In this document: in pieces, positions 1 through 64,000 of the stretch
How the letters are laid out: the number at the start of each line of letters is the position of its first letter
Position numbering within the stretch: position 1 is the first letter of the stretch
Virus record (IMG/VR): IMGVR_UViG_3300025012_000027
Location: 1 to 64,000 of that record
Length of the DNA stretch: 64,000 nt
Reading direction: 5' to 3' (one strand)
Position numbers and translations under genes: made by a program
Notes under the pieces: model-generated
Told to the model about the DNA's origin: nothing
Seen by the model: the letters and a program-made list of their open reading frames with translations, nothing else
Database searches by the model: none

Positions 1-1
1 T

Positions 2-58
2 TATCACTCTGCCGCCATTCACTTTTATGACGCGGGCAACGCATACCCTAATTCTTAA
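2..58 (+). CDS. C-terminal end of an upstream RCC1-repeat protein (partial, begins before window)
   Basis: Frame from nt 2 reads YHSAAIHFYDAGNAYPNS*, matching the YHTAAI blade end of the two downstream RCC1 proteins. Confidence 0.6.
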   Translation, partial: YHSAAIHFYDAGNAYPNS

Positions 59-79
59 TCACATTAATGGAAAATAATT

Positions 80-733
80 ATGTTCGTAATCGTACACAAT
101 AACTCAGTAATTCTAGGGCCTATGAGATGGAATCGGTATAGGTTTGAAAACGTCATTCAGGAAGAATGTGAACTATCTGTATCATTACCATCCAGTAATG
201 AGAAAGATCCATTGTTGCTGTCAGCTGATGTACGAATATTACCAGTTGAACCTCTACCTCTTCCAGAATTCAATTCGAAGATCGAGTTTCTGCACGGTCC
301 ATTCTGGGAATTTACAGATCAAAAAGCTATATCATCATTCACAGTACAGCGACTCCCGATAGACGCCGTGAAAAACAAATTAATCAGCGTTTGCGCGGAT
401 GAACGTTGGCGCAGAGAATCGGTTGGTGTAAAAACTAATATTCAGGGAGCAGACATAACTGTAGATACTCGCCGTGGTAATCGGGATATATTTGTTCAGA
501 AGTACCTACTGATGAATGAAAGTGATACTGTTCGGTGGAAGTTTCCAGAAGAATGGGCAACACTCTCTAAAGTAGATCTAGCCCAAATCGTTTCAGCTGG
601 TGCTGGTTATATCCAATCGCAATTTGATTGGGAATCTAGTATGGTCGATTCTATAAATGCTTGCAGCACCCTCGAAGAATTGGATGCATTGGTTATCGTA
701 GAACCGGTCAACGAAAACCGTAGGGTAGTATAA
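80..733 (+). CDS. DUF4376-domain tail-fibre-associated protein
   Basis: C-terminal ERWRRESVGV..TVDTRRGNR..VRWKF..QSQFDWE..INACSTLEELDA pattern typical of DUF4376. Confidence 0.65.
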   Translation: MFVIVHNNSVILGPMRWNRYRFENVIQEECELSVSLPSSNEKDPLLLSADVRILPVEPLPLPEFNSKIEFLHGPFWEFTDQKAISSFTVQRLPIDAVKNKLISVCADERWRRESVGVKTNIQGADITVDTRRGNRDIFVQKYLLMNESDTVRWKFPEEWATLSKVDLAQIVSAGAGYIQSQFDWESSMVDSINACSTLEELDALVIVEPVNENRRVV

Positions 734-1941
734 TGCCAATTGGAATAACAACGGGGTTTAAAAACTCATCGGGGGAAGACATCGGGGAGAAACTCGTCCC
801 CAAGAGTTATTTGATTGACCGGTATCCAGAATTGGTTGATACGTTTCGTTTTTCTGGATTATGGATGTGGGGTCATAATAACTATGGCGGACTAGGTGAT
901 AACTCTGTCATCCATAAAAGTTCTCCAATACAAACTATCGCTGGTGGAACGAACTGGAAAACGGTTTCTGGTAGTGGATATCACACATCTGCCATAAAAA
1001 CTGACGGTACTTTGTGGACGTGGGGCCATAATAACTATGGACAATTAGGTGATAACACTATTGATAATAAAAGTTCTCCAGTACAAACTATTGCAGGTGG
1101 AACGAACTGGAAGCAAGTATCTAGCGGTTGGTTTCACACATCTGCCATAAAAACTGACGGTACTTTGTGGACGTGGGGTCTTAATAATAATGGTCAATTA
1201 GGTGATAACTCTGTCATCCGTAAAAGTTCTCCAATACAAACTGTTGCTGGAGGAACGAACTGGAAAACGGTTTCTGGTAGTATATATCATACGGCTGCTA
1301 TAAAAACTGACGGTACTTTATGGACATGGGGTCGTAATAACTATGGTCAACTAGGTGATAGCACTGTTGCTAATAAAAGTTCCACCGTGCAAACTATTGC
1401 TGGAGGAACGAACTGGAAACTGGTTGATTGTGGTGCACATCACACATCTGCTATAAAAACTGACGGTACTTTGTGGCTGTGGGGTTACAATGGATACGGT
1501 CAACTAGGTGATAGCACTGTTGCTAGTAAAAGTTCTCCAGTGCAAACTGTCGCTGGTGGAACGAACTGGAAGTTGGTTGCTGGTGGTGCATATCATACGG
1601 CTGCCATTAAAACCGATGGTACTTTATGGACATGGGGTCGTAATAACTATGGTCAACTAGGTGATAACACTGATGCTAATAAAAGTTCTCCAGTACAAAC
1701 TATTGCAGGTGGAACGAACTGGAAACTAGTGGCCGGTGGATCATATCACACATCTGCTATAAAAACCGATGGTACTTTATGGCTGTGGGGTTACAATGGA
1801 TACGGTCAACTAGGTGATAGCACTGTTGCTAATAAAAGTTCCACCGTGCAAACTATTGCTGGAGGAACGAACTGGAAACTGGTTGATTGTGGTGGTTATC
1901 ACACTATAGCCATACGAGACGATTCAGACGACTATATATGA
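733..1941 (+). CDS. RCC1-repeat (7-blade beta-propeller) protein, probable receptor-binding/fibre-tip protein
   Basis: Seven 51-aa repeats HTxAIKTDGTLWxWGxNxYGQLGDxT..KSSPVQTIAGGTNWK. Confidence 0.85.
   Translation: MPIGITTGFKNSSGEDIGEKLVPKSYLIDRYPELVDTFRFSGLWMWGHNNYGGLGDNSVIHKSSPIQTIAGGTNWKTVSGSGYHTSAIKTDGTLWTWGHNNYGQLGDNTIDNKSSPVQTIAGGTNWKQVSSGWFHTSAIKTDGTLWTWGLNNNGQLGDNSVIRKSSPIQTVAGGTNWKTVSGSIYHTAAIKTDGTLWTWGRNNYGQLGDSTVANKSSTVQTIAGGTNWKLVDCGAHHTSAIKTDGTLWLWGYNGYGQLGDSTVASKSSPVQTVAGGTNWKLVAGGAYHTAAIKTDGTLWTWGRNNYGQLGDNTDANKSSPVQTIAGGTNWKLVAGGSYHTSAIKTDGTLWLWGYNGYGQLGDSTVANKSSTVQTIAGGTNWKLVDCGGYHTIAIRDDSDDYI
862..1914 (+). repeat. 153-bp coding tandem repeat (7 units)
   Basis: Near-identical units at 153-bp period; 1345-1435 is identical to 1804-1894. 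Confidence 0.9.
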
Positions 1942-2435
1942 TACACCCACTCGTTAAAATAATCACGGTCGATGGGTTCTTCACCCACGAGCAGGCGAAT
2001 TCGCTAGTCGCGTCAACATACAACCTCGAGTATGTCTCAACCGAGTTTGGAAAAGAAATACCAAACTTTAATCTGATATCACCTAACTTCAATGAATCTG
2101 CTTCGGCGATGTTGAATACATCGATAGAAGTTGATGAATCTAGGTCCGGGTTCTTTAGGCTGCCTGAGAATTTTATACATTTCGAAGGATTCGATAGCAC
2201 AGATGAATGGGTGTTTGCTGTAGCTCTGCAACAATCTACGTTCAACGTATTCGAGCATAAATCTGGAGCAACTACGGCTTTGCACGGACATAAATATAAC
2301 TATCGAGACCTGTTCCAGTGGGATTTAAAAATTAACTATGTGTTAGATCCTGGGCAAGGCGTACTGTTCAGACCGTGGTTATTTCATTCGTTCGATACTG
2401 GACTGATCCAAACATTTAGGGTAACTGAACGATGA
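1938..2435 (+). CDS. 2OG-Fe(II) oxygenase-like / DUF6445-like protein
   Basis: IITVDGFF start, IHFE, GVLFRPWLFHS motifs; ATG 1938 overlaps upstream TGA (ATGA). Confidence 0.5.
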   Translation: MIHPLVKIITVDGFFTHEQANSLVASTYNLEYVSTEFGKEIPNFNLISPNFNESASAMLNTSIEVDESRSGFFRLPENFIHFEGFDSTDEWVFAVALQQSTFNVFEHKSGATTALHGHKYNYRDLFQWDLKINYVLDPGQGVLFRPWLFHSFDTGLIQTFRVTER

Positions 2436-3604
2436 CAATTAATTTTAGAACAACGATTCAAGATCCCACCGGGGCTGGTAGTGATTTAGGAGATCTTTTC
2501 ATTCCTAGATCACTGTTTAGTGATGCTGGATTATGGACGTGGGGCCGTAATAGCTATGGTCAGTTAGGTGATAGCACTGGTGCTAGTAAAAGCTCTCCAG
2601 TACAAACTATCGCCGGTGGTACGAACTGGAAGCTGGTTGCTGGTGGTCGATATCACACAGCCGCCATAAAAACCGATGGTACTTTATGGTCGTGGGGTCG
2701 TAATACCTATGGCGAACTAGGTGATAACACCATCGCCCATAAAAGCTCTCCAGTACAAACTATCGCTGGAGGAACTAACTGGAAACTGGTGGCTAGCGGG
2801 TGGTTGCACACAGCCGCAATTAAAACCGATGGTACTTTATGGACATGGGGATATAATTACTATGGTACACTCGGTGATAACACTATTGCTAATAAAAGCT
2901 CACCAGTACAAACTATCGCTGGAGGAACGAACTGGAAACTGGTAGCTGGTGGCCGATATCACACAGCCGCAATTAAAACCGATGGTACTTTATGGCTGTG
3001 GGGTCGCAATAACTATGGTCAACTAGGTGATAACACTCGCGTCAGTAAAAGCTCTCCTGTACAAACTATAGATGATGAAGGAACCAACTGGAAATCTGTT
3101 TCAGGCGGGACCGCCCACACAGCCGCAATTAAAACCGATGGTACTTTGTGGCTGTGGGGTACTAATTATTATGGTACACTCGGTGATGAAACTATCATCG
3201 ATAAAAGCTCTCCTATACAAACTGTCGCCGGTGGCACGAACTGGAAACTGGTAGCTAGTGGTGATTATTATACTGCTGCCATTAAAACTGACGGTACTTT
3301 ATGGACATGGGGTCGCAATAACTATGGCTCTCTCGGTGACAACACTATTGCTCATAAAAGTTCTCCAATACAAACTATCGCTGGAGGAACGAACTGGAAG
3401 CAGGTTGAATGTGGAACAGATTACATAGCCGCCATTAAAACTGATGGTACTTTATGGACGTGGGGGGCTAATTTCTATGGTATGCTAGGTGATAACACTG
3501 ACATCAGTAAAAGTTCTCCCGTACAAACTATCGCTGGTGGAACGAACTGGAAGTTGATTGGTGGTGGCATGATGCATACTGTAGCCATAAGAGACGATTC
3601 ATAG
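2432..3604 (+). CDS. Second RCC1-repeat beta-propeller protein
   Basis: Seven repeats of the same 51-aa unit as 733..1941. Confidence 0.85.
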   Translation: MTINFRTTIQDPTGAGSDLGDLFIPRSLFSDAGLWTWGRNSYGQLGDSTGASKSSPVQTIAGGTNWKLVAGGRYHTAAIKTDGTLWSWGRNTYGELGDNTIAHKSSPVQTIAGGTNWKLVASGWLHTAAIKTDGTLWTWGYNYYGTLGDNTIANKSSPVQTIAGGTNWKLVAGGRYHTAAIKTDGTLWLWGRNNYGQLGDNTRVSKSSPVQTIDDEGTNWKSVSGGTAHTAAIKTDGTLWLWGTNYYGTLGDETIIDKSSPIQTVAGGTNWKLVASGDYYTAAIKTDGTLWTWGRNNYGSLGDNTIAHKSSPIQTIAGGTNWKQVECGTDYIAAIKTDGTLWTWGANFYGMLGDNTDISKSSPVQTIAGGTNWKLIGGGMMHTVAIRDDS

Positions 3605-3609
3605 TAGCA

Positions 3610-3615
3610 TAAATA
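3610..3615 (+). promoter_or_regulatory. T4-type late promoter (TAAATA)
   Basis: CATAAATA in intergenic gap, 20 nt upstream of ATG 3636; gp55/gp33 are encoded in the window. Confidence 0.6.
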
Positions 3616-3635
3616 TAGTTTTACATTGGTATATT

Positions 3636-4199
3636 ATGAAAATAAATATTGGATCTGGTAGTAAGCGATATGATGGTATAATCAACATTGATTCTGATGC
3701 GGGGTCTAACCCAGATTTCGTTGTAAATCTCGAAACTGAGAATCTGCCGTTTGATGACAACAGTGTTGATTACGTCATGGCACATCACATTTTAGAGCAT
3801 TTAGGCGATGGATTCTTTCATTGCCTGAAAGAAATATATCGAGTGTGCAAACATGGTGCGATCATTGATGTGCGTGTCCCACATCCCCGACACGACACGT
3901 TCTTAATTGACCCCACACATAAACGCCCTATATATCCACATACGTTGGATATGTTTTCAAAGGCTCGTAATAAGAGAGACCTTGATAGCAACGGGTGTGA
4001 AACGCCGCTTGGATTTATCAATGATATTGACCTACAGGTGGTTGATCATAATTTTGTTTTAGACGAATACTGGATACAGAAATTCAAACATCTATCTGAG
4101 GATGAATGTGAGCATATTGCTAGATCTATGAATAACGTGATTCTCGAAATATCAATAAAACTGAAAGTGGTTAAGCAAAACAATACTCGCAGAGATTGA
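3636..4199 (+). CDS. Class I SAM-dependent methyltransferase (Methyltransf_11-like)
   Basis: INIGSG motif I, LPFDDNSVD, HILEHL, EIYRVCKHG, DPTH. Confidence 0.8.
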   Translation: MKINIGSGSKRYDGIINIDSDAGSNPDFVVNLETENLPFDDNSVDYVMAHHILEHLGDGFFHCLKEIYRVCKHGAIIDVRVPHPRHDTFLIDPTHKRPIYPHTLDMFSKARNKRDLDSNGCETPLGFINDIDLQVVDHNFVLDEYWIQKFKHLSEDECEHIARSMNNVILEISIKLKVVKQNNTRRD

Positions 4200-4206
4200 A
4201 TATACT

Positions 4207-5523
4207 ATGAATCCATTAGCAACAGTTGAGTTTTTTATACATATAAATCAGTTTGAAAAAGCTAAAATAGTTCTCGATTTATTAAAACCATATGCAAGAT
4301 CCGTGCAAGAGATTGATCAGTTAGGTAAGCTATATGCCGATATACGAGAATTTGCCGACACTCTCGAATTAGGGCAACGGATATATGAGTTAGTTGACCA
4401 CCCTCAAGCAAAGTATGATTCTAGAGTGAACATAATACGAGCATTGCTTAATCTGAATAAGCCAAATGAAGCTCTTGAACTCATTCTGATAAACGAACAA
4501 GAGCAGCCTGACGATCATCCAAATCAGATGGATAAGGCGATGTGTTTTTTCCTATTAGACCAAAAGGATTCTGGCGAAGCCATTCTTAGACAAATATTAT
4601 CTGAGCCGCACACTCAAGATATCGATAATCGGGTGAGGTTCAATCTTGGCACATATGACTTGCGCAACGGTAATTTTAAACAAGGCCTGCGAGAGGTTTT
4701 GCTAGGCGGCAGGAAACTTAACATATGGCATGAATTCAAGTTTCCAAAATCTCAATTGTGGGAAGGCAATCCGCAACCAGGCAAACGCATTCTCGTATGC
4801 GCTGAGGGTGGAATAGGAGATGAGATAATATCGGTTAGATTCATGAAGCATTTGCGCGATGCTGGGATGCTCCCGATTTGGTACACTGATAGAGAAGATA
4901 TTCGGACTATCTTCACTCGGAATGGTTTTGAAACAACCACTAACATAAGCATATTACCGGCCGACTGGTTATGGACGTATTCTATGCCTATACCATCATA
5001 TCTAGATCTATCAGAGGATGCTGTGTGGTATGGTCCATATATTTCACCTACCAATCAAACACCAAAATTATCCACTTCAGGAAAGAAGAAGATTGGTATA
5101 AAGTGTATGGGCAACCCTAAGTATGATCAAGATTTACATAGGACAGTACCTTTCATAGAATTGATAGACAGCATTCCAGATGAATATGAGATATACTCGT
5201 TTCATATAGATGAAGATTTCACCCACCCCAGAGTCATCCAGTTGAAAGATAAGATACACTCGTGGGATGATACCTTGGATTATATAACCCAAATGGATAT
5301 CATTGTTTCTAGCTGTACTTCTTTGATACATGCGGCGGGTGCTATGGGCAAATCATCGATCGTCATTGTGCCTATACTAACGTATTACACATGGGCAAAA
5401 CCTGGTCTGAGGTCTTTGTGGTATGGCGATAATTTACGGGTCTTGAGGCAGGTTGAATATGACAACTGGTCCGCTCCCCTTAATGAACTCAACAAAATAC
5501 TATGCCCGTCAAATACCGTATAA
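4207..5523 (+). CDS. TPR-repeat + glycosyltransferase family 9-like protein
   Basis: Helical N-terminus; WEG..GKRILVCAEGGIGDEI, MDIIVSSCTSLIHAAGAMG, WY..LRVLRQ motifs. Confidence 0.75.
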   Translation: MNPLATVEFFIHINQFEKAKIVLDLLKPYARSVQEIDQLGKLYADIREFADTLELGQRIYELVDHPQAKYDSRVNIIRALLNLNKPNEALELILINEQEQPDDHPNQMDKAMCFFLLDQKDSGEAILRQILSEPHTQDIDNRVRFNLGTYDLRNGNFKQGLREVLLGGRKLNIWHEFKFPKSQLWEGNPQPGKRILVCAEGGIGDEIISVRFMKHLRDAGMLPIWYTDREDIRTIFTRNGFETTTNISILPADWLWTYSMPIPSYLDLSEDAVWYGPYISPTNQTPKLSTSGKKKIGIKCMGNPKYDQDLHRTVPFIELIDSIPDEYEIYSFHIDEDFTHPRVIQLKDKIHSWDDTLDYITQMDIIVSSCTSLIHAAGAMGKSSIVIVPILTYYTWAKPGLRSLWYGDNLRVLRQVEYDNWSAPLNELNKILCPSNTV

Positions 5524-5858
5524 TAAATATCAACTTAACATCCTCGGTGTCCGATGCTCCTATAGCTGATGTGCCATGCAATGGGTGCATTAGGTGCTGT
5601 GAATTATTGACTCCCTTCCTAACCCCCGAAGAACTGAGTTCTGGCCTATACCCTATAAGTCTGATTCAACCGTCTGAAGATGCCGTGTTAGCAACACCTG
5701 ATATAGGCCCTCTGATTTCACTATATCGGAAGCCAGATGGTGGGTGTAGTATGCTAGTCGATGGACAGTGTACAATATATGACATTAGGCCAAAAGCGTG
5801 TCGACAATTCGATTGCCGTAAAGGACATCATCCCAAAATCCCCAACATGACGATATAA
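5502..5858 (+). CDS. YkgJ-family (CxxCxxCC) cysteine-cluster protein
   Basis: CNGCIRCC ... CSML..CTIYDIRPKACRQFDC. Confidence 0.8.
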   Translation: MPVKYRIININLTSSVSDAPIADVPCNGCIRCCELLTPFLTPEELSSGLYPISLIQPSEDAVLATPDIGPLISLYRKPDGGCSMLVDGQCTIYDIRPKACRQFDCRKGHHPKIPNMTI

Positions 5859-5859
5859 T

Positions 5860-6651
5860 ATGGAAAAAACTTATCACTTTCTTTCAGGACTTCCTAGATC
5901 AGGTTCCACCGTTTTAGCATCAATACTGAATCAAAATCCCGAGGTATATGTTACCCCAACTTCACCTATGCTAAACGTGGCAGTAAAAATGCAAGAGGCA
6001 TGGCGCAACGATCCCACGGTTAAAGCAAATTACTACGAAGAACAAGCGCGCGATTTGACTAAAGCTATCCTGCCAGCATTTTGGAAACACCGGCCTGAAT
6101 CTATTATCATCGATAAAGGAAGAGGGTGGGCTAAGAATATGCCAACCGCATCGGCACTGTTTGGTAAAAAAATTAAAGCTATCGTGATGACTCGTGATCT
6201 TCCTAGCATAATGGCTAGTTGGTTGACAATCATCAGAAACCAACCTGGGTGTTTTGTTGATAAGAATCTCTTGTTAACCGGGCATCTCGTTACAGATGAA
6301 AATAGAGTCGGTGAGATGTGGTTTAATATGGTTAAAGATTGTATGGAGGGGCTTCATCAAATAAAGAGAGAGGCGGCCGACCAAATTGTCATCGTAGAAT
6401 ATGACAAATTTATAGAAACCCCGATGGTAGAGCTTGATAGGATTGCAGACTTTCTGCAATTGCCGTCATTCGAGTATGACGTAAATACGATAGAAAATGA
6501 TACAGCTGATGATGATTTGATTGCATGGGGGTTTGAAGGATTACATACCATCAGGCCTGTGTTAGGGAAAACGTCAAAACACCCTCGTGAAGTTTTGGGT
6601 GATATGCTGTATTATCGATTCGTCGAACTTGAAAAACAATACATTCTTTAA
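5860..6651 (+). CDS. Sulfotransferase family protein
   Basis: 5'-PSB motif LSGLPRSGSTVLASILNQNP, IIDKGRGW, MTRDLPSIMAS. Confidence 0.85.
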   Translation: MEKTYHFLSGLPRSGSTVLASILNQNPEVYVTPTSPMLNVAVKMQEAWRNDPTVKANYYEEQARDLTKAILPAFWKHRPESIIIDKGRGWAKNMPTASALFGKKIKAIVMTRDLPSIMASWLTIIRNQPGCFVDKNLLLTGHLVTDENRVGEMWFNMVKDCMEGLHQIKREAADQIVIVEYDKFIETPMVELDRIADFLQLPSFEYDVNTIENDTADDDLIAWGFEGLHTIRPVLGKTSKHPREVLGDMLYYRFVELEKQYIL

Positions 6652-6657
6652 GTTTAT

Positions 6658-7092
6658 ATGAAAAAGATTCTCATTATGGGACTACCTGGATCTGGAAAAA
6701 CCTTTTTAGCGTCTGCTCTGAAAGATCGATTGATCGATTCGAACAAGACCGTTGACTGGTTTAACGCAGATGATATCAGGCGCAGATATGATGATTGGGA
6801 TTTTTCAACCGACGGTCGCATTAGACAGTCCGTGAGGATGGCACAGCTCGCCAATGAATCAGTATCTGATTTTGTAATTGCTGATTTTGTCGCACCGCTC
6901 ATAAAAATGAGGGAAAATTTCAATTCCGATTACACTATATGGGTTGACACGATCGATAAGAGCAGGTATCCAGATACGAATATAGCATTCATCCCGCCAA
7001 CGACGTATGATTTTAGAGTAACTGAGCAGAATTCTGACCATTGGGCTAGTATCATCGCAAATTCTATTCTAAGAGATCGGTGTTGGTTATAG
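6658..7092 (+). CDS. cysC: Adenylyl-sulfate (APS) kinase-like P-loop protein
   Basis: ILIMGLPGSGKT, NADDIR, DFSTDGRIRQ, ADFVAP; adjacent to the sulfotransferase. Confidence 0.75.
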   Translation: MKKILIMGLPGSGKTFLASALKDRLIDSNKTVDWFNADDIRRRYDDWDFSTDGRIRQSVRMAQLANESVSDFVIADFVAPLIKMRENFNSDYTIWVDTIDKSRYPDTNIAFIPPTTYDFRVTEQNSDHWASIIANSILRDRCWL

Positions 7093-7108
7093 TAGCAGCG
7101 TGAACGAC

Positions 7109-7203
7109 GCTTAAATAGTATGAGTAACTAATTGGATACCTTATGCGACTAACTCTAGAAGAAACACAATACCTGTTAGATGAATCTACTCAACATCTAA
7201 CCG
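7109..7203 (+). repeat. Copy 1 of late-promoter + 5'-gene repeat
   Basis: 92/95 nt identical to 15353-15447; contains TAAATA 7112-7117 and ATG 7143. Confidence 0.95.
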
Positions 7204-7244
7204 CGCGAGTTGCGGCAATCGATCCAGAAGGAGGTATACTGTGA
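7143..7244 (+). CDS. 33-aa chimeric mini-ORF (N-terminus of gene 15387 fused to unrelated tail); possibly a pseudogene/leader peptide
   Basis: MRLTLEETQYLLDESTQHLTARVAAIDPEGGIL*; its TGA overlaps the GTG start of 7241. Confidence 0.45.
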   Translation: MRLTLEETQYLLDESTQHLTARVAAIDPEGGIL

Positions 7245-7759
7245 AAGCAAGCTACATTTACATTCCGCTCATCGGCCTGTTCAGGGTATTTTTATCATTT
7301 ACTGCGCCAATAGTCGTACTGCTGGCCCTACCGTTTATCAAATGGGATAAAGAGCCTTCCGTTGGTCCACAAAGAACCAATCCTCCAACGCCCACGATCA
7401 TGGGCGATTTCCCGAACTGGCTCTCGTGGCTCAGTACTCCAGATCAACGATTACCATGTGATACAGGTATACCAACATGTAAAGCATGGGTAGATCGGTA
7501 TGGTAAGTGGGTAGCTGCTTGGTTATGGGCTGGAGTGCGAAATCAGTATTTCGGATTCGCTATATGGCTAGGCAACCAAACTTCCAACTATGCTCCCTAC
7601 GACATTGAAGGCTATTGGGAGCGTACCGACCAATATGGTACGATTTGGAGGTATCGGAAGACTTTTGGTAAGATCAGCATCATGACCGGATACAATGTTT
7701 ACGCTATGCTAGATGGATCTTTCCATACAGCGCCAATCCTCACAGTTAAACTTCGTTGA
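7241..7759 (+). CDS. Hypothetical membrane-associated phage protein
   Basis: GGAGG SD before GTG; hydrophobic N-terminus, Trp-rich (WLSWLSTPD, WLWAGVRN). Confidence 0.7.
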   Translation: MKASYIYIPLIGLFRVFLSFTAPIVVLLALPFIKWDKEPSVGPQRTNPPTPTIMGDFPNWLSWLSTPDQRLPCDTGIPTCKAWVDRYGKWVAAWLWAGVRNQYFGFAIWLGNQTSNYAPYDIEGYWERTDQYGTIWRYRKTFGKISIMTGYNVYAMLDGSFHTAPILTVKLR

Positions 7760-7781
7760 CATTATCATTACTGGCTGACAA

Positions 7782-7864
7782 CTTAAATAGTAAGAGTAAC
7801 TAATTGGGATACCTCATGCAACTAACTCTAGAAGACACGCGACAGCTAACCGAGGAACTGCTGC
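7782..7864 (+). repeat. Copy 2 (diverged, 24-nt in-frame deletion) of late-promoter + 5'-gene repeat
   Basis: cttaaatagtaagagtaactaattgggatacctcatgcaactaactctagaaga...gctaaccgaggaactgctgc aligns to 15354 onward. Confidence 0.9.
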
Positions 7865-7908
7865 GGGCGAAAACAACTTCTCGAATCGGTGCTCGATGTA
7901 TCAAGTAA
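7816..7908 (+). CDS. 30-aa mini-ORF derived from the N-terminus of gene 15387
   Basis: MQLTLEDTRQLTEELLRAKTTSRIGARCIK*. Confidence 0.4.
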   Translation: MQLTLEDTRQLTEELLRAKTTSRIGARCIK

Positions 7909-7922
7909 ATTTGGAGTAAAAT

Positions 7923-8552
7923 ATGAATATTGACTTTACCTATGCAATAACAAGCGTCAATCACGCAACAAAAACTATGATGGTATCGTATTCTGCCACC
8001 AATTACCCAACGGTATCCAAAGAGGTGCGCATACCATGGCGTGAAGAAGATCTCGATATCGTATTGCGAGAGTATGCTCCGTACGGCGTGTGGTGGGCAT
8101 ATAATAAGCCAACTAAAGATATTGTTGTAGGTACTAAAGGATTGATCAACTCTCAAAATAAGCCTGCTGTAAAGGTAATTCCACAAACTGATGTAAACAC
8201 CGTTAAAGCAGAGCAAATATCTAAAATTGCGCAATCTAGATATCTGTATGAGACGAGTGGTATAAATATAAACGGCACTCGATTCAAAACGGATCGCGAA
8301 TCGCAGGCAGCTATCACATCAGCATTTATCAGTCTATCGCAGGGATTATTGACTACGGTAGATTGGAAAACTGAACCTTCTGTATGGATTACGTTAGATT
8401 TGCAGAAAATTACTGATGTCTACAATGCAGTTATGACTAAAGTGCAATTGGGGCATACTACAGAAAAAGAATTGGTCACATCTATCAATAACGTCGATGC
8501 CAAATTAGACAACGCTATCAAACTCATTGAGGATATCGTATGGCCTCAATGA
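7923..8552 (+). CDS. DUF4376-domain tail-fibre-associated protein
   Basis: IAQSRYLYETSGININGTRFKTDRESQAAI..VDWKT..IVWP. Confidence 0.75.
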   Translation: MNIDFTYAITSVNHATKTMMVSYSATNYPTVSKEVRIPWREEDLDIVLREYAPYGVWWAYNKPTKDIVVGTKGLINSQNKPAVKVIPQTDVNTVKAEQISKIAQSRYLYETSGININGTRFKTDRESQAAITSAFISLSQGLLTTVDWKTEPSVWITLDLQKITDVYNAVMTKVQLGHTTEKELVTSINNVDAKLDNAIKLIEDIVWPQ

Positions 8553-9448
8553 GTTTGTATGTGCCTTTGCCGGATCAAGAAGTCGGCATTCTATCATATA
8601 AGCCAATATTGGATGAGTTAGACATCACAATTACGTCCATTAAAAATACATCGGCTTATGCTTTTCCTGTATCAAACAGAGGAACTAGCTACTGTGGGGA
8701 TCATCCTAAATACATGTCACTTGAGAGTCTAAATACTCTGACATATAAGAGTGAGCTACATAAAACAGGCATACTTACCATTCCGACAGAAATTGTTCAA
8801 GAAATTGGAGATACTTCTTTATATTTTTTCAAGCCAAATTCTATATTTAGCAACGAACTTGTAAGACGCCCAAGGGTTGCGAGCCCTATCGCCCAGTATG
8901 AAGTGACGTTTTCTGTAAATGAATTCAATGAGATCTATGTGTTTAATACATCGAGACACATATTTAATAATGCAGATACGTCTGGGGCTTGTGTACAGAC
9001 ATCTGAAAATAGTGTAGAATCCATCTATATGATAGATCAAGTGAGACAAGCTGTTATTAGATTAAACGTTCGTGGTGGCATACATAATGTGCAGTTTATA
9101 TATTATAATAACGAATTAGTTTTAATAGACTGGAATGCTAGACCACCAACAGTTCTTACCGAAGGTTTCGCAGCATATAACCATCCTAATATCATTAGTA
9201 CGGTAAGACACGCACTCGGACTCCCAATTCTGCCAAGAGAACCTATGTCTGTTATTTTTAGAGATTATTCGGATAATCCTATACCCGTTTCAAAACGGGA
9301 TCTTATCGTTAGTTTTGGACTACTTCCTAGAAAAGTTTGGGGTAAAGGGATTGATTATCCATTCATACGAGTCAGTGGGCTTGGATCTTCGGATGAAGAG
9401 CTGAATTCGAGATTTGATCAAATGGAACTGGCAGTATTTAGTAATTAA
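8540..9448 (+). CDS. ATP-grasp-fold protein (divergent)
   Basis: FFKP, YEVTF, GIHNVQFIYYNNELVLIDWNARP resemble ATP-grasp motifs. Confidence 0.6.
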   Translation: MASMSLYVPLPDQEVGILSYKPILDELDITITSIKNTSAYAFPVSNRGTSYCGDHPKYMSLESLNTLTYKSELHKTGILTIPTEIVQEIGDTSLYFFKPNSIFSNELVRRPRVASPIAQYEVTFSVNEFNEIYVFNTSRHIFNNADTSGACVQTSENSVESIYMIDQVRQAVIRLNVRGGIHNVQFIYYNNELVLIDWNARPPTVLTEGFAAYNHPNIISTVRHALGLPILPREPMSVIFRDYSDNPIPVSKRDLIVSFGLLPRKVWGKGIDYPFIRVSGLGSSDEELNSRFDQMELAVFSN

Positions 9449-9450
9449 CT

Positions 9451-10527
9451 ATGTTTTATTATTTTGATGATGGTACAAAATGTACATCGAAGATAGAAGC
9501 TATAAAATATGGTTTGGCGAAACAATTAACTCCGAAGTTTTATTATTACGATCACATCTATGAAAAATTAAATTGGAGTGTCGAACCATCTCAAAGTTTA
9601 GATTACTATTATAAAGAACAAGCTCAAAATATTAGAGATAATTATGATTATGTAATTTTAGCATATTCTGGTGGGTATGACTCAACCAATATACTTGAAA
9701 CCTTTCATTTCAATAATATAAAATTAGATAAGATATTGATCGTCGGCGCATTTAAACAAGATAGCTCATATGGAGTCGATGAAAACCATAATGGAGAATT
9801 GTATCATAACGCATTTCCATATGTAAAGGATCTTGGCTTGGACCATATCACTCAAGTTATAGACTATACAGAGTTATTCGATAGCACAAAAAACTTTAGT
9901 ATTTCAGTATATAACGAGAATTGGGTTGATACCATTGGAGCGTGGTTCAGTCCTCATAATTGGTTCTGGAAAGATGTAGAGAGGCACATTGTTCCACTAG
10001 AGTGGAGAGGTAAACGAGTCGCTCTAGTATTTGGTAAAGATAAACCCGGACTGTATCACAATGTTCATGCAACCCGTCGCGGTATAGGAATTCAAGGCGA
10101 TGCCCTTAATCCAACGGGATTTCATTTTAGAGACACGCCGTGTTTAAGTTACGCAGATACTAATGCAGATGAAAGTATTGACAGAGTAAACTTTTACTGG
10201 GATCCTGAAAACCCACAAATTTTATTAAAACAATTGCATGTGATTAAGAGAGTAACTGAAATAAATGAAATTGCTCCGCTCAAGTTACTAAATATAAATG
10301 AAATTGTGTACAGTCTCAAACGACCTTTGTTATTTAAGTCACCGAAGAGCGGTAGTAACTTATTTAGTCTTAGAGATGAATACTTAAAGACCAATAAGGC
10401 ATCTGATGTATTTTCTTTATATGCCGCTGGAATTAATAAGATAGACCGAGAAATAGGGGTAAGTAATATTGGTCCTATATTTTCCAAACATTATAGCATG
10501 CTAAGTGGCTTGCACGCGATAACGTAG
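9451..10527 (+). CDS. PP-loop (adenine nucleotide alpha-hydrolase-like) protein
   Basis: VILAYSGGYDSTNIL PP-loop. Confidence 0.65.
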   Translation: MFYYFDDGTKCTSKIEAIKYGLAKQLTPKFYYYDHIYEKLNWSVEPSQSLDYYYKEQAQNIRDNYDYVILAYSGGYDSTNILETFHFNNIKLDKILIVGAFKQDSSYGVDENHNGELYHNAFPYVKDLGLDHITQVIDYTELFDSTKNFSISVYNENWVDTIGAWFSPHNWFWKDVERHIVPLEWRGKRVALVFGKDKPGLYHNVHATRRGIGIQGDALNPTGFHFRDTPCLSYADTNADESIDRVNFYWDPENPQILLKQLHVIKRVTEINEIAPLKLLNINEIVYSLKRPLLFKSPKSGSNLFSLRDEYLKTNKASDVFSLYAAGINKIDREIGVSNIGPIFSKHYSMLSGLHAIT

Positions 10528-10537
10528 AAAGAATGAT

Positions 10538-11527
10538 ATGACAATAAAAACTTCCGGGTCTCTTTCATTAAATGAAATCAATTCTGAATTTGGGAGAGGG
10601 TATAACTTAAACGCATATAGAGGCACTTCCTATTGGAATAGTAACGCTACTCTGGGTACGTTTTCAAGCGTAGCTATTTCAATCAATGATTTTTTTGGTA
10701 AGGCTCTATCTCGACCACCCATCACCGCTCAAGTATTGGTTGTGGGTGGTGGTGGAGGCGGCGGTTCTGGAACACATGATTCTGTTGGCGGTGGAGGGGG
10801 CGGTGGAGGGGGCGGTCAATTCTTATCATTTGATGTAACATTATACCCCGGTGCTCCAGCTTCAATTAGTATAGGGGGTGGTGGTGCCGGTGGATACTAT
10901 TACATCTACTATACCGGCCCTTATGGTGACCAAGCTAATTATGCGTATGTAGCAGGGAATACTGGTGGATCCAGTTCTGCAGTATTCAATGGATCTACAT
11001 ACACTGCGGTAGGGGGGCTATATGGTCACCAAAGATGGTATAATGGTGAAAGCTTTACTGTTGACCCAACCCCATATGTTGGTGGGGCAGGTGGTTCGGG
11101 TAATGGCGGGGGTGGGTATGCATCTGCAGGTGGATCAGACGGTATTAGAGCAGGCGGGGGTGGTGGTGGTATAGATGATCAATCGACAGCTGGAGTAGGC
11201 GGAGCGGGTCCGCTGTGGTTTAATGGGTCTAGATATTCGGGTGGTGGTGGTGGTGGTGCTGATGGGTCCGGTCAAGCTTCGGGTGGCGCAGGTGGCGGCG
11301 GAACTGGCGGGTCATCTATGAATGGAACGGCAGGCGCAGCCAATACCGGTGGTGGCGGAGGTGGTGGTGGGTCATCGGGTTTTGTAACCAATGCAGGGGC
11401 CGGTGGCTCAGGCATAGTGATCATTAGATATGTTAGCAGTTTCGCATTCTTCAGTGGTGGGTCAGCGTATTCATCTGGTGGCTACATATACCATGTGTTT
11501 ACGTCTAATGCGTCATTTACAACATAA
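10538..11527 (+). CDS. Glycine-rich tail-fibre adhesin (gp38-like architecture)
   Basis: N-terminal SGSLSLNEINSEFG..ISINDFFGK anchor; many poly-Gly runs; GSGIVIIRY..YHVFTS end. Confidence 0.7.
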   Translation: MTIKTSGSLSLNEINSEFGRGYNLNAYRGTSYWNSNATLGTFSSVAISINDFFGKALSRPPITAQVLVVGGGGGGGSGTHDSVGGGGGGGGGGQFLSFDVTLYPGAPASISIGGGGAGGYYYIYYTGPYGDQANYAYVAGNTGGSSSAVFNGSTYTAVGGLYGHQRWYNGESFTVDPTPYVGGAGGSGNGGGGYASAGGSDGIRAGGGGGGIDDQSTAGVGGAGPLWFNGSRYSGGGGGGADGSGQASGGAGGGGTGGSSMNGTAGAANTGGGGGGGGSSGFVTNAGAGGSGIVIIRYVSSFAFFSGGSAYSSGGYIYHVFTSNASFTT

Positions 11528-12345
11528 TGAATTCATATAATAATTGGATCACGTCTAATGTATCTCAACGATTGACTAATCCCTTAGCCAAATTAAAGTT
11601 AGACATGAAAGTTCCTCTATTCGAGCAAAGGAACTTTCATGAATGTGCATCTGAAGCCGCGCAGCTTATTGCAAAAACTCATGATAATATATATGTGGCA
11701 TTAAGTGGAGGTATGGATTCTGAGTATATTGTTAGAACTTTTCATAAAAACAACGTACCGTTCACCCCAATCATATTAGAATGTGGGAATGAGATAGAGA
11801 GAAGGTACGCTTTTAAAGTATGCGAAGAATTGCGGCTATCTCCTGTCGTTCTACACTTATCAGAAGAAGATATGGTAGATAAATTCTATGAGTCAATCCA
11901 CAAAAAACTTAATGGGGTGGGTTATCATGCTACATTGGTTCTAGCTATCGCAGAGTATGTATACAGTAAACGAGGGGTGTTAGTAACGGGGGATGGATTT
12001 TTTGGAGATGGTGATGAATTGGTTACCGATACTGAGTTTGCTTTATACAATGAATGGGATGATTATATAGACTCTTTAGTTGATATAGATAACATTGGGT
12101 TCTTTCTATATACCCCACAATTGTTATATTCGATGTTTCCTAAAACGTATACTGCATGGAATATTATCAAAACAGAGTTGTATGGTATTGAATATAGGCG
12201 CAAGATGCGCCCTAGGTACAGGGACGACACACTAAATAAACTGCACAGTATAAATTCTAAGGTGATTTATACTTTAGGGAATAATATTTGTAATGTTATT
12301 TATACGAAACAAGAAATTTTAGAAATTTTTAATACGAAGGAATGA
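11527..12345 (+). CDS. Second PP-loop (asparagine-synthase-like C domain) protein
   Basis: IYVALSGGMDSEYIV; LVTGDG. Confidence 0.65.
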   Translation: MNSYNNWITSNVSQRLTNPLAKLKLDMKVPLFEQRNFHECASEAAQLIAKTHDNIYVALSGGMDSEYIVRTFHKNNVPFTPIILECGNEIERRYAFKVCEELRLSPVVLHLSEEDMVDKFYESIHKKLNGVGYHATLVLAIAEYVYSKRGVLVTGDGFFGDGDELVTDTEFALYNEWDDYIDSLVDIDNIGFFLYTPQLLYSMFPKTYTAWNIIKTELYGIEYRRKMRPRYRDDTLNKLHSINSKVIYTLGNNICNVIYTKQEILEIFNTKE

Positions 12346-12352
12346 AATTATT

Positions 12353-13084
12353 ATGAAAAAACTTATAGCACTTGCATTATTGGCTATTTCAATTACATGC
12401 TCAGCTGCACCAATTGAGTTTGTTGTAACGGCATCTGCAGGGGGGCCTAATGATACCGTGACTAGAAAAATAGTAGAAAAAATCTCTACTGAAACTGATT
12501 TGACATTTGTTGTGGTGAATAAGCCGGGTGCTGCACATGTAATTGGCTATAACTTTACAATGAATAGTAAAAAACCCACATTAATTTTATCTACCCCTGA
12601 AATTGCGAATCATGACGTGTATTTACAATTAGATGAACTTTTCACAGTAGGGTATTTTACTAACACTATTTTTGTTTCAACAAAGTCAAATATCACAAAC
12701 ATTAATCAATTAGCTGAATTATCCAAACATAGAGACGTGAATTTTGGGAGTGGTGGTCCGGGAACGTATAGTCATAAAGCAATGGAAATTGTGTGTAAGT
12801 CAACTTTAAAATGTCTATCAGTACCATACAAATCTGGAGCAGAGGGTATGTTAGCCGTAATGACTGGGCAAATAGATACATACGCACTAGTATCATATGG
12901 TTCTTATCAATTTTTGAATAATGATAAGGTTAAAGCGATACATGAAATACAAATGCTGAAAAATGATAATTGGTTAAAGCTATTTGCTAAAAATGTATCT
13001 AATGAAGATAGAGAAAAGATTATGCGAGTGCTAAATTCTCTGAATAAAGAATTCTTCTACGAAATGGGATTTGAAAAACAATAG
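12353..13084 (+). CDS. tctC: Tripartite tricarboxylate transporter substrate-binding protein (TctC/Bug family), compact
   Basis: Signal peptide; PIEFVVTASAGGPND, VVNKPGA, FGSGGPG, VPYKSGAEG..AVMTGQID. Confidence 0.85.
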   Translation: MKKLIALALLAISITCSAAPIEFVVTASAGGPNDTVTRKIVEKISTETDLTFVVVNKPGAAHVIGYNFTMNSKKPTLILSTPEIANHDVYLQLDELFTVGYFTNTIFVSTKSNITNINQLAELSKHRDVNFGSGGPGTYSHKAMEIVCKSTLKCLSVPYKSGAEGMLAVMTGQIDTYALVSYGSYQFLNNDKVKAIHEIQMLKNDNWLKLFAKNVSNEDREKIMRVLNSLNKEFFYEMGFEKQ

Positions 13085-13125
13085 TGCTGCGGTGAGTAAT
13101 ATCCAGTAACATATAACTCTAAATA

Positions 13126-14409
13126 ATGACTTTTGCTATATTATTAGGCCTACTTGCAGGCATTTTTAGTGGTATTATACCTGCCGTAGGAAACTTTACT
13201 ACTATTATACTGTTCATACCATTATTAACTAAATTTAATGTGTATGAGTTGGTGTTGTTTTATATGACACTAACGGCGATAAGTCAATACGTCTGTAGCA
13301 TACCCGCTATATTGTTTGGTATACCTGGAGAAACCAGTAGTATTCCGGTCGTCCAAGAATCCAAAAATCTATCCTGGTCTGAAAAGGTCGAGGCCCTCGT
13401 AGGATGCGCATACGGTAGTTTTATAGGTACTGTGAGTGTGTTCGTATGCATTTACGTATTCTCGAGTCATATAGAGCGCATCGTGCAACCGATGTTCACC
13501 TCGTATATCCTAGCCAGTATGCTATGCGTGTCTTTAATAGCCATCTGCTTGGTGTCTAACAAATCTGCGTGGTTCAGTGTGTTCAATGCTATGTTAGGCG
13601 CAGGTCTTGCGCTGATTGGCATAAACACGTTTTTCAACATCCATTTTACGTTTGGTTTTAGCCTCTTCTCTGGAGGAATCCCAGATATCTTAGTCATCAC
13701 CTTTCTGCTAGGATTTCCGGAACTATATCAAAACGCTAAAATACAAGCGGTCAATCTTCAATTGACCCAAATCGATCACAGACCGTTTACAGCCATAGTT
13801 TTGCCTAAGTGGTATGTTAGTTTGAGTGCGACAGTGGTGGGGGCGCTCGGTGGTATTGTGCCCGGTCTTACCTTCATTGCTAGCAGCAGTATCGCACATA
13901 CTGTTTCAAAGTGGGCGAACGTGCCTGCGTTGCAGAGAATATTTGCTAGCGAATCTGCTAACAATGCTGGGTCTGTAACACAGCTATTACCGTTATTATT
14001 GTTTGCTATCCCGATATCAGGGGGTGAGGCACTTATTCTTATGATGTTGAACCAACAGGCATTCAGCGTGTCGACATATAGTTTCTCATCCATATACGAT
14101 TATGTTGGATACAATTTTCTCATTGTAAATATGTTGGGGTTAGCGATAACATTAGCATTATCGTATGCAGCGTCAAAAGTTACTCGCATCAATGTGCGTC
14201 ATATCGTCACTTTTGCGATGATTGTTATGGTGTCGTCTATTATGTATGAGAGTTTTAGTAAAGGGGTGTTTTTAAATTATGTTTTGATATCTGTATTCTT
14301 ATTACCTTTAGGGTGGGTATTACGCAACCGGAATAATATGCCGTTAGTGTTTTCTTTTTTAGTTTTTGATCGGCTCACAGAAGCTGTATATCGTGTTTTT
14401 ATTTTATGA
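13126..14409 (+). CDS. tctA: Tripartite tricarboxylate transporter large permease (TctA family)
   Basis: Polytopic membrane protein; GIIPAVG, PAILFGIPGETSS, GIVPGL, ASESANNAG, PLLLFAIP signatures. Confidence 0.85.
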   Translation: MTFAILLGLLAGIFSGIIPAVGNFTTIILFIPLLTKFNVYELVLFYMTLTAISQYVCSIPAILFGIPGETSSIPVVQESKNLSWSEKVEALVGCAYGSFIGTVSVFVCIYVFSSHIERIVQPMFTSYILASMLCVSLIAICLVSNKSAWFSVFNAMLGAGLALIGINTFFNIHFTFGFSLFSGGIPDILVITFLLGFPELYQNAKIQAVNLQLTQIDHRPFTAIVLPKWYVSLSATVVGALGGIVPGLTFIASSSIAHTVSKWANVPALQRIFASESANNAGSVTQLLPLLLFAIPISGGEALILMMLNQQAFSVSTYSFSSIYDYVGYNFLIVNMLGLAITLALSYAASKVTRINVRHIVTFAMIVMVSSIMYESFSKGVFLNYVLISVFLLPLGWVLRNRNNMPLVFSFLVFDRLTEAVYRVFIL

Positions 14410-15305
14410 GGACTCTTATGTTTTTAAAATTTATCGTTTCATGCGTTGTATTGTTTAGCAGCGCTTTCGCGTCTGCAGATTCTCTCAAATTAGTATCGCC
14501 GGGATCACAATCGGGCGGCTATATGATTCAACTAGCTGCATATGCTAAAGATCTGTCAAAGGACTATACGATTTCGGCGGTAGCGGCTGGTAATCTGTGT
14601 GAAGCTCTCAAACAAGTATCGGAAAATACTCCGACGCTGTTGCTATGGGGCAATGACTATGAAGCTGAGTATCGTCGAAATATCTGCGGTAATGTTCCGA
14701 ATAATCTAAACTTACGGGATATGATTAGGTTTAATACGAACTCATATATGGTTTGCTCGATTACTCACAAGAAGCCCGAGTTTCTAACAAAGACGGTCAC
14801 TGGTAGAATTGCTCATAGCGTTCCTCGCGACATGTTTACGGCAACTATCAATGAGATCAATGCGACCTTTGGGACTAGTTATGCAGCAATCCCATATAAC
14901 GGCACTGGATTGGCTAGATTAGCATTGGTTAGTGGTGAAGTAGATTATGCAATTCTCCCTAACGAGCATCGTCCATATATTGAACAAAAGGGCGGCGATT
15001 GTTTCTATGTGTTAGGCGATACCGGATCAAACTATCCGACGATCGAAGACTTGCAAAAGTTGGCCCCGACGAAAAAACTAACTCTATCGCTGAACCACGG
15101 ATTGTTTCTGTTGCATGCATCAAAGGCTGAACGAGAAAAAATTGTTACTACGCTGAAGGGGTTGCACGCTGACTGCAACAGCGGAATTGGCATGCATACA
15201 AAATGTGGTAAAGACTTTTTCCCTGTTTGGAATATTACTCCAACATTGGCATCGGCGTGGGAAGCTGAGGTGCTCTCATTTGGAAAGTTTTTAGCCAGTA
15301 AGTAA
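14406..15305 (+). CDS. Second, divergent TctC-like periplasmic binding protein
   Basis: Signal peptide; LVSPGSQSGG; IPYNGTGLARLALVSGEVDY. Confidence 0.6.
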   Translation: MRTLMFLKFIVSCVVLFSSAFASADSLKLVSPGSQSGGYMIQLAAYAKDLSKDYTISAVAAGNLCEALKQVSENTPTLLLWGNDYEAEYRRNICGNVPNNLNLRDMIRFNTNSYMVCSITHKKPEFLTKTVTGRIAHSVPRDMFTATINEINATFGTSYAAIPYNGTGLARLALVSGEVDYAILPNEHRPYIEQKGGDCFYVLGDTGSNYPTIEDLQKLAPTKKLTLSLNHGLFLLHASKAEREKIVTTLKGLHADCNSGIGMHTKCGKDFFPVWNITPTLASAWEAEVLSFGKFLASK

Positions 15306-15317
15306 CGTTTTTGCAGC

Positions 15318-15350
15318 GCCAACATCCCGTTAAAATTCGTTGATGTTGGC
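15318..15350. other. Inverted repeat (9-bp stem, 15-nt loop) just upstream of the late promoter
   Basis: gccaacatc ... gatgttggc. Confidence 0.6.
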
Positions 15351-15352
15351 CT

Positions 15353-15447
15353 GCTTAAATAGTATGAGTAACTAATTGGATACCTTATGCAACTAACTCT
15401 AGAAGAAACACAATACCTGTTAGATGAATCTACTCAACCGCTAACCG
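15353..15447 (+). repeat. Copy 3 (intact source) of late-promoter + 5'-gene repeat
   Basis: TAAATA 15356-15361 followed by start of the 749-aa ORF. Confidence 0.95.
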
Positions 15448-17636
15448 AGGAACTGCTGCAGGTATTGGTTGAAAATCGTATCGAGTACATAAAATCTGCA
15501 ATGGCGGACAAGCTGTCAACTGCACACGATCCAGAATCTAGCAATTTGTCTGCTGGTAAGATCATAGATCACATCGCAAAGAAAGTTGACCCAACTACTC
15601 GCAAGACTCAAACTGAATGGCTCGTTAATCGATACCATGCAGGCGAGTTTAAATTAGGCGATTCCAAGGCAATCAAGAAGACTATGTCTACGTATGAGGA
15701 AGCCGTCCCTCATATGGAAAACAAAGACATCAAGTCGTTCAAATCACTAGGAGATCTTCGAGACGCCGTTGCAACGACCCACGTCAAGCGTAAGATGGTA
15801 GATGCATCGGATAATCAGCCCGTCGAGACCGGCGAAACGAAACTGTATGATCAGGATGGTGTTCAGGGGTTCAAGTTAACTAACAAGAAAACGAGTATCC
15901 ACAATTACGGCCCTAATGGCAAAGTTGCAAAGACTAGTTGGTGCACTGCATCTGAAGGGGCCAACAATCAGTTTGCTGGATATGCTGGTGGGAAATACCC
16001 TATGAGATTCCCTAATGGTGAAGTATTGCAAATCCACCATCAATCTGCTCAACTGCAGGATGTCAATAACAGACCGGTTTCGATGGCCGATCCTAGATTT
16101 GCGCCATACAAAGAACACATTGAGAATTTCATCAAGCAAACGGCAGACTCAGAGAATCTTGCATCGCCGAGCGAATTGGTGAAGCGACACGTGCCAACAT
16201 CATCGGATGAACTACAACCGTTGATCGATAAGCATACTGCGTTGATGGCACCCGTCCACGCAAAAACATATGTACCTTATGGTCATTCGCGTCATGTGCG
16301 CGAAGCAATGAACGACATTAAGGATGTAATTCAAAGATCTCGTATTACCGATCCTCAATTTGAACATCTTAAGAATGTGTCTACGCTGGATGGGTGGAAT
16401 GATACCCCCGAGCCAGCACGTCTATCGAATTGGTTAGCTAACAGCCCACACTTACAGCCGCATCAGGTAACTAGCCTCGTTGATGATTTAGTTAACAGAC
16501 CATCGGACGCTGACGACGAGAACTTCAAACCCATATTAGTTCACCCAAACATTTCCGACCATGACATACATAAATTGATTGGATGGAGTGGCGCAACAGA
16601 TAAAGCACACACATCTGCTCGTAGATCTTTTCTATTGAACACACCAAGCATCAAAGAAGAGCATTTGGACCGAATCAACCCGTCCATTGACGAACGGGAA
16701 GCGATGATTGATAGGTCTATGGCCAAAAGCATCCCAGATGATTATTTCAGAGACGTGATGCATAAGACCCCACACGTCGTTGCAGAAAACCCAATCACAC
16801 CCGCCCACGTTCTGCGCGAATTGCATGATACGAAAGCCGCCACTCCAGCATTGCATACGAGCTTGCTGAAAAACCCAAATTTACCAAAAGACGTGTTCAT
16901 GAAAGCGGTGACCGCGGATCTAGTTCATCCAGTTGATACAAATATACGAGTGGCAGTTGAACGCCCAGATCTAGAACCATCGGAAAGATCTATGGTCGTT
17001 AAGCGTCATATGGATGGTAAGTTGAATGATACGGGATTTGGAAGCTTTGCAGCATCTAATCGTCTATCAAGAGATGATATACACACAATAATAAACCACC
17101 CTGATTTGGATATTCGTCGAATGCAATCCGTCATTAGCAATCCGAAAATTCGGCACGGTGAATTAGAACGTATAGTGAATCACCCTAAATTCTCATCTGA
17201 TGTCATAAGTGATGTGATCGAGTCTCCATACATTAGATCTTCTACGGTAGATGCGCTAACTAGCTTGCCTGAGCATAATCGTGAAGTGCTTGATCAGATA
17301 TCTAAGACGCATTCAACAGCTATTGAGGGGCGTCACTTGACGCAGGTGTTGAGTCATCCGACGACAAATTTTGCGACTAAAGTGGCAGCACTTAAACATC
17401 CAGCAAACACTCCTGAACATTTTCATATGTTGAAAGACAATCCTAGATTTCATGGAGCTATAAGCAACAGTGTTAACGCACCTCCATCTATATTGCATGG
17501 GTTGTCCTCATCTCCAGCCGATCACGTCAGACTGAACGTTGCGAATAACCCAAACACCGAACCATCGACCCTGAATATTTTGTCGACTGATTCGGTCCCA
17601 GAAATTGCAGCAGTAGCAAAGAAGAAACTGAAATGA
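15387..17636 (+). CDS. Large protein with WCT motif and C-terminal HEAT/LRV-like helical repeats; possible internal head protein
   Basis: TSWCTA motif; repeated AxNPxxPxxxL units (VAENPITPAHVL, VRLNVANNPNTEPSTL); late promoter. Confidence 0.55.
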   Translation: MQLTLEETQYLLDESTQPLTEELLQVLVENRIEYIKSAMADKLSTAHDPESSNLSAGKIIDHIAKKVDPTTRKTQTEWLVNRYHAGEFKLGDSKAIKKTMSTYEEAVPHMENKDIKSFKSLGDLRDAVATTHVKRKMVDASDNQPVETGETKLYDQDGVQGFKLTNKKTSIHNYGPNGKVAKTSWCTASEGANNQFAGYAGGKYPMRFPNGEVLQIHHQSAQLQDVNNRPVSMADPRFAPYKEHIENFIKQTADSENLASPSELVKRHVPTSSDELQPLIDKHTALMAPVHAKTYVPYGHSRHVREAMNDIKDVIQRSRITDPQFEHLKNVSTLDGWNDTPEPARLSNWLANSPHLQPHQVTSLVDDLVNRPSDADDENFKPILVHPNISDHDIHKLIGWSGATDKAHTSARRSFLLNTPSIKEEHLDRINPSIDEREAMIDRSMAKSIPDDYFRDVMHKTPHVVAENPITPAHVLRELHDTKAATPALHTSLLKNPNLPKDVFMKAVTADLVHPVDTNIRVAVERPDLEPSERSMVVKRHMDGKLNDTGFGSFAASNRLSRDDIHTIINHPDLDIRRMQSVISNPKIRHGELERIVNHPKFSSDVISDVIESPYIRSSTVDALTSLPEHNREVLDQISKTHSTAIEGRHLTQVLSHPTTNFATKVAALKHPANTPEHFHMLKDNPRFHGAISNSVNAPPSILHGLSSSPADHVRLNVANNPNTEPSTLNILSTDSVPEIAAVAKKKLK

Positions 17637-18526
17637 CACTAAAACAGACAAAAATAGGCGACGATAAGATTTTATATTCTGATTCGGAAACGAACGATCC
17701 GGTCGCTACTGCTAGGATCATACCTGACAGGTGGAATCGTCGGGACAAAGTGTATCATCTCGCATGGCATCCGAATATGAAGACATTGTACCCAACAGGT
17801 ACATCATCACTAACATTAAGGAACTTTTCCCCATCTAAGTCAGCGAGCGAATCGATTGGTACGGCCGTTTCACATTATGATCAATTAGTTAATGGGCCCG
17901 AGAATCCAGACCCACTCAAAGTGACTGATACTGGGGAAATGGTTGAGAAGTCTATTGAAGGACATGCAGACCCGCATAAGTTCTCACACTTTCATATACA
18001 CGATCCAAAAACTGACCAACCCGTCGCGTCTTTGTTCATCAATAAATCGAGTATGGCCGAGCCATTGGATGCAGATGGTAGGTTCACTCACCACAAGCAT
18101 GCGCATGTTGTCTATCATGGTGACGAACCATCAGAAGAACAAGCAAATGTGCTTGCAAGGAAACACCCAGGTGGGTCGCCTCTGTCACTAGTAAATCGAG
18201 TAAAGACATGGTTGGAAACTAGGACCAAGACTCCAAAATTTGTTGGTAGTCATTCGTCTTCTGGATTCAAATCATACAAGACATCTCTGCCAGTAGAGAA
18301 GGCAGGCCAAGAGTACGTTGATCATATAAAAACACAGTATTCGTTTAAAAATCATTCATTCAAAGAAGTTGGCCCAGGCATGTTCATGGGATCGGCTGAT
18401 GGGTATGATGGCACTAACCACGAACTTATTGATGCAAGAACTCCTGGCGTCATTACCCACCATTCGTTTAACTCAAAACCAGCTGATCACTATTCATCAA
18501 AGAAGTTGAACGATGTCGTTTACTAA
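17633..18526 (+). CDS. Hypothetical protein
   Basis: 297-aa ORF, ATGA-coupled to upstream gene. Confidence 0.7.
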   Translation: MTLKQTKIGDDKILYSDSETNDPVATARIIPDRWNRRDKVYHLAWHPNMKTLYPTGTSSLTLRNFSPSKSASESIGTAVSHYDQLVNGPENPDPLKVTDTGEMVEKSIEGHADPHKFSHFHIHDPKTDQPVASLFINKSSMAEPLDADGRFTHHKHAHVVYHGDEPSEEQANVLARKHPGGSPLSLVNRVKTWLETRTKTPKFVGSHSSSGFKSYKTSLPVEKAGQEYVDHIKTQYSFKNHSFKEVGPGMFMGSADGYDGTNHELIDARTPGVITHHSFNSKPADHYSSKKLNDVVY

Positions 18527-18601
18527 AACATATACGTAGGTATTACTAGGGACAAAGAACCTGTTGTAGACGCTCCTAATAGCGTCTAGCAGTATAAACA
18601 C

Positions 18602-18679
18602 ATGGTGTCTGTAGCAGCAAGTGCAGATCCAGACAACTACAATTTCTCTACCGGGTGGACAGACCACTATCAAGTATGA
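18602..18679 (+). pseudogene. Remnant C-terminus of a DUF4376-like gene
   Basis: MVSVAASADPDNYNFSTGWTDHYQV* resembles the 'DPxxYxFSxGW' DUF4376 terminus; ATGA-coupled to next gene. Confidence 0.4.
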
Positions 18680-19161
18680 AATACAATGAAGCCAGACCGA
18701 TAATCCGTAGCGGCGATCTAATCGCTCAAGGTCACGGTGACTGGAAAAGCTGGACCGGTATTAAAGTCAATCTAGTTAGATTTTTCACTAGATCAACCTA
18801 TAGTCACGTTGGTATTGCTTGGGTAGTTGGTGGTAGGGTTATGTTACTTGAGGCGGTCATGCCAAAACTTAGAATATTTCCACTTTCACTGGCAGGGGAT
18901 TTCTTTTGGATACCGATGAATGCCCCTTGGACCGAACAAACCGAAGAATTTGCGTTGTCTAAGATCGGTGTCGATTACAGCCAAAAAGATGCAATAAAAG
19001 CATTCTTCAAACCGTTAGAAGATGGAAATGTGAATGAATGTGCTGCATATGTGCGAGAAGTATATGAATTAGACGGTATAGATTTGGGCGAACTATCCAG
19101 ACCGGATTCTGTAGTTCAAGCAGCCCTAGAACGAGGATCAGACCTGCGATTTGTTGGGTAG
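18676..19161 (+). CDS. Permuted papain-like amidase (YiiX/YebB-like NlpC/P60)
   Basis: IRSGDLI, YSHVGI (His first), LEA, NECAAYV (Cys later). Confidence 0.75.
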   Translation: MKYNEARPIIRSGDLIAQGHGDWKSWTGIKVNLVRFFTRSTYSHVGIAWVVGGRVMLLEAVMPKLRIFPLSLAGDFFWIPMNAPWTEQTEEFALSKIGVDYSQKDAIKAFFKPLEDGNVNECAAYVREVYELDGIDLGELSRPDSVVQAALERGSDLRFVG

Positions 19162-19168
19162 TAAATAC

Positions 19169-19196
19169 TTGACACTGTGCGATACAGTGTTATAAT
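19169..19196 (+). promoter_or_regulatory. Sigma70-type early promoter with palindromic spacer, preceded by late TAAATA (19162-19167)
   Basis: TTGACA-N16-TATAAT with extended -10 TG; acactgt/acagtgt inverted repeat 19172-19190. Confidence 0.8.
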
Positions 19197-19221
19197 ATTT
19201 GTTTTAACTATAGGAAATCTC

Positions 19222-19410
19222 ATGATCCAATTGAACCTTGAAATCGCTGAAGTGAATACCGTTTTGGCCGGCCTGAATAAACTCACTATGGAACAAGCTA
19301 TGCCAACATGGCAAAAAATTGTGGCTCAAGCACAACCACAGGCTCAAGCACAACCGGCAGACACCGGTCCCATGGAACCTACAGTGTCGGATGTCTCTCA
19401 AAAGGCTTGA
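19222..19410 (+). CDS. Small hypothetical protein
   Basis: AGGA SD; MIQLNLEIAEVNTVLAGL.. QAQPQ. Confidence 0.65.
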   Translation: MIQLNLEIAEVNTVLAGLNKLTMEQAMPTWQKIVAQAQPQAQAQPADTGPMEPTVSDVSQKA

Positions 19411-20059
19411 TACCGAATTTGGTAGATATTATGTCACTCCCGACGGTATCTACCCTTCGGTGACTACGGTTCTGTCAAGCATCCCACATCCAGAATTGGA
19501 TGCTTGGCGAGACTCAATGGGACACGAAAAAGCAGACGCATACACTATGCGAGCTGCTAATATTGGCACCCAGATGCACGCATTTTGCGAACAGTATCTA
19601 CAAGGCGAATCTCCAACATTAGGTCTGATTGATCGATATCGTTTCAGTGGGATCATCCCATATCTGAAACGAATTGACCCGATACATATAGAACATAGTA
19701 TGTGGAGCAACAAGTTAAAGGTTGCTGGCACATCTGACGTGATTGGAATCTATGATGGAAAACTATCGATCATAGACTTCAAATCAACATCAAGACTAAA
19801 ATATGATGGAGACTTTGATGGGTACTGGATGCAGTGTGCGGCATATGCTGTAATGGCATATGAGCGACTGGGACTTTATGCAGAAGATCTTGTTATAATC
19901 ATGCAAGACATATCATCGGGAGAATGTAATGGCTACACGCAAAAGACAAAAGGTTGGGTCTCTAAGTTCAAATCGATTAGGGATGCTTACAACGATCAAT
20001 CAGCACTTCTTTCCAGACAAAGAGAATGTGAATCAAGCATTTCTGTATCTGAAGGGTGA
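19391..20059 (+). CDS. PD-(D/E)XK (Cas4/RecB-like) exonuclease
   Basis: YPSVTTVLS, GTQMH, VAGTSD, IIDFKS, QCAAYA. Confidence 0.85.
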   Translation: MSLKRLDTEFGRYYVTPDGIYPSVTTVLSSIPHPELDAWRDSMGHEKADAYTMRAANIGTQMHAFCEQYLQGESPTLGLIDRYRFSGIIPYLKRIDPIHIEHSMWSNKLKVAGTSDVIGIYDGKLSIIDFKSTSRLKYDGDFDGYWMQCAAYAVMAYERLGLYAEDLVIIMQDISSGECNGYTQKTKGWVSKFKSIRDAYNDQSALLSRQRECESSISVSEG

Positions 20060-20576
20060 TGTTTCGATCAATTCATGCAGTGAAGTTATCGCGGATATCA
20101 TTACGTTAAATCTTCCGCAAACATATATTGATCCCAAGACTGGATTGCAGGATGAAACCCCGCCAGACGTGATTAACCTGCTGATCACGAGTGTAGGTGG
20201 TGACATGTCTGCAGCGTATGCACTCATATCAGTTATCCGTGGAAGTAAAATTCCTGTACGGACAATTGCATTGGGTGAAGCTATCAGTGCTGCCCTGTGC
20301 ATTTTGATGTGCGGCCATCAGCGAGTAGCAACTCCATTCACCAGTCTTATGAGTCACCAGTTTCTCACAGGAACAGAGGGATCATATGATTACATCAAGA
20401 ACTTAGTGACCGAGTTCGATACATACTACAATAAGATGTATGCGCTGTATCAGGAATGTACTGGATTGGACGAGGCGTTTATTCGAGACAAGTTGTTGAG
20501 CAGTCGAGAACACTATTTCAACCCCCAGGATGCTTTACAATACAACATTGTCGATCTGGTAGCTGGATTGGAATAA
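19983..20576 (+). CDS. clpP: ClpP-family protease
   Basis: LLITSVGGD, GEAISAA (catalytic Ser), LMSHQ (His), EHYFNPQDALQYNIVD; start uncertain (19929 or 19983). Confidence 0.8.
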   Translation: MLTTINQHFFPDKENVNQAFLYLKGDVSINSCSEVIADIITLNLPQTYIDPKTGLQDETPPDVINLLITSVGGDMSAAYALISVIRGSKIPVRTIALGEAISAALCILMCGHQRVATPFTSLMSHQFLTGTEGSYDYIKNLVTEFDTYYNKMYALYQECTGLDEAFIRDKLLSSREHYFNPQDALQYNIVDLVAGLE

Positions 20577-20586
20577 TACAAGTGTA

Positions 20587-20614
20587 TTGACTTTTAATTT
20601 TTATCTGTTATAAT
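20587..20614 (+). promoter_or_regulatory. Sigma70-type early promoter
   Basis: TTGACT-N16-TATAAT with extended -10 (TGtTATAAT). Confidence 0.8.
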
Positions 20615-20690
20615 TTTATTTGTGCTGTTGAGCGTGGGGCCTGTTCAACGTAAAGCACTTGATAGGCCTGTTCTTAAATTAGGAGTTAGT

Positions 20691-20918
20691 ATGAAGAAAG
20701 TCGGTAAAGAGAATCGTTTCCTGCAAATCTTGTTGGACGGCAAAACTGTCAGTCGCCGTATGGCAAAGGTACGCTATCGGTTGGGCAACCCTAGCGCAAC
20801 TGTCCTGCGCATTCAAGAAGCTGGGTATGAACTCAAACGTCAATATGTCCGCACTAGCAAGCGCATTGCTGGCAAACGTCATATTACTCGAACGGTCAAA
20901 TACAGTATCAGCATGTAA
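20691..20918 (+). CDS. Small basic HTH DNA-binding protein
   Basis: AGGAG SD; LLDGKTVSRRMAKVRYRLGNPSATVLRIQEAGY. Confidence 0.7.
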   Translation: MKKVGKENRFLQILLDGKTVSRRMAKVRYRLGNPSATVLRIQEAGYELKRQYVRTSKRIAGKRHITRTVKYSISM

Positions 20919-20931
20919 TTGACGATCAAAG

Positions 20932-20954
20932 ACCCCCTTAACCGGGGGTTGTTA
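20932..20954 (+). terminator. Probable intrinsic terminator/attenuator hairpin
   Basis: accccc-ttaacc-gggggt followed by a weak T-rich tail. Confidence 0.5.
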
Positions 20955-20966
20955 ACTGGAGCGCTA

Positions 20967-22556
20967 ATGGATTGTATCGAATGTTGGTCAACAAACACCA
21001 ATAAACGCGGATTTACTGAAACATCCCAAGGTCTCAAACAACGCTACAAATGCACTGAATGTGGCAAACACTTTTCAATCTTAGCAGAATCAGTACCTGC
21101 TACCGAAGATGACATAATCATATATGACGATGATGACTTAGATTCATCCAGCAAATATGTTCGAAGCGATGAATGGCTGACACATAACGTTTATAGCAAG
21201 CGCACAATTGTCATTACCGCCGTCCAGAATAACACCGAGCTTGAAGAAGATTTTCTGCAATGTTTAAACACATTTGTGCAAGACCGCGACGCACGTCTCA
21301 TTGCTATCCCGATAAAGTACAAGACAATCAATGCTAGCGATGATTTGTTCGCGGATTTATATGATCAACGAATGGAACCATTTTTGGTCGAAAACACGTT
21401 GGCGTGGCCTGAATATGGTCTCAAAGTATATGCCGGTTTGAAGATTCAAGCAACAGCCGAGAATCCACTCAGTGGATTGGATCCATTGAGCAAGGGGTCG
21501 TCGATCATTATCGGACATGCCCAAGTACAGCTCAAGACACTACCAAATCTACACAATCATATCAGCAGTATCATTACGTCGACCGGTGTGTTGACGCAAA
21601 AGAACTACAGCAATACAAAGATTGGCGAAAAGGCTAGGTTCAACCATAGTCTCTCAGCCATTGTAGTTGAATTTGATACTAATCATTATCACCTCAGGCA
21701 TCTAAACTACGATCCCGTATCTAAAGCATTCTGTGATTTGGATAAGCAATATTCCAGCGATGGTACTATTAGGATGGTAGAAATTGAAGCTATTGTGACG
21801 GGCGATGAACATACAATCTTTAAAGATGAGAATGTCGAACAAATGACCTATCTCAATGAAGATAGCGTGATCAATGTTCTGCGACCAAAGTATATCGTTC
21901 GAGGTGATGTTCTAGATTCTTATTCGATCAGTCATCATCATCGGAAGAATGTCTTTACTCAGTATGCTAAGTGGCAGTCTGGGATGAACTCTATCGAGGC
22001 CGAACTAGAAGGTGTTATTGAGTACATCAACAAAACTACTCCTGAGTTTGCCACGAGTATCATTGTCCAGAGTAATCACAATGAGCACTTGCTCAGATGG
22101 TTAAACGACGTTGATATTAAGGTTGAGCCTTGGAACGCTAAGATTTACCATTACTTGATGTATCGAATGCTAAAAGATACCTCGATGGGCGAAACCGGTA
22201 CCGTGACCCCAAATCCACTTGAATTGATGTGTGAGGGTAGATTCAATGATAATATATCGTTTATTGATCGAAGTGGAATGTCAATCCTCGATATTGAAGT
22301 TGGGCAGCACGGCGACTATGGGGTGAATGGTGCTCGCGGTTCGGCGAAATCGTTTGCCAGAATGCCTGAGAAAATGATTGTCGGTCACTCACACTCACCG
22401 TCGATTGAAAAGGGCGCGTATGTTGTTGGCACTAGCTCTAAGCTCAGACTAGAGTATAACAAAGGTGCATCTACTTGGCATCACGCTCACTGTATCATTC
22501 ATAAGAACGGTAAACGTCAACTATTGTTTATTACTCCTGATGGATGGCGACTGTGA
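20967..22556 (+). CDS. T5 A1-like metallophosphoesterase with N-terminal zinc ribbon
   Basis: GDEH, GDVLD, SNHNEH, HGDYGVNGARGS, GHSHSP motifs; CxxC..QRYKCxxCGK N-terminus. Confidence 0.7.
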   Translation: MDCIECWSTNTNKRGFTETSQGLKQRYKCTECGKHFSILAESVPATEDDIIIYDDDDLDSSSKYVRSDEWLTHNVYSKRTIVITAVQNNTELEEDFLQCLNTFVQDRDARLIAIPIKYKTINASDDLFADLYDQRMEPFLVENTLAWPEYGLKVYAGLKIQATAENPLSGLDPLSKGSSIIIGHAQVQLKTLPNLHNHISSIITSTGVLTQKNYSNTKIGEKARFNHSLSAIVVEFDTNHYHLRHLNYDPVSKAFCDLDKQYSSDGTIRMVEIEAIVTGDEHTIFKDENVEQMTYLNEDSVINVLRPKYIVRGDVLDSYSISHHHRKNVFTQYAKWQSGMNSIEAELEGVIEYINKTTPEFATSIIVQSNHNEHLLRWLNDVDIKVEPWNAKIYHYLMYRMLKDTSMGETGTVTPNPLELMCEGRFNDNISFIDRSGMSILDIEVGQHGDYGVNGARGSAKSFARMPEKMIVGHSHSPSIEKGAYVVGTSSKLRLEYNKGASTWHHAHCIIHKNGKRQLLFITPDGWRL

Positions 22557-22786
22557 CAGTTTCGTTGCATGAATTAATCCGAGAAGCTGGTATGTTCGGC
22601 TCGGCCGCATGTGATGCAGGTAAACACACTTGGGTATCTGCAGGTGGTAGGCGCTGCCCTAAAGATTTGACCGACGACTGTTCCCAAGGTGTATACAGAT
22701 GCACTTCGTGTGGCGATTATGATTATGGGGAAGTTGGTGGGCCTGGGGCAACTGACTGTGCTACATCATGCTTATATTCTAACTAG
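22544..22786 (+). CDS. Small Cys-rich hypothetical protein
   Basis: 80 aa with multiple Cys, including CTSC. Confidence 0.6.
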   Translation: MATVTVSLHELIREAGMFGSAACDAGKHTWVSAGGRRCPKDLTDDCSQGVYRCTSCGDYDYGEVGGPGATDCATSCLYSN

Positions 22787-22837
22787 AACCGTCTACACTG
22801 CGTTAGTTTGATGAACTAGTACCCACGTACATATATC

Positions 22838-22864
22838 AAAAAGAAAGGCTCCTAGGAGCCTTTC
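22838..22864 (-). terminator. Intrinsic terminator for phoH (possibly bidirectional)
   Basis: Perfect palindrome gaaaggctcctaggagcctttc with A-run on the left, between convergent genes. Confidence 0.85.
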
Positions 22865-22869
22865 GATGC

Positions 22870-23736
22870 TTACGTTAATCCTAATTTTTCGCAAGTAATG
22901 ATCCAGGACTTGACGAATTCACTTCGACAAATATCGTCGCTAGTGAATCTGAAGTTTCTAAACTCCGGCATCTTCCGAGACACTTCTACAAATTCTCTGA
23001 ATCCCGAGACATCATGCTTTGATTTGGTTAAATCGTTTTGCGCTCCATCTCCACATACGATCAATTTTGAATTTTTTCCCATCCGCGTCACTATAGTATG
23101 ACATTCGCCAAAGGTTCCGTTTTGCATCTCATCGACGATAACTATGCAATCATGGAATGTAGAGCCTCGAAGAAACGACGTAGAGCAGAACTCGATCTTG
23201 CCCATATCTTTCAGCTTGTCGTATGCACCTTTTTTGTTGGTTAAATCGTATAAAATTCCATCATATGGAGCTTCAAACGGAGCCATTTTTTCCTCCAGCG
23301 ATCCAGGAAGAAACCCCTGATCCCGCGTTTGTACGCTTGATCTAACAATGATGATCTTTTCATACAAAGAGTCTGGTTCCAGTACTGCTAGCAATGCGTG
23401 ATACAATGCAATGAATGTCTTTCCAGTGCCAGCCGAACCGTATAACACATAGCCGTCTGCGTCTTGGTTCTCCCAGGATTGGAAAAAGTTAAATTGAGTG
23501 TCTGTAAGTGGTTCTATTCTTCCTATGTCTTGTAACTTGATAACTCGTTGGGTGAATGGATTGTTGAGATCTGTAATGTTGGATAATCCTGTCGTTTTTT
23601 CTAGTTTCTTTTGTTGTCTACTCAAACGTTTTGCTTGTCTTTCAACATCCAGATTGAACAGTTCTGGCTGTCTACTCTGTGCTCGTGCGTTTGTACGATT
23701 TCTTGCGGTTCCGGCTAAAGCATTACTGCGACCCAT
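22870..23736 (-). CDS. phoH: PhoH-family ATPase
   Basis: GSAGTGKT, GFLPGSLEEK, FLRGSTF, IVDEMQN, TRMGKNSKLIVCGD. Confidence 0.95.
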   Translation of the reverse strand: MGRSNALAGTARNRTNARAQSRQPELFNLDVERQAKRLSRQQKKLEKTTGLSNITDLNNPFTQRVIKLQDIGRIEPLTDTQFNFFQSWENQDADGYVLYGSAGTGKTFIALYHALLAVLEPDSLYEKIIIVRSSVQTRDQGFLPGSLEEKMAPFEAPYDGILYDLTNKKGAYDKLKDMGKIEFCSTSFLRGSTFHDCIVIVDEMQNGTFGECHTIVTRMGKNSKLIVCGDGAQNDLTKSKHDVSGFREFVEVSRKMPEFRNFRFTSDDICRSEFVKSWIITCEKLGLT

Positions 23737-23847
23737 TAAGACTCCTTAGTAGATGAAGATGGCACAATGACTACGTTCCTCCCATACAGAATACAGTTGG
23801 AAATAGACGATTGTGCCTAGAGCATGAAATAGAATGTTTCATACAAC

Positions 23848-23886
23848 TATTTAACAAAATGTGGGGTTGCCCGCTCGCATTAAATA
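23848..23886. promoter_or_regulatory. Back-to-back T4-type late promoters
   Basis: TATTTA 23848-23853 (minus, toward phoH) and TAAATA 23881-23886 (plus, toward 23918). Confidence 0.6.
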
Positions 23887-23917
23887 CTCATATAACCCAC
23901 TATAGTAAGAAAACCGA

Positions 23918-25495
23918 ATGGCCGCAGCAGTATACACCACCGATCTTGTTGATATCATTGCAAACATAACGTCTATCACTGGTTGGACTGCCCTCGGGGG
24001 TGGCGCGTCAGGTTTAGGATTTGGCCCAGACTTTGCGATGCAGGGAACAAACGCCGTTGATAAGGCAGTTACTGCATCCGAGAAAGGACACGTCTTTGGA
24101 TCGGGCGCAATCACTCCTGGGACGAATACTCATTTCTTTGTATGGGCGTTCTTAGCTACACCTGGGGTGTCTGATACCTTGGCTAATAGAGGATTAACTA
24201 TTGCTATAGGGACATCAACGACTGCATATAATAAATTCCACGTTGAGGGGTCGAATACATATGGGGCTATTGGACGTGTTGGAAGATGCTATCCAATTCG
24301 ATATGTCACAACTGGGAACGCATCGGCGCCGTATCGTACATTAGTCGGTGCACCAACTGCAAATCCAACACAGTTTGGGGCATTGGCTAACATCCTTGGA
24401 ACTGTTAAAAGTTCCAACTTAGGCATTAGTGCAATTCGGTATGGGACTGGATTGTTTGTGACCGCAGGCGACTCTGGGGCTCCAGCTACATTGTCGGCAG
24501 CGGCTGCACAGAACGACACAGTTGCAAACCGCTGGGGCATTTTAACGTTCTTGGGTGGGTCGGCTTATGAATTGCAAGGAAAATTGGTTATCGGACAAAC
24601 TAGTGCTGGAACTCCAACATTATCATACTTTTCAGACTCAAACAAATCTATTCTGGTTGTTGATACCCCTCACAGTCTCCCAGATTTTTCGCAAATTATA
24701 ATTGACCACGCATCAACTCAGTTTCACTTGTCGGGTATGACTATAGAAGCCGCCGGTACAAATAATCCAGGCCAGTTAATATTCAACAACGCAAGTACCG
24801 TATCCAGTCTTTCTGGATGTTCTTTTGTAAAGATTGGCGAAACGACATTGCGAGCGGGAGTTACCGTTAATGGATGCACTTGGCGCCAGGCCGGTCTAGT
24901 TACGACCAATGGGGCAACTCTAACCAATAGCTCGTTTTCCTCTAGCAGCGCAACTACCGCAGTCTCGGTATCAGCTCTAAGCCAATTAGTCGATTGCAGT
25001 TTTACATCTGATGGTACCGGGCATGCGGTTAACTTAGGTACTGTTGCATCTAGCACAACTATGTCATGGGATTGTGTAGATTCTGGATATGCAGTAACTA
25101 ATGGTAGTAGTGGTAATGAGACTATATTGGTTTCCGTTAGTTCTGGGCAAACACTAACCATCAACGTTGGGGCTGGAAAATCTACCCCTACATATTACAA
25201 TACAGGCGCAGGTAGCGTATCTGTCGTGTCTGGACAAGTATCGTTGACTATAACTGGGTTAGTTGCTGGATCTGACGTCGTGTTGTTAGTTGCAGGAACT
25301 ACTACCCCTATCGTAAATATCGACGCGAATGCTGGTACGTCATATACATACTCATACACATACGCCGCCGGGACCTATATAGATGTAGGAGTATTCAAAG
25401 CTGGGTACGTAGCGAAATATGTTAGAAACTATCTATTGTCCGATGTAAACTCTTCGTTGCCAATCGAGCAGATTGTCGACAGAGCATATTATTAA
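23918..25495 (+). CDS. Virion structural protein (beta-rich, G/S/T-rich)
   Basis: Late promoter; beta-helix-like middle, Ig-like C-terminus. Confidence 0.6.
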   Translation: MAAAVYTTDLVDIIANITSITGWTALGGGASGLGFGPDFAMQGTNAVDKAVTASEKGHVFGSGAITPGTNTHFFVWAFLATPGVSDTLANRGLTIAIGTSTTAYNKFHVEGSNTYGAIGRVGRCYPIRYVTTGNASAPYRTLVGAPTANPTQFGALANILGTVKSSNLGISAIRYGTGLFVTAGDSGAPATLSAAAAQNDTVANRWGILTFLGGSAYELQGKLVIGQTSAGTPTLSYFSDSNKSILVVDTPHSLPDFSQIIIDHASTQFHLSGMTIEAAGTNNPGQLIFNNASTVSSLSGCSFVKIGETTLRAGVTVNGCTWRQAGLVTTNGATLTNSSFSSSSATTAVSVSALSQLVDCSFTSDGTGHAVNLGTVASSTTMSWDCVDSGYAVTNGSSGNETILVSVSSGQTLTINVGAGKSTPTYYNTGAGSVSVVSGQVSLTITGLVAGSDVVLLVAGTTTPIVNIDANAGTSYTYSYTYAAGTYIDVGVFKAGYVAKYVRNYLLSDVNSSLPIEQIVDRAYY

Positions 25496-25512
25496 TCTAA
25501 CTAAATAAGTAT

Positions 25513-25725
25513 ATGAAAATACAAATCACGTCATCAACCGATAGTAAAAACCTAGGACTCATCTTTGAAGACACGTTCCCGGTCATGCTGGGGGAGATGG
25601 AATTCATGCCCGAGGGGACTCCGATTCGGATAGGAGCTAAGATAACTAGATATTATAACTCCAATTATGCGATTGATTGCATTGAGCAACCAGCAGCACA
25701 AACTATAAACAACGAAGGTAATTAA
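25513..25725 (+). CDS. Small hypothetical protein
   Basis: TAAATA at 25502; fills the gap between structural genes. Confidence 0.6.
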   Translation: MKIQITSSTDSKNLGLIFEDTFPVMLGEMEFMPEGTPIRIGAKITRYYNSNYAIDCIEQPAAQTINNEGN

Positions 25726-25727
25726 AA

Positions 25728-27377
25728 ATGGCAAAGATCATATCCAAAGCAGATTTAGCAGTAGGTACCGAACTAACGATTAATACTACTAGCAAAATTA
25801 TTACGCTGAACGTAGCGGGGAATTTAGTTGCTAAGGACGGCGTGTCTTGGCAGGCTCTGTATTCAAAGTTCGTAGATTTATGGACAACGGCTGACTATAA
25901 CGAATTCCCATTCCCATTCTATGCACTTGACGTATTGTCTGGTCAATTCTTAATGGGGACTGATGGTGCTACGTATAACGGTTGGAAGTTCTCTGACGTA
26001 GACGCAAACGCATCTCGCGGATATATGCGAGACGGTGGTTGGTCTGAATATAATTCATCTGGGGTGCTTGCTAGACAATACACAGGTATTATTTCCCTGG
26101 GTTCTGTGTCGGCTGGTTCGCAGTTGTATTATCAAACAACGTCTAATGGCGCACCAACAAACTTCATATACGATGACGCTGCTAACCAAGGTGTGCAAGT
26201 ATATGGAGACGCAGTCGCCGACACTGATACCACTACATTCGACACTCGAACATTCTTTAAGGGCTTTGTTCGTGAATATGCGAAAAAGTATAAAGACTCT
26301 GTGTTGGCGGATACTGGTAAAACAGCTACCGGCGCGTATATCGTTAATTTACTGTTATCCAATGAAACCGACTTGGACATTACGGTAAACGACGCGGGTA
26401 TCACTGGATCGCCGTATTCAGCAATCAATGTGAAATATTTTCCATCAGCGTTCAACAAAGATATCGACGTTAGCGGAACCCCTAGAGCATTCGGTATTGT
26501 TGTAGACGTTGGCACCCACTCTGGCGTAGACGGTGCGGGCGCAAGCGCGGCTACTGCATTGACTTCCGCGGCAGCCGGCATCACGATCTCGGATTACTAT
26601 AACGGTACATTGACTATTCATAACGGGGCAGCAAAAGGCACGTATACGATTGATAGCAGCGGTGGGTCGGCAACTTCTGTACCGATAACAACCGGATTGT
26701 TGGGTATCGCATCGGGGGCATCGTTTACGTTACAGAGAGCAACCCCGATCACTGCATCACTACAGCAAATCTATACTAAGATTCAGTATCAAATTCGTCA
26801 GACAGGTAACATAAATGGACTGGCGTCGGCTGGAGCGATCGTTGGTAAAACAGCTACACAGCAATTGAACTTCGTGGGACCAGCACTTAACGCAGGTTTC
26901 TATGCTCCAGCAAATCCAAATGGTGGTGGCAGTGGTGTTACTATTCTTGGATATACTGCGAACGACGTTAACAGCTTCACCTCTTACGATAACACAGCGA
27001 CGGCTAGAAACTATCCATTCCAATCTGCTGGTGCATTGAACACCAATGCTAACCTGACACAAGGCAGCACTGGATACTATCGTATGTATTTTACTACCAA
27101 CCCAGCTGGTAATTATGGCACCGCAGATGCAGTGACCGTTAATGATGCTTCTGGCAATCCAATTGCGGGTACGATTACATCTAGCACGATCAATTTCACA
27201 TATGACTGGACGGGTAATGTTCAGGGTGGTCGAACTGGCGGTGTTGATGCAGCGGTTACTGTTGTTGCGGGGAATGCGGGTGTCGCGAAACCAGTTGTTG
27301 CGACAGGTTTATTAAATGCATCGAAAGCGATTTCAATTGCTGTTTCTGCAGAAACAGAACGCGCTTACTTAGCCTAA
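25728..27377 (+). CDS. Virion structural protein
   Basis: 549 aa, A/G/T-rich, late cluster. Confidence 0.6.
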   Translation: MAKIISKADLAVGTELTINTTSKIITLNVAGNLVAKDGVSWQALYSKFVDLWTTADYNEFPFPFYALDVLSGQFLMGTDGATYNGWKFSDVDANASRGYMRDGGWSEYNSSGVLARQYTGIISLGSVSAGSQLYYQTTSNGAPTNFIYDDAANQGVQVYGDAVADTDTTTFDTRTFFKGFVREYAKKYKDSVLADTGKTATGAYIVNLLLSNETDLDITVNDAGITGSPYSAINVKYFPSAFNKDIDVSGTPRAFGIVVDVGTHSGVDGAGASAATALTSAAAGITISDYYNGTLTIHNGAAKGTYTIDSSGGSATSVPITTGLLGIASGASFTLQRATPITASLQQIYTKIQYQIRQTGNINGLASAGAIVGKTATQQLNFVGPALNAGFYAPANPNGGGSGVTILGYTANDVNSFTSYDNTATARNYPFQSAGALNTNANLTQGSTGYYRMYFTTNPAGNYGTADAVTVNDASGNPIAGTITSSTINFTYDWTGNVQGGRTGGVDAAVTVVAGNAGVAKPVVATGLLNASKAISIAVSAETERAYLA

Positions 27378-27427
27378 TATTGCCCATTAAATACATTTAT
27401 GTATATGTGAGAAGAAAAGGATAACTA

Positions 27428-28801
27428 ATGGCAACTAACAGCTTTGTCCGGGTTCCGCCGGACAGTACGGGAAAACGGTTACACGCATTAGCGCACACCG
27501 TGGACGCCACACCTGTCCATGTACAAACGTTCCATATGGCGGACCCAGATAACCCGGAAAACGCTGTTGCTGTTGATGTGCGAGGAGCCGCATCTATAAG
27601 ATTCTCAGAAGGTCAACCAACTCTTAGTGGGTTTGGTGGACTGAACGTTACCCAAGGATGTGCGCTTGGCGTATATGAGTCTTCATCTGGGAGTTATGAC
27701 GCACTATTTTCTATCAATACTGTGAGTGGTGGGACTAATGTTTACGATGATATAGGTCATAGCGTATTGCTTGGTACTTCTACTCTAAATGGTAGCGAAG
27801 TAACTCGAACGACTAATCGATATCACTATTATCTACCAGGATCGGCCAACATCGCAATCTTTACGGCATCTTGCGGTGATACTGGCAAAGCTGGAAACGC
27901 CAGACGATGGGGAGCTTTTGATGATAACGATGGCATATTCTTTGAATTGTATGAATCAACCATCAATGCAGTAATTCGGTCCAGCACCACTGGTGCTGTA
28001 GTTGAAGTAAAAGTTCCGAAAGGATCTTGGAACTCCGATCCACTAGACGGTACCGGTCCCAGTGGGATGATTCTTGATATTACGAAGGTCAATTTGTGGT
28101 GGATTGACTACCAGTGGTTAGGTGCTGGTAGAGTTCGATTTGGCGTATTCGCGCCTGATGGGTCTCGCGTGACTTGCCATTATGTAGCAAATGGCGGAGA
28201 ACATGACGTGCCGTATATGAGAGCCGGCACTCTGCCGCTACGAACTCAAAATATAAATTTTGCCGGGACGGGATCTACATCCCAGTTGCGCGAAGTTTGT
28301 ATGGCGATGTATTCGGAAGGAAAATATGATGATTGGACATTCTGGAGAGCATCTGACCTAGATGCAACGAATGTAACAGTTGGGGCCACCGATACGCTAT
28401 TGTTTGCTGTCAGATCTAAATTGACAGCTCCTGGATTAAATCATCACAATAACGTCATCGCCTATCCAGAAACATTAAATGTGTATTGCGATCAACCGTT
28501 CAGATTAGACATAACTCAAGATGTTACTGCGACAGGCGGCACCTGGAATGTAACCAATGGCGATGTAACAATTGAAGGTAGTCTGGATACAGTTATAACA
28601 GATTCGGGAACACCATTTAAAACTATTTTCTTTGGCCCAGGTACCCATTCCATGGATTTGACTAGCTTCTTTGAAATCAATGATGAAGGTATCGGTTTGA
28701 ATGCAGATTCAACTCAAGAAGTTTGGGCATTCACTGGTAAGCGTCTTTCCGGGACTAATTCAAACGTAACTGTGAACCTGGGCTATAAGGAACTCTGGTA
28801 A
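27428..28801 (+). CDS. Virion structural protein (lectin/jelly-roll-like)
   Basis: TAAATA 27388; IDYQWLGAGRVRFG motif common in phage fibre/structural proteins. Confidence 0.6.
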   Translation: MATNSFVRVPPDSTGKRLHALAHTVDATPVHVQTFHMADPDNPENAVAVDVRGAASIRFSEGQPTLSGFGGLNVTQGCALGVYESSSGSYDALFSINTVSGGTNVYDDIGHSVLLGTSTLNGSEVTRTTNRYHYYLPGSANIAIFTASCGDTGKAGNARRWGAFDDNDGIFFELYESTINAVIRSSTTGAVVEVKVPKGSWNSDPLDGTGPSGMILDITKVNLWWIDYQWLGAGRVRFGVFAPDGSRVTCHYVANGGEHDVPYMRAGTLPLRTQNINFAGTGSTSQLREVCMAMYSEGKYDDWTFWRASDLDATNVTVGATDTLLFAVRSKLTAPGLNHHNNVIAYPETLNVYCDQPFRLDITQDVTATGGTWNVTNGDVTIEGSLDTVITDSGTPFKTIFFGPGTHSMDLTSFFEINDEGIGLNADSTQEVWAFTGKRLSGTNSNVTVNLGYKELW

Positions 28802-29478
28802 TGTCTGCTCTTATATGGGGCGCTTGGGGTATAGAGTGGGAACTTGATGAGAAAGTGTCTTTCGATGGAGAGATGCGCGAAATCCACGTGCACGATCATG
28901 CGGGGTCATTAGACATCCGGTCAGACCTATATTCGGCTTGGGTTAGATGGTCTGAACGCGAATCATGGGCATTACCCGCCATTAGATACGCTGGATTGGA
29001 TCCTATTCCTGGAGGATTCACGGGCGATATTTACTTCTTGATCAATGGTTGGAAGGTAATCGTTAACTTGAGTCTGGTTGCGGTGTCCGGGGTGCTATAT
29101 TCAGATGACTATACCACAGCATATTATACTGATGATATGATGCCGCAATATCCGGCAACGGTTTCCTCATTGGTTAATTTAGCAGTAACTACTCAGAATG
29201 TAGTTACTGGCGATATATCATCCATACCTCAAGCAGCATCTCCTGTTGATATAGCAACCGAAGTGAGAACGAATCTGACTCCTGAATTAAATAAAATCAA
29301 TGCTCAGGTAGATGGTTTGACCGCCTCGCAGCAAACCATGCTAATCGAGATGTTTAAGTTGTTTGGCCTCGACCCAACAGTTCCTCTCGTTGTCACGGAT
29401 ACGGTGCGACAAGCAGGTCCTACGATTAATCAGACTATTCAGTCAACGGCAAATCAAACGATTGTTACGAGAATATAA
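28801..29478 (+). CDS. Probable structural protein
   Basis: DLYSAWVRW..YFLINGW, similar to the N-terminus of 25728; translationally coupled. Confidence 0.55.
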   Translation: MSALIWGAWGIEWELDEKVSFDGEMREIHVHDHAGSLDIRSDLYSAWVRWSERESWALPAIRYAGLDPIPGGFTGDIYFLINGWKVIVNLSLVAVSGVLYSDDYTTAYYTDDMMPQYPATVSSLVNLAVTTQNVVTGDISSIPQAASPVDIATEVRTNLTPELNKINAQVDGLTASQQTMLIEMFKLFGLDPTVPLVVTDTVRQAGPTINQTIQSTANQTIVTRI

Positions 29479-29834
29479 TGTTTAGGAAGCATTATAATAT
29501 TGCTGTAGATGGAATTCGTGCCGGGCACAGAATGATTGCCAAATTAGGATTTGGCTTCCAGATAGAAATAATAGTTACGTCTCCTGAGGTATCAGGCGGT
29601 GGGGGTGGCTGGTACCCTCCATACCCACAGCCGTTTCAAGTAACGGTTAAGATTACTCGTAAAGAAAAGGTGTGGCAACAATCGTTTAGTGCGAGTGAAT
29701 TTACTGCTAAATCTGTCGAGAAAATTGTACTTACATTGAAAAGCATTAACCGAGCATACGATTACATTACATTCAGTATAAGCAAGCCGTTCATAAATAT
29801 TAAAAAGATAGTCGTCGGCGTATTCAAAAAATAA
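29478..29834 (+). CDS. Hypothetical protein
   Basis: Coupled ORF with GGGGG/PPYP linker. Confidence 0.6.
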   Translation: MFRKHYNIAVDGIRAGHRMIAKLGFGFQIEIIVTSPEVSGGGGGWYPPYPQPFQVTVKITRKEKVWQQSFSASEFTAKSVEKIVLTLKSINRAYDYITFSISKPFINIKKIVVGVFKK

Positions 29835-29851
29835 TTTAGAGAGAATCCACT

Positions 29852-30517
29852 ATGTTACTAGGCAAACTTGAACTTAATGAGTCACAGACAATAAACTTCG
29901 GCATAGATGTTTTTGGTACGTCTCAGCAACCATCGTCGATTCGATTCATCATCGAAGGAGCTGAGTTTGACATTGTATGCAGATGCAAGCAAGTCGATGG
30001 CGATCTCGAAGTTATCATTCCGAAACTAAAGGGAATTCTAGAGTCAAAAGAATACTCCACTCGTTTAGAAGTAGTAATAGGGGACAAGTTATTCGTTCCT
30101 CTACGAGAATCTGTGGAATTCAATCCATTAGTTGAATTCGGGGTAAAAAAGAAAGACATTAAACGGGCCGAATCAGCATCTATAAAAGTCAATGCTAAAT
30201 TGCATGAATCATCGGCTGAAGATCGCCGGTACGCTGAGCGTCGTGTGACTGTCAACTTTAATGCTGTATCAGAAGACCGTCGCAAAGCAGACCGTCGATC
30301 TGCGGTTAAAGTAAATGCCGTTTCGTCTGGTAAGAGAAACTCTCTACAAGAAAACATTTCAAAGATGTCTAACAAATACGAGATCAGAACTATCAAAGGG
30401 TTCAACGTATTGTGCAAGGACGACAAGTATTATGGGTTTGTTTCTGAACAAAACATCGTAGAGTCAAAGATTGGATATCACAATCTAGCTGAATTAGTTG
30501 ATTCACTTTCAAACTAA
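29852..30517 (+). CDS. Hypothetical protein with duplicated EDRRxxxRR segment
   Basis: TAAATA 29794; LEVVIGDKLFVP motif. Confidence 0.65.
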   Translation: MLLGKLELNESQTINFGIDVFGTSQQPSSIRFIIEGAEFDIVCRCKQVDGDLEVIIPKLKGILESKEYSTRLEVVIGDKLFVPLRESVEFNPLVEFGVKKKDIKRAESASIKVNAKLHESSAEDRRYAERRVTVNFNAVSEDRRKADRRSAVKVNAVSSGKRNSLQENISKMSNKYEIRTIKGFNVLCKDDKYYGFVSEQNIVESKIGYHNLAELVDSLSN

Positions 30518-30592
30518 TACTCATCATGCAATATTCTATGTCATGCAACTTTATCAATCGTAAATATACGATAATATCATTAAAGATGTACT

Positions 30593-32428
30593 ATGGCATA
30601 TTCAATCAGAAAACAGTTTCACTCTTCAATTGCTAATACGGTTTTAACCGACATACAGTTTCATCGAGATTCGTATTACTACTTTTTAGGTAAGCTGACC
30701 CCATGGGGCACCCTCGACGAACCGAGTGATACGCCTCCAGCACTAACGTCAGCTGTTGATATGGACGTTAGGAACGGTATAGCGTTCTTCAAGCAAATAA
30801 CGGCCAATGATGTTTCTCTAATGGTCAGCCGTAATGATTGGGTATCGGGTACGGTGTACAGTCAATGGGACGATACTGTAGATATGGAGGAACTACCGTT
30901 TTTCGTATTAACGTCCAACAATCAAGTGTTCAAATGTTTGTTCAATAATCATGGTGCTGCTTCAACATCCATGCCTAACATTGCGTCATATTCGCCGTTA
31001 GTAACCGCTGACGGATATATTTGGAAGTATATGTACTCTATCCCAGAGTTCAAACATAATAAGTTTTCTAACGAAACGCTAATTCCTGTGCAGACGACAT
31101 TATCAGATGGGTTTTATGATCCCGGCGCAGTAGATGCTATTGCTATATCTGATTCGGGGAGCGGATACACTGACAGTCTTTTGACATATATCACGGTGTC
31201 TGCGGCATCTGGGTCTGGTGCGATTCTAGTTCCAAAGATATCAGCAGATACAGGTTCGATAATTGGAGTGACAATTGTTAACGGTGGTACTGGGTATGAT
31301 CCACTTGCGCTGCCGCTTGTCGAGGTCCAGGTACTGGCAGGTCAAACTCCTGGAACCAATCTATACCCAGAAAATATAAGCATAGGAACTGCTATACTAT
31401 CCCCGGTTGTTTCCGAGGGGGTTATAAAGTCAGTTTCTATTATAGATCCAGGTATAGACTATCCTCACGAAAATACTACTGTTATATCGGTTGTTGGTGA
31501 TGGGACTGGGATGATATTGCGTCCGGTAGTTTATGCTGGTATGTTAGTTGATGCTATAATTGACGCGGCCGGTACTGGATACACCTTTGCAAATATAACG
31601 GTGAGTGGGGTAGGCTCTGGTGCATCGGTATATGCTATATTCGCATCGTCAGATTTAGTATCTGATCAGAATGTAGTCGAACAGTCTGCTATATCGGGGG
31701 CCATATATGCGGCGAATGTTATAACCCCGGGTACAGGGTACACAAATACTACGACAGTAAGCATTACAGGTGATGGCACAGGCGCAACGGCGACCGCCAC
31801 CGTTTCTGGAGGATCCATTACTGCAATTGATATAACCAGTTATGGATATGGATACACATATGCCAATATTGCCTTTTCGGATGTGAATCGCATAGGCACG
31901 TTTATTGACGCGACAGCATATGCTATTCTACCACCAATTGGTGGCCATGGCGCAATGGCTATTCGGGAATTATATGGTAGAATTCTCGCGGCTGTGAGTT
32001 CTGTCCGAGTTTCTACTATCGTGCCAAATTCTGAACAGGACTGGCACCAATATGGGCTCATTAAAAAGCCCAGAAACCTGTATAGCAATACTGTAGCGAC
32101 GGTGGGCGTTGATACTGCTACGTATGAAGTAGTATTCGATACTGTATCTAATTTGGCGTTGGATCAAACCTTGTTGTTGGATGGCAAGTATCCGTATACG
32201 GTTAGCTTTATTTCTGGTAACAATGTGTTTCTTCAGGCCAATCATACCGCTCAAATTGACCCAATAGGTAATTTAGCTAATGGTCCAAACGCATATGTAT
32301 CTACAAGCGTCGTCACAAGGCCTACTATAAATAAGTATAGCGGAGATCTATTATTCGTATCAAATGAACTACCGTTCCTTTTTTCCGAATCTCAAGGTCT
32401 AACGATTAAAACCTACATAACATTCTAA
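30593..32428 (+). CDS. gp8: Baseplate wedge subunit gp8-like
   Basis: RNDWVSGTVYSQWDD, FFVLTSNNQVFKCLFNN, TADGYIWKYMYSI, INKYSGDLLF; TAAATA 30561. Confidence 0.85.
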   Translation: MAYSIRKQFHSSIANTVLTDIQFHRDSYYYFLGKLTPWGTLDEPSDTPPALTSAVDMDVRNGIAFFKQITANDVSLMVSRNDWVSGTVYSQWDDTVDMEELPFFVLTSNNQVFKCLFNNHGAASTSMPNIASYSPLVTADGYIWKYMYSIPEFKHNKFSNETLIPVQTTLSDGFYDPGAVDAIAISDSGSGYTDSLLTYITVSAASGSGAILVPKISADTGSIIGVTIVNGGTGYDPLALPLVEVQVLAGQTPGTNLYPENISIGTAILSPVVSEGVIKSVSIIDPGIDYPHENTTVISVVGDGTGMILRPVVYAGMLVDAIIDAAGTGYTFANITVSGVGSGASVYAIFASSDLVSDQNVVEQSAISGAIYAANVITPGTGYTNTTTVSITGDGTGATATATVSGGSITAIDITSYGYGYTYANIAFSDVNRIGTFIDATAYAILPPIGGHGAMAIRELYGRILAAVSSVRVSTIVPNSEQDWHQYGLIKKPRNLYSNTVATVGVDTATYEVVFDTVSNLALDQTLLLDGKYPYTVSFISGNNVFLQANHTAQIDPIGNLANGPNAYVSTSVVTRPTINKYSGDLLFVSNELPFLFSESQGLTIKTYITF

Positions 32429-32429
32429 A

Positions 32430-35400
32430 ATGACTATCAACCGTAACACAAACCCATACTTCGATGATTTCGATGATACAAAGAACTATCATCAGATTTT
32501 GTTCAAACCTGGGTACCCGGTACAGGCTCGAGAACTAACTCAAACCCAAAGCATATTACAGAATCAGATATCGAAACTGGGTGATAGTATCTACCAGCAA
32601 GGTTCCATCGTAATCCCCGGAAATTCTAGAGGCGATCTCAACGTACCGTATCTGAAGGTTGAAACAACATACAATAGTGTTGAACTAGATCTTTCACTAT
32701 TCGACAACAATATTATTGTTGGTGCGACATCGGGGGTGAAGGCGATTGTCAAGAAGACTGTCCAGAATACGGTTACTGACCCAACAACCTTCTATCTTGC
32801 ATATACATCAGCCGGTGTTGTTAGCGGTGTTCCTAATGGAAAATTAGAGTTTGATGTTGGTGAAGATGTATATGTGGAAACAAATCCTTCGGTTATAGCA
32901 ACTGTTAAATCAGATGTTGGGTCTACAGGTGTAGGATCGATGGCATATGTTAACCAAGGCGTCTATTATGTAAATGGATATTTCGTGACGGTAAACACGC
33001 AGTCGATTGTTATCTCGAAGTATGACAACCTACCATCATGCAAAGTGTTGTTGCAGATTGTTGAATCGTTAGTCGACTATACTGAAGATGGTTCGTTGTT
33101 AGATCCAGCCCAAGGTTCGTATAACTTTGCGGCACCTGGCGCTGATAGATATAAGATTGACCTGGTATTGACTTCGCTAGCATATGATGCCGCGATTTCT
33201 GATAACTATGTCGAGATTATGAGATATAATGCAGGCGTACTTGAAGAGCATAGTACATATCCGAAATATAGTGAGCTTGAAAAATCTCTTGCTCGTAGAA
33301 CTCATGATGAATCTGGCAACTATGTTGTAAATGGTTTGAGTGGCGACATCCGTGAAGCCAAGAAAATTGGAAACAACGGTGGATTCTCCGAATCTGAAGA
33401 TATTGACGATTTTGCAGTAACAGTCAATCCCGGCAAGGCATACATAAACGGTTTCGAGGTTCGTAGGTTGGCAGGCACTACGTTGATCCAACCTAAAGCC
33501 AGAACAGACATTCACGTTAAGACAAAGACAATAAATACTCGTCCAGAATACGGTCGATATATTCTTATCAGTAATGTGACAAATGGACCGTCTATCGCAA
33601 CTCGCGAAATCGTTTCATTCTTAAACACCTCGGGCGCAGGTCCAACTACGATTGGGTCAGCGAGAGTTTTAGCGATTGATTACGAAACGGGCGATCCTGC
33701 ATTACCATCGTGTGTGTATAAATTGTATGTGACTGATGTGAAATATACATCGACCGCATATTCATCAGTTAATGTTGGTGGGTTGACATTCTCAGGTGGA
33801 ACTGCATATGTCGTCCAGAAACTAACGACGAATCTGACTGCCGGTACATATAATATCGGTGATATCGTGAACAGCGACGCGGGTGTTAGAACTGCAACTG
33901 TTGATTACTGGAATCCTAGTACTGGTACGCTGTATGTGCATAAACACGCAGCTGCATCTGATACCCCTCTAATCGGCGATCAACTTATAGACGCAACTAC
34001 CAGTGCAACGAGCGTTGTTAAAGGTAAGCAAGCATACTTCGGTGTTGCTCAGAATTCAACGGTTTTCACACTACCTGTTGAAACACCTAAGTCGTTGAAG
34101 AATTCGGGTAATGTCTATGACTGCGTATATTCCGTACAGAAACAACTGACTATAACAACGAACGGTTCTGGAGCAGGTTCTGTCACTATCGGCGACGGTA
34201 CGTTTGAAACGCCGGCAGCGGGAACATTCGTTGCTCTGTCCAGTACGAGTTCAGTAAGCCCTACCCTGTTCACATTATCCGGGTCTAATAATGTGCTGAA
34301 TATAGCAGGCGGGCCATTATCGTCGATCATATACATCTATGCGACCGTGACTAAGACAGCTCTTGCACCAAGAACAAAAACATTGACTACTGTTAATAGT
34401 GAAGCATATGTCGTCGGATCAAGTGTAACATCAATCACTCTAACTAAGAGTGACATATACCGCATAACATTGATACAAATGGGTGGGGCTGATGTAACGA
34501 ATCAATATGTGCTAGACAACGGACAGACTGACTATGGCTATTACAAAGGCAAATTGTCGCTTAAAACGGCAGGCGTAATCCCAGAAGGCACTCTAGATGT
34601 AACATACGAGTATTTTGCTCACACCGCCGGTGATTACTTCAGCATAGACTCGTATTCAGGTAATGCGAATTATCTAGACCTGATCGTTAATTATCGCAAT
34701 GCTTCGGGTACGGTATTCAATCTGCTAAATTGCATTGACGCCAGACCGACGGTTGGATCGGCTGGGACTTTCGATGGCGGAACCGGCGCTATCGTAGGCG
34801 ATATGCTAGTCAGCGCAGAGCTATACACCAGTTCGGTACAATATTTCGTACCTAGATATGATGTATTGACCATCAACAAAGATGCCGTGGTATCAGTCGT
34901 CACAGGTACTCCTGACGACTCCCCCGTAATACCAGAGACATCCGAAGGTACTGTTGCTCTCGAGACATATTTTGTTCCGGCATATACGAAGCAAGTTTCT
35001 GCAATTAAGAAAACTAGAAACTTAGTTGATCGATACACTATGAATGGAATAGCTAAGTTAGAACAACGAGTTGCTAGACTAGAAGTATTCTCTACGCTGT
35101 CCCAAGCAGAATCGTCTACTATACATTTTGAGGTTGTAGATCCAGCGACTGGTATTTCTAGATTCAAAACTGGATATCTAGTTGAAAACTTTACATCCCC
35201 ATTCACAATAGGTGATATCGGAAACCCAGATTTTGGGGTATCGTTTGATTATAGTACGCTGAACAGCGGATTAGAACGTATGGAATGTTCTACGACGGTG
35301 TTACCATCTTCTGGACACTATGTCAATGTCGATGGTATGTATATGTTGCCATACACAGAAGTGACGTTTGCATCCCAGCCGCTAAGTTCTAGAGTCACTA

Positions 35401-35720
35401 ATCTAAATCCATTCCTGATGATTACATGGGATGGATCTATGAACGTGACACCATCAGCTGATAACTGGATCGATATCCTGGATCTTCCTACAGTATTCAA
35501 TGAAATTCAAGAACCAGATGTCAACCTAATAAACTGGGTACCGTCTCCAGTATCGGCTCCGGCTATACCGCAAACGAATTTGCCCGTAACGGCGCCAAGC
35601 ACAGGAGGTTCAGCTACAACACAACCACTGACCGTTGTTCGCTGGTTGGGTGCTGACTCTGGATGGTTATATTCTGACGGAACCACGTCTGGCGGATTTG
35701 GTGGTGGCAGCAGTGCGTAA
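32430..35720 (+). CDS. VrlC-like (DUF4815) virion protein, N-terminal part
   Basis: NPYFDDFD..YHQILFKPGYPVQARELTQ, APGADR, LARRTHDESGNY, RFKTGYLVENF. Confidence 0.8.
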   Translation: MTINRNTNPYFDDFDDTKNYHQILFKPGYPVQARELTQTQSILQNQISKLGDSIYQQGSIVIPGNSRGDLNVPYLKVETTYNSVELDLSLFDNNIIVGATSGVKAIVKKTVQNTVTDPTTFYLAYTSAGVVSGVPNGKLEFDVGEDVYVETNPSVIATVKSDVGSTGVGSMAYVNQGVYYVNGYFVTVNTQSIVISKYDNLPSCKVLLQIVESLVDYTEDGSLLDPAQGSYNFAAPGADRYKIDLVLTSLAYDAAISDNYVEIMRYNAGVLEEHSTYPKYSELEKSLARRTHDESGNYVVNGLSGDIREAKKIGNNGGFSESEDIDDFAVTVNPGKAYINGFEVRRLAGTTLIQPKARTDIHVKTKTINTRPEYGRYILISNVTNGPSIATREIVSFLNTSGAGPTTIGSARVLAIDYETGDPALPSCVYKLYVTDVKYTSTAYSSVNVGGLTFSGGTAYVVQKLTTNLTAGTYNIGDIVNSDAGVRTATVDYWNPSTGTLYVHKHAAASDTPLIGDQLIDATTSATSVVKGKQAYFGVAQNSTVFTLPVETPKSLKNSGNVYDCVYSVQKQLTITTNGSGAGSVTIGDGTFETPAAGTFVALSSTSSVSPTLFTLSGSNNVLNIAGGPLSSIIYIYATVTKTALAPRTKTLTTVNSEAYVVGSSVTSITLTKSDIYRITLIQMGGADVTNQYVLDNGQTDYGYYKGKLSLKTAGVIPEGTLDVTYEYFAHTAGDYFSIDSYSGNANYLDLIVNYRNASGTVFNLLNCIDARPTVGSAGTFDGGTGAIVGDMLVSAELYTSSVQYFVPRYDVLTINKDAVVSVVTGTPDDSPVIPETSEGTVALETYFVPAYTKQVSAIKKTRNLVDRYTMNGIAKLEQRVARLEVFSTLSQAESSTIHFEVVDPATGISRFKTGYLVENFTSPFTIGDIGNPDFGVSFDYSTLNSGLERMECSTTVLPSSGHYVNVDGMYMLPYTEVTFASQPLSSRVTNLNPFLMITWDGSMNVTPSADNWIDILDLPTVFNEIQEPDVNLINWVPSPVSAPAIPQTNLPVTAPSTGGSATTQPLTVVRWLGADSGWLYSDGTTSGGFGGGSSA

Positions 35721-35816
35721 CACATCTATTTTATGCGGTGTAAATATATCGAGTATATTCGAAGGTATGTCTGACATCAATACACTCGAAATATAATATC
35801 AAGGAATCCCTAAAAC

Positions 35817-38168
35817 ATGGCTACTACCGTAACAACTTCATCTAGCACGACTAGCACTAGAAATCTAGTCAGTGTTAACTCGATCATGTATATTAGACCC
35901 ATCGTTTTAACGATGCGAGTGTCTGGTTGCCGACCAAATACATTTATGAATGTATATTTTGATTCAACTAATATGAATCATGCAGCAACACCTATAGGAT
36001 CTAGTGCGGTGATTGATTCTACAAAATTAGTCACAGATTCGAACGGATTCGTAACGTTTACGATGGCAATTCCTGGAGGAACATTCACTACAGGTAATAA
36101 ACAAATCCTAGTGACCGACGCGGCATCAATTGCTCTATTGGAAACCACTGGTTCAACATATGGTAGCGCTACCGCGTTTTTCACTTCGTCTGGGGCACAG
36201 CAAGTATTTCAAACGATTTCCACTACGGTGCGTCAGAATACCGTTACTACAGATCAATTCATCCCAGCACCACCTGTAGTTATTCCGCCACCCGTCGTAG
36301 TTGCGCCGGCCCCGGTCCCACTGCCAGCAATCGTGCAACCAGCCCCAGTATTTGATTGGAATCGTTGGGACGGCGGTGGCGGTCAGGGTGGTAATGGTAG
36401 TGATCCTCTTGCTCAGAGTTTCTTCACATATGGAAAGACCGGAGGAGCATTTTTAACTTCCATCGAAATCTTCTTCCAAACAAAGGATAGCACGATCCCA
36501 GTTAGAGTTGAGCTGAGAGATATGGTGAACGGATACCCCGCATCTGGAGTAACAGATAATGAACTGTTAATAGTGTACAAGAATCCATCAGACGTTAGTG
36601 TTTCGACAGACGCATCTGTGGGAACTAAGTTCACATTCAAGTACCCAGTATACCTAGAACAAGATAAAGATTATTGCTTCGTTGTTTTCAGTAACTCAAA
36701 ACAGTATCATCTATTCACGTCTAAGCTAGGCGAAGCATCAATCGAAACTGGTCGCACTATCTTTGAACAGCCATATGTCGGGACTCTGTTCAAATCAAGT
36801 AATAATATTACATGGAATGCCGAGCAGTTTGAAGACATAAAATTCAACATGAAGATTGCTCAGTTCGACATATCTGCTAGTGCGACGATTGATATCGCTG
36901 CCAAGGCATCGTACTTCGCAATTCCAGGCGTTAGTTTTTCCACAGAAACTGGTAGCTCTGTAATCACATACAAGCAATCGCAGAAACATGGGCTGTCTGT
37001 TAGCGATAAGATCTATGTCGTATCTGATCAGAACGCTACGTATAACGGTATATCAACCGCTGATTTGTCTGGTAATAGAACTGTTACAGATGTGGTTGAT
37101 GAATATACGGTGAAATATGATGCATCGGCGAATGCTCTTTCATCGGGGGTTATTAGAAGCGGCGGTCAAGTTAAACGCATTATCGTGACGGCCGGTGGAT
37201 CTGGATACACAGTTGCGCCAACCGTGCAACTCTCTAGTACGAGTGGTTCAGGTGCAACGGCGACCGCAGTCCTCTTAAATGGATCGGTTGTTGATATCAA
37301 AATTACAAGTGCTGGTACTGGATATTCAACCCCGCCGACTATTCTAATAACCGGTGGTGATGGTACTGGGGCTGCTGCGACGGTGTTGATTGATGCAATG
37401 TTCTCGGTCATCACAAACAAACCAACCAACTTCATTGTATCAAACATTCCGACGATGAATATGCCAGGGACGAGTGTTTCAGCAACCGTGTCGACCACTC
37501 AGTTAAATTTCCCAGGCGGTAATTTGTCGACATATGTCCCAGCAGAAACTTTGGATATGAACGTCCAAGGTAAGACTATGCTTAACATAAATGCTGTAGT
37601 CGCTTCACCTCAGAATGAAACTGCGAATATGTCTGGCAACCCGTCGTTGCTAACAAATTTCTTGTTGCGATCTAGTAATCCAAATGTGTCTCCCATATTG
37701 GATATGCGTGGATCACCTACGATCACTTCATATTCATATAAGATCAACGATCAAGTTGGTGAGAATGTTGGTGGGTCGAATCCGTTAGGCACGGCAAATA
37801 CTGAGCTGGATGCTACTGGTGGGACTGCTCTGGCAAAGTATTACACCAAGAAACAAGGATTGACTACTCCATCAACGGGCATCTTGTTGATGTCTGATAT
37901 ATATTCTCAAGATGCATCTAGAGTTGAATGGTATGTTCGAACAAGTGTTGCTAGTAGCCAAGAAGATTTTGATACACTGCCTTGGCAACTATTGACGAGT
38001 GACCGTACTGTGAATAGGTCAACATTGCCTGGACAGTTTTGGTCATATGAATTCTACTTATACGATATACCAACGTTTGATACGTATGCATTGAAGGCGG
38101 TGTTGAGAACCACCAATCCTGCAATCGTGCCTATTGTCAATAACTATAGTGTCATCGTATCCGTATGA
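35817..38168 (+). CDS. VrlC-like virion protein, C-terminal part
   Basis: MYIRP, DPLAQSF, FLTSIEIFFQTKD, QPYVGTLFKSSN..W..EQFEDIKF; TAAATA 35741. Confidence 0.75.
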   Translation: MATTVTTSSSTTSTRNLVSVNSIMYIRPIVLTMRVSGCRPNTFMNVYFDSTNMNHAATPIGSSAVIDSTKLVTDSNGFVTFTMAIPGGTFTTGNKQILVTDAASIALLETTGSTYGSATAFFTSSGAQQVFQTISTTVRQNTVTTDQFIPAPPVVIPPPVVVAPAPVPLPAIVQPAPVFDWNRWDGGGGQGGNGSDPLAQSFFTYGKTGGAFLTSIEIFFQTKDSTIPVRVELRDMVNGYPASGVTDNELLIVYKNPSDVSVSTDASVGTKFTFKYPVYLEQDKDYCFVVFSNSKQYHLFTSKLGEASIETGRTIFEQPYVGTLFKSSNNITWNAEQFEDIKFNMKIAQFDISASATIDIAAKASYFAIPGVSFSTETGSSVITYKQSQKHGLSVSDKIYVVSDQNATYNGISTADLSGNRTVTDVVDEYTVKYDASANALSSGVIRSGGQVKRIIVTAGGSGYTVAPTVQLSSTSGSGATATAVLLNGSVVDIKITSAGTGYSTPPTILITGGDGTGAAATVLIDAMFSVITNKPTNFIVSNIPTMNMPGTSVSATVSTTQLNFPGGNLSTYVPAETLDMNVQGKTMLNINAVVASPQNETANMSGNPSLLTNFLLRSSNPNVSPILDMRGSPTITSYSYKINDQVGENVGGSNPLGTANTELDATGGTALAKYYTKKQGLTTPSTGILLMSDIYSQDASRVEWYVRTSVASSQEDFDTLPWQLLTSDRTVNRSTLPGQFWSYEFYLYDIPTFDTYALKAVLRTTNPAIVPIVNNYSVIVSV

Positions 38169-38359
38169 TAAAGGTTAAGGACATTGACGGTAAGGAAGTT
38201 AAGGGGTTATACAGAAATCCCAACGGGACTCTTATCGTCAAAGACGATATCGCATATTTGAAATATCAGGCTAGCTTAAAGGATAGGCAGCGCATTCAGG
38301 ATCTCGAGAACCAACTTCTCGAGATCAAAACTTTACTAGTGTCTCTAATGAACAAATGA
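38165..38359 (+). CDS. Small conserved T4-like protein (coiled-coil)
   Basis: GLYRNPNG..IQDLENQLLEIKTLL. Confidence 0.65.
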   Translation: MIKVKDIDGKEVKGLYRNPNGTLIVKDDIAYLKYQASLKDRQRIQDLENQLLEIKTLLVSLMNK

Positions 38360-38712
38360 TAACAACAAATCACGAATTTTTAGATCTTGCAATGAAGTCA
38401 TACAATAATCCGGCTTGTATAACACTAGATGAATTTAACCAAGATCTGAATTCATATGTGTTTATCAAAAAGAATGCTAGAAAATATCTTCAAGAACCAG
38501 AAAAGCTCAGACAGTTAGTAAACCAGCTCGTCATTTTCTACAATTGCTTTGGCACAGCCGGGACAGACCTTCTTCTATACAAAATCGTTGAAGAGGACGT
38601 ACTTAGCATCCTACTACCAATTATATTGTACTTGGGACGCTCTACACCAACCGTAGACACATTGACGGTGCCCTTAAATATAAATGTTATTGTTCAACTA
38701 AACGAGTTATAA
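38356..38712 (+). CDS. Conserved T4-like hypothetical protein
   Basis: AMKSYNNPACITLDEFNQDL..LVNQLVIFYNCFG. Confidence 0.7.
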   Translation: MITTNHEFLDLAMKSYNNPACITLDEFNQDLNSYVFIKKNARKYLQEPEKLRQLVNQLVIFYNCFGTAGTDLLLYKIVEEDVLSILLPIILYLGRSTPTVDTLTVPLNINVIVQLNEL

Positions 38713-38714
38713 GA

Positions 38715-39161
38715 ATGCTTACCCAACACACCTTTGTTAAGGCGATATTAGAAGGCGATCAGTCGGTCGCTGAGTTGTCTCGACTACTAGGTGATGTGAA
38801 CGAAGATTATATTAGAAGACTTTCCACTATGATGTTTATCATGGAAAACTGCAAAGCTAATGGCAGAAATGATGTCGCTATTTTTGAATATATCAACAAC
38901 AACTTCTCAAAAGTGTTGTCTATCGTCGAGCAGCACAATCTAGTATTACCTGAAGAAGTGATTGTCATTGAGAGAGTCGTAAAACAGCTAGCTGAAGAAG
39001 GTGCTCCGGGAATCATGGGAGGAACAGCCGCTGGTACTATAAACACCGCAGCAGCAGTAGCAACATCGCAGATAGATACCGATGCAGTGGATGCTACTAC
39101 TCCCCGCATCTACCCTGGTAAGAAAAAGAAAAAGGATTCTAATAATGTTATCCTCAGTTAA
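38715..39161 (+). CDS. Hypothetical late protein
   Basis: TAAATA 38675; LAEEGAP..basic tail. Confidence 0.6.
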   Translation: MLTQHTFVKAILEGDQSVAELSRLLGDVNEDYIRRLSTMMFIMENCKANGRNDVAIFEYINNNFSKVLSIVEQHNLVLPEEVIVIERVVKQLAEEGAPGIMGGTAAGTINTAAAVATSQIDTDAVDATTPRIYPGKKKKKDSNNVILS

Positions 39162-39552
39162 ACTATACATCGCTCTGGGATTGATCGCAGCATCATTGAC
39201 GATGACCGGCGTTGCCTACTATAAAGGTAAAAGTGCAGGCCATGCAAAAGCCGTTGCCTACTACCAACCTATTTTGGACAAGCAAGTTGCGATGGTCAAA
39301 GAGTTAGAAGCTCGTCAACCCATAATCAATGAAGTGGTGGTTACAAAATATCTAACGAAATATGTTACCGTCACCGAAACGATTGACAGAATTATCCAAG
39401 GCACTTCAGAGGCACTCTCAAATGAAAACGCTACTTGCACTATTGGTCCTAACTTTATCCGCTTGCACAACGCTGCAGCCAACACTGGCCCCGTACCCGG
39501 GAGCCCCGGAGCAGTTGATGCAGTCGGCTCAGCCACTGAAGCTACTCCCTGA
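39145..39552 (+). CDS. Inner-membrane spanin (Rz-like)
   Basis: N-terminal TM helix, coiled region, CTIGPNFIRLHNAAA. Confidence 0.75.
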   Translation: MLSSVKLYIALGLIAASLTMTGVAYYKGKSAGHAKAVAYYQPILDKQVAMVKELEARQPIINEVVVTKYLTKYVTVTETIDRIIQGTSEALSNENATCTIGPNFIRLHNAAANTGPVPGSPGAVDAVGSATEATP

Positions 39553-39706
39553 AACGACAAATTTGATAGAAGTTTCTACCACCATCACTCACAACTATGG
39601 CATGTATGCCACGCTTGCTGCTCAATTAACGGCATTGCAAGAATGGGTAACCCGAACACGCGAGGAATCGTTAAATGTCATTCATAACAATCAAGCAAAC
39701 AAATAA
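39422..39706 (+). CDS. Outer-membrane spanin lipoprotein (Rz1-like), overlapping the i-spanin
   Basis: Lipobox MKTLLALLVLTLSAC; Pro-rich; NY..Y..QLTALQEW. Confidence 0.75.
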   Translation: MKTLLALLVLTLSACTTLQPTLAPYPGAPEQLMQSAQPLKLLPETTNLIEVSTTITHNYGMYATLAAQLTALQEWVTRTREESLNVIHNNQANK

Positions 39707-40082
39707 CAAATTTGTTGATGTTGATTTGTCTTTTATGATGCATCCGTCGTCTAACGACATCGCGGAGAAACTTAACGAAAACGCCGTAATCGCATCTATT
39801 AAGAATTTGTGTGCTACTAGGCAGTATGAGAGACCATTTCACCCAGAACTATCGTCTCAGGTGTATGACTTGTTATTCGAACCATTGACGCATGTTGTAG
39901 CAGCAACCATTAAAAGAACGCTCACATATGTTATCAATAATTTTGAACCTAGGGTAAATATATTGATGCTTGACGTTCAAGATTCGGCTGACAGTAACTC
40001 CCTGCAAGTGATTCTGCATTTCAATATCGTTGGCACAGTTAATACAATAAAAACAGCATTCTTACTAGAACGAACACTATGA
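39675..40082 (+). CDS. gp25: Baseplate wedge subunit gp25
   Basis: DVDLSFMMHP, SIKNL, ERPFHPEL, LLFEP, NFEPRV. Confidence 0.9.
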   Translation: MSFITIKQTNNKFVDVDLSFMMHPSSNDIAEKLNENAVIASIKNLCATRQYERPFHPELSSQVYDLLFEPLTHVVAATIKRTLTYVINNFEPRVNILMLDVQDSADSNSLQVILHFNIVGTVNTIKTAFLLERTL

Positions 40083-41839
40083 CAACATTACGAGTAGCAG
40101 AGTTAGATTTTGACACTATAAAGTTCAATCTAAAGCAATTCCTGTCTTCGAAGCCAGAGTTCACTGATTACGACTTTGAGGGATCTGGTCTGTCTGTGAT
40201 CATTGACCTGTTGGCATACAATACGCATTACAATGCCGTGATCGGCAACATGCTCATCGAGGAGATGTTTCTTGATACAGCAGTTAAGCCGGCTAGCATC
40301 GCTCTGATCGCCAAGCGGCTCGGCTACACTCCAATGAGCATGCGATCACCAGTCGCGACTATCTCGATCGAGGTTTTCCCATCAGATTCTCCTGCAAGCA
40401 TAACCCTTGGTAAGAATGCAAAATTCTCAGCAACAATTGATAATAATACATCGGTTACTTTTGTTACCCGGGACGCATATACTATTACGGCTAATGGTGA
40501 AGGTAGATATATATTTCCAGCAGTCAAGATATATGAGGGTGCTAACTACTCATTCAGCTATGTAGTTGATACAAGTGAGTACCAAAGATTCGAGATCCCA
40601 TCAACGTCGGTTGATATGTCACTGTTGACGGTGACAGTCCAAGACTCAACATCTAGTACGAATGTGGTCGAATGGACTGGATTTAGTTCCATTCTCGACT
40701 TAGAAGCTGATACGCAAGCATACTTCACCAAGATAAACGAAAAAACTCAATATGAAGTGTATTTTGGAGATGGTGTATTTGGTCAATCAATTATCACGGG
40801 TAATGTAGTTACTCTGAACTATTTGAACACTAATGGTCCGGTTGCTAACGGAGCATCCAGATTCACATTCGCTGATAGCATTGGTGGGTACAGTAATTTC
40901 CAAATTACGCTAGTATCCAAGGCGCTTGGCGGAGCATACGCCGAAAGCATCGAGAGCATTCGAAAGAATGCTCAGAACACGGTGTTCTCACAGAATCGAG
41001 CAATAACTGAAAATGATTATGCTACATTGATTAATAAGTTCATCCCAGTCGAATCTATATCCGTATGGGGCGGAGAAACTCTTACGCCACCTGTGTATGG
41101 CAAGATATTCATTGCTATCAAGCAGCCAAATACTACTACAAATTTAGATGCTGATCAGAAACAAGAGTTGTTGGCAAACATTCAAAGTAGGACTTCAATG
41201 GGGCTCATCAAAGAGATCGTTGACGTAGAATATGTTAATCTAGCTATAAAAACTGATATCAAGTATGATAGTGGGAGAACTACTCTAGGTCCTTCAACTA
41301 TAATTACTAATGTTGTCAATTCACTTGCATCATGGGGAGCGGCTACGTTAAACGTATTCAACTCAGACTTTGAGTTTTCAAAGTTAGTTGCATACATAGA
41401 CGATATTAGCCCGGCGTTTTTGGCCAATGATACTGATATCACGTTCAGTAAGACAAAGTCTCTGGTATTGAACATCAATACATCATACGTGTTTGATTTC
41501 TACAGTAGCATTAAACAAAGTAACTCTATTGAGAATAACATCACGTCAACGCCCTTTAGAACAGCCGCAGATATTACTCGCGATGTATATCTAGCAGACA
41601 CGGCTGGTGTACTTTACACATACTATATCAGGAATTCTGAGAGAATCATACTAACAAAAAATGTTGGTACGGTTGATTATGCTACGGGTAAGGTTAGTTT
41701 ATCGACTACGATGGTTGCGAGTGATGCAAATACATTAACTGTGACGGTTATACCGGATAACAAAAACAGCATTCAAAGTAGAAATAACATCATCACCCTT
41801 GATACCAATGATATCGAAGTGACTCTGAGATCAGCATGA
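40079..41839 (+). CDS. gp6: Baseplate wedge subunit gp6
   Basis: ELDFDTIK..FTDYDFEGSGLS..LAYNTHYN, YEVYFGDG, QNRAIT..DY, VWGGE. Confidence 0.92.
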   Translation: MTTLRVAELDFDTIKFNLKQFLSSKPEFTDYDFEGSGLSVIIDLLAYNTHYNAVIGNMLIEEMFLDTAVKPASIALIAKRLGYTPMSMRSPVATISIEVFPSDSPASITLGKNAKFSATIDNNTSVTFVTRDAYTITANGEGRYIFPAVKIYEGANYSFSYVVDTSEYQRFEIPSTSVDMSLLTVTVQDSTSSTNVVEWTGFSSILDLEADTQAYFTKINEKTQYEVYFGDGVFGQSIITGNVVTLNYLNTNGPVANGASRFTFADSIGGYSNFQITLVSKALGGAYAESIESIRKNAQNTVFSQNRAITENDYATLINKFIPVESISVWGGETLTPPVYGKIFIAIKQPNTTTNLDADQKQELLANIQSRTSMGLIKEIVDVEYVNLAIKTDIKYDSGRTTLGPSTIITNVVNSLASWGAATLNVFNSDFEFSKLVAYIDDISPAFLANDTDITFSKTKSLVLNINTSYVFDFYSSIKQSNSIENNITSTPFRTAADITRDVYLADTAGVLYTYYIRNSERIILTKNVGTVDYATGKVSLSTTMVASDANTLTVTVIPDNKNSIQSRNNIITLDTNDIEVTLRSA

Positions 41840-43104
41840 TACATAACAAGCTAAGTCCGTCGAAGATTGTAGCGTCGCAGATACCACGATATCTTCGTGA
41901 AAACAATCCGCTGTTCGTTAAGTTCATGCAGTATTATTATGAATTCATCGAGCAATCGAAAATTCAAGATATAACTCAAGATGCACTAACATACAACGAT
42001 AACGACTCGGTTGAGTTAGAATTCCTGAACAACTTCTATGAAGAAATGAAGGGATTGCCTAGCACGATAACCGCAGATCCTCGGTTGGTTGCAAAGTTTA
42101 TCTATGACCTGTATAAGAGTAAGGGCACAGAAGCTGCTACAGCACTGCTATTCAAAATTTTATACGGCGAAGACATAACAGTTACATACCCCTCAGAAAA
42201 CATACTGAGAGCGTCTGTTGGGAATTGGGTCCGCGACACAATATTGACAGTTACGGTCGACAGTGGTAACGTCACTGATGGCGCAGATTCTATCAGATTG
42301 ACGTCTATATTTGGGTCGTCTTCATATAAGATAGACTCTATTGAACCGTTGCTCAATTCTACAGTATATAGAATACATACCAGATTACCTAGTGGATTCA
42401 ATGTATCAACTTCTGCCGTTGAGATTTATTCTGGCGATGTGCTAGATGCTTCAGGCTCACTTATCGACACCCCCGATACTATAACTATAACAACCGGTGG
42501 GTTAGATTGGAAAGTTGGGCAATTGATTATATTCCCATCAACGAGTAAAAGTACCATTGCTCAAATAAAGAAAGTATCTGCGGTCGGCTCTATACAGCAA
42601 TTGCGCATTGTACAGTATGGGTATGAAGACCTAACTACACCATATGTTGTATCTCCATACGACAATCAAATTGATACTGCGATTTTACCGCCACCGACCA
42701 TACCCGCGGGAACGTATAATGATTCAAAAGCAACGCTTCAATTGACGTTTGCAATACAATCATTATCGGATGGTCGGTTCAAATCGTTAGATGGTATGTT
42801 GTCCGTACCGACTATGAATTTGCAAGACAACTTCTTCTATCAAGTATATTCGTATGTGATCAAATCACAACATCAGATACCTGAGTTTGAAAACGCCTTG
42901 AAGATGATTCATCCGGCTGGGGTGAAATACTTCGCCGAATCACATAAAGAATCCAATATTGTTAATACCACATACGATGTATCGTTTTCAGCAGATTACA
43001 ATATATTGTTAACGTTGTATGACACATATGGCGAAGATGGATTATCCACGCTATTAGCGATTGCGCAATTCGCTAACGTAGATACGTTGGTTTTATCTCC
43101 GTAA
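41836..43104 (+). CDS. Baseplate wedge initiator gp7-like
   Basis: FVKFMQYYYEF, YKSKGT, LQDNFFYQVYSYVIKS, HPAG. Confidence 0.75.
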   Translation: MIHNKLSPSKIVASQIPRYLRENNPLFVKFMQYYYEFIEQSKIQDITQDALTYNDNDSVELEFLNNFYEEMKGLPSTITADPRLVAKFIYDLYKSKGTEAATALLFKILYGEDITVTYPSENILRASVGNWVRDTILTVTVDSGNVTDGADSIRLTSIFGSSSYKIDSIEPLLNSTVYRIHTRLPSGFNVSTSAVEIYSGDVLDASGSLIDTPDTITITTGGLDWKVGQLIIFPSTSKSTIAQIKKVSAVGSIQQLRIVQYGYEDLTTPYVVSPYDNQIDTAILPPPTIPAGTYNDSKATLQLTFAIQSLSDGRFKSLDGMLSVPTMNLQDNFFYQVYSYVIKSQHQIPEFENALKMIHPAGVKYFAESHKESNIVNTTYDVSFSADYNILLTLYDTYGEDGLSTLLAIAQFANVDTLVLSP

Positions 43105-43150
43105 TACGCATACGTTAAATACTATAAATGAATAATACCCCGGAGCATAC

Positions 43151-43561
43151 ATGCCAGCTATTACTATAACCGATCTATTTAATGCAAAACTAGATGTAGA
43201 TCACATTGCCGATATAGCGGTTAGTGCATCCCCGACTAGCATAGACCGTCTTGGCAACACCAAGCAAACTATGTCTGGGTTATTGGCCGAGTTAAATGCG
43301 ACTGCTACGATGACAGCCGCTGCGACTAGTGCAGCCGAAGCACAATTGGCACTTGACGCATTCGACGATCGGTATCTAGGATCTAAGGCAAGTCCTCCTA
43401 CAGTGGACAACGACGGGGACCCTCTTATAGTAGGGGCTCTGTATTTCGACACTGAAATTGCGTCTATTCGCGTATGGTCAGGCGACGTGTGGGTCTCGGC
43501 TTCTACAACGGTACAGCCATTCGTAAAAACTTTTTCAGCATATCAATACGGAGGTCTATAA
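43151..43561 (+). CDS. Tail fibre/tailspike N-terminal anchor protein
   Basis: TAAATA 43116; DRLG anchor motif; FDDRYLG..PTVDNDGDPL..GALYFD. Confidence 0.65.
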   Translation: MPAITITDLFNAKLDVDHIADIAVSASPTSIDRLGNTKQTMSGLLAELNATATMTAAATSAAEAQLALDAFDDRYLGSKASPPTVDNDGDPLIVGALYFDTEIASIRVWSGDVWVSASTTVQPFVKTFSAYQYGGL

Positions 43562-43978
43562 ATGGCTCAAAACACGTCACCTATTTTCCCGCTTATTCCT
43601 AGAGTGTCTTGGAATACCACTGCTATTACTACGGCGGTCACTGCCAAAGATGGCACAGGAACAGTTAGTAGTATCTTTACAGCAGATTCGGTTGATGGTT
43701 CGCGAGTCGATTACTTGAAAGTACGCGCCTTGGGGACCAATGTTGCTACGGTAATGCGAGTGTTCATAAACAATGGTCAGGTTAATAGTACGCCGGCTAA
43801 TAATGTTTTGTTCATGGAGAGAACTATTCCAGCAACTACGATTTCAGAGACCTCAGAACTAGCAGATAATTTCATCCCGTTGAATATTTCGTTACCAGCT
43901 GGTTACCAGATTAATGTAACTATCGGCACCTCCGTTGCTGCTGGGTTAATGGTTACTGCTATCGGAGGAGATTACTAA
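43562..43978 (+). CDS. Tail-fibre-associated structural protein
   Basis: MAQNTSPIF..GGDY; coupled within the fibre operon. Confidence 0.6.
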   Translation: MAQNTSPIFPLIPRVSWNTTAITTAVTAKDGTGTVSSIFTADSVDGSRVDYLKVRALGTNVATVMRVFINNGQVNSTPANNVLFMERTIPATTISETSELADNFIPLNISLPAGYQINVTIGTSVAAGLMVTAIGGDY

Positions 43979-45072
43979 TGTTCCCTAGTAGCCCGCGAGT
44001 TCGGGATAATGTAAAGGTCATTCGCCTTGGAACGGTTAGCCATATATCGCTGGCAGAAGACGATCCAGATACGATCATACTTGAAGTGTTTAACACATCG
44101 TTCGATGGATCTAAGATTGTTTTGCCATTAACGGCTACTATTGGGAAGGTGTTTAAGTTTGCATTAGTCACGGATAAGATATCTAATCCGACGATGTCAA
44201 CATCCTATGTTGACATCGTCGTTCCACAATCCAGTGGCGCAGTGAATGTTGATTGGCGTATGTTTTCTGGGCAAAGACCAGAATTTGTATATTGTTCTTC
44301 TGGGTGGCATTCGTCAGCCGGTGGCGCTCTAACTAATATTGGATCGAATAACACCACAGATATTTCCATCGGGGATAATGCTAATGGAAGCTATGGTGGG
44401 GTATCGATAGGCAGGGGTTCATCTGGTCATACAAACGGATCATCTTTTGGACAAGGTGCCGTTGGTCATACAAACGGATCATCTTTTGGACAAGGTGCCG
44501 TTGGTCATACAAACGGATCATCTTTTGGACAAGGTGCAGTTGGTCATACAAACGGAACTGCGATTGGATACCGTTCAAATACAAATGATCAGGACAAAGC
44601 TGTTGCATTAGGATATTATTCTACAGCATATCGTTATCGAGAACTTGTTAAGTCGGCAGACGGCGAAGCCACTTCTCTACAATCGTGGAGCATGGTGAAT
44701 TGGTATACAGACACCACCAACGCGACCGCAACTGAAGCATTGTTAGGGGGAACTGCTGGGAAATATTGTGTCTTGCTAAATAACTCTGCGGTTCAATTTA
44801 ATATACAGATCATAGCAGGGGTAACCGGTGGAGGAAATACATCTAGCTGGACAATTTCTGGGGCGATAAAGAGAGGCTCGACCGCGGCATATACCTCGTT
44901 GGTAGGGGTGCCAGTAGTAATGATGACGGGTCAAGACGCAGGTGCATCTTCGTGGAATGTCTCTGTCTCAGCAGACATTGTCAATGGTTCGTTAAAACTT
45001 ACTGTAACAGGTGCAGCAGGAACAACAATACGCTGGAATGCTACTGCGACACTTTCTGAAATGAGATTCTAA
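43978..45072 (+). CDS. Tail fibre with YadA-head-like repeats
   Basis: SIG/SFG/AIG/ALG 13-aa repeats. Confidence 0.65.
   Translation: MFPSSPRVRDNVKVIRLGTVSHISLAEDDPDTIILEVFNTSFDGSKIVLPLTATIGKVFKFALVTDKISNPTMSTSYVDIVVPQSSGAVNVDWRMFSGQRPEFVYCSSGWHSSAGGALTNIGSNNTTDISIGDNANGSYGGVSIGRGSSGHTNGSSFGQGAVGHTNGSSFGQGAVGHTNGSSFGQGAVGHTNGTAIGYRSNTNDQDKAVALGYYSTAYRYRELVKSADGEATSLQSWSMVNWYTDTTNATATEALLGGTAGKYCVLLNNSAVQFNIQIIAGVTGGGNTSSWTISGAIKRGSTAAYTSLVGVPVVMMTGQDAGASSWNVSVSADIVNGSLKLTVTGAAGTTIRWNATATLSEMRF
44425..44556 (+). repeat. 39-bp coding tandem repeat (3 full + 1 partial)
   Basis: ggtcatacaaacggatcatcttttggacaaggtgc(c/a)gtt at 44425, 44464, 44503, partial at 44542. Confidence 0.95.
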
Positions 45073-45073
45073 A

Positions 45074-45886
45074 ATGGCAATTAAAATAGATACAGCTACG
45101 CGGACCATTTCGTTCACCGATGGAACTGGCACTTTTACCGGGGAGGCGTCCAGTGCTGGGTTGGTGACCAACGGGGTTTATCTCACATCTGTTCAAACGC
45201 TGACTAATAAAACCCTCAACCTAAGCAACAATATCTTGACGGGTACGTTGGCCCAGTTCAACGCTGCACTAAGCGACGCAGACTTTGCTACGGGCGGTGG
45301 CACGGCCACGGGCACAAACACGGGGGATCAGACCAACATCAGTGGTAATGCGGGCACTGTGACTAATGGGGTATATACCACAGGGGATCAGACGATTGGC
45401 GGGGCTAAGACCTTCTCAAGCCGCATGTTTGTTGTGAGTGGTGCAGCCGCCACTCCGGGCATCACTTTTGATGCTGACACCGGCAAGGATACCGGATTCT
45501 ATTGGGGTGGTGATGGGGTCATCGGCTTCACATCAAACGCAGTTCACGCAGGACAAATTGTAGCAGGCGGCAACCTGACCATGGTTGGCAACGTCACAGC
45601 GTACTCCGACGAGCGCCTGAAGACCAACTGGCAAGGATTGCCACTTGATTTCGTTGAGCGTCTTGCACAGATCAAGTCCGGTACCTTTGATCGCCTCGAT
45701 GTTGAGATGACTCAGGTCGGTGTCTCTGCGCAGTCGCTGCAAACCCTGATGCCCGAAGCGGTGCTGACAGACACTGACGGGATGCTGTCAGTATCTTATG
45801 GAAATGCCGCATTAGCAGCTTGCGTAGAACTAGCTAAACAGGTTGTTGAACTCAAGCAGCGCCTTGCTGCACTTGAGGCTAACTAA
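45074..45886 (+). CDS. Tail fibre with C-terminal intramolecular chaperone (Peptidase S74)
   Basis: GNVTAYSDERLKTN, GVSAQSLQTLMPEAV, LSVSYGN, ELKQRLAALE. Confidence 0.85.
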   Translation: MAIKIDTATRTISFTDGTGTFTGEASSAGLVTNGVYLTSVQTLTNKTLNLSNNILTGTLAQFNAALSDADFATGGGTATGTNTGDQTNISGNAGTVTNGVYTTGDQTIGGAKTFSSRMFVVSGAAATPGITFDADTGKDTGFYWGGDGVIGFTSNAVHAGQIVAGGNLTMVGNVTAYSDERLKTNWQGLPLDFVERLAQIKSGTFDRLDVEMTQVGVSAQSLQTLMPEAVLTDTDGMLSVSYGNAALAACVELAKQVVELKQRLAALEAN

Positions 45887-45917
45887 TATACTTCAAAATC
45901 AGTAAACGCTGCCTGAT

Positions 45918-46280
45918 CTATAGTTTATAGGAATTAGAAACCCGATCTTCCCAATCGGGGTCTAGGTTTCTAACTCCGGCGACCCAAGTTTCCATATAGA
46001 ACCGTTCTAGTTCGACATCAGCTACACTATCTTTGAAGTTAGGATAGTCAATCTTATCAATCGTGGCCATCATGCATTTCTGCAATTCTTCTTTGGATAC
46101 GGTGCAGCGAAAATGATAGTCGCTACGCGGAGTAGACACGATTGCTGGCGGCACACCGACCACGAGTGGTTTAATGAAGTTAATTACGTCAGTCAATCGA
46201 CGACCGCGAACCAGATACTGATCGGGATTTCGCGTATCCTCGACAATACTAACAAAACTATCGTTAAGACAAATCCACAT
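45918..46280 (-). CDS. Conserved hypothetical phage protein
   Basis: MWICLNDSFVSIV..LVRGR..DYHFR..IDYPNFKDSV. Confidence 0.7.
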   Translation of the reverse strand: MWICLNDSFVSIVEDTRNPDQYLVRGRRLTDVINFIKPLVVGVPPAIVSTPRSDYHFRCTVSKEELQKCMMATIDKIDYPNFKDSVADVELERFYMETWVAGVRNLDPDWEDRVSNSYKL

Positions 46281-46759
46281 TAAAGAATTTCCAGCGATGT
46301 GATGTTGTCAACGGAAATCGTCATAAACTTAACCGCTTCCTCGACGCCTTGATTGTTTGTCGAGGATGGTTTCTTTTTAGGCATCCATGGGTCGATCGTT
46401 GATTCTTCAATTGGCTCAGATTCAAACATGAACGACTTGCCTTGCGATTCTTTCAAGATGCAGCTAATGTACAGCTTGCCATTGTTGTCTACGACACCAT
46501 TCCCGAGATTCGTTCCCCAAGCACGAGCGCCGGCCTCGAAGGTCTTTTCTTTACCTTCAGTTTCGCGTTGATCGTTCACCGCCTTTTCATATTGTGGAGC
46601 GAGTTCGACAATCATTTTAGCAAGCTTTCGAGTGCCGATATACGGATTCTCGATCGTTTTGGTCTCGACGTCTTTCTTATTGAGTTTTACCTCGGTGTTT
46701 GTAGTGATAATAGCCAAGGTTGGCTTGGTCAATGCTTTTACTGTTTCAACGTAGTCCAT
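46280..46759 (-). CDS. Hypothetical protein
   Basis: AGGA SD and promoter at 46782. Confidence 0.7.
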   Translation of the reverse strand: MDYVETVKALTKPTLAIITTNTEVKLNKKDVETKTIENPYIGTRKLAKMIVELAPQYEKAVNDQRETEGKEKTFEAGARAWGTNLGNGVVDNNGKLYISCILKESQGKSFMFESEPIEESTIDPWMPKKKPSSTNNQGVEEAVKFMTISVDNITSLEIL

Positions 46760-46781
46760 GATGTAGTTCCTTTAAAAATGT

Positions 46782-46791
46782 ATTATAACAC
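46782..46791 (-). promoter_or_regulatory. Extended -10 early promoter GTGTTATAAT
   Basis: attataacac on + strand; same 10-mer at 47441, 51198, 52382, 54068. Confidence 0.7.
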
Positions 46792-46793
46792 AC

Positions 46794-47276
46794 TCAAACT
46801 CGATTTGCGTATTTTGCTTGCAGTCGAGTGAGTTCTCGCAATTCTCTCTTCTCAGTCTCGGCTTTTTTGAGTGCTGCATGAGCGAGCCGCTTGTCTTCCT
46901 CGTATTTGCGAGCAGCTTCTAGTGCGAGTCGTTCAGCTTCCTTTTTATCAGCTCGCAACTGTCGCAATTTTTCATGAGCAATCTCAAGGATATGGCCGCG
47001 TAGAGTTTTAATCTCTTCCCACCTCTCAACGGCAATGTCTGAATGCCCGTCAAATTCATTCAATCCATCAATCAAAATCGTGTGTTGGAAAGAATGATAC
47101 TCGTCCGGTGTTGTTAAGCACTCTTCAGCAAACAGCATACGAGCCAGCTCGGTAGCAATATCATTGCTGGTAAAGAACACTTCAATATAATACTCAGATT
47201 CGGTTGAGCTCTCACGTTCTTGGTGATACCAGATCTCACGTTCTGGCCTGTATGAAATGAGTGTGTATGTAGTCAT
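46794..47276 (-). CDS. Hypothetical protein with C-terminal coiled coil
   Basis: GGAG SD before ATG 47276; E/K/R-rich tail. Confidence 0.65.
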   Translation of the reverse strand: MTTYTLISYRPEREIWYHQERESSTESEYYIEVFFTSNDIATELARMLFAEECLTTPDEYHSFQHTILIDGLNEFDGHSDIAVERWEEIKTLRGHILEIAHEKLRQLRADKKEAERLALEAARKYEEDKRLAHAALKKAETEKRELRELTRLQAKYANRV

Positions 47277-47278
47277 AA

Positions 47279-47434
47279 TTAACTCCGTTGTTGTTTGCCG
47301 GTTCCACCACATGCCGAGCATTTCGGACTATTTTTAATATCGTAATAACCAGACCCACCGCACGCAGTACACGGACGTTCTTTAATCGATTTAGATTCTC
47401 TCAAAGATTTACGAATTAGTTTGTTGTGCTTCAT
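47279..47434 (-). CDS. 51-aa DnaJ-type zinc-finger protein (not in ORF track)
   Basis: MKHNKLIRKSLRESKSIKERPCTACGGSGYYDIKNSPKCSACGGTGKQQRS*; two CxxCxGxG motifs. Confidence 0.7.
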   Translation of the reverse strand: MKHNKLIRKSLRESKSIKERPCTACGGSGYYDIKNSPKCSACGGTGKQQRS

Positions 47435-47440
47435 ATTGAC

Positions 47441-47450
47441 ATTATAACAC
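47441..47450 (-). promoter_or_regulatory. Extended -10 early promoter GTGTTATAAT
   Basis: -10 ends 6 nt before ATG 47434 (leaderless geometry). Confidence 0.7.
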
Positions 47451-47461
47451 AGATTCGGTGA

Positions 47462-47797
47462 TCAAGAATAGTCTAGTGTCAAGAAGTCAGTCTCTTCCGG
47501 CATAACTTCAATAGTTACTGTGTCAGCCCCCTCCTCGATCATTTGTTGTAGCACAGACCACGCATACGATGATGATCCATACATACCATCAACACAATCA
47601 TATACGGATCCACTATGTCCAGTGAAGATGTATACTCCGTCAACTATTTCACATGACGTTATCCCGGAATTCAGCTTCCAAGAATCGCTGCCAGCAAACC
47701 CACCATACCAAGATCCAAACACTCGGTAATGTGTTCCTGCGTGGCTAGTTAGTTTAACAACCAACCACTTGTCTGGGTTATACGTCGTCATTATCAT
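47462..47797 (-). CDS. Conserved hypothetical phage protein
   Basis: YNPDKWLVV..WYGGFAGSDSWKLNSGIT..GHSGSVYDC. Confidence 0.75.
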   Translation of the reverse strand: MIMTTYNPDKWLVVKLTSHAGTHYRVFGSWYGGFAGSDSWKLNSGITSCEIVDGVYIFTGHSGSVYDCVDGMYGSSSYAWSVLQQMIEEGADTVTIEVMPEETDFLTLDYS

Positions 47798-48071
47798 TCC
47801 ATTCAGTGAAAAATGTTCGTTGTTTTAGATCGATGTCCCAGTCAGCGCAATAAGCATTATCGGCGTCGCACATTTGCATGGATTCGTCAAACTCAATCAC
47901 TCGATGAGATACAATCTGTTCGCCTAAGTATTCTTGACTAAACTCCTTTGCTTCATTCATAGTCACTGTATCTAGTGCGTAATAGTCTTTGCCTACAGGC
48001 ACCTCGACCATATATCGAGTCCTGAATGTATTGATGCATTCCACCAATACCAATTCTGTTTCATTCTGCAT
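47778..48071 (-). CDS. Hypothetical protein
   Basis: LVECINTFRTRYMV..EFSQEYLGE; overlapping chain of ORFs. Confidence 0.7.
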   Translation of the reverse strand: MQNETELVLVECINTFRTRYMVEVPVGKDYYALDTVTMNEAKEFSQEYLGEQIVSHRVIEFDESMQMCDADNAYCADWDIDLKQRTFFTEWNDNDDV

Positions 48072-48327
48072 AAAATTTCTCCAAATCTTCTTTCAATCTA
48101 TGATGGAATGTTTCTTCACCATCATCGCCAGAAACAAGCCAATCTATCCGTTGTAGATATATGGCGGCTGTTCGCAACAACACCAATCCTTTCTTAAACT
48201 CGATGATCGTATCATCCGAATATCGATAGTCTTTTTCTACAGTCTCATTAGCCTCAATCAATGCTGATAGCGATTCTGCTTCTTGATCGCAACGATATTG
48301 TACATAATCAAAGTGTCCGCCGCTCAT
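48061..48327 (-). CDS. Conserved hypothetical phage protein
   Basis: MSGGHFDY..RIDWLVSGDDGEE. Confidence 0.75.
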   Translation of the reverse strand: MSGGHFDYVQYRCDQEAESLSALIEANETVEKDYRYSDDTIIEFKKGLVLLRTAAIYLQRIDWLVSGDDGEETFHHRLKEDLEKFYAE

Positions 48328-49178
48328 TTCAGTGCCTCCTCGAGTAATTGGATAGCAGTATCTTCTAGCTCACCCGGCTCATGTGGTCCACACCATTTCA
48401 GGGCATCGAGCCCAAGCATCGCAGCAGTTTGCAATGCGTTGTAGCGGTTTCCAAGCTCATCAGGCGTCATATTGAGATGCCCAAACACCGCTGTATAGCT
48501 GCCCTTTTCGACAGCCGACCCCATTACTTGCCTGTAATGGCTAAATTTATCTCTAGCCATTTTTCGTGCAGTCTCTTCTATAATACGTTCTTCTGGATGC
48601 TCAGGTTGATGGGTATATAGTCGATGATTGATCCCGGGTGCCCCGCCATGTCCGTTTTTGCACACCATCCCAGAGGGCGTCCAGCGTTGCCAGTCACCAC
48701 ACACCGAGCAGGTGCATCCAATGGCATTAGCTGGCTGTGCCGGTGCTGCAGATAGCATAGCATTGTAGATTAGATCAAATGGCACCGACTTCACGTACCC
48801 AGCGTCTGACCACACCTTTTGCGCAGCAGCATACATTTCTTTGGTAGGCTGCGCTGTTGATGGTGCACTACAGAAAACACACTCACACAAATCATCACCA
48901 TCAGAAAGGGTACGCACAAACTCGATGGATTTCAAATCTCCAACTACCCCTGCTGTTACTGCTGCTTTGTAATACTCTTTTGCACGGTCTACTTCAACCC
49001 GCTTATCTACTTCAATCCAGTCGGGAGGCTCAATCCGTTCAGCCTGCTCGATGGCTTGGTGCAGGGCTGTGATAGCTGCTTCACCTTTTCTGATGGCACC
49101 ATCTCTGTCTAATGGGTACTTGTGTTGCACATTGCATTCCAGCGCCTCAAGCGCCTGTTTCATTGCGGTGATGATCAT
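48324..49178 (-). CDS. Mosaic hypothetical protein
   Basis: AMKQALEALE, ITALHQAIEQAE, YNAMLSAAP modules. Confidence 0.6.
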   Translation of the reverse strand: MIITAMKQALEALECNVQHKYPLDRDGAIRKGEAAITALHQAIEQAERIEPPDWIEVDKRVEVDRAKEYYKAAVTAGVVGDLKSIEFVRTLSDGDDLCECVFCSAPSTAQPTKEMYAAAQKVWSDAGYVKSVPFDLIYNAMLSAAPAQPANAIGCTCSVCGDWQRWTPSGMVCKNGHGGAPGINHRLYTHQPEHPEERIIEETARKMARDKFSHYRQVMGSAVEKGSYTAVFGHLNMTPDELGNRYNALQTAAMLGLDALKWCGPHEPGELEDTAIQLLEEALK

Positions 49179-49492
49179 TTCATTTCTCCCAAGAGAACGT
49201 ATTTACTGATATCCTGTTCGCCGGTTTCAATATGCTCAAGGTTGCCGTTTCGTCCGGTCTTAAACATTCCCATTGGCAAGTACCGCCTCGGGAACTCCCC
49301 GTGCCACTCACCCAGGTTTGTCGGTGTTCCGTCGACGTAATGTGTTGGGGCATCAGCACTGCACAATTTCTTCCCCCTGCGGTCCTCAAAGCCATTCCAA
49401 TCAAAGAAGCGTTCTGCGTAGCCGTCGCAACCTTGAAACGCGAGGGCGGTGTTTTCGCAACACCCACACACCTGACACTGAAATAAGCTCAT
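49175..49492 (-). CDS. Cys-containing hypothetical protein
   Basis: MSLFQCQVCGCCENTA..LCS..GEWHGEF. Confidence 0.65.
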   Translation of the reverse strand: MSLFQCQVCGCCENTALAFQGCDGYAERFFDWNGFEDRRGKKLCSADAPTHYVDGTPTNLGEWHGEFPRRYLPMGMFKTGRNGNLEHIETGEQDISKYVLLGEMK

Positions 49493-49587
49493 TAAGACCT
49501 CCAGTCAATATATCCAAGCAACGTGCCCGCAAGCAGTATGCAAACAATTACTAATCCTGCAATTCCAAACATATCAGCGAGGTTCAT
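49492..49587 (-). CDS. 31-aa single-TM peptide (not in ORF track)
   Basis: MNLADMFGIAGLVIVCILLAGTLLGYIDWRS*, coupled to both neighbours. Confidence 0.5.
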   Translation of the reverse strand: MNLADMFGIAGLVIVCILLAGTLLGYIDWRS

Positions 49588-49808
49588 TTCATTTCTCCTG
49601 TCGTATGGGAGCTTTGCTTCGTAACATTGCAAACGATTATCCAGTCTATATCGGGTGCGTTGGTTTTTGCTAGTTCAAGCTGTATTAGAGCATCGTACAA
49701 ATCATCGCAGTCTTTACCGAACGACTCGTGGCCCATGCCACCTTCTTCATTCCAAAATGCCTGGACACTAAATGTAACGATGTGTGAAACCGTTATACGT
49801 ATTTTCAT
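49584..49808 (-). CDS. Hypothetical protein
   Basis: GGAG SD; ATGA coupling. Confidence 0.6.
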   Translation of the reverse strand: MKIRITVSHIVTFSVQAFWNEEGGMGHESFGKDCDDLYDALIQLELAKTNAPDIDWIIVCNVTKQSSHTTGEMK

Positions 49809-50308
49809 TTCGTTTCTCCTTTGATGCCGTGGGCGGCTTCTGCGGCTTTTACGCCAAGGTTGAATGCAGTAAGGTGATGATGTGCCCCGATAGCGTCCAT
49901 CCGAAAGTCACGGTTGTTTTCGGCAAGCTCTATCAGTGGAAGGTCTTTTGGGTACAGTTTTCCAAACTCTGATTTGATCTTCTCATCTGTCAGTGGCTGC
50001 TGCGCCTGTGCTGTTGGTGGGTGGGTGTAAAGCGGTGTTTCTTCCCAGCAGGCAGGGTCAAGATAGTTCCCTGTTTTTCGCTTGTCTGAAATCTCTTGGA
50101 AGAATCCTCCCGGTGTCCCGGCTTCATATAGCCACCGCACAGGTTCTACCTTCTCAGCCTGCTCGATGGCTTGGCGCAGTTCACGGATTTCGTCCAGCAT
50201 ACAGAGTACAGTCGGGGATGTTTTACATGGCCCTACACCGAACGCCAGTTCGTTTCCTGTGTACTCCATGTCACGTATCCGCTCTCGCCATGTCTTGCAT
50301 TGCTTCAT
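49805..50308 (-). CDS. Mosaic hypothetical protein
   Basis: AGGA SD before ATG 50308; LRQAIEQAEKVEPV, PLYTHPP, AAEAAHGIKGE modules. Confidence 0.6.
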   Translation of the reverse strand: MKQCKTWRERIRDMEYTGNELAFGVGPCKTSPTVLCMLDEIRELRQAIEQAEKVEPVRWLYEAGTPGGFFQEISDKRKTGNYLDPACWEETPLYTHPPTAQAQQPLTDEKIKSEFGKLYPKDLPLIELAENNRDFRMDAIGAHHHLTAFNLGVKAAEAAHGIKGETK

Positions 50309-51027
50309 GATTGTTTCCTTGTTAGTACTGCGCGGACGATAGTTTCTGTTTGCGAGCCGGGAGCCGCCCACTCCGTCACCTTTTCCAGCGCATCCCGCAG
50401 CACCTCGTTTTCTGTTTCCGCGTTCATCGCCCGTATAACTTGGTCGGCATAGTCTGCCTCAAGCTCCGCAATCTCAGCCTGAAGCACCTCGTTTTCTGCT
50501 GCCAGCTTGTCGCGATCTTCGTAGGGATTAGGCAGCGGTGAAAACACGCCGTCCGAATATGCTTTGGTGATAGCGCGGATCGGCGGGTAATGGGCAATGC
50601 AGCTCAGCGCCTCTTTTGGCGTCATGTGTGGCTTTGATGCATGGTGCACTGCCCAACGTTCCACAAATATAAGCTCAGCCTTGAGCGCATCACACTCCTG
50701 CACCATACCTTCAGGCACTGGCTGCGCTCCTGCTGCGAGATAGAGTCCCGCATTTACGAACCCGTGGGCCTTTTGGCTTGAGGAAAGCTTTTGACTAAAG
50801 CTGAGGCTTTTTACCTCTGGTTTCTTTCTTGCGTAGCTTACCCAAGCCACAGGCTCTTGCTTTTTGTATAGTGCAACCTCTACCAATGCTGCATCGCGCT
50901 CCTGCACCAGTGCTTCGATAGCGGCTTGCAGGGCTGCCCCCCGCTGATCCTCGTCATCCCAAGGCGTAACGGCGCATAGGCGTTTCGCAAGCGCCATGAT
51001 CTGTTCTGTTCTCATTTCATTACTCAT
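50305..51027 (-). CDS. Mosaic hypothetical protein
   Basis: QEPVAW, LYLAAGAQPVPEG, repeated ENEVL. Confidence 0.6.
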   Translation of the reverse strand: MSNEMRTEQIMALAKRLCAVTPWDDEDQRGAALQAAIEALVQERDAALVEVALYKKQEPVAWVSYARKKPEVKSLSFSQKLSSSQKAHGFVNAGLYLAAGAQPVPEGMVQECDALKAELIFVERWAVHHASKPHMTPKEALSCIAHYPPIRAITKAYSDGVFSPLPNPYEDRDKLAAENEVLQAEIAELEADYADQVIRAMNAETENEVLRDALEKVTEWAAPGSQTETIVRAVLTRKQS

Positions 51028-51172
51028 GCTTGCTCCTTTGTACGGTTAAGCCAGTCACTGTGACTTGACCTTGCACCAGTGATTCAACAGCGGATTGCAG
51101 GTCAAATCTATCTGCTTTTGAGTGGTGGCTGGCATAGCTATCAGCCAGCGTCATGATCCGTTCTACATTCAT
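51020..51172 (-). CDS. 50-aa ORF paralogous to the N-terminus of 50305..51027 (not in ORF track)
   Basis: MNVERIMTLAD..DLQSAVESLVQ vs MRTEQIMALAK..ALQAAIEALVQ. Confidence 0.45.
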   Translation of the reverse strand: MNVERIMTLADSYASHHSKADRFDLQSAVESLVQGQVTVTGLTVQRSKHE

Positions 51173-51179
51173 TTTAAGG

Positions 51180-51207
51180 TCTCTTGTTGATATGGTTATT
51201 ATAACAC
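51180..51207 (-). promoter_or_regulatory. Early promoter/leader element, near-duplicate of 52365-52391
   Basis: tctcttgttgatatg(g)ttattataacac shared by both sites. Confidence 0.75.
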
Positions 51208-51220
51208 GAATCTATTATCT

Positions 51221-52165
51221 TTAGAATTTATTTTCATCTTGTAATTGAGGGGCATGCACAATTGCAATCCCTCGACCAATGCTGGGACGTGCCAATGTAG
51301 GGTGGCTTCGCATCCATTGTTGAACGAAATGCAATTGACCGCATCCGCCCCCGATATCATCTTGCCCGGCTGGGTCGAAGCAACGAGTTGAGTATCCTAG
51401 AGCACCTAGTTTCTCCATGAAATCTACCGCTAGTTTGCGTTGACGAGCATTTGAAGCCGAGATTGATTCGTCGCGTTCACAGATCACGCTGATAGTTGCT
51501 TGCCAGATGCTAGGATCGAACATGGAATAGATGTTGGACGCATCCCAGTCGGATGTATTCGTATCATGTGCGCAATAATTGAAGAACGGCTGACGTCCGG
51601 TGGCAGCAAACCACTTCTCTCCCTCGGAAGCGATCTGTGCTAGAGTCAACTTTGCTTTGAATGGAATCAACTTGTTACGAGCGTCGTCATTGCTTTCATG
51701 TACAGAGAACTGAAGACCGACGGTGGGAATTTCAACTGATAAATCTCGAACCCGTTTATAGTCTACATCTGGAGCGCTGGTGCTAATCAGTTGCGAAAAT
51801 CGTGGATACATAACATACAGCTTGCGAATAGCATCACTGAGACCTTTGAAGTTCAGTAGTGGTTCACCCATTGACATAAACATTATTTGGCACTTCTGTA
51901 CTTTTTCCGGATCAATTCCTCGATCAGAAAACAAGTATTGAACTTGGGCGACGATCTCGTCGCCGGTCAATGATCGCACAAATGCATCGCCTGCACCACA
52001 GAACCTACATCCAACTGGGCATCCGCTTTGAGTGCTGCAGCAAATCACCGTGCGATCTTCGTATGTCGGATATTTATAGAGTACAGCTTCGGCGACGGCA
52101 TTGCCAAAGTCGAAGACATATTTGCTGACGTTATCGTCAGTCGAATCAATACGGTTAACTTTCAT
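51221..52165 (-). CDS. RlmN/Cfr-family radical SAM enzyme (N-terminally short)
   Basis: ICCSTQSGCPVGCRFC, MSMGEPLLN, FSVHE, DIGGGCGQL. Confidence 0.85.
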   Translation of the reverse strand: MKVNRIDSTDDNVSKYVFDFGNAVAEAVLYKYPTYEDRTVICCSTQSGCPVGCRFCGAGDAFVRSLTGDEIVAQVQYLFSDRGIDPEKVQKCQIMFMSMGEPLLNFKGLSDAIRKLYVMYPRFSQLISTSAPDVDYKRVRDLSVEIPTVGLQFSVHESNDDARNKLIPFKAKLTLAQIASEGEKWFAATGRQPFFNYCAHDTNTSDWDASNIYSMFDPSIWQATISVICERDESISASNARQRKLAVDFMEKLGALGYSTRCFDPAGQDDIGGGCGQLHFVQQWMRSHPTLARPSIGRGIAIVHAPQLQDENKF

Positions 52166-52167
52166 TC

Positions 52168-52359
52168 CTATTCCTCAACCAATTCAAATTCGTTTGCTGG
52201 CCAAAACCCAATGCCTTTCGGGCATTGAATCTGGATGAACTGTCGTTCTTCGAGACCGGCAACGCCGGCAACTGGCGGCTTGACGTCTAGCACAACGAAC
52301 TCGCCTTTTGGTGTGTTGTCGATCCGTTTCACGATGTCGTTAACTTTAAATTCGGTCAT
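52168..52359 (-). CDS. Small hypothetical protein (SH3/KOW-like)
   Basis: FKVNDIVK..FWPANEFELV. Confidence 0.65.
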   Translation of the reverse strand: MTEFKVNDIVKRIDNTPKGEFVVLDVKPPVAGVAGLEERQFIQIQCPKGIGFWPANEFELVEE

Positions 52360-52364
52360 ATGAT

Positions 52365-52391
52365 TCTCTTGTTGATATGTTATTATAACAC
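52365..52391 (-). promoter_or_regulatory. Early promoter/leader element
   Basis: GTGTTATAAT followed by the leader shared with 51180-51207. Confidence 0.75.
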
Positions 52392-52396
52392 ATAAT

Positions 52397-52786
52397 TCAC
52401 GTTGCTAGCTTCTCAAATGAATATTTTGTGGGCGCGCTAACCCCATAGTATTGGACAACGCTATTCGTCCGAATAAAATCGATAATCATCTGACCTAGCA
52501 ACCGCTCATCTTCGATTGACATATCGAGACACGGTTCGTCTGCACAAATTTCGTCTTGCATTCTACAATCCAGCATCTCCATGACATCTTCCCCAATCAA
52601 CGGCGAAATCGTGTCGATTGGGTGGACGCATTGCGCGATCCAATATTCACTTAGTTGTCCAGGTAAACAATCTTCGTATAATTGTTCATGCGCGGCAAGA
52701 CGAGCATCTTTCTCGGTATCAAATTTGCCAGAATAAGATTCTTCATCTACACTAAAACACCATTTTCCAATTACGTCATTCATCAT
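52397..52786 (-). CDS. Acidic hypothetical protein
   Basis: WCFSVDEESYSGKFDTEKDA. Confidence 0.65.
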   Translation of the reverse strand: MMNDVIGKWCFSVDEESYSGKFDTEKDARLAAHEQLYEDCLPGQLSEYWIAQCVHPIDTISPLIGEDVMEMLDCRMQDEICADEPCLDMSIEDERLLGQMIIDFIRTNSVVQYYGVSAPTKYSFEKLAT

Positions 52787-53054
52787 TATTCCTCGTTAAA
52801 CATTCAAACACTCTAGAAGCATACATAGCAAACGCTGCATCTTTTGCAGACTCAACTGAGCTGTATGCACTCACATTCAGGTAATCGTGCCCAGGACATT
52901 CGTCAATGGTTGGCCAGTCGTTATCTTTCCAACCTTTCCACGTAATGAGGATACGACCAAACGCTGTCATTGCAAAAGTATGATCGTATGGTATATCTGA
53001 GTTTGATTTTGATATAGGTGACCATACGAGCGGTTTGACGGCGATCTTGTTCAT
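52776..53054 (-). CDS. Hypothetical protein
   Basis: Coupled ORF in early block. Confidence 0.6.
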   Translation of the reverse strand: MNKIAVKPLVWSPISKSNSDIPYDHTFAMTAFGRILITWKGWKDNDWPTIDECPGHDYLNVSAYSSVESAKDAAFAMYASRVFECLTRNNDE

Positions 53055-53254
53055 TGTGTGTCCCTGTCCGCTTTCAATTTGTTCAGCCGCGCAAGGGCTG
53101 TATTACGAGCATAATCGATGGTAAACCTACTGTGACAGAACCCAAATGATAACATTCTAACAAGTCCATCAGCGATTTGACACATACCGAACCCCATGCA
53201 ATTTAGCCTACCAGCAGGGTTTCTATTGCGTTCAAAGTTTTTAAGAAAGTTCAT
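53051..53254 (-). CDS. Hypothetical protein
   Basis: GGAGG SD before ATG 53254 (MNFLKNF). Confidence 0.55.
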   Translation of the reverse strand: MNFLKNFERNRNPAGRLNCMGFGMCQIADGLVRMLSFGFCHSRFTIDYARNTALARLNKLKADRDTQ

Positions 53255-53600
53255 CTGGTACCTCCACTTCGTCGCCCAACTTGCTGACAACGTAGCAGCG
53301 CATTGCCGCAACAAGGCGAGTAGAACCATACTGCTGAAAATATATCTCTGGATGCTCATGATCCGGGACTATCACAGCCTTGAATCCAAGGTCTGTAGCT
53401 GTGTTGAAGGTGTCGATGTCTGCGCTATCAATGATCGGCCCGCCTTGCGCCCAGTCGAATGAGTAGCTCAACTCGTCCCAGTTTAAATTGAACGCTTCAA
53501 CAGCCAAATACCCAGGATTCACCCCAGAAGCAGATACTTCACATTTCGTGACCAGCCAGTCAAGCTGGATGTTTGTGGCTTCACTTGTTTTGATTTTCAT
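53241..53600 (-). CDS. NinX/DUF2591-family phage protein
   Basis: KTSE...LDWLV, DWAQGGPII, GSTRLVAAMRCYVVSKLGDEVEVP. Confidence 0.8.
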   Translation of the reverse strand: MKIKTSEATNIQLDWLVTKCEVSASGVNPGYLAVEAFNLNWDELSYSFDWAQGGPIIDSADIDTFNTATDLGFKAVIVPDHEHPEIYFQQYGSTRLVAAMRCYVVSKLGDEVEVPDELS

Positions 53601-53775
53601 ATGCTTCTCGCAATTGAGCGTAGTTTCTCATGACAAATGTATATTCTTCAGACGTTAAGCCAGACGCCCATTGGGCTTGTCGATCAAACATATTCCACCG
53701 ACCAGAATCGCGAACCGTTTCGTACCGAACGTACCATTGAAGATGCCATCGACGTTGCTCATTAGTATATTCCAT
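53581..53775 (-). CDS. Hypothetical protein
   Basis: YETVRDSGRWNMFD..FVMRNYAQL. Confidence 0.6.
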   Translation of the reverse strand: MEYTNEQRRWHLQWYVRYETVRDSGRWNMFDRQAQWASGLTSEEYTFVMRNYAQLREAYENQNK

Positions 53776-53779
53776 ATAG

Positions 53780-54043
53780 TTACCTATCGGTTGTTTTCCA
53801 AATTCCACGTTCTAATTTGCGAACGCTTACATTTGGCACGCGTCCACATCGTCCAGGTTTGCGATACAGATACCCACATTTGATTTGATCGATGCAGCCT
53901 TCAGGTGTCTTGATCGTGATATATTTGTTACCATCATACCACAAAACCTTGACTCGTCGAATCGGAGCTTTCTTGCCAGGCAGGTCGCCTAATGCAATGA
54001 TTGGGTAATCTGTCCACCCAGTAATATTAGAACATCGCTTCAT
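53780..54043 (-). CDS. Hypothetical protein
   Basis: WTDYPIIALGD..APIR..YDGNKY..IKCGYLY; AAGGA SD. Confidence 0.7.
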   Translation of the reverse strand: MKRCSNITGWTDYPIIALGDLPGKKAPIRRVKVLWYDGNKYITIKTPEGCIDQIKCGYLYRKPGRCGRVPNVSVRKLERGIWKTTDR

Positions 54044-54067
54044 GTAGAATCCTTAACATATGGTCAG

Positions 54068-54095
54068 ATTATAACACATCTTTTCACCCAGTCAA
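54068..54095 (-). promoter_or_regulatory. Full sigma70-type early promoter heading the early block
   Basis: TTGACT-N16-TATAAT with GTGT extension. Confidence 0.85.
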
Positions 54096-54138
54096 CCAAC
54101 CGTTGTTAAATATAAACAGTGACCAAGGAGAAACCACT

Positions 54139-54396
54139 ATGCCAATTTATGATTACAAATGTAAAGCATGCGACCACGAGTTTGAAAAGAACGTAAAGAT
54201 CGCGAATATGACCGACCCACAAGAATGTCCCGAGTGTAAAGGGGAGACGGAACGAGTCATCCGCGGTGCGCCGAGTATGGGAGATCCAGTTAGATTGGGG
54301 TTGATTCGCCCCGATAATGGATTCAGAGACGTTCTCAGAAAAATCCATGCAACGACTCCTGGATCGTGCCTAAACAATAATTCTAGTTACATTTAG
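54139..54396 (+). CDS. FmdB-family zinc-ribbon protein
   Basis: MPIYDYKCKACDHEFE..CPECKG; AGGAG SD; TAAATA 54107. Confidence 0.85.
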   Translation: MPIYDYKCKACDHEFEKNVKIANMTDPQECPECKGETERVIRGAPSMGDPVRLGLIRPDNGFRDVLRKIHATTPGSCLNNNSSYI

Positions 54397-54411
54397 AGTT
54401 TTCAATCGTAG

Positions 54412-54435
54412 AAAAAGGGACCTAGGTCCCTTTTT
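54412..54435. terminator. Bidirectional intrinsic terminator
   Basis: aaaaa-gggacctaggtccc-ttttt between convergent genes. Confidence 0.9.
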
Positions 54436-54448
54436 GTCATTCGTTGGC

Positions 54449-55375
54449 CTAGATTTCTTCCAACATCTTTTTAAAGCTAGCGAGGTCATCATCGCCTTCA
54501 TCATCGTCTAGTTTTGGTTTAGCCTCGATCTTTTTAGGTTGTTTTTCAGCAGATGCTTTCTTAACTTCCTTTTCTAGATCGAACTTATCAGCCGAATCGT
54601 CATTCATTGCATCAGCTGCTGTTTGACCCAATCCACCGTTCATCGCCTTGTCGAACTGTTTCTTAAGTTCGTCGTAGCTCTTGAAACGAGCTGGATCAGT
54701 AAACTCGGACAGTTTGTAGCATGTATCAATCGCCTTCTGCATCTCGTCTTCTTCGCCGTCGAACAATGCTGATTGAGCCGCCCATTCGCTGCTATCATAG
54801 TTAGGATATTTGTCCTTGATTTTGATGCGCAGTTTGAGGTTCGCACCCTCATCCAAATCCCATACATAGAACGGAGAATCATCTTCGAACTCTGGTTTTG
54901 CCTTTGAGGTAATCATCTCATGAATCTTCTTACCGTATTTGTACAGGAAGACTTTACCTTCGTTGTCAGGATTTGCAGGATCTTTCAACACCACAATGTT
55001 GCTGATGAATTGTGTACGACGACTACGAGTTCTTGCGTCGGCCTTACCTTCATCTCCTCGAGCATAACATTGGCCATTGTATTCCAACACAGGGTCTGGG
55101 AGACCGATCGTGCTAGGGCTGTCGTTGATATACCATTTACCAGTAGCTGTTTTAAACCCATAACTAAACACGCGAACCCATGGGAATTCATCACCGTTAA
55201 CTGGTGGGAGGAATCGGATGATTGCCGAACCATTACCAGCTTTGTCTTGGACAAGTTTCCAGAATCGCTTGTCTTCGTCTTTGTTGAATTGCTTACCGCC
55301 AGAATCAAGATCTTTGACGATCTTATCCATCATTGCTGATTTGTTCTTACGGAGTTGTGATAGAGTTGTTGCCAT
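54449..55375 (-). CDS. gp32: Single-stranded DNA-binding protein gp32
   Basis: DKRFWK..DKAGNGSAIIRFLP, GKVFLYKYGKKI, NYDSSEW, FKSYDELK, acidic tail. Confidence 0.95.
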   Translation of the reverse strand: MATTLSQLRKNKSAMMDKIVKDLDSGGKQFNKDEDKRFWKLVQDKAGNGSAIIRFLPPVNGDEFPWVRVFSYGFKTATGKWYINDSPSTIGLPDPVLEYNGQCYARGDEGKADARTRSRRTQFISNIVVLKDPANPDNEGKVFLYKYGKKIHEMITSKAKPEFEDDSPFYVWDLDEGANLKLRIKIKDKYPNYDSSEWAAQSALFDGEEDEMQKAIDTCYKLSEFTDPARFKSYDELKKQFDKAMNGGLGQTAADAMNDDSADKFDLEKEVKKASAEKQPKKIEAKPKLDDDEGDDDLASFKKMLEEI

Positions 55376-55958
55376 GATTTTCCTTTTCTATAGTTGCTAA
55401 AAAACTGTCAATGTGGCTGATGTGACGTAAGTCTAAAGTGCCTTTGTTGACAAACTTGCTTGCTTTGTTCATGCGAACTTTATATTTAAGAGCATCAAAT
55501 CCTTCGATATTGCATATGATAGGAATTCGTCTATCTAACAACATAAAGGTTTCATACTCAACCCTTTGCGACAATAAGTCGCTTATTACTTGTTTTCTCA
55601 AGTAATCTCGTAGAGTACAATTATGAGTCATCAGAAACGCCTCTATCGTACTCAAATCTTTTTCTAAAGTATATGTCAACGATTGTTTGATCGTTATCCA
55701 ATGCTTATAGTTTGTCTCTGCCCATTGTGGATCGTATAAGAACAGCGGGTTGCCGTATAAATGGTTTGATGCACAATATTCGATTAGTTCTCGTTCGGTC
55801 TTAACGACGCGCAATACGTCATGAATCAGATTGAAATCTTTTCGTTCAAGTAACGCTGCTTTGCCCCTGAATTTAGTTCCGGACTCAAACACATCATATT
55901 CTGATATGAAATGTAACCTAACAGCGAAGTATAGTTGAAACGCCTTCTCAGGATACAT
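55347..55958 (-). CDS. gp59: Helicase loader gp59
   Basis: AFQLYFAVRLHF..YDVF; synteny between genes 33 and 32. Confidence 0.8.
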   Translation of the reverse strand: MYPEKAFQLYFAVRLHFISEYDVFESGTKFRGKAALLERKDFNLIHDVLRVVKTERELIEYCASNHLYGNPLFLYDPQWAETNYKHWITIKQSLTYTLEKDLSTIEAFLMTHNCTLRDYLRKQVISDLLSQRVEYETFMLLDRRIPIICNIEGFDALKYKVRMNKASKFVNKGTLDLRHISHIDSFLATIEKENHGNNSITTP

Positions 55959-56211
55959 CGTCTAACGTAGCTGCCGTCATCTTCGGCATTGCATAGCAAC
56001 TAACGGCTTCTTCATAGATTCGCTGCTTCAATGTTGGGCTCACTAGTGCCGCAGCAGTCTCATATTCTGCTCCTGATGTTTCACAGAAATTTGACAGTGC
56101 TTCTAGGTGTGTGATGTTGCCTTCTTTGGCAAGTCGCTCAATGTAAATTGAGAACTGCGTTGTGCTTTCAAAATACCTAACGTATTCTGGTTCGATATCA
56201 ATGTCGGTCAT
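55948..56211 (-). CDS. gp33: Late-transcription coactivator gp33
   Basis: FSIYIE..HLEAL..LVSPTLKQRIYEEA; synteny. Confidence 0.85.
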   Translation of the reverse strand: MTDIDIEPEYVRYFESTTQFSIYIERLAKEGNITHLEALSNFCETSGAEYETAAALVSPTLKQRIYEEAVSCYAMPKMTAATLDDVS

Positions 56212-56229
56212 TTACTGGCCCATAGGTTA

Positions 56230-56258
56230 ATTGTAACAAGAAAAAGTCTTGTTGTCAA
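56230..56258 (-). promoter_or_regulatory. Sigma70-type promoter for genes 33-59-32 with palindromic spacer
   Basis: TTGACA-N17-TACAAT; spacer acaaga-aaaag-tcttgt. Confidence 0.75.
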
Positions 56259-56262
56259 GAGG

Positions 56263-57966
56263 TTAAGCAATATTGATCACCGAGAAATCTCGGACTTTAG
56301 TGACACTAATGTGCCTGTCAAAAAGTTCTGGTATCAGTGTTCTGTGTGAGATGACTACGGTGTTAGCGGTCTCTTCAATTGATCCAAGTATAGATATGAA
56401 TATATCAACTGATTCTTCATCCAAACTTTGATCTAACGTTTCATCGAATATAAGCAAGTTAGATGAGATGCTATTGCGGCTCATTGCAATCTTACGCCAT
56501 GCAAATAGAATGGAAAGATCGATCTTTGCCTTTTCACCTTCGGAAAACGAGTTATAACTGAATGCGTCTCGGTTTCTCGATTTTATAGTTTCATTGAACA
56601 TCTCGTCAAGCTCAAAACTAACAAACATGTCAAATTTTTCTAGATATTCGTTAATGAGTTGATTCATTACGGGAATGAATGTACCAATCACCTTTGCTTT
56701 GATACCACTATCCTTCAACACTTCTACGCATGTCTTGAAGTACTCTATATCCTTACTAGCCGTGTTCTTAGACTCCGTTTTGTCCACTAGTATGTCCACG
56801 CATTCTTTTAGCTTAGACCGGCACATATCAATGCTATCGAGTTTTGTTTCTACTTGCAGTTGTTCCAAAATTCGAGATTCACTTTTACGCTCATACTCGA
56901 GGTTTCGTTTGGACTGAGACCATGTATTGAACTTCTCGACAAGAGTCGTTATCTGTTCTGATTTCAACTTAAACGATTCGAGAAGTTCTTGCCCACTTAC
57001 GAGTTGTTCGCGCAACTCTTTTGTCGCGGATTCGACCTCCAAAGACTTTTCTTCTCGCAACTCAGCCGAAATTGGCTGTTCGCATGTGGGGCATGTATCT
57101 TTAGAGTATAGTCCGAGAACTTTTTCAGCGTCTGTTATCTTAGTTTTGATTTTATACACTTGCTTATCAAGCATGTCTTTTGATTGTGTGATCTTCGCAT
57201 GTTTTGAACTTACGTCACACAGAGCATCTAGAATCGCATCAGCTTTCAAAATCTTTTCTTCGAGATCTGATATACGGGCTCGACATTCGAATTTTTGCTG
57301 GTCGGTTTCTTGAGTCTTTTGAGCCGACTCAGCTTCAAGAGAGTCTAGGAGTTTCTTCTGAGACTCTACTTGATTCTTTTGTAGCCCAATCTCATATGTT
57401 AAACTCTCGATAGTCGATTTACAAAGAGCAGTTTTTTGTTTAGCCAATTCTAACATAGACGAAAAGATTGAAATATCTAATACGTCTTCAGTAATAGACC
57501 GTCGCTCAGCGGGAGTTAGATTCATGAAAGGTACATATGTAGCCTTCCCAATAACAACGATCTGTTTGAAAGTCTTGTAGTTGATACCGATAATATCATT
57601 TTCTAGAACGGCTTGATAATCTTTAGATGCAGCCTCTTCTTTGATCAGATTACCATCTTTCCAAATCTCAAATATACCGGGCTTTTGTCCTCGAACAACC
57701 TTATATCTCGTAGTGCCTATCGAAAACTCAACAGTTACTTTTAAATCTTTTTTGTTGACACTATTGACCAACTGGCCAAGATTCACTTTACGATATGGTT
57801 TGTTGTATATCGCATAGCATACACCATCCAATATACCACTGCTCTTGCCAGTCCCGTTTTTACCAGTAACGATAGTATTTCTGTGCGTGTCTAGAGAGAT
57901 CGTTGTATCTACATTCCCATAGGAGAACAAATTTTTAAAGGTGATTGAGTGGAAGATTATATGCAT
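56263..57966 (-). CDS. gp46: Recombination endonuclease subunit gp46 (Rad50/SbcC-like)
   Basis: FKNLFSYGN, GKNGTGKS, CPTC hook, FSEGEK, LLIFDE, VISH. Confidence 0.95.
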   Translation of the reverse strand: MHIIFHSITFKNLFSYGNVDTTISLDTHRNTIVTGKNGTGKSSGILDGVCYAIYNKPYRKVNLGQLVNSVNKKDLKVTVEFSIGTTRYKVVRGQKPGIFEIWKDGNLIKEEAASKDYQAVLENDIIGINYKTFKQIVVIGKATYVPFMNLTPAERRSITEDVLDISIFSSMLELAKQKTALCKSTIESLTYEIGLQKNQVESQKKLLDSLEAESAQKTQETDQQKFECRARISDLEEKILKADAILDALCDVSSKHAKITQSKDMLDKQVYKIKTKITDAEKVLGLYSKDTCPTCEQPISAELREEKSLEVESATKELREQLVSGQELLESFKLKSEQITTLVEKFNTWSQSKRNLEYERKSESRILEQLQVETKLDSIDMCRSKLKECVDILVDKTESKNTASKDIEYFKTCVEVLKDSGIKAKVIGTFIPVMNQLINEYLEKFDMFVSFELDEMFNETIKSRNRDAFSYNSFSEGEKAKIDLSILFAWRKIAMSRNSISSNLLIFDETLDQSLDEESVDIFISILGSIEETANTVVISHRTLIPELFDRHISVTKVRDFSVINIA

Positions 57967-59012
57967 TATGCGTGACAGGCTTCATTAAAAATTTCCAACA
58001 ACATCTGCGTCAATCTAGTCTTGTCGACAGATTCATTCACTTGAATGTTTTCAACATAATCAGATATCATTGAATCTACACCAACGAATGTTTGATACTT
58101 AGAAGTATCAACACTGATTTCTTCGACTAGTGCCTCGGTCTGGATTAACTTAACGTCATTGGGCCTCATTGAATATAACAAGTCCAAAGCAGCTTCGCGC
58201 TCCTTTGGCTCCCATGAGCCAGTCATTTTTACTTTAAGGATCTTGTCTTCGACATCAATCGCATTGACAGGAGATCCTTTTTCCAACGACAAACTAACGT
58301 ATAGTTTATGCGGATTTTCGACGAACGTCAACTGCTTTTCGTCATTGAGGACAAAGAATCCCTTTGCCGTATTGGAATCCTGCCACGTCAATTCATACGG
58401 GGTTCCCGTATAGAGTACGTTGTCTCTCGAACTCATTGCATGGTAGTGTCCAGAAATCACTTGTTTGAACTTCTTGTATTCAGTATGCTTGTATGAACTC
58501 TTGGCCATCTGTCCTTTGAACAGTTCAAACCCATCAAACTCAAAGTGTCCGATACAAAATATACTCTTACTTTTCTTGATAGAGGCGCTTACAGCTTCTG
58601 CATTCTCTTTACATACCCACGGTACCATTAAGAATGAATGATCCTCTATGATAAGATCCGTTGGTTCTTTGACTATATGGAACCAGTTATCATATGGGGT
58701 GAGTACTTCCTCAACCGATGACACTTCAAGAGATTCTCGATAGTATATGTCATGATTCCCTAATAAGACCCAGACATCTAGATTTCTAGAAATGCATGGT
58801 TTCAGAAACGTCTCGCGAAAGAAATTGGATGACCAGGTGTTGATGTGTTTGCGAACATCAAACAGGTCGCCTAGTTGTATAATTTTTGTAATTTTATTTG
58901 CATCTACATACTCAAAGAAGTCCGCAAAGAACTTTTTCATATATGCATGGTGGACGGGTGAGGAGTTGTGGCACCCAAAATGCAAATCTCCTAGAATGGC
59001 TATATCAGACAT
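57966..59012 (-). CDS. gp47: Recombination endonuclease subunit gp47 (Mre11/SbcD-like)
   Basis: GDLHFG, LGDLFD, GNHD, GHFE, SGHYH. Confidence 0.95.
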   Translation of the reverse strand: MSDIAILGDLHFGCHNSSPVHHAYMKKFFADFFEYVDANKITKIIQLGDLFDVRKHINTWSSNFFRETFLKPCISRNLDVWVLLGNHDIYYRESLEVSSVEEVLTPYDNWFHIVKEPTDLIIEDHSFLMVPWVCKENAEAVSASIKKSKSIFCIGHFEFDGFELFKGQMAKSSYKHTEYKKFKQVISGHYHAMSSRDNVLYTGTPYELTWQDSNTAKGFFVLNDEKQLTFVENPHKLYVSLSLEKGSPVNAIDVEDKILKVKMTGSWEPKEREAALDLLYSMRPNDVKLIQTEALVEEISVDTSKYQTFVGVDSMISDYVENIQVNESVDKTRLTQMLLEIFNEACHA

Positions 59013-59550
59013 CTAGAGCGTTTTCTGCAGGTTTTACTTTTTTAGTTTTGTCTTTGACGCGCTTCAAATCTTTCTTACGCTCATACTCGTCTATATCGAA
59101 GTATGTGATAAACGTATTATTGTCGGCGGTACTATTGCTGTCGTCATCCGTATCGTTTAGATCGGAATCGGCCATGGGGTTTTCGTGGAAGATGTTTTGA
59201 AACGATTTTGCTTTGATATAACTCATCTTTTCTTCGGCATTGATCACATCGACCATTGCTCGCCAGCATACATTAGTGAAGTATGCAAACCCATTATCAC
59301 TGATAGTGATATCGAACTTTCGAATCTTTGCACAGCATGCATATAATGCGCTGCTAACCATTTCATCGTTGAACGTATATCCAACGAAGTTGTACCTAGA
59401 TCCTAGTTTCTGTGCTATCAACAAAAATTGTCTAGCGATAACATCTGGAATAACGAGTATCTCTTCCCCTCGATCTTCTCGTTCTTTGCAGTCCGTTATG
59501 TATTCGACCAACGATTTTGTAAATTCTTTATTAGATATGTAGAATGCCAT
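59005..59550 (-). CDS. gp55: Late sigma factor gp55
   Basis: YISNKEF, IAQKL..NFVGYTFNDEMV, NGFAYFT. Confidence 0.9.
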   Translation of the reverse strand: MAFYISNKEFTKSLVEYITDCKEREDRGEEILVIPDVIARQFLLIAQKLGSRYNFVGYTFNDEMVSSALYACCAKIRKFDITISDNGFAYFTNVCWRAMVDVINAEEKMSYIKAKSFQNIFHENPMADSDLNDTDDDSNSTADNNTFITYFDIDEYERKKDLKRVKDKTKKVKPAENALDV

Positions 59551-59577
59551 ATAAGTCGCAAAAGTTTCATTGTGCTT

Positions 59578-59606
59578 ATTATAACATAGCACAATGTAAA
59601 AGTCAA
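59578..59606 (-). promoter_or_regulatory. Sigma70-type promoter for genes 55-47-46
   Basis: TTGACT-N17-TATAAT with extended -10. Confidence 0.8.
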
Positions 59607-59608
59607 CT

Positions 59609-61963
59609 CTATGCTAGAACTAATTTACCATAATCAGATATCTTCCTATGATTGAACATCGTGAATATCTCTCGTCTATTTTTACTACCTGCGTATGATA
59701 CGTGCAACCAAGTAGTATTCTTTCCCTCATATTCCAGTAACAGTTGATCATACGGCACTACATCTTTAATATTAGTAATTGCCTTGATATAATCTTCTCT
59801 AGAGAATCCAGGAAACTGTATATCAGCAGCTTGTCCGATATAGTGACGACTAGTTTTAGACGAGTTTGCAGCATCTCCGGGTCTGCGATATCCACTAGAT
59901 ATAACCATATTAGGATACATTACTTTTATAGTATCAAGCACATTAATACTAAGCAATTTCAAATTACATGCAATTTGTCCAGGAGTAAGTCCCATCTGCG
60001 GTATAAGTTTGCGGAAGCCATTCTTGTTCAAATCACCTATAGTGAAATACTTCGACAATACCAGAGACGGCGGAAACTCTAGTAGGTTAGATATACCATC
60101 ACAATCATTCGAGACAATAGGAGCTTTAGTGGTCTGATCAACGTCGGTGGTTGTTTCGGTGGTCGGCTCCATTGTAATCGACTCCTTAGTCGTATCACCT
60201 GATTGAAGCCGATTCACATTATATTGAGAACTATCACCTTCGTCTGGTGATTCATATTGCATAGCTGATTCGTTTTCTCGAGTAGCAACATGCAATTTGC
60301 TGAATGTAGGAATTACCGGTGATTGAGCTGGCCCTGGGCTTGGTACACCTGATGCAGTCCCTGAGTTGAGATATATCGACGGGGCATCTATACCAACAGT
60401 TCCTGCAGATTTTATCATAGTGCTACCACCAACGGATGCAGTTAGATTACCAGAAACGTTTATAGTTGCATTGTTGTATATGTTTATTGTTGAGGCGCCC
60501 GATATTTCTACATCAAGCGAGTTAGCTACCTTTAGTGTATGCGCGCCATCAACGGTGACGTTCAGTGTGCCGCGCACATGGACGAATCCATTACGTTCTA
60601 GAATCTCGTATCCATCGCCAACGATACGATTTACCTGCGTACCATTATCATCGATCTCTGTAAACGTACCTGCAGCATGATATAAGTGAACTCGTCTAGA
60701 ATGCTCTGTATCGTCAAACTCTAACAAGTGGCCAGATTCGGTAGCCATAACCTTATTGAATGGATACTTAGCATTGTATGGCACATCTGTTTGATCCCAA
60801 GTACCGCCGTTTGCGATAGGGATTCCAATGTCTCTAGCGGCTTCTTTTTTATAAACTACTGTCTGGCCTATGTTTTGATTTCGAGCAAGTCTGTGAGTAT
60901 CCGGTTCTTGATAGTATAACGGATACTTGCCTGTAGGATCAGTGAATCCGCGCATGGCGTTCACTTTGTTTGTATCGATCTTCTTGGTTACAGTTTTGTT
61001 GCCAGCGGCATCGGTTGTAGTGATTTGACTCACAGCCGAGTTAGTTTTTTCAAGAGGTTTAAGATCACCCGTGGCAGTCGGTATGCCATCTTTCAAGAAT
61101 AGGTCACGCTCAGCCGCTCGACGAATGATAATGCCGCCACCACCGACGTCCCAATCCGCAAATCTAGATGCGGCTAACAGATATTTCTCGGAGTTCAAAT
61201 CAGACAGCAGCGTAGAATTAGCGAACGCCCCGGCACCTACGTTGAACGAAAAATCAACTAATGCATCGACCATGCTTTGAGTCACTAGCACTTTCACATT
61301 TCTATGAACTGCTGGGAGCCTAGTATTGTTTACATCTTCTAACAATGCAGTATTAGCATCTGCTTTTGAGATGGTTTGTCCTTCTATAACGGCCTTGTCA
61401 TTAACGGTTTGAGTACCGTATCCGATAGACCACTTACCATTTTTATCTAAGTAAGCCTTTGCTGAAAAAGATTCAGACCGCTTGATCAAATCTATACACG
61501 CCTGTGTCACTGATTTGAAGTCAGTTGCCCGTCTAGCACCTGTCAGAACCGTCTCAGCTACGTTTGGCGGCGTACCTGTGTCCGTGGGTACTATACTACC
61601 GCTAGAATCTTTTATGACAGCATTTGATTCATCTATATCACCGAATCCAGTCTCTTCAATTGCTGGAGTTTGATTGATAGAATCAATAGGGATACCATGA
61701 AAGCTACCAAGTATTATTGGATACTGATTGTCGCTGTCCAAGAACGTTAGTATTACCCACGAACCGTTTAGCAATCCATTAGGCGATACCCCGAACCCAG
61801 ACATACTAGCAGATGTAGTTGGTGTGATGACTTGAGCCCAAGGCAACGATTCGGTTGGGATAAGTGACTTATCATCAGTGTGCAACCCAAATACTCGCAC
61901 CTTCGCACGACCCATCATCAATGGGTCATTTATGTCTTCAATAACGCCTTGGAATAATCTCAT
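59609..61963 (-). CDS. gp5: Baseplate hub/tail lysozyme gp5 with GH24 lysozyme and C-terminal Peptidase M15 domain
   Basis: OB-fold GVIEDINDPLMMGRAKVR..LPWA; IDLIKRSES..AYLD..SIGYG; YPFNKV..ESGH..EFDDT; SSGYR..SRH..GQAADI..WLHVS. Confidence 0.9.
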   Translation of the reverse strand: MRLFQGVIEDINDPLMMGRAKVRVFGLHTDDKSLIPTESLPWAQVITPTTSASMSGFGVSPNGLLNGSWVILTFLDSDNQYPIILGSFHGIPIDSINQTPAIEETGFGDIDESNAVIKDSSGSIVPTDTGTPPNVAETVLTGARRATDFKSVTQACIDLIKRSESFSAKAYLDKNGKWSIGYGTQTVNDKAVIEGQTISKADANTALLEDVNNTRLPAVHRNVKVLVTQSMVDALVDFSFNVGAGAFANSTLLSDLNSEKYLLAASRFADWDVGGGGIIIRRAAERDLFLKDGIPTATGDLKPLEKTNSAVSQITTTDAAGNKTVTKKIDTNKVNAMRGFTDPTGKYPLYYQEPDTHRLARNQNIGQTVVYKKEAARDIGIPIANGGTWDQTDVPYNAKYPFNKVMATESGHLLEFDDTEHSRRVHLYHAAGTFTEIDDNGTQVNRIVGDGYEILERNGFVHVRGTLNVTVDGAHTLKVANSLDVEISGASTINIYNNATINVSGNLTASVGGSTMIKSAGTVGIDAPSIYLNSGTASGVPSPGPAQSPVIPTFSKLHVATRENESAMQYESPDEGDSSQYNVNRLQSGDTTKESITMEPTTETTTDVDQTTKAPIVSNDCDGISNLLEFPPSLVLSKYFTIGDLNKNGFRKLIPQMGLTPGQIACNLKLLSINVLDTIKVMYPNMVISSGYRRPGDAANSSKTSRHYIGQAADIQFPGFSREDYIKAITNIKDVVPYDQLLLEYEGKNTTWLHVSYAGSKNRREIFTMFNHRKISDYGKLVLA

Positions 61964-62799
61964 TATGAATCGTTTCTTGATATGGTTGCATGGTGTAGAT
62001 ATACTCGGTCCGATTGCCCACGAGCTATAACTTGGCGTTTTGAGTGATCTATGTTCAACGTCAATTTTCGAGGCAATATAAACTCTCGCTCTGCAGGTAT
62101 AGAACTATATTCTGGAACATATAACCCAGCATGATTTTTTGGGATATGTAATGCAACTACATCACCTCCTCTAGACTGAGCAAATCCCGTCGCCAGTCGC
62201 AGGCTAAGCGAAGATGATAGAAACGCTGGATGATATACTTTATCATTGTGTCGAAGAAGGTTTGAGTGTCTGCTGCTAGTACCGCTATACACTACAAGGT
62301 CGGCTGGAGTTTTTCCTCTAGATATAGCTGTGTCTAGATGACTTACGGTTTCAGCATGCTCGGAATCAACGGTGTTTGCTAATAGGTGTTGGTTGATTCC
62401 AGAGGTGAATGTGTATTTTGCTATAGCTTTAGCTTCGGGCATGTTCAGAGCAGTGTGCTGCCGATAATGACCAACTAGTTCATCGTTTAACGCAATGACA
62501 CCATCTCGTTGACGATTCCCCAGTTCGAAGTCGTGATTCGCAGCATCATTTAGAGTATCAAATTGCTTGGGTGTAGATGTTCCGGAAAAGTGAAAGAATT
62601 TCCCTGGGTGGGCTGGATGTTCCCATACATTTGGTTCTCCGGGATATAGATTGAACCCACGATTCTCTGGAGAGTGTTCTTCTGGACCAACATATCCTAG
62701 AAAATGTTCGACTTTGCGTTCTTCTTCCAGCACATCATCGCGGATGCTAAGATGAACGCTTGGAATATGATTCTTAGCGTATTCGGTAAACCTAAGCAT
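61963..62799 (-). CDS. ADP-ribosyltransferase (Vip2/Alt-like exoenzyme fold)
   Basis: AIAKYT..INQHL, VVYSG, FLSSSL, AEREFILPR (ExE). Confidence 0.75.
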   Translation of the reverse strand: MLRFTEYAKNHIPSVHLSIRDDVLEEERKVEHFLGYVGPEEHSPENRGFNLYPGEPNVWEHPAHPGKFFHFSGTSTPKQFDTLNDAANHDFELGNRQRDGVIALNDELVGHYRQHTALNMPEAKAIAKYTFTSGINQHLLANTVDSEHAETVSHLDTAISRGKTPADLVVYSGTSSRHSNLLRHNDKVYHPAFLSSSLSLRLATGFAQSRGGDVVALHIPKNHAGLYVPEYSSIPAEREFILPRKLTLNIDHSKRQVIARGQSDRVYLHHATISRNDS

Positions 62800-64000
62800 T
62801 GTTTGGTCCTTTATGCAACGAGTCTTTGTTTATCTGCAGACTAACAGTATGACGTTTTCGATCAAATACATGCTTTATAGACGTTACTAGGTATCGACCA
62901 CTCAACGTTTGATCTAATAACGACCCCATATCCTTTTCGGCGGTGTCTGATGTTGGAATATGAGACACTGGGACAACTAAGTTAATCACATTCCCAGCAT
63001 AGATGTTCATGCGACCAGCAACTTCGAGGAACACGGTCTGACTATTTATAGACGCCATTTCAGTTAACCTCTGAGCAAACCATTCATGATTCATTTCAGT
63101 CGGCATACTTGGATGACTATTCGACTCAAACGTCCTAACTCGAAATACTGAATTTATGCGTCGAACAGCTTTTTCTGATCCTAAAGGTACTGGATTCAGT
63201 CTGGCAAACTTTCCATATGAATCGAGAAAGTCGTAGTATCTATATGCATATCGCTTGTTTGTTGTATTGACCGACAGGGTTCTGTTACCATAAGTGCCAG
63301 TCATAATACGGTCTATATAATCAAAGTTATCATCAACATATAGCTTATGGACAATCCCCTGCTCCGTCTCGTTCAATACATCTCCAGCATGAGTATTAAC
63401 TGAGTATAGATAGTCGAACGATGCTGGTTGAGCAATCAGAATATCTATAGGAGAGAATATAAACGATTTCTTGGTCTCATAAAACACATATGATGGAGAT
63501 AACGAATCGGCACTAACGGATCTATCACACAGATATTTTATGTTCTGCATAGGCGACCAGTAGTTCGAGATGTATGATACCGCATTCTTGGTTGGATGGC
63601 AGTATAGCTCTTTCTTTACAGATAGATTTTCTTTACAGATATGCTCTCGAACAATATCCGATGGCTGCCCACTAAATGCCTTGGACAATTTGATGTTCAT
63701 ATCTATGATAGCTTCGCCTGATATACAGTGCAAAGTATAAGTAGCAGCTCTGTCAGATACATTTATACGATCAGACATCTTATACACATAGAATCCCTGT
63801 TGCCGCATTCCAACTTCACCATCTGGACCAACAATATCTATTTCGAGGTATTCTTCACCCATCAACGGTAGAAGACTGTTCAAAGACATAGCATCGAGTA
63901 TGTTCACCTTCATCGTTATGAATGGAGAATACATCGACTCATATACCTCGACGTAGTTTATTAGCTTAGTTATATCAATCGGCGTGTCTGATCGACTAGA
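62792..64000 (-). CDS. Baseplate hub/tail-initiator protein (gp27-like), partial
   Basis: Frame stays open to the window edge (..IDITKLINYVEVYESMYSPF..); LSGRYLVTSIKHVF; immediately upstream of gene 5. Confidence 0.65.
   Translation of the reverse strand, partial: SSRSDTPIDITKLINYVEVYESMYSPFITMKVNILDAMSLNSLLPLMGEEYLEIDIVGPDGEVGMRQQGFYVYKMSDRINVSDRAATYTLHCISGEAIIDMNIKLSKAFSGQPSDIVREHICKENLSVKKELYCHPTKNAVSYISNYWSPMQNIKYLCDRSVSADSLSPSYVFYETKKSFIFSPIDILIAQPASFDYLYSVNTHAGDVLNETEQGIVHKLYVDDNFDYIDRIMTGTYGNRTLSVNTTNKRYAYRYYDFLDSYGKFARLNPVPLGSEKAVRRINSVFRVRTFESNSHPSMPTEMNHEWFAQRLTEMASINSQTVFLEVAGRMNIYAGNVINLVVPVSHIPTSDTAEKDMGSLLDQTLSGRYLVTSIKHVFDRKRHTVSLQINKDSLHKGPNNA

What the first reader, a model, noticed from the sequence alone, without database searches (positions are those of the whole stretch)
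1..15305. Two parallel 'DUF4376 + adhesin + tailoring enzymes' modules
Seen: module A has DUF4376 (80), at least three RCC1 propellers, an oxygenase-like protein, methyltransferase, TPR-GT9, YkgJ, sulfotransferase and APS kinase. Module B has DUF4376 (7923), ATP-grasp, PP-loop, Gly-rich adhesin, PP-loop and TctC/TctA/TctC. A third DUF4376 remnant lies at 18602. The enzyme genes are interleaved with and translationally coupled to the adhesin genes under late promoters. Inference: each module may be a self-contained alternative fibre tip whose enzymes chemically modify the virion or the host surface, i.e. a phage-encoded tailoring cluster for receptor-binding proteins rather than ordinary metabolic AMGs.
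Basis: partly seen in the sequence, partly recalled or inferred. Interest (0 to 1): 0.75.

Follow-up and report, generated by a model that had tools for sequence, protein, structure and literature searches.

The report
Phage propeller-fibre cassette with tailoring enzymes
An uncultivated T4-like groundwater phage carries a widely conserved gene cassette in which three RCC1 propeller proteins and a tail-fibre chaperone are interleaved with sugar-adding, hydroxylating, methylating and sulfating enzymes, next to an unrelated inserted cassette for solute uptake and ATP-dependent ligation; only the first fits the idea of a "tailored adhesin".

Summary
The 166-aa gene is a Fe/2OG oxygenase. The 438-aa gene is a TPR plus GT9 glycosyltransferase. 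The third RCC1 gene is split by the record's ends. Two sub-claims fail: there is no DUF4376 remnant at 18602, and T4 late promoters are not enriched.

The two "modules" are not parallel.

**Module A** is a real, conserved cassette. Among 80 viral loci holding the TPR-GT9 gene, RCC1 occurs in at least 55, sulfotransferase in 60, methyltransferase in 48 and DUF4376 in 42. None occurs in 79 control loci. The linkage persists down to about 28% identity and is also present in the cultured Synechococcus phages S-SRM01 and BUCT-ZZ01. DUF4376 is sandwiched between RCC1 genes rather than heading the module.

**Module B** is a 7.6-kb insertion between direct repeats. Its conserved core is PP-loop enzymes plus signal-peptide-bearing TctC solute-binding proteins. 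In other phages this core recurs almost never with the Gly-rich protein (1 of 79) and never with the ATP-grasp. It looks like an uptake-and-ligation cassette that works in the infected cell.

That module A's enzymes decorate the propellers or the fibre is plausible but unproven. Modification of the host surface remains a live rival.

The parts
2..58 (+). 3' tail of a third RCC1 propeller gene that is cut by the record's ends. Its 5' part is at genome 215809-216115, just after a Peptidase_S74 fibre gene at 215204-215809.
   Evidence: Translations read ..YHSAAIHFYDAGNAYPNS* at the window start and MAFLSPEG..LWTWGRNTYGGLGDNT.. at the genome end. S74 domain. Relatives have RCC1 at this position.
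80..733 (+). DUF4376a: Tfa-type tail-fibre assembly chaperone or adaptor
   Evidence: PF14301 E 2e-7; phrog_10508 'tail fiber protein'. Flanked by RCC1 genes in relatives. Predicted complex with RCC1a gives weak support, 0.46 against a best control of 0.13.
733..1941 (+). RCC1a: seven-blade RCC1-like propeller, putative distal fibre protein or adhesin
   Evidence: PF25390 E 7e-78; seven RCC1 repeats. 57% identical to S-SRM01 gp337.
1938..2435 (+). Fe(II)/2-oxoglutarate oxygenase (DSBH fold). Its ATG overlaps the RCC1a stop.
   Evidence: Model pLDDT 90.6. Foldseek top hits are HygX, OkaE, MINA53/NO66, PtlH and ALKBH. H82-x-E84...H151 is nearly invariant in 22 homologues.
2432..3604 (+). RCC1b: second complete seven-blade propeller
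   Evidence: PF25390 E 1e-120.
3636..4199 (+). SAM-dependent methyltransferase
   Evidence: Methyltransf_11 E 9e-9. Present in 48 of 80 TPR loci.
4207..5523 (+). TPR plus GT9-like GT-B glycosyltransferase
   Evidence: Model pLDDT 79.9. Foldseek: OGT/SPINDLY E 1e-7, TibC E 1e-4. VIA-align: WaaF Z 14.7, GT9 3tov Z 14.6, TibC Z 14.2 over residues 174-436. 929 homologues.
5502..5858 (+). CxxCxxCC (YkgJ-family) metal-binding protein
   Evidence: PF03692 E 3e-8. Follows the TPR-GT9 gene in relatives.
5860..6651 (+). Sulfotransferase
   Evidence: Sulfotransfer_3 E 4e-14 and Sulfotransfer_1 E 7e-9. Present in 60 of 80 TPR loci.
6658..7092 (+). Short P-loop kinase, APS-kinase-like
   Evidence: APS_kinase E 6e-9 over profile positions 5-92 of 152; Walker A GLPGSGKT. 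Present in 24 of 80 TPR loci.
7109..7203 (+). Direct repeat R1: a copy of the leader and first codons of gene 15387-17636
   Evidence: 97% identical over 95 nt to 15353-15447. Only three copies exist in the whole genome.
7241..7759 (+). DUF7338 membrane protein, a small cassette between R1 and R2
   Evidence: PF24027 E 7e-11. Hydrophobic N-terminus.
7782..7867 (+). Direct repeat R2, a diverged copy that forms the left border of module B
   Evidence: The junction is covered by contigs from two further samples.
7923..8552 (+). DUF4376b: C-terminal Tfa domain, plus an N-terminal ~70 aa resembling a small protein family ('c6') that precedes PP-loop genes in other phages
   Evidence: PF14301 E 2e-15. 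hhalign to the c6 family gives probability 47%, E 2e-4; DUF4376a gives none.
8540..9448 (+). ATP-grasp ligase
   Evidence: ESM Atlas features 0.96 to ATP-grasp_3/_4 clusters; structure TM 0.72-0.77 to PurK and ATP-grasp models. Absent from 79 PP-loop loci.
9451..10527 (+). PP-loop ATP pyrophosphatase, a phage-specific family
   Evidence: SGGYDS motif invariant in 20 homologues. 365 homologues. Atlas neighbours are viral, some carrying QueC or Asn_synthase.
10538..11527 (+). Glycine-rich protein, putative fibre or adhesin
   Evidence: Gly_rich_2 E 1e-14. A homologue sits next to the PP-loop gene only in L012 among the first four PP-loop contexts read (L012-L015), and in 1 of 79 viral loci.
11527..12345 (+). 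Second PP-loop protein
   Evidence: SGGMDS motif. Asn_synthase E 3.5e-4, 20.8 bits against a cut-off of 21. Follows PP-loop1 in relatives.
12353..13084 (+). TctC-type solute-binding protein with a signal peptide
   Evidence: PF03401 E 6e-9. N-terminus MKKLIALALLAISITCSAAP. The family profile hits solved TTT binding proteins at E 7e-55.
13126..14409 (+). TctA-type permease, a short phage form
   Evidence: PF01970 E 7e-39 over profile positions 2-412 of 423. Rare relatives of 417-443 aa lie next to PP-loop and TctC-like genes.
14406..15305 (+). Second, diverged TctC-like solute-binding protein with a signal peptide
   Evidence: hhalign to the phage TctC profile gives probability 90.5%. Signal peptide. 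A homologue lies next to TctA in L175.
15353..15447 (+). Direct repeat R3: the right border of module B and the true start of gene 15387-17636

Best explanation
The 15.3 kb holds two unrelated cassettes inside one co-directional late gene block. The phage is an uncultivated 216-kb T4-like phage from groundwater and sediment metagenomes, and its genome has no psbA.

**Cassette A** runs from the genome end through window 7092. It is an ancient, conserved unit with this gene order: S74-type fibre, RCC1 propeller, DUF4376 chaperone, RCC1 propeller, Fe/2OG oxygenase, RCC1 propeller, methyltransferase, TPR-GT9 glycosyltransferase, CxxCxxCC protein, sulfotransferase, APS-kinase-like kinase.

The most likely mechanism is inferred, not shown:
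- The propellers are distal fibre proteins or adhesins, folded or mounted with the help of the Tfa-type chaperone. The chaperone's variable N-terminal domain contacts blades 6-7.
- The enzymes build a decorated glycan on a protein substrate held by the TPR arm. The substrate is most probably the propellers or the fibre.
- The proposed order is hydroxylation, then glycosylation by the GT9 domain, then methylation, then sulfation with PAPS supplied through the kinase.

**Cassette B** (7782-15352) was inserted between duplicated copies of the 5' end of the next gene. Its conserved core is PP-loop ATP pyrophosphatases plus exported TctC-type binding proteins, here with a TctA permease. This core is a separate uptake-and-ligation cassette that acts in the infected cell. 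The DUF4376b, ATP-grasp and Gly-rich genes are local additions in this phage.
For: **Shown for cassette A**
- Domain and fold assignments.
- Synteny in five long metagenomic contigs and in S-SRM01, BUCT-ZZ01 and a marine single-cell virus.
- Co-occurrence in 80 TPR-GT9 loci, each against 0 of 79 control loci: RCC1 at least 55, sulfotransferase 60, methyltransferase 48, DUF4376 42, oxygenase 38.
- In the 42 loci with full flanks: RCC1 37, sulfotransferase 35, DUF4376 30. 268 of 273 genes are co-directional.
- After dereplication at 50% identity there are 12 clusters. RCC1 is in 10, DUF4376 in 9 and sulfotransferase in 9.
- DUF4376 is flanked by RCC1 genes: 38 of 43 upstream, 35 of 43 downstream.
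- In some relatives RCC1 is fused into ORFs of more than 2,200 aa, and in BUCT-ZZ01 it follows the tail-fibre gene.
- An S74-fibre homologue is in 24 of 80 TPR loci against 1 of 79 control loci.
- Predicted complex of RCC1a with DUF4376a: score 0.46, best control 0.13, verdict 'weak support'.
- DUF4376 is the Tfa chaperone domain in the literature (PMC7882524, PMC10579305).
- The nearest solved folds of the catalytic domain include TibC, which heptosylates an adhesin.

**Shown for cassette B**
- 95-nt repeats at 97% identity, unique to this region of the genome.
- 169 PP-loop paralogues in 78 loci and 75 TctC-like genes in 52 of 79 loci. Gly-rich occurs in 1, ATP-grasp in 0, TctA in 2.
- 97% of the TctC-like proteins have an N-terminal hydrophobic stretch typical of a signal peptide, against 3% of the PP-loop proteins.
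- The phage TctC profile hits solved TTT binding proteins at E 7e-55.
- TctA relatives sit next to PP-loop and TctC-like genes in L175 and L176.
Against: - No proteomic or structural evidence places the RCC1 proteins in any virion. No modification has been observed.
- GT9 is best known for LPS-core heptosyltransferases, and those gave the top VIA-align rows (WaaF, WaaC). Cyanophage literature reads comparable enzyme sets as host cell-wall modification genes (PMC12801897).
- The top structural neighbours of the 2OG oxygenase are small-molecule enzymes (HygX, OkaE).
- The predicted chaperone-propeller complex passed only weakly.
- For cassette B no substrate is known. In about 17 loci, some of them near-identical contigs, a small protein related to DUF4376b's N-terminus directly precedes the PP-loop gene. 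In most of these (about 11-12) a fibre-like gene lies two ORFs further upstream. A link to fibres is therefore not fully excluded.
Confidence: 0.5

Rival explanations
1. Cassette A's enzymes are host-surface modification genes (LPS core, EPS or S-layer glycan). They would be expressed to alter receptors on the infected cell, for example to stop superinfection or the loss of progeny on debris. The RCC1 genes are then merely neighbours in a hypervariable fibre region.
For: The catalytic domain's best structural matches are the LPS heptosyltransferases WaaF and WaaC. Relatives add GT1, GT9, carbamoyltransferase, a sugar epimerase and a second sulfotransferase, which is typical of polysaccharide tailoring. 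The literature interprets similar sets in large cyanophages this way (PMC12801897).
Against: The linkage to RCC1 and DUF4376 is far tighter than expected for chance neighbours. The oxygenase lies between two RCC1 genes, and the order is kept down to about 28% identity in 10 of 12 deep clusters. The GT9 domain is fused to a TPR arm, as in the protein glycosyltransferases OGT and SPINDLY. TibC shows that GT9 enzymes can target adhesins.
Confidence: 0.27
2. One reading: two parallel, self-contained alternative fibre tips. Each would be headed by a DUF4376 protein, and each would have its own enzymes that modify its adhesin (RCC1 in A, the Gly-rich protein in B).
For: Both regions contain a DUF4376 protein, a putative adhesin and enzymes in tight same-strand packing. 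In L012 a Gly-rich homologue directly precedes the PP-loop pair. A DUF4376b-like N-domain family precedes PP-loop genes in about 17 loci.
Against: The two DUF4376 proteins share only 27% identity over the C-terminal domain. Among 79 PP-loop loci, Gly-rich occurs in 1 and ATP-grasp in 0. The PP-loop/TctC core usually lies between PhoH/PDDEXK and cell-wall-hydrolase genes, not in fibre modules. TctC-like proteins are exported and TctA is a permease. Module B is a repeat-bracketed insertion.
Confidence: 0.1
3. Cassette A makes a diffusible or cell-bound sulfated, methylated glycoconjugate. The RCC1 propellers are non-structural intracellular or secreted proteins that bind or present it.
For: Relatives carry sulfotransferase, methyltransferase, carbamoyltransferase and kinase genes, a Nod-factor-like tailoring set. 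The RCC1 proteins have no fibre-like shaft and only a ~40-aa N-terminal extension.
Against: The RCC1 proteins have no signal peptide. The cassette always sits in the late structural block beside fibre, baseplate or neck genes. RCC1 is fused into giant ORFs, and a Tfa-type chaperone sits between the RCC1 genes.
Confidence: 0.08

Closest known systems
Tail-fibre assembly (Tfa) chaperones with a DUF4376 C-terminal domain: Mu U/TfaMu, the gene downstream of the Campylobacter CJIE1 H-fibre, Alteromonas phage V22 gp27 and A5 gp9
   Same: The same Pfam domain lies at the C-terminus with a variable N-terminal half. The gene sits directly beside the fibre or adhesin gene it presumably serves.
   Different: Here the flanking partners are monomer-like seven-blade RCC1 propellers, not trimeric fibres, and the chaperone lies between two of them. 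Binding has only weak computational support.
Bacterial autotransporter heptosyltransferases (TibC/TibA, AAH/AIDA-I), GT9 family
   Same: A GT9-type GT-B fold (Z 14.2 to TibC) encoded next to a putative adhesin. This is a precedent for GT9 enzymes decorating adhesins.
   Different: The phage enzyme carries an N-terminal TPR arm. No Pfam Glyco_transf_9 hit passes threshold. The TibC-like dodecamer and iron site were not examined. The substrate is unknown.
TPR-tethered protein O-glycosyltransferases (OGT, Xanthomonas XcOGT, Arabidopsis SPINDLY)
   Same: The overall architecture is a TPR superhelix followed by a GT-B catalytic domain. These are the best whole-chain Foldseek hits, E 1e-7.
   Different: At domain level the catalytic domain resembles GT9 more than GT41. 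Identity is about 10%.
Phage-encoded virion glycosylation in mycobacteriophages (Freeman et al. 2023, cited in PMC12619734 and PMC12801897)
   Same: Glycosyltransferase genes sit among structural genes, with the idea that the virion itself is the substrate.
   Different: In that system capsid and tail-tube C-termini are glycosylated and this was shown by mass spectrometry. Here the candidates are fibre-tip propellers, nothing has been measured, and oxygenase, methyltransferase, sulfotransferase and kinase genes are added.
Cell-wall or LPS modification gene sets of large cyanomyoviruses (S-SCSM2R, S-SCSM1, P-SSM2; PMC12801897)
   Same: Clusters of glycosyltransferases, epimerases and TPR proteins in T4-like phage genomes.
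   Different: Those sets are read as host-surface auxiliary genes. They have not been described as syntenic with RCC1 propellers and a Tfa chaperone.
Tripartite tricarboxylate transporters (TctABC; Bug-family binding proteins BugD, Bug27, terephthalate-binding protein) and phage-borne binding proteins such as PstS (the PstS comparison is from my own knowledge)
   Same: The TctC-like proteins match solved TTT binding proteins over their full length (E 7e-55) and have signal peptides. TctA is a full-length permease domain. tctA has been noted as a putative viral auxiliary gene (PMC4164917).
   Different: No TctB was found. The binding proteins occur in multiple paralogues paired with phage-specific PP-loop enzymes, an association I did not find described in the library.

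Membership tests
DUF4376 / Tfa tail-fibre assembly chaperone | C-terminal DUF4376 (PF14301) domain above Pfam's cut-off | tested here: met
   31.7 bits (80-733) and 57.5 bits (7923-8552) against a cut-off of 25.
DUF4376 / Tfa tail-fibre assembly chaperone | Encoded directly beside the fibre or adhesin gene it serves | tested here: met
   For DUF4376a, RCC1 is immediately upstream in 38 of 43 relatives and immediately downstream in 35 of 43. For DUF4376b the neighbours are an ATP-grasp gene and a repeat, so this is not met for that copy.
DUF4376 / Tfa tail-fibre assembly chaperone | Binds its fibre or adhesin through the N-terminal domain | tested here: inconclusive
   Complex prediction gave 0.46 against a best control of 0.13, verdict 'weak support'. 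The mark was reached by 58 of 80 solved complexes and 2 of 110 mismatched pairs, but scores of 0.60 or under are weak. The interface uses DUF4376a residues 3-24, 72-75 and 93-100.
RCC1-like seven-blade propeller | Seven RCC1 repeats and an RCC1-like domain above cut-off | tested here: met
   PF25390 at 262.9 and 403.6 bits against a cut-off of 150. Seven RCC1 stretches in each protein. Twelve 153-nt DNA repeat units.
Phage receptor-binding protein / virion component (for the RCC1 proteins) | Present in purified virions and binds the host surface | not testable with these tools
   Context only: late structural block, Tfa neighbour, fusion to giant ORFs.
GT9 glycosyltransferase | GT-B fold closest to GT9 structures | tested here: met
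   VIA-align Z 14.7 (WaaF 1psw), 14.6 (3tov), 14.2 (TibC) and 13.8 (WaaC) over residues ~190-434.
GT9 glycosyltransferase | Match to the Pfam Glyco_transf_9 model | tested here: not met
   No PF01075 hit at E <= 0.01 for 4207-5523. Only ESM-feature neighbours carry it.
OGT/SPINDLY-type TPR glycosyltransferase | N-terminal TPR superhelix fused to a GT-B catalytic domain | tested here: met
   Helices 3-175, then an alpha/beta region 190-432. Foldseek E 1e-7 to XcOGT and SPY. This shows shared architecture only. GT41 membership was not shown.
Fe(II)/2-oxoglutarate oxygenase | Double-stranded beta-helix fold with an H-x-D/E...H metal triad | tested here: met
   pLDDT 90.6; the top 50 Foldseek hits are all 2OG oxygenases. 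H82, E84 and H151 are nearly invariant. Pfam hits are only weak.
Sulfotransferase | Pfam sulfotransferase domain above cut-off | tested here: met
   Sulfotransfer_3 at 53.7 bits (cut-off 27) and Sulfotransfer_1 at 36 bits (cut-off 22).
APS kinase (CysC) | Full-length APS_kinase domain with a Walker A motif | tested here: inconclusive
   36.6 bits against a cut-off of 21.1 and Walker A GLPGSGKT. However, only profile positions 5-92 of 152 are matched in a 144-aa protein, and other P-loop kinase families score nearby.
PP-loop ATP pyrophosphatase | SGGxDS PP-loop motif | tested here: met
   SGGYDS and SGGMDS are present. S73, G74, G75 and D77 are invariant in 20 homologues.
PP-loop ATP pyrophosphatase | Match to a curated PP-loop family model above cut-off | tested here: not met
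   PP-loop1 has no Pfam or NCBIfam hit. PP-loop2 scores 20.8 bits for Asn_synthase against a cut-off of 21.
Tripartite tricarboxylate transporter (TctABC) | TctA permease and an exported TctC binding protein | tested here: met
   TctA 134 bits; TctC1 36.2 bits (cut-off 27); signal peptides on both TctC-like proteins. Family profile against solved TTT binding proteins gives E 7e-55.
Tripartite tricarboxylate transporter (TctABC) | Small TctB membrane subunit | tested here: not met
   No ORF between 12353 and 15305 other than TctC1, TctA and TctC2-like. No TctB hit among the ORFs scanned. A TctB elsewhere in the genome was not sought.
T4-type late transcription unit | TATAAATA late promoters upstream of the genes | tested here: not met
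   5 matches in 64 kb against 5.2 expected, none in an upstream gap of the modules.

The most novel reading that the evidence does not exclude
A widespread family of T4-like phages, including cultured Synechococcus phages, post-translationally builds a hydroxylation-dependent, methylated and sulfated glycan on its own RCC1-propeller receptor-binding proteins. It would do so with a phage-encoded TPR-GT9 enzyme set. This would be the first sulfated glycoprotein adhesin described in a phage, with a dedicated virus-encoded tailoring pathway. Separately, the PP-loop/TctC cassette would be an undescribed phage pathway that imports a carboxylate and ligates it inside the infected cell.
Probability: 0.3. 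Interest if true: 0.8.

Novelty: new variant of a known kind. Interest (0 to 1): 0.6.

Why it matters
Host range in T4-like phages is set by fibre-tip proteins. A conserved, phage-encoded pathway that chemically decorates those proteins would add a layer of specificity and of immune or defence evasion. That layer would be invisible to sequence-based prediction of receptor-binding proteins.

The cassette is common. The TPR-GT9 gene has 929 homologues, many of them on contigs of 100-270 kb. It is also present in two cultured Synechococcus phages, so the idea can be tested directly by virion proteomics.

The work also corrects the picture of module B. It reveals a second recurrent phage cassette of PP-loop paralogues paired with exported TctC-type binding proteins. 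Its function is unknown. It would otherwise be filed as scattered auxiliary metabolic genes.

Tried and rejected
**Searches that found nothing useful**
- A megablast of 1-15305 against the phage collection found nothing.
- Single-protein scans of viral contigs with the ATP-grasp and with the 749-aa protein found no relatives.
- An exact scan for the repeat core found no other genome.
- PDB sequence searches with the PP-loop profile, the TPR profile, the oxygenase profile, the DUF4376a profile, the Gly-rich protein and the second TctC-like protein gave only noise.
- NCBIfam added nothing to Pfam.

It was redone with permitted rows only.

**Ideas tested and dropped**
- The 'cyanophage' assumption was tested. 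The genome has no psbA, and the DNA is held by groundwater and sediment metagenomes. The host is therefore left open.
- I looked for population variants lacking module B. Contigs from four runs show equal depth on both sides (20.8 and 20.9) and no joint. The 95-nt repeat is only a branch point of the assembly graph. This does not exclude rare variants.
- The literature library held nothing on RCC1 propellers as phage fibre proteins, nor on PP-loop/TctC pairs in phages.

**Ideas left untested**
- I considered that the CxxCxxCC protein might be related to the flagellin methylase FliB. That is my recollection only. NCBIfam gave no hit, so I do not rely on it.

Full report
**What the window is**

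The window is the first 64 kb of a single 216,115-bp viral record. CheckV rates the record complete. PHROG hits to baseplate wedge and other T4-type structural proteins mark it as a T4-like myovirus. Its baseplate protein is under 30% identical to any cultured phage. The genome has no psbA. Its DNA is held by groundwater and sediment metagenomes from two studies. The host is therefore unknown and need not be a cyanobacterium.

**Checking the observation**

All ORFs from 80 to 15305 lie on the + strand. Their boundaries overlap by 1-22 nt or are separated by 1-41 nt. Pfam confirms these calls:
- DUF4376 at 80-733 and 7923-8552
- RCC1 propellers at 733-1941 and 2432-3604
- a Methyltransf_11 enzyme
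- a CxxCxxCC protein
- a sulfotransferase
- an APS-kinase-like P-loop kinase (N-terminal half of the profile only)
- a Gly_rich_2 protein
- TctC
- TctA

Genes that Pfam missed were settled by other means:
- The gene between the two RCC1 genes gives a model with pLDDT 90.6. Its 50 best Foldseek matches are all Fe/2OG oxygenases, and H-x-E...H is nearly invariant in 22 homologues.
- The 438-aa protein is a TPR superhelix (1-170) followed by a GT-B domain. Whole-chain Foldseek hits are OGT, XcOGT and SPINDLY (E 1e-7). Domain-level VIA-align hits are GT9 enzymes: WaaF at Z 14.7, 3tov at 14.6, the adhesin heptosyltransferase TibC at 14.2 and WaaC at 13.8.
- The ATP-grasp is supported by ESM Atlas features and structure.
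- The two PP-loop proteins are supported by invariant SGGxDS motifs.
- The last TctC-like protein is supported by a profile comparison (90.5% probability) and a signal peptide.

The record's ends cut a third RCC1 gene. Its 5' part is at 215809-216115 and its last 18 codons are at window 2-58, directly after a Peptidase_S74 fibre gene.

Two sub-claims fail:
- The 'DUF4376 remnant at 18602' is a 25-aa ORF with no detectable similarity. A family HMM finds only two copies in the six-frame genome.
- The canonical T4 late promoter TATAAATA is at chance frequency, and none lies upstream of these genes.

**Module A is a conserved cassette**

The TPR-GT9 protein has 929 homologues. More than 100 are 68-77% identical, and several lie on contigs of 137-274 kb.

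Five such contigs show the same gene order as the window:
1. fibre gene with an S74 domain
2. RCC1
3. DUF4376
4. RCC1
5. a ~168-aa oxygenase
6. RCC1
7. sulfotransferase (in some)
8. methyltransferase
9. TPR-GT9
10. CxxCxxCC
11. sulfotransferase and/or APS-kinase-like kinase

Some contigs add a second methyltransferase, GT9, GT1, a carbamoyltransferase and a second sulfotransferase.

Cultured and single-cell relatives share parts of the cassette:
- S-SRM01 has a looser version downstream of its baseplate and distal long-tail-fibre genes.
- BUCT-ZZ01 has a tail-fibre gene, then (one small ORF on) an RCC1-containing 700-aa protein, then a TPR homologue.
- A marine single-cell virus also links RCC1, TPR and sulfotransferase.

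I then fetched 80 viral loci by the TPR-GT9 profile and 79 by the PP-loop profile as mutual controls. Counts in the TPR set, each against zero in the PP-loop set:

| Family | TPR loci (of 80) |
|---|---|
| RCC1 | at least 55 |
| Sulfotransferase | 60 |
| Methyltransferase | 48 |
| DUF4376a | 42 |
| Oxygenase | 38 |
| CxxCxxCC | 23 |
| Kinase | 24 |

Further measures:
- Among the 42 loci with full flanks, RCC1 is in 37, sulfotransferase in 35 and DUF4376 in 30. 268 of 273 genes are co-directional with the TPR-GT9 gene.
- After dereplication at 50% identity there are 12 clusters. RCC1 remains in 10, DUF4376 in 9 and sulfotransferase in 9.
- DUF4376a-type genes have an RCC1 gene immediately upstream in 38 of 43 cases and immediately downstream in 35 of 43. 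Intergenic distances are -24 to +25 nt.
- An S74-fibre homologue is found in 24 of 80 TPR loci against 1 of 79 controls.

**How module A most likely works**

In the literature DUF4376 is the C-terminal domain of tail-fibre assembly chaperones. Examples are Mu U, the gene downstream of the Campylobacter CJIE1 H-fibre, and Alteromonas V22 gp27. These are encoded beside their fibre gene (PMC7882524, PMC10579305). The module is therefore not 'headed' by DUF4376. The chaperone sits among the propellers.

A complex prediction of RCC1a with DUF4376a scored 0.46 against a best control of 0.13. The tool's verdict was 'weak support'. The mark was reached by 58 of 80 solved complexes and 2 of 110 mismatched pairs, but passes at or below 0.60 are weak. 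The predicted interface joins the chaperone's N-terminal domain to blades 6-7. That agrees with how Tfa proteins are described, but it is not proof.

The enzyme set reads as a tailoring pathway: oxygenase, TPR-tethered GT9, methyltransferase, sulfotransferase and a kinase. The TPR arm and the TibC precedent favour a protein substrate. The interleaving with RCC1 genes points to the propellers or the fibre as that substrate.

All of this is inference. Nothing here shows that the propellers are virion proteins or that they are modified. GT9 is also the LPS-core heptosyltransferase family, and comparable sets in cyanomyoviruses are read as host cell-wall modification genes (PMC12801897). I put about 0.6 on the propellers being virion adhesins. 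I put about 0.45 on the enzymes acting on virion proteins rather than on the host surface.

**Module B is something else**

A 95-nt direct repeat occurs at 7109-7203 and 15353-15447 (97% identity). A diverged third copy is at 7782-7867. These are the only three copies in the genome. Each copy contains CTTAAATAG, an ATG and the first ~20 codons of the 749-aa gene that starts at 15387. The DUF7338 gene and the 7.6-kb module B therefore sit between duplicated 5' ends of that gene. This is the signature of cassette insertion.

Contigs from two further samples cover the R2 junction at 99% identity or more. Depth is equal on both sides, and no deletion variant was seen.

In relatives of module A, module B is absent. 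What follows there is NUDIX, neck (gp13/14/15), terminase and sheath genes.

The PP-loop protein has 365 homologues. Their contexts show a different conserved cassette:
- two adjacent PP-loop genes, further PP-loop paralogues and TctC-like genes. There are 169 PP-loop genes in 78 loci and 75 TctC-like genes in 52 of 79 loci.
- often a fatty-acid-hydroxylase-like protein, a radical SAM/SPASM enzyme and 2OG oxygenases.
- a usual position between PhoH/PDDEXK genes and a cell-wall hydrolase gene.

Against the 79 PP-loop loci, the Gly-rich protein occurs in 1, the ATP-grasp in 0, a DUF4376 in 1 and TctA in 2.

The phage TctC-like family matches solved TTT binding proteins over its full length (E 7e-55). 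97% of its members have an N-terminal hydrophobic stretch typical of a signal peptide, against 3% of the PP-loop proteins. Both window copies have clear signal peptides, and TctA is a multi-pass permease. The rare short phage-type TctA proteins also sit next to PP-loop and TctC-like genes.

The simplest reading is an uptake-and-ligation cassette in the infected cell. Exported binding proteins, here with their own permease, would bring in a carboxylate. Cytoplasmic adenylating enzymes (PP-loop, and here also ATP-grasp) would then act on it. The substrate is unknown. I hold this mechanism at about 0.45.

One observation keeps a thin link to fibres alive. In about 17 loci, some of them near-identical contigs, a 128-145-aa protein directly precedes the PP-loop gene. 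It resembles the N-terminal 70 residues of DUF4376b by hhalign (probability 47%, E 2e-4) and shows no match to DUF4376a. In most of these loci (about 11-12) a fibre-like gene lies two ORFs further upstream.

**Comparison with what is known, and novelty**

The individual parts belong to known families. Virion glycosylation by phage enzymes is established in mycobacteriophages. What I did not find described in the library is either of two things:
- the conserved cassette that couples RCC1 propellers and a Tfa chaperone with a TPR-GT9, a 2OG oxygenase, a methyltransferase, a sulfotransferase and a kinase
- the PP-loop/TctC cassette

I rate the finding as a new variant of a known kind, of moderate to good interest. 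It is directly testable in S-SRM01 and BUCT-ZZ01.

Noticed in passing
window 7109-7203, 7782-7867, 15353-15447: Three copies of a repeat that holds CTTAAATAG, an ATG and the first ~20 codons of the 749-aa gene. They bracket the DUF7338 gene and module B, and leave two short truncated ORFs (32 and 30 aa) at R1 and R2. This looks like a recombination hotspot for cassette insertion. There are no other copies in the genome and none in viral contigs.
   Followed up: yes
window 1-58 and genome 215809-216115 (L002:19694-20000): The record begins and ends inside an RCC1 gene made of 153-nt repeats. The assembly probably broke in the repeats, so the middle of this gene is missing from the record.
   Followed up: partly
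L016-L094 (for example L016, L021, L041); also L012-L015: There is a widespread cassette in large aquatic phages: two to five PP-loop paralogues alternating with exported TctC-type binding proteins. It often carries a fatty-acid-hydroxylase-like protein, a radical SAM/SPASM enzyme and 2OG oxygenases, and lies between PhoH/PDDEXK and a cell-wall hydrolase. Its function is unknown and it deserves its own study.
   Followed up: partly
L008:11667-21232 and L009:1830-11395: A 259-kb relative extends module A with Methyltransf_24, GT9, a NodU-like carbamoyltransferase, a HAD hydrolase, a second sulfotransferase and GT1. This set resembles Nod-factor or polysaccharide decoration enzymes.
   Followed up: no
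L157:2273-9952, L172:3095-9970, L150:6496-9975, L127:2334-6236: In some relatives the RCC1 gene downstream of DUF4376 is part of an ORF of 1,159 to about 2,560 aa. That size is typical of virion fibre or decoration proteins.
   Followed up: no
window 19169-19198: A perfect sigma-70 consensus (TTGACA, 16 nt, TATAAT, with an extended -10 TG; 12 of 12) overlaps a 10-bp hairpin followed by T-rich sequence, just upstream of the small gene at 19177-19410. It may mark a switch from the late block to an early or middle unit.
   Followed up: no
window 18655-19161: A 168-aa protein with a weak match to YiiX-family permuted papain-like enzymes (NCBIfam E 1.7e-4). This is the gene nearest the supposed 'DUF4376 remnant'.
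   Followed up: no
window 15387-18526: The 749-aa and 297-aa proteins downstream of module B have no family assignment beyond a sub-threshold Pfam LRV repeat match, and no relatives in viral contigs. The 749-aa gene's 5' end is the unit that was duplicated.
   Followed up: partly
whole genome (G000): The genome has no psbA, and its DNA is found in groundwater and sediment metagenomes. The phage is T4-like but probably not a cyanophage, although module A is shared with Synechococcus phages.
   Followed up: partly
L010:641-2453 and L011:517-2353: In two relatives a weak TctC-like gene and a weak Porin_4 (possibly Gly-rich) gene lie a few kb upstream of module A. TctC-like genes therefore also occur near this cassette in other genomes.
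   Followed up: no

What the first reader, a model, noticed from the sequence alone, without database searches (positions are those of the whole stretch)
733..3604. RCC1 propellers built from homogenised 153-bp blades with hypervariable loops and mosaic blades
Seen: 14 blades in two genes share a near-invariant DNA scaffold, while a few positions (WGxNxYGx, GDxTxxx, GGxxH) vary strongly. Blade 7 of gene 733 is a mosaic: 1780-1831 equals 1474-1525 (blade 5) and 1804-1894 equals 1345-1435 (blade 4). Blades 1 and 3 share TCTGTCATCC. Variable codons after WG and before KSS almost all end in T/C. Inference: ongoing gene conversion or unequal crossover shuffles binding loops among blades and paralogues, giving a recombination-based diversifier of a receptor-binding surface without a reverse transcriptase.
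Basis: partly seen in the sequence, partly recalled or inferred. Interest (0 to 1): 0.62.

Follow-up and report, generated by a model that had tools for sequence, protein, structure and literature searches.

The report
Phage RCC1 propellers evolving in concert
A T4-like phage from groundwater carries three neighbouring genes for seven-bladed RCC1-type propeller proteins next to its tail-fibre genes; their blades keep one rigid scaffold, vary on one face and swap pieces by ordinary recombination, which is a known way for binding proteins to evolve and not a new diversity machine.

Summary

A third paralogue, gene Z, is split by the contig ends. All three lie just downstream of the tail-fibre genes of a 216-kb T4-like phage.

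- **Variable face:** about 15 of 51 blade positions vary. They sit in the two loops that lie on one face.
- **Selection:** scaffold codons have dN/dS of about 0.06. Loop codons have 0.6-0.8.
- **Concerted evolution:** the non-repeat leaders are orthologous between phages, yet blades cluster by genome.
- **Recent exchange tracts:** blade A7 is a mosaic of A5 and A4, and genes Z and B share at least 136 nt.
- **A related pair:** in two near-identical relatives, one whole blade array has been replaced.

The genome holds no reverse transcriptase and no template copy.

The "near-invariant DNA scaffold" is overstated, since about 42% of synonymous sites differ. Outside A7 the recombination signal is weak. 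Most loop variants are unique, so shuffling did not make them. Near-clonal relatives show no SNP excess in these genes.

The A7 mosaic rests on one short-read assembly. A receptor-binding role is inferred from context only.

Verdict: concerted evolution of a repetitive phage propeller family, a new member of a known kind.

The parts
1..58 (+). 3' end of a third RCC1 gene (gene Z). Frame 2 reads YHSAAIHFYDAGNAYPNS then a stop. Its 5' part lies at the other contig end (G000 215809-216115).
   Evidence: The same C-terminal motif HTAAIHFYDA ends L010 gene 1. An X3 contig joins a 36-nt blade sequence to window position 1.
80..733 (+). DUF4376 protein of 217 aa, conserved between genes Z and A in relatives.
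   Evidence: Pfam DUF4376 at 2e-07. phrog_10508 'tail fiber protein' at 4e-11. Synteny in 11 loci.
733..1941 (+). RCC1 gene A: a 42-aa leader plus seven 51-aa blades.
   Evidence: AlphaFold2 pLDDT 87.3, pTM 0.85, 28 strands. Foldseek matches UVR8, HERC2 and RCC1 at TM 0.8-0.9.
859..1929 (+). Blades A1-A7, 7 x 153 nt.
1777..1894 (+). Mosaic part of blade A7. 1780-1831 is identical to A5 (1474-1525). 1804-1894 is identical to A4 (1345-1435).
   Evidence: Seen in one assembly only.
1938..2435 (+). ORF X, 165 aa, of unknown family. It overlaps gene A and gene B by ATGA, and relatives keep it between the same two genes.
   Evidence: No Pfam or PHROG match. tblastn finds it in L010, L014, L013, L019, L011 and L012. 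Overlaps shown.
2432..3604 (+). RCC1 gene B: a 33-aa leader plus seven blades. B4 has one extra codon.
2648..2783 (+). Tract identical between gene B (end of B1 through codon 33 of B2) and gene Z.
   Evidence: The contig's last 103 nt equal 2648-2750. X4 contig record 17 covers 2602-2783 and carries exactly the six gene-Z differences, all at or before 2647.
3636..4199 (+). SAM-dependent methyltransferase-like protein, a conserved neighbour.
   Evidence: Pfam Methyltransf_11 at 9e-09. Synteny.
4207..5523 (+). TPR protein with a Rossmann-like C-terminal domain. It is the most constant neighbour of the RCC1 genes.
   Evidence: tblastn hits in at least 25 loci. AlphaFold2 pLDDT 92. Best Foldseek matches are SPINDLY and OGT, with TM of only 0.30-0.38.
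5860..7092 (+). Sulfotransferase (5860-6651) and an APS-kinase-like P-loop protein (6658-7092).
   Evidence: Pfam Sulfotransfer_3 at 4e-14 and APS_kinase at 6e-09.

Best explanation
The window opens inside a cassette of three paralogous genes (Z, A, B). Each encodes a short unique leader followed by a closed seven-bladed RCC1-like beta-propeller. The cassette lies directly downstream of the tail-fibre genes of a 216-kb T4-like myovirus related to Synechococcus phage S-SRM01.

Shown:
- Each 51-residue blade has four strands. Purifying selection holds the scaffold almost fixed at the protein level.
- About 15 positions are free to vary. They lie in the S1-S2 and S3-S4 loops, which lie on the same face of the disc.
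- The 21 repeats of 153 nt are substrates for general homologous recombination.
- Gene conversion within and between the three genes has partly homogenised the DNA. It leaves occasional long identical tracts: A5 and A4 into A7, and Z with B.
- In a related pair of near-identical phages, one entire blade array has been replaced.

Inferred:
- New loop residues arise by ordinary point substitution and persist because the loops are under relaxed or diversifying selection.
- Conversion then moves whole loops or blades between positions and paralogues.
- The propellers are virion-associated adhesins or accessory receptor-binding proteins that bind through the variable face.
- The seven-blade count is kept because only in-register, non-reciprocal exchanges give a closed propeller.
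For: - Fold and family.
- One-face variation: 9 of 17 positions in the S1-S2 and S3-S4 loops have three or more residues, against 0 of 11 in the opposite loops (Fisher p=0.004). Positions 6, 8, 19, 40 and 41 align with UVR8 W94, D96, D107 and the W-R of GWRHT.
- Selection: scaffold dN/dS is 0.06 and the variable codons give 0.63-0.80.
- Family trait: the same positions vary in 206 distinct blades from 20 loci.
- Concerted evolution: codon identity at shared residues is 0.67 within this genome and 0.79 within S-SRM01, against 0.34-0.52 between genomes and 0.34 expected. Blades cluster by genome, with 13 label changes against 50.9 when shuffled. The leaders pair across genomes instead: Z with L010 g1, A with g2, B with g3.
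- Exchange tracts. Relatives show them too.
- Array replacement: L010 and L018 have about 2 SNPs in 7.7 kb of flank, but the g3 array is wholly different and carries 72-nt and 45-nt tracts of g1.
- No RT and no extra blade copies.
- Tail context: tail-fibre PHROGs and a Peptidase_S74 chaperone protein lie just upstream. S-SRM01 has the same order after its long tail fibre gene.
- Virion precedent: gene A matches phrog_4219 at 1e-49, and three W70 proteins of that PHROG were found in virions by mass spectrometry (PMC11370258). An RCC1-like structural protein is reported in phage GAP32 (PMC5259590).
Against: - Virion location and receptor binding were not tested for this phage or for S-SRM01.
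- PHROGs files the family under DNA metabolism by name only.
- The neighbours downstream are enzymes, not structural genes.
- The recombination signal in this genome rests largely on one blade: PHI p=0.04 without A7 and p=0.12 for gene B alone.
- The A7 arrangement is seen in one short-read assembly, which broke inside gene Z.
- Loop dN/dS is below 1 by the crude pooled estimate, and dS is near saturation.
- Genome-specific codon usage could add to the clustering by genome.
- A search for RecA (PF00154) in the genome found nothing. A phage-encoded recombinase was therefore not shown, although T4 UvsX is known to be divergent.
Confidence: 0.62

Rival explanations
1. Fresh amplification without conversion. 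Each lineage rebuilt its propellers recently by amplifying a single blade, and the blades then diverged only by point mutation. Their similarity would then reflect youth, not exchange.
For: Highly repetitive propellers, including RCC1/BLIP-II types and a few viral ones, are explained this way in PMC9218822. Homogeneity varies smoothly across loci, from 0.40 to 0.82. L018 g3 looks newly homogenised.
Against: The three-gene, seven-blade layout and the gene-specific leaders and tails are shared by diverged phages. Homogeneity is as high between genes as within them. Tracts with sharp borders such as A7 and Z/B are not expected from divergence alone.
Confidence: 0.12
2. The A7 mosaic is a chimeric path through a tangled assembly graph and not a real sequence.
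For: The contig breaks inside the repeats of gene Z. The Logan contigs are fragmented across the repeats, and none listed bridges 1779-1895. The diagnostic arrangement occurs only in the source contig among JGI metagenome contigs. All blades are in register, so a chimera would stay in frame.
Against: The assembly passes the 91-nt repeat and stops only at a repeat of at least 136 nt. That is what an assembler able to span about 100 nt would do (inference). The Z/B tract is confirmed by a contig from another run. An X3 contig from a second study shows the 1860-1902 sequence in gene Z as well. Comparable outlier blade pairs exist in the isolate genome S-SRM01 and in other loci.
Confidence: 0.17
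3. A targeted mutagenic system, DGR-like or otherwise, writes the variable codons. The NNY codons would be its footprint.
For: Codons 6, 17, 18 and 19 end in T or C in every blade, as in adenine-mutagenised AAY codons. Y-ending codons exceed genome usage at variable sites, 81 against 64 expected.
Against: No RVT_1 match even at E<=1. No blade copy lies outside the three genes. AAT, AAA and AAC codons at positions 7, 20, 32 and 34 never vary. T and C are mixed within columns. Relatives lack the rule. Near-clonal pairs show no SNP excess in RCC1 genes.
Confidence: 0.02
4. The propellers are not virion adhesins. They act inside or on the host as binders or inhibitors of host proteins, as BLIP-II inhibits beta-lactamase. 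Alternatively, they are substrates or partners of the neighbouring modification enzymes.
For: Eukaryotic and bacterial RCC1-like domains are mostly soluble protein binders. The constant neighbours are a TPR protein, a methyltransferase, a sulfotransferase and a kinase-like protein. No signal or anchor domain was identified.
Against: The position directly after the tail-fibre genes is conserved. A tail-fibre-like DUF4376 gene is interleaved and translationally coupled. Members of the same PHROG were found in W70 virions (PMC11370258). Replacement of a whole array between near-clonal phages is typical of host-range genes.
Confidence: 0.25

Closest known systems
Highly repetitive RCC1/BLIP-II beta-propellers (Pereira and Lupas 2022, PMC9218822)
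   Same: Seven-bladed RCC1-type propellers whose blades are far more alike than in classical RCC1. That survey lists RCC1/BLIP-II as about 10% of all highly repetitive propellers, with a few viral members.
   Different: The survey reads such proteins as freshly amplified from one blade. Here conserved synteny and orthologous leaders show an old 3 x 7 array kept similar by conversion. The tail-fibre context and the one-face variability are not described there.
HNWD/NLR WD40 repeats of Podospora anserina (Chevanne et al. 2010, PMC2873952)
   Same: A propeller with highly conserved repeats controls recognition specificity. The repeats undergo concerted evolution within and between paralogues. Repeat rearrangements create new repeat variants without any reverse transcriptase.
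   Different: The fold is WD40, not RCC1, and the organism is a fungus, not a phage. Repeat number there is free, whereas here it stays at seven per propeller. Instability was measured experimentally there and is only inferred here.
Mosaic T-even tail-fibre adhesins gp37 and gp38 (from my own knowledge: Tetart et al. 1998; Trojet et al. 2011)
   Same: These are phage host-range proteins in which conserved motifs flank hypervariable segments and serve as recombination sites.
   Different: Exchange there is mainly between phages and in a different fold. Here the partners are repeats and paralogues within one genome, plus one whole-array replacement between strains.
Diversity-generating retroelements, such as Bordetella phage BPP-1 Mtd
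   Same: A phage binding surface is varied at a few codons, and variable codons avoid stops (NNY).
   Different: A DGR needs a reverse transcriptase and a template repeat, and it changes only adenine-templated bases. None of these is present.
UVR8, RCC1, HERC2 RLD and BLIP-II structures
   Same: Same fold: TM 0.79-0.87 to UVR8, 0.84/0.92 to HERC2 RLD3 and 0.81 to RCC1. The hypervariable positions align with the UVR8 dimer-interface residues (their roles are from my own knowledge).
   Different: There is no evidence of GEF, photoreceptor or inhibitor activity. Blade-to-blade identity is far higher, about 75% at the protein level.
Virion RCC1-like proteins of E. coli phage W70 and of jumbo phage GAP32
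   Same: Multi-copy RCC1-like phage genes. W70_237-239 belong to phrog_4219, which gene A matches at 1e-49, and were detected in virions (PMC11370258). GAP32's GAP_001 is a structural protein by mass spectrometry (PMC5259590).
   Different: These are different phage groups. No analysis of blade homogeneity or variable faces is reported there. Direct similarity to them was not measured here.

Membership tests
RCC1-like repeat beta-propeller (Pfam RCC1 PF00415, WD40_RLD PF25390) | Repeats of about 50 residues that score above the curated cut-offs | tested here: met
   RCC1 scores 230 and 246 bits against a cut-off of 21.7, with seven stretches each. WD40_RLD scores 263 and 404 bits against a cut-off of 150.
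RCC1-like repeat beta-propeller (Pfam RCC1 PF00415, WD40_RLD PF25390) | Closed seven-bladed propeller with four strands per blade | tested here: met
   The AlphaFold2 model has 28 strands, pLDDT 87.3 and pTM 0.85. Foldseek probability is 1.00 to UVR8, HERC2, RPGR and RCC1.
RCC1 guanine-nucleotide exchange factors | Ran or GTPase binding and exchange activity | not tested
   Nothing suggests it, and no GTPase partner was sought.
Diversity-generating retroelement | Reverse transcriptase gene in the element or genome | tested here: not met
   No RVT_1 match at E<=1 in the 216-kb genome, while the control genomes did match. About 0.7 kb of gene Z is missing from the contig.
Diversity-generating retroelement | Template repeat paired with a variable repeat, differing only at template adenines | tested here: not met
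   All 16 RCC1 matches lie inside the three genes. Variation occurs at all four bases, and adenine-rich codons 7, 20, 32 and 34 are invariant.
Concerted evolution of repeats by gene conversion | Paralogues and repeats are older than the split between lineages | tested here: met
   Leaders pair across genomes, with scores of 118, 130 and 71 against 18-41 between paralogues. The same gene order occurs in S-SRM01, L010, L014 and others.
Concerted evolution of repeats by gene conversion | Repeats resemble each other within a genome more than their counterparts between genomes, including at silent sites | tested here: met
   0.67 against 0.34-0.43; 13 label changes against 50.9 shuffled, 0 of 200 shuffles as low. 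Codon-bias differences between genomes were not modelled.
Concerted evolution of repeats by gene conversion | Discrete identical tracts with sharp borders | tested here: met
   A4/A7 91 nt, A5/A7 52 nt, Z/B at least 136 nt. The signal without A7 is marginal (PHI p=0.04).
Phage receptor-binding protein or adhesin | Encoded in the tail-fibre or baseplate module | tested here: met
   Directly after tail-fibre PHROG genes and an S74 chaperone protein. Same position in S-SRM01.
Phage receptor-binding protein or adhesin | Present in the virion and binds a host surface receptor | not testable with these tools
   The only evidence is a precedent from phrog_4219 proteins in W70 virions (PMC11370258).
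Sites under diversifying selection | dN/dS above 1 at the variable codons | tested here: inconclusive
   Pooled Nei-Gojobori estimates give 0.63-0.80 here, 1.35 in S-SRM01 and 1.09 in L012. dS is near saturation, and recombination rules out tree-based tests.

The most novel reading that the evidence does not exclude
The three propeller genes would form a phage-borne repertoire of 21 interchangeable blades. In-register conversion among them, driven by the phage's own recombination during replication, would produce new combinations of binding loops at measurable frequency within a single population. That would make it a reverse-transcriptase-free host-range diversifier, analogous to the fungal HNWD repeats. 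The whole-array replacement seen between L010 and L018 would be its product.
Probability: 0.15. Interest if true: 0.7.

Novelty: new member of a known kind. Interest (0 to 1): 0.48.

Why it matters
If the adhesin reading holds, this widespread family would be a second scaffold for host recognition in T4-like aquatic phages, beside fibrous tail fibres. At least 43 viral contigs carry it, usually with 2-4 copies each and always with the same variable positions.

The protein resembles an engineered binder: a consensus scaffold with about 15 free positions per blade on one face. The family gives a natural case for asking how repeat homogenisation and loop diversification balance in a closed repeat fold that must keep exactly seven units.

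S-SRM01 is a cultured relative in which this could be tested. There is also a practical point. These genes break short-read assemblies, so their variation is probably under-reported in viromes.

Tried and rejected
- **DGR or targeted mutagenesis.** Rejected: no RT, no template, invariant A-rich codons, and the NNY rule is absent in relatives.
- **The T/C-ending codons as a coding rule.** Over all variable codons it is mostly an effect of amino-acid make-up plus a mild gene-wide bias. The scaffold also shows 149 Y-ending codons against 133 expected. The 100% at codons 6 and 17-19 is real, but the blades are not independent samples, so I attach no mechanism to it.
- **Third positions more conserved than first and second in variable codons.** This would show recent origin plus positive selection. 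It holds only for codon 19, so I dropped it.
- **Read support.** Read laying had only Logan contigs, which are fragmented in the repeats. None listed bridges the A7 mosaic, and no variants appear in gene A.
- **Metagenome scan.** A scan for the A6-A7 arrangement found only the source contig.
- **Megablast of 1-8000 against phage records.** No match.
- **RecA (PF00154) search of the genome.** No match, so a phage-encoded recombinase was not shown.
- **ORF X (1938-2435) as a 2OG oxygenase like S-SRM01 gp339.** No significant similarity, and no Pfam or PHROG match.
- **Three-dimensional mapping of variable sites.** Model coordinates are not exposed, so I used strand topology and the UVR8 alignment instead.


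Full report
**1. What is there**

The window is the first 64 kb of a 216,115-bp viral contig. Public runs that hold it come from groundwater and sediment metagenomes in two studies.

ORFs 733-1941 (gene A, 402 aa) and 2432-3604 (gene B, 390 aa) each pass the Pfam cut-offs for RCC1 and for the RCC1-like domain, with seven repeats. Tandem Repeats Finder reports a 153-nt period, 6.8 copies and 79% or 75% matches.

An AlphaFold2 model of gene A was built on 41 homologues. It has pLDDT 87.3, pTM 0.85 and exactly 28 strands. Its best structural matches are UVR8, the HERC2 and HERC1 RCC1-like domains, RPGR, RCC1 and BLIP-II.

**2. A third gene and the context**

A family search of the whole genome finds 16 RCC1 repeats. 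All lie in genes A and B or in a third gene, Z, whose start is at 215809 and which runs off the contig end. Window 2-58 encodes the tail of that gene. The same C-terminal motif ends the first RCC1 gene of locus L010. The assembler therefore broke inside these repeats, and about 0.7 kb is missing.

Upstream of Z lie tail-fibre PHROG proteins and a small protein with a Peptidase_S74 chaperone domain. Between Z and A lies a DUF4376 protein that matches a tail-fibre PHROG. The DUF4376 gene, A, ORF X and B overlap by one to four bases.

The nearest described phage is the freshwater Synechococcus myovirus S-SRM01 (57% identity to A). It has three RCC1 genes in the same place, right after its long tail fibre distal subunit. 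The window also holds T4-type baseplate genes, and the other end of the genome holds a T4 neck protein. There is no psbA.

**3.

All the exact matches are correct.
- A7 equals A5 over 52 nt and A4 over 91 nt.
- The two tracts overlap in 28 nt that A4 and A5 share.
- Permuting the order of polymorphic sites gives global p=0.0005 for A4/A7 and p=0.0075 for A5/A7.

The variable positions are 3, 6, 8, 11, 15, 17-19, 35 and 37-42.

"Near-invariant DNA scaffold" is too strong.
- Blades differ at 18-54 of 153 nt.
- 42% of synonymous sites differ in scaffold codons.
- The invariance is mainly at the protein level. L010 has blades 62-65% identical in protein, but its codon identity at shared residues is only 0.42, which is close to the between-genome values.

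**4. One face**

In a beta-meander, successive loops alternate between the two faces of the disc. The model puts strands at blade positions 1-5, 20-25, 33-38 and 42-47. The S1-S2 and S3-S4 loops therefore share one face, and the S2-S3 and S4-S1' loops share the other.
- Nine of 17 positions in the first pair of loops have three or more residues among the 14 blades.
- None of 11 positions in the second pair does (Fisher p=0.004).

In the alignment to UVR8, positions 6, 8 and 19 fall on W94, D96 and D107. Positions 40-41 fall on the W-R of the GWRHT motifs. From my own knowledge, these residues form the UVR8 dimer interface on one face.

The same positions are the most variable across 206 distinct blades from 20 loci.

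**5. Selection**

Pooled Nei-Gojobori estimates give dN/dS of 0.06 for scaffold codons and 0.63-0.80 for variable codons. In S-SRM01 and L012 the variable codons reach 1.35 and 1.09. This shows a tenfold contrast but does not prove positive selection in this genome. Loop residues are not conserved by blade position between phages.

**6. Concerted evolution**

- The non-repeat leaders pair across genomes: Z with L010 g1 and gp335, A with g2 and gp337, B with g3 and gp344. The three paralogues therefore predate the divergence of these phages.
- A tree of scaffold-only DNA nevertheless groups blades by genome. It needs 13 label changes, against 50.9 for shuffled labels.
- Codon identity at shared residues is 0.67 within this genome and 0.79 within S-SRM01. 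It is 0.34-0.52 between genomes and 0.34 expected from this genome's codon usage.
- Homogeneity is as high between genes as within them.
- Across the family it ranges from 0.40 to 0.82, which suggests episodic homogenisation.

**7. Recent tracts**

Besides A7, the last 103 nt of the contig (gene Z) equal 2648-2750 in gene B. A Logan contig from another run covers 2602-2783 and carries exactly the six Z-specific bases, all at or before 2647. Z and B are therefore identical for at least 136 nt, after 22 differences in the preceding 117 nt. This tract includes the first variable loop of B2.

Relatives show similar outliers.
- L010 has a 67-nt exact run between g1 and g3.
- L012 has a blade pair that differs at 8 nt, against a median of 53.

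**8. A natural experiment in relatives**

L010 and L018 come from different metagenomes. They differ at 2 positions in the first 7.7 kb and at 4 in the last 3.9 kb. From 7742 to 8859, however, the whole blade array of g3 (the orthologue of gene B) is different, while its leader and last four residues are kept.

The L018 array is internally more uniform, with 0.71 nt identity between blades against 0.45. It also carries 72-nt and 45-nt exact tracts of paralogue g1.

Four other near-identical comparisons show 0-1 SNPs in their RCC1 genes. The pattern is occasional recombinational replacement, not steady hypermutation.

**9. What it is not**

The genome has no reverse transcriptase and no blade copy outside the three genes. 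The T/C-ending rule is complete at codons 6 and 17-19 here but absent in relatives. Over all variable codons it largely reflects the abundance of N, H, Y, D and S.

**10. Limits**

- The A7 mosaic exists in one short-read assembly. The reads tool offered only Logan contigs, which fragment in the repeats. A scan of JGI metagenome contigs found only the source contig.
- The contig passes the 91-nt repeat and breaks at the repeat of at least 136 nt. That fits an assembler able to span about 100 nt, but this is inference.
- Without A7 the recombination signal is marginal, and in gene B it is not significant.
- Function is inferred from context. The precedents are members of the same PHROG in W70 virions (PMC11370258) and an RCC1-like structural protein in GAP32 (PMC5259590).

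**11. Comparison and verdict**

Highly repetitive RCC1/BLIP-II propellers, including a few viral ones, have been catalogued and read as fresh amplifications (PMC9218822). Conserved repeats with a variable recognition surface, concerted evolution between paralogues and repeat reshuffling are established for the fungal HNWD genes (PMC2873952).

This locus is a phage RCC1 example of that kind. The recombination reading is partly supported. A dedicated or ongoing diversifier is not shown.

Noticed in passing
L010 7742-8859 versus L018 7742-8850: Two viral contigs are about 99.95% identical in 11.6 kb of flanks but differ in the entire seven-blade array of one RCC1 gene. The L018 array is more homogenised and carries 72-nt and 45-nt tracts of a paralogue.
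   Followed up: yes
window 4207-5523: A TPR protein co-occurs with the RCC1 genes in at least 25 related loci. In six loci its C-terminal domain is fused to a sulfotransferase domain. Its confident model is nearest to the TPR plus GT-B protein glycosyltransferases SPINDLY and OGT, but TM is only 0.30-0.38, so a role in modifying the propellers is only a lead.
   Followed up: partly
window 3636-7092: A methyltransferase, the TPR protein, a CxxCxxCC zinc/iron-domain protein, a sulfotransferase and an APS-kinase-like protein follow the RCC1 genes. S-SRM01 has a similar enzyme set interleaved with its RCC1 genes.
   Followed up: partly
window 1938-2435: ORF X (165 aa) has no family match. It overlaps gene A and gene B by ATGA, and seven related loci keep it between the same two genes.
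   Followed up: partly
G000 216013-216115 and window 1-58: The contig ends split a third RCC1 gene, so the record called linear is a circular or permuted genome that the assembler broke in the repeats. Many related contigs also end at or near their RCC1 genes.
   Followed up: yes
L017 (ORFs of 1129, 818 and 784 aa), L019 2994-, L024 2293-: Some relatives have RCC1 ORFs with 13-19 blades. They look like two or three propellers fused in one chain.
   Followed up: no
L021 2195-2603 versus L022: All 22 differences between two otherwise identical contigs fall in the N-terminal, non-repeat part of an RCC1-containing ORF.
   Followed up: no
window 44424-44556: A 39-nt tandem repeat (3.4 copies, 98% matches) encodes GHTNGSSFGQGAV repeats in ORF 43978-45072, which has no PHROG match.
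   Followed up: no
window 10538-11527: A very glycine-rich ORF (329 aa, long G runs) contains the 12-nt repeat at 10787-10816.
   Followed up: no
whole genome G000: This relative of Kyanoviridae phage S-SRM01 has no psbA and comes from groundwater and sediment samples, so its host need not be a cyanobacterium.
   Followed up: partly
run X4, joined before window 2708: A contig joins a blade start found nowhere in the assembled genome to the gene B scaffold from 2708 on. That start ends GGTTATGGGGATACAATGCA and encodes LWLWGYNA. It probably comes from the missing part of gene Z or from a co-occurring strain.
   Followed up: no

What the first reader, a model, noticed from the sequence alone, without database searches (positions are those of the whole stretch)
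7109..15447. Triplicated late-promoter + gene-start element delimiting accessory cassettes (candidate cassette-accretion system)
Seen: the TAAATA late promoter, leader and first codons of the 749-aa gene (15353-15447) recur at 7109-7203 (92/95 identical) and at 7782-7864 (diverged, 24-nt in-frame deletion). The copies sit exactly at module borders: end of the RCC1/sulfation module, then single gene 7241, then the 7.4-kb adhesin/enzyme/transporter module, then the intact gene. Short hairpins precede copy 1 (agcgt/acgct, 7097-7111) and copy 3 (15318-15350). Inference: foreign cassettes were repeatedly inserted at this promoter, each inheriting late expression. Different divergence of the copies suggests successive events. 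The direct repeats would allow excision, amplification or exchange by phage recombination. This is a late-promoter analogue of the early-promoter PeSL cassettes known in T4-type phages.
Basis: partly seen in the sequence, partly recalled or inferred. Interest (0 to 1): 0.8.

Follow-up and report, generated by a model that had tools for sequence, protein, structure and literature searches.

The report
Nested recombination scars at late promoter
A groundwater T4-like phage carries three copies of one virion gene's late promoter and first codons; they are most likely leftover scars of two stacked insertions of accessory genes into a variable genome region, not a dedicated cassette system.

Summary
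Copy 1 (7109-7203) and copy 3 (15353-15447) are 92/95 identical. Copy 2 (7782-7867) is a diverged copy with a 24-nt gap. There are no other copies in the 216-kb contig, IMG/VR or the JGI metagenomes. Three assemblies agree on the structure.

New finding: the copy 2 / copy 3 homology runs upstream of the promoter, into the last 32 nt of the DUF7338 gene (7728-7759 vs 15314-15343). The repeated unit is therefore a piece of an ancestral "DUF7338 - late promoter - 749-aa gene" locus, not a free-standing regulatory element.

TAAATA lies upstream of the 749-aa gene's homologs in 12 of 14 related loci. In some of them the gene directly follows the capsid gene gp23 (an empty site); others carry unrelated cargo there. 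The 7.4-kb cargo recurs collinearly (72% nt) in another phage contig, where it has its own TATAAATA.

Best reading: two nested out-of-register recombination events stacked alternative cargos. Each duplicated the promoter plus 20-25 codons, leaving short ORFs of 33 and 30 aa. The PeSL analogy holds for outcome only. There are three copies, no sigma-70 promoter, one strong hairpin and no recombinase.

The parts
6658..7092 (+). APS-kinase-like gene, the last gene of the left (RCC1 / methyltransferase / sulfotransferase) block
   Evidence: Pfam APS_kinase E 5.6e-9. The gene call in the public assemblies is 6676-7092.
7097..7111 (+). Weak 5-bp hairpin (AGCGT / ACGCT) overlapping the left edge of copy 1
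   Evidence: Fold of 7085-7125: -9.3 kcal/mol, z -1.85, 8/200 shuffles as good. Not significant.
7109..7203 (+). Copy 1: TAAATA (7112-7117), 25-nt leader, ATG at 7143 and the first 20 codons of the 749-aa gene
   Evidence: 92/95 identical to 15353-15447. Promoter and leader are identical; the 3 differences all lie in the coding part.
7143..7244 (+). 33-aa ORF: the N-terminal fragment of the 749-aa protein reading into unrelated sequence. Its stop overlaps the GTG start of the DUF7338 gene (GTGA).
   Evidence: ORF list, translation aligned in A2, called as a gene in public assemblies. GGAGG at 7229-7233.
7204..7240 (+). 37 nt native to the DUF7338 gene (its ribosome-binding region); junction J1 at 7203/7204
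   Evidence: Homology to copy 3 ends at 7203. The motif AGGTATAyTGrTGAAA is shared with the DUF7338 homolog in L016.
7241..7759 (+). DUF7338 gene (172 aa), a single-gene cargo
   Evidence: Pfam DUF7338 E 6.9e-11. A homolog 67-68% identical in amino acids sits in unrelated contig L016 with different neighbours.
7728..7867 (+). Copy 2 (extended): last 32 nt of the DUF7338 CDS, spacer, TAAATA (7784-7789), leader, ATG at 7816 and an N-terminal fragment lacking 24 nt
   Evidence: Gapped local alignment to 15314-15462, 112/124 identical. The upstream part is significant on its own.
7816..7908 (+). 30-aa ORF: N-terminal fragment plus unrelated tail, ending 14 nt before the ATG of the next gene
7868..7922 (+). 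55 nt upstream of the cargo's first gene; junction J2 at 7867/7868. From about 7898 on the sequence is native to the cargo.
   Evidence: TATCaAGT..AAATTTGGAGTAAaATATG is shared with L020. GGAG ribosome-binding site.
7923..15305 (+). Cargo block M, 8 genes: DUF4376 tail-fibre-type, ATP-grasp-like, PP-loop/AsnS-like, Gly_rich_2, AsnS-like, TctC, TctA, TctC-like
   Evidence: Pfam/PHROG and Atlas leads. Collinear with L020 at 72% nt. GC dips to 33-37% against 42.8% for the window.
15314..15343 (+). Decayed remnant of a DUF7338 3' end (..AP..VKIR-stop, with a 2-nt deletion); junction J3 at 15313/15314
   Evidence: Aligns to 7728-7759 (the last 32 nt of the DUF7338 CDS). Score 33 vs a maximum of 26 in 2000 shuffles.
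15313..15354 (+). Strong hairpin between cargo M and copy 3, built partly from the remnant; no T-run follows
   Evidence: -24 kcal/mol, z -5.4, 0/200 shuffles. Not called as a terminator by the scan.
15353..15462 (+). Copy 3: the functional TAAATA (15356-15361), leader and start of the intact gene
15387..17636 (+). 749-aa gene, probably a late virion protein; the right border of the variable region
Evidence: Homologs at 45-47% in L005/L006/L009 with conserved downstream synteny. It sits directly after gp23 in L075-L078.

Best explanation
The three copies are recombination scars. The region upstream of the 749-aa late virion gene is a hyperplastic region of this T4-like lineage, and the gene's late promoter is its fixed right border.

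Two additive, out-of-register recombination events stacked alternative cargos in tandem instead of swapping them. They could have occurred between co-infecting related genomes that carried different cargo at this site. Equivalently, a recombination-generated circle carrying the homology could have integrated Campbell-style.

Inner event: an ancestral 'DUF7338 - promoter - gene' unit received the 7.4-kb block M. This duplicated about 140 nt, running from the last 32 nt of DUF7338 to codon 25 of the gene.

Outer event (younger, or between closer parents): the block 'DUF7338 - copy 2 - M' came to lie behind a second copy of the promoter plus 20 codons, next to the APS-kinase-like gene.

Each event needs one illegitimate joint in the first 20-25 codons of the gene. 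The rest follows from the phage's general homologous recombination; no dedicated enzyme is needed.

By-products are two short ORFs (33 and 30 aa) and two extra late-promoter copies. These copies probably do fire and add late transcription to the cargo downstream of them.

Shown: the repeat anatomy, the DUF7338 remnant, the conserved promoter motif, the variable site in relatives, and the mobility of M among phages. Inferred: the order of events, the type of recombination, promoter activity, and the prediction that the 95-nt repeats now allow loss of the 8.2-kb segment.
For: Repeat anatomy and nesting. The inner pair includes the 3' end of the upstream gene, so it is a piece of an ancestral locus. 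Only three copies exist, all at this locus. TAAATA lies within 90 nt upstream of the homologous gene in 12 of 14 loci, often after a terminator. It is enriched 12-50 nt upstream of starts in the window, 7 observed vs 1.1 expected. The site is variable in relatives: gp23 directly followed by terminator, promoter and gene in L075-L078; one gene between in L007; 1-4 small genes in L074/L072; other cargo in L005/L006/L009. No window cargo gene occurs in any of them, while the downstream genes are syntenic. Cargo M exists as a collinear block elsewhere (L020, 72% nt) with its own TATAAATA and the same ribosome-binding region. Its core occurs in 47 other viral contigs without the 749-aa gene. A cargo protein has relatives at 65-73% identity, whereas the flanking core gene's best relative is 47%. 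DUF7338 with the same ribosome-binding region sits in an unrelated phage context. No recombinase, transposase or nuclease domain was found in the blocks. T4 is documented to make duplications and deletions by recombination at short homologies: bioRxiv 10.1101/2022.04.14.488369, read.
Against: No close relative or alternative haplotype was found, so no before/after state is seen directly; the nearest homolog of the core gene is 47% identical. The parental sequences at the three joints are unknown, so microhomology cannot be scored. Both extra copies keep an intact TAAATA, leader and ATG, and copy 1 is identical to copy 3 over the promoter and leader. This could mean selection for function or ongoing gene conversion rather than passive scars. 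Two independent joints within 5 codons of each other hint at a preferred breakpoint or at selection. The rest of the 216-kb contig was searched only with exact patterns, so a strongly diverged fourth copy could have been missed.
Confidence: 0.68

Rival explanations
1. This is an active cassette-accretion and exchange element. The promoter-plus-leader-plus-first-codons segment would be a preferred landing pad, a late-promoter counterpart of PeSLs. It would repeatedly capture cassettes and release them as circles by homologous recombination between copies.
For: Direct repeats flank cargo at exactly the border of a hyperplastic region. The two joints fall within 5 codons of each other, at codons 20 and 25. 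Promoter, leader and ATG are kept intact in all copies. PeSL work shows that promoter-centred repeats can yield mini-circles in T4-type phages (PMC2839356).
Against: There are only three copies in 216 kb and none elsewhere in IMG/VR or the JGI metagenomes. None of 13 related loci has a second copy. The inner repeat carries part of the neighbouring gene, as expected of a duplicated target and not of a portable motif. A hairpin is present at only one copy. Assembled contigs show no deletion variant.
Confidence: 0.12
2. This is an assembly artefact: co-existing strain variants with different cargo at the same site were threaded in series through the shared promoter and gene start.
For: The data are metagenomic. 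The repeat is shorter than a read pair, and the nearby RCC1 repeats are assembled differently in different assemblies.
Against: Serial threading needs the joint sequences 7203/7204 and 7867/7868 to exist in reads. Three assemblies, one of them a k=127 MEGAHIT contig, are identical across all copies. The copies differ by SNPs and indels and have unique flanks within about 95 nt. The Logan contig breaks exactly where a true repeat would break a k=31 graph.
Confidence: 0.04
3. The extra copies are retained because they work as expression modules. Each would supply a late promoter, a translation start and a short upstream ORF that couples ribosomes to the cargo's first gene. Their origin would be as in the best explanation, but their maintenance would be by selection.
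For: All three copies keep TAAATA, leader and ATG. The stop of the 33-aa ORF overlaps the GTG start of the DUF7338 gene, with GGAGG in front; the 30-aa ORF ends 14 nt before the next ATG. The native late promoter seen before M in L020 is missing in the window, so copy 2 may replace it.
Against: About 13 stop-free codons after each joint is expected by chance roughly half the time (inference from stop-codon frequency). All genes from 80 to 22556 are co-directional, so read-through from upstream could express the cargo anyway. The leaders show no significant RNA structure. There is no expression data.
Confidence: 0.3

Closest known systems
PeSL (promoter-early stem-loop) cassettes of T4-type phages (Arbiol et al. 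2010, PMC2839356; Comeau et al. 2014, PMC4122927)
   Same: Repeated promoter-containing sequences in direct orientation border accessory genes in hyperplastic regions of T4-like genomes. Homologous recombination between copies can delete, insert or circularise what lies between. No dedicated recombinase is needed.
   Different: PeSLs are composite terminator plus sigma-70-type early promoter motifs, present in many copies per genome and not derived from a gene. Here the motif is late-type (TAAATA). There are three copies at one locus. Each carries 20-25 codons of one particular gene, and the inner pair also carries the 3' end of the upstream gene. Only one copy has a strong stem-loop.
Segmental duplications and deletions in T4 by recombination at short homologies (Srikant et al., bioRxiv 10.1101/2022.04.14.488369; it cites Wu et al. 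1991 and Kumagai et al. 1993)
   Same: Out-of-register recombination in a T4-type genome creates new joints and direct repeats. The repeats can bring a promoter in front of the duplicated genes.
   Different: Those events duplicate the phage's own segment in tandem. Here the material between the repeats is different, foreign-type cargo, which implies recombination between genomes with different content or insertion of a circle.
T4-type late promoter (TATAAATA, recognised through gp55/gp33; established knowledge)
   Same: An AT-rich -10-type motif with no -35 element lies 26-35 nt before the start codons of virion genes. Perfect TATAAATA occurs at the equivalent place in relatives L007 and L020.
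   Different: The window's version is CTTAAATA (6 of 8). No transcription start map exists, and no gp55 homolog was looked for outside the window.
Polymorphic internal-protein (ip) locus of T-even phages, where successive genes share the promoter and capsid-targeting-leader sequence (recalled from Repoila et al. 1994; not checked here)
   Same: A promoter plus the first codons of a head-associated protein is repeated at the start of successive units in a variable locus.
   Different: In the ip locus each repeat is fused in frame to a full gene. Here the fragments end in short ORFs and are not fused to the cargo.
Morons / moron accretion in tailed phages (established concept)
   Same: Foreign gene blocks are added between conserved genes, often with their own promoter and terminator.
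   Different: Morons are not normally bounded by duplicated pieces of the neighbouring gene.

Membership tests
PeSL regulatory cassette | Strong sigma-70-type early promoter (-35 and -10 boxes) | tested here: not met
   The copies carry TAAATA only. The sigma-70 scan lists no strong match inside the copies. The nearest is a 9/12 match at 7739-7768, and counts in the region are below the shuffle mean.
PeSL regulatory cassette | Stem-loop terminator immediately upstream of the promoter in each copy | tested here: not met
   There is a strong hairpin only before copy 3 (z -5.4), with no T-run. Copy 1 is weak (z -1.85) and copy 2 has none.
PeSL regulatory cassette | Many copies spread through hyperplastic regions | tested here: not met
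   Three copies in the 216-kb contig by exact-pattern scans. No other dispersed repeat in the 64-kb window.
PeSL regulatory cassette | Indels between close relatives that begin and end in the motif; mini-circles | not testable with these tools
T4-type late promoter | TATAAATA-like motif at a conserved short distance upstream of late (virion) genes | tested here: met
   TAAATA lies within 90 nt of the ATG in 12 of 14 homologous loci. In the window, 7 of 77 genes have it 12-50 nt upstream, against 1.1 expected (P about 1e-4; 0.02 if adjusted for local composition).
T4-type late promoter | Transcription starts a few bases downstream, late in infection, dependent on gp55/gp33 | not testable with these tools
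   There is no RNA data for this uncultured phage.
Recombination scar (partial target duplication from unequal or illegitimate recombination) | Direct repeats derived from the target locus itself, including truncated coding sequence, flanking unrelated DNA | tested here: met
   Copies 1 and 2 are truncated 5' ends of the 749-aa gene. A DUF7338 3' remnant precedes copy 3.
Recombination scar (partial target duplication from unequal or illegitimate recombination) | No element-encoded mobility enzyme | tested here: met
   Pfam, PHROG and Atlas leads give no integrase, transposase or homing nuclease in 80-15305. The 182-aa ORF at 1887-2435 remains unassigned, and the 438-aa gene at 4207-5523 has only sub-threshold TPR-type matches.
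Integron-like or site-specific cassette system | Integrase gene and short conserved recombination sites at cassette ends | tested here: not met
   No integrase was found. The repeats are 95-140 nt pieces of genes, not short sites.
Transposon insertion with target-site duplication | Short (2-15 bp) duplication, terminal inverted repeats, transposase | tested here: not met
   The duplications are 95 and about 140 nt. No inverted repeats were found at the block ends and no transposase.

The most novel reading that the evidence does not exclude
The promoter-plus-first-codons segment is a genuine recombination landing pad that this phage lineage uses again and again to capture late-expressed cassettes and shed them as circles. 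It would be a late-gene counterpart of PeSLs. The repeated codons might encode a capsid-targeting-type leader, as in the polymorphic T-even internal-protein locus.
Probability: 0.12. Interest if true: 0.6.

Novelty: new variant of a known kind. Interest (0 to 1): 0.38.

Why it matters
How hyperplastic regions of large phages grow is mostly inferred from comparing genomes. Here the intermediate footprints are still legible in one genome. Two nested duplications of a promoter and gene start, plus a remnant of the displaced neighbour gene, give the order and the breakpoints of two cargo additions. The locus shows that alternative cargos at one site can be stacked rather than swapped, and that each addition comes with a late promoter. 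It also predicts an unstable 8.2-kb segment whose loss should be detectable in the population. That offers a cheap test of recombination-driven gene flux in an uncultured groundwater phage. It is a clear example, not a new principle.

Tried and rejected
No statement on deletions, circles or depth is possible.

Closer relatives: megablast of 6600-18600 against GenBank phages gave nothing. Exact-pattern scans of IMG/VR and the JGI metagenomes returned only this contig. So a true empty-site sister genome was not found. The empty site is seen only at family level, in L075-L078.

DUF7338 as a conserved neighbour: its 67-68% homolog in L016 is followed by an unrelated 741-aa gene. It is absent from GenBank phages and from all loci that carry a homolog of the 749-aa gene. 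The ancestral pairing with the 749-aa gene therefore rests only on the remnant in this genome.

A further copy upstream: the ENA contig extends 8.3 kb beyond the window start. It holds tail-fibre genes and no further copy.

Known RNA element: Rfam gave nothing relevant in 6500-16000. The leaders do not fold better than shuffles.

Mobility genes in the cargo: none found.

Identity of the 749-aa protein: no PDB relative by sequence and only a sub-threshold LRV match in Pfam. Structure prediction was not run, as it would not bear on the repeats.

dN/dS between copies: too few sites to test.

Full report
SOURCE. The window is the first 64 kb of a 216,115-bp viral contig from a groundwater metagenome: IMGVR_UViG_3300025012_000027, which is JGI Ga0209727_1000022. 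Window coordinates equal contig coordinates. The genome is T4-like. The window encodes gp5-type hub/lysozyme, gp6-type baseplate wedge, gp32-type SSB, helicase loader, gp46/47-type nuclease and PhoH. Relatives of the focal gene sit beside gp18, gp19, gp20, gp21, gp22 and gp23 homologs.

OBSERVATION. The repeat is real.
- Copy 1 (7109-7203) and copy 3 (15353-15447) are 92/95 identical without gaps. The promoter motif and 25-nt leader are identical, and all three differences lie in the coding part.
- Copy 2 is diverged. The best gapped alignment is 7728-7867 vs 15314-15462, with 112 of 124 aligned columns identical, a 24-nt gap and a few small indels.
- Short probes from the promoter/leader and from the gene start each hit only these three places, with none in shuffles.
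- Exact-pattern scans of IMG/VR and the JGI metagenomes return only these three sites in this one contig.
- No other dispersed repeat of 40 nt or more exists in the window.
- The hairpin before copy 3 is strong (15313-15354, -24 kcal/mol, z -5.4). The one before copy 1 is not distinguishable from chance (z -1.85). Copy 2 has none.

IS IT AN ARTEFACT? Probably not.
- The JGI contig, an ENA MEGAHIT contig (k127) and a second ENA scaffold are base-for-base identical across all three copies. They likely derive from the same sample.
- A Logan contig of the same run ends at window 7138. That is exactly the last 31-mer before the sequence shared with copy 3, as expected if the repeat truly has two left contexts in the reads.

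A NEW ANATOMICAL POINT. Upstream of the promoter, copy 2 and copy 3 are still similar.
- The last 32 nt of the DUF7338 gene (7728-7759, ..APILTVKLR-stop) align with 15314-15343 (..AP..VKIR-stop, with a 2-nt deletion).
- The local score is 33, against a maximum of 26 in 2000 dinucleotide shuffles. Copy 1's upstream flank gives only background.
- The inner repeat therefore runs from the 3' end of DUF7338, through the spacer, promoter and leader, to about codon 25 of the 749-aa gene.
- The unit that was duplicated is a piece of an ancestral locus 'DUF7338 - promoter - 749-aa gene'. It is not a self-contained regulatory element.
- The strong hairpin before copy 3 is built partly out of this remnant.

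THE PROMOTER.
- TAAATA lies 26 nt before the ATG at 15387. In homologous loci from other phages the surrounding sequence is unrelated, yet TAAATA recurs within 90 nt of the start in 12 of 14 loci.
- Examples are CTTAAATA in L005, L006 and L009, and TATAAATA in L007. The motif often follows an intrinsic terminator.
- In the window, 7 of 77 genes have TAAATA 12-50 nt upstream, against 1.1 expected. They include a virion protein and a baseplate wedge gene.
- This fits the T4-type late promoter (consensus TATAAATA, established knowledge). No transcript data exist.

THE FOCAL GENE.
- The 749-aa protein has homologs at 45-47% identity in L005, L006 and L009. A conserved about 300-aa gene follows in all three, and ClpP-type protease and DNA-transfer-protein genes lie further downstream in L005 and L006.

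THE SITE IS HYPERPLASTIC.
- In L075-L078 the homolog follows the major capsid gene gp23 directly: gp23, terminator, TAAATA, gene. This is an empty site at family level.
- L007 has one gene in between. L074 and L072 have one to four small genes.
- L005, L006 and L009 have other cargo: tail-fibre-type proteins, an IS605 OrfB-type gene, DUF7936, sugar-nucleotide enzymes.
- None of the window's genes from 80 to 15305 has a homolog in any of these loci.
- In the window's phage the stretch upstream is at least 23 kb. It holds tail-fibre genes, then RCC1-repeat proteins, a methyltransferase, a sulfotransferase and an APS-kinase-like gene, then the two blocks studied here.
- None of the relatives has a second copy of the gene start.

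THE CARGO.
- DUF7338 (7241-7759) has a 67-68% identical homolog in an unrelated viral contig (L016). It shares the ribosome-binding region but has different neighbours.
- Block M (7923-15305) has eight genes: a DUF4376 tail-fibre-type protein, an ATP-grasp-like protein, a PP-loop/asparagine-synthase-like protein, a Gly_rich_2 protein, a second AsnS-like protein, TctC, TctA and a TctC-like protein.
- M is collinear at 72% nucleotide identity with Logan contig L020 (window 7899-13083 = L020 767-5919). L020 has one extra gene between TctC and TctA.
- In L020 the block is preceded by its own perfect TATAAATA, 52 nt before the ATG. The shared sequence with the window begins only about 25 nt before the ATG. 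The window's block has therefore lost its native promoter region, and copy 2 sits in its place.
- The core of M occurs in 47 further viral contigs, never together with the 749-aa gene or DUF7338.
- One cargo protein has relatives at 65-73% identity, while the adjacent core gene's best relative is 47%.
- Parts of M are 33-37% GC, against 42.8% for the window.
- No integrase, transposase or homing nuclease was detected in any block.

MECHANISM (INFERENCE).
- The layout is: APS kinase | P-N20 | DUF7338 - P-N25 | M | DUF7338 remnant - P - gene.
- Each step can be produced by one illegitimate joint between the first 20-25 codons of the gene in one genome and the upstream region of a cargo gene in a related, co-infecting genome. 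That second genome would carry different cargo at the same site. Homology downstream takes care of the rest.
- The topologically equivalent route is integration, by a single homologous crossover in the promoter/gene-start segment, of a circle cut out of such a genome.
- Either way the alternative cargos are stacked and the segment between the two breakpoints is duplicated.
- The outer pair (97% identical) is the younger event, or came from closer parents, than the inner pair (90%, with indels).
- T4 is known to make new joints at short homologies at high frequency. Recombination between promoter-centred repeats is known to give deletions and mini-circles in T4-type phages.
- The truncated gene starts remain as ORFs of 33 and 30 aa. 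The first ends in GTGA, overlapping the DUF7338 start codon. The open frames after the joints are short enough to be chance.
- The extra promoters probably fire and add late transcription. They may have been selected for this, since M's native promoter is gone. This is a partly overlapping rival, not an exclusive one.
- Prediction: the 95-nt, 97% identical repeats should allow loss of 7204-15447 at a measurable rate in a phage with T4-type recombination.

COMPARISON WITH KNOWN SYSTEMS.
- The closest described system is the PeSL. The resemblance is in outcome: promoter-bearing direct repeats at cassette borders in hyperplastic regions, with general recombination as the engine.
- The locus fails the defining PeSL features that could be tested. 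It has no sigma-70-type promoter, no stem-loop at each copy, and not many copies.
- It is not integron-like or transposon-like.
- It is best filed as a clear, nested example of partial target duplication by unequal recombination at a late promoter. That makes it a new variant of known phage mosaicism rather than a new kind of element.

VERDICT. Interest is moderate to low. The locus is a good teaching case and gives testable predictions, but it is a single locus in a single uncultured genome.

Noticed in passing
window 15387-15470; L005 10001-; L072 3541-; L074 9977-: The N-termini of the 749-aa protein family resemble the T4 capsid-targeting sequence MKTYQEFIAE: L074 MKTYLALLES, L072 MKSYQTLLES, L005 MHSYQELSKI; the window has MQLTLEE with L-x-E motifs. 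Together with the gene's position right after gp23 in L075-L078 and the virion-protein annotation of the PA5oct homolog, this suggests a protease-processed internal head protein. It is a resemblance only.
   Followed up: partly
window 7923-15305; L018-L070: A conserved phage accessory module combines a PP-loop/AsnS-like protein, a second AsnS-like protein, ATP-grasp and glycine-rich proteins with TctC/TctA tripartite-tricarboxylate-transporter components. Its core is found in 47 IMG/VR contigs, usually near a homolog of window gene 19319-20059 and a ClpP-type protease. Its function in a phage is unknown.
   Followed up: partly
window 80-7092 and L011 1-300, L085 7633-9400: An accessory block holds two or three RCC1-repeat proteins, a DUF4376 protein, a methyltransferase, a CxxCxxCC protein, a sulfotransferase and an APS-kinase-like protein (a possible sulfation pathway). 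The RCC1 region is assembled differently in the JGI and ENA contigs, probably by repeat collapse, and the JGI contig starts inside it.
   Followed up: partly
window 19169-19196: A perfect sigma-70 consensus promoter (TTGACA, 16 nt, TG, TATAAT) overlaps a 10-bp hairpin. It lies in the gap between genes 18655-19161 and 19319-20059, inside an otherwise late-looking co-directional gene run.
   Followed up: no
window 44385-44568: About five and a half tandem copies of a 39-nt unit (the two middle registers of the 67-nt family are identical) lie inside gene 43978-45072.
   Followed up: no
L020 5962-6375: The M-like block in L020 has an extra FA_hydroxylase-family gene between TctC and TctA. It is absent from the window, so this is a single-gene indel inside the cargo block.
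   Followed up: no
L005 1232-2503: An IS605 OrfB/TnpB-type gene lies among tail-fibre genes in the variable region upstream of the 749-aa gene's homolog in relative L005.
   Followed up: no
L007 13103-13339; L008 5198-17213: The 749-aa gene belongs to a paralog family. L007 has a second member two genes downstream. L008 has an array of six large genes: one is the homolog itself, one other has a weak match to it, and three carry faint LRV/HEAT-type Pfam hits.
   Followed up: no
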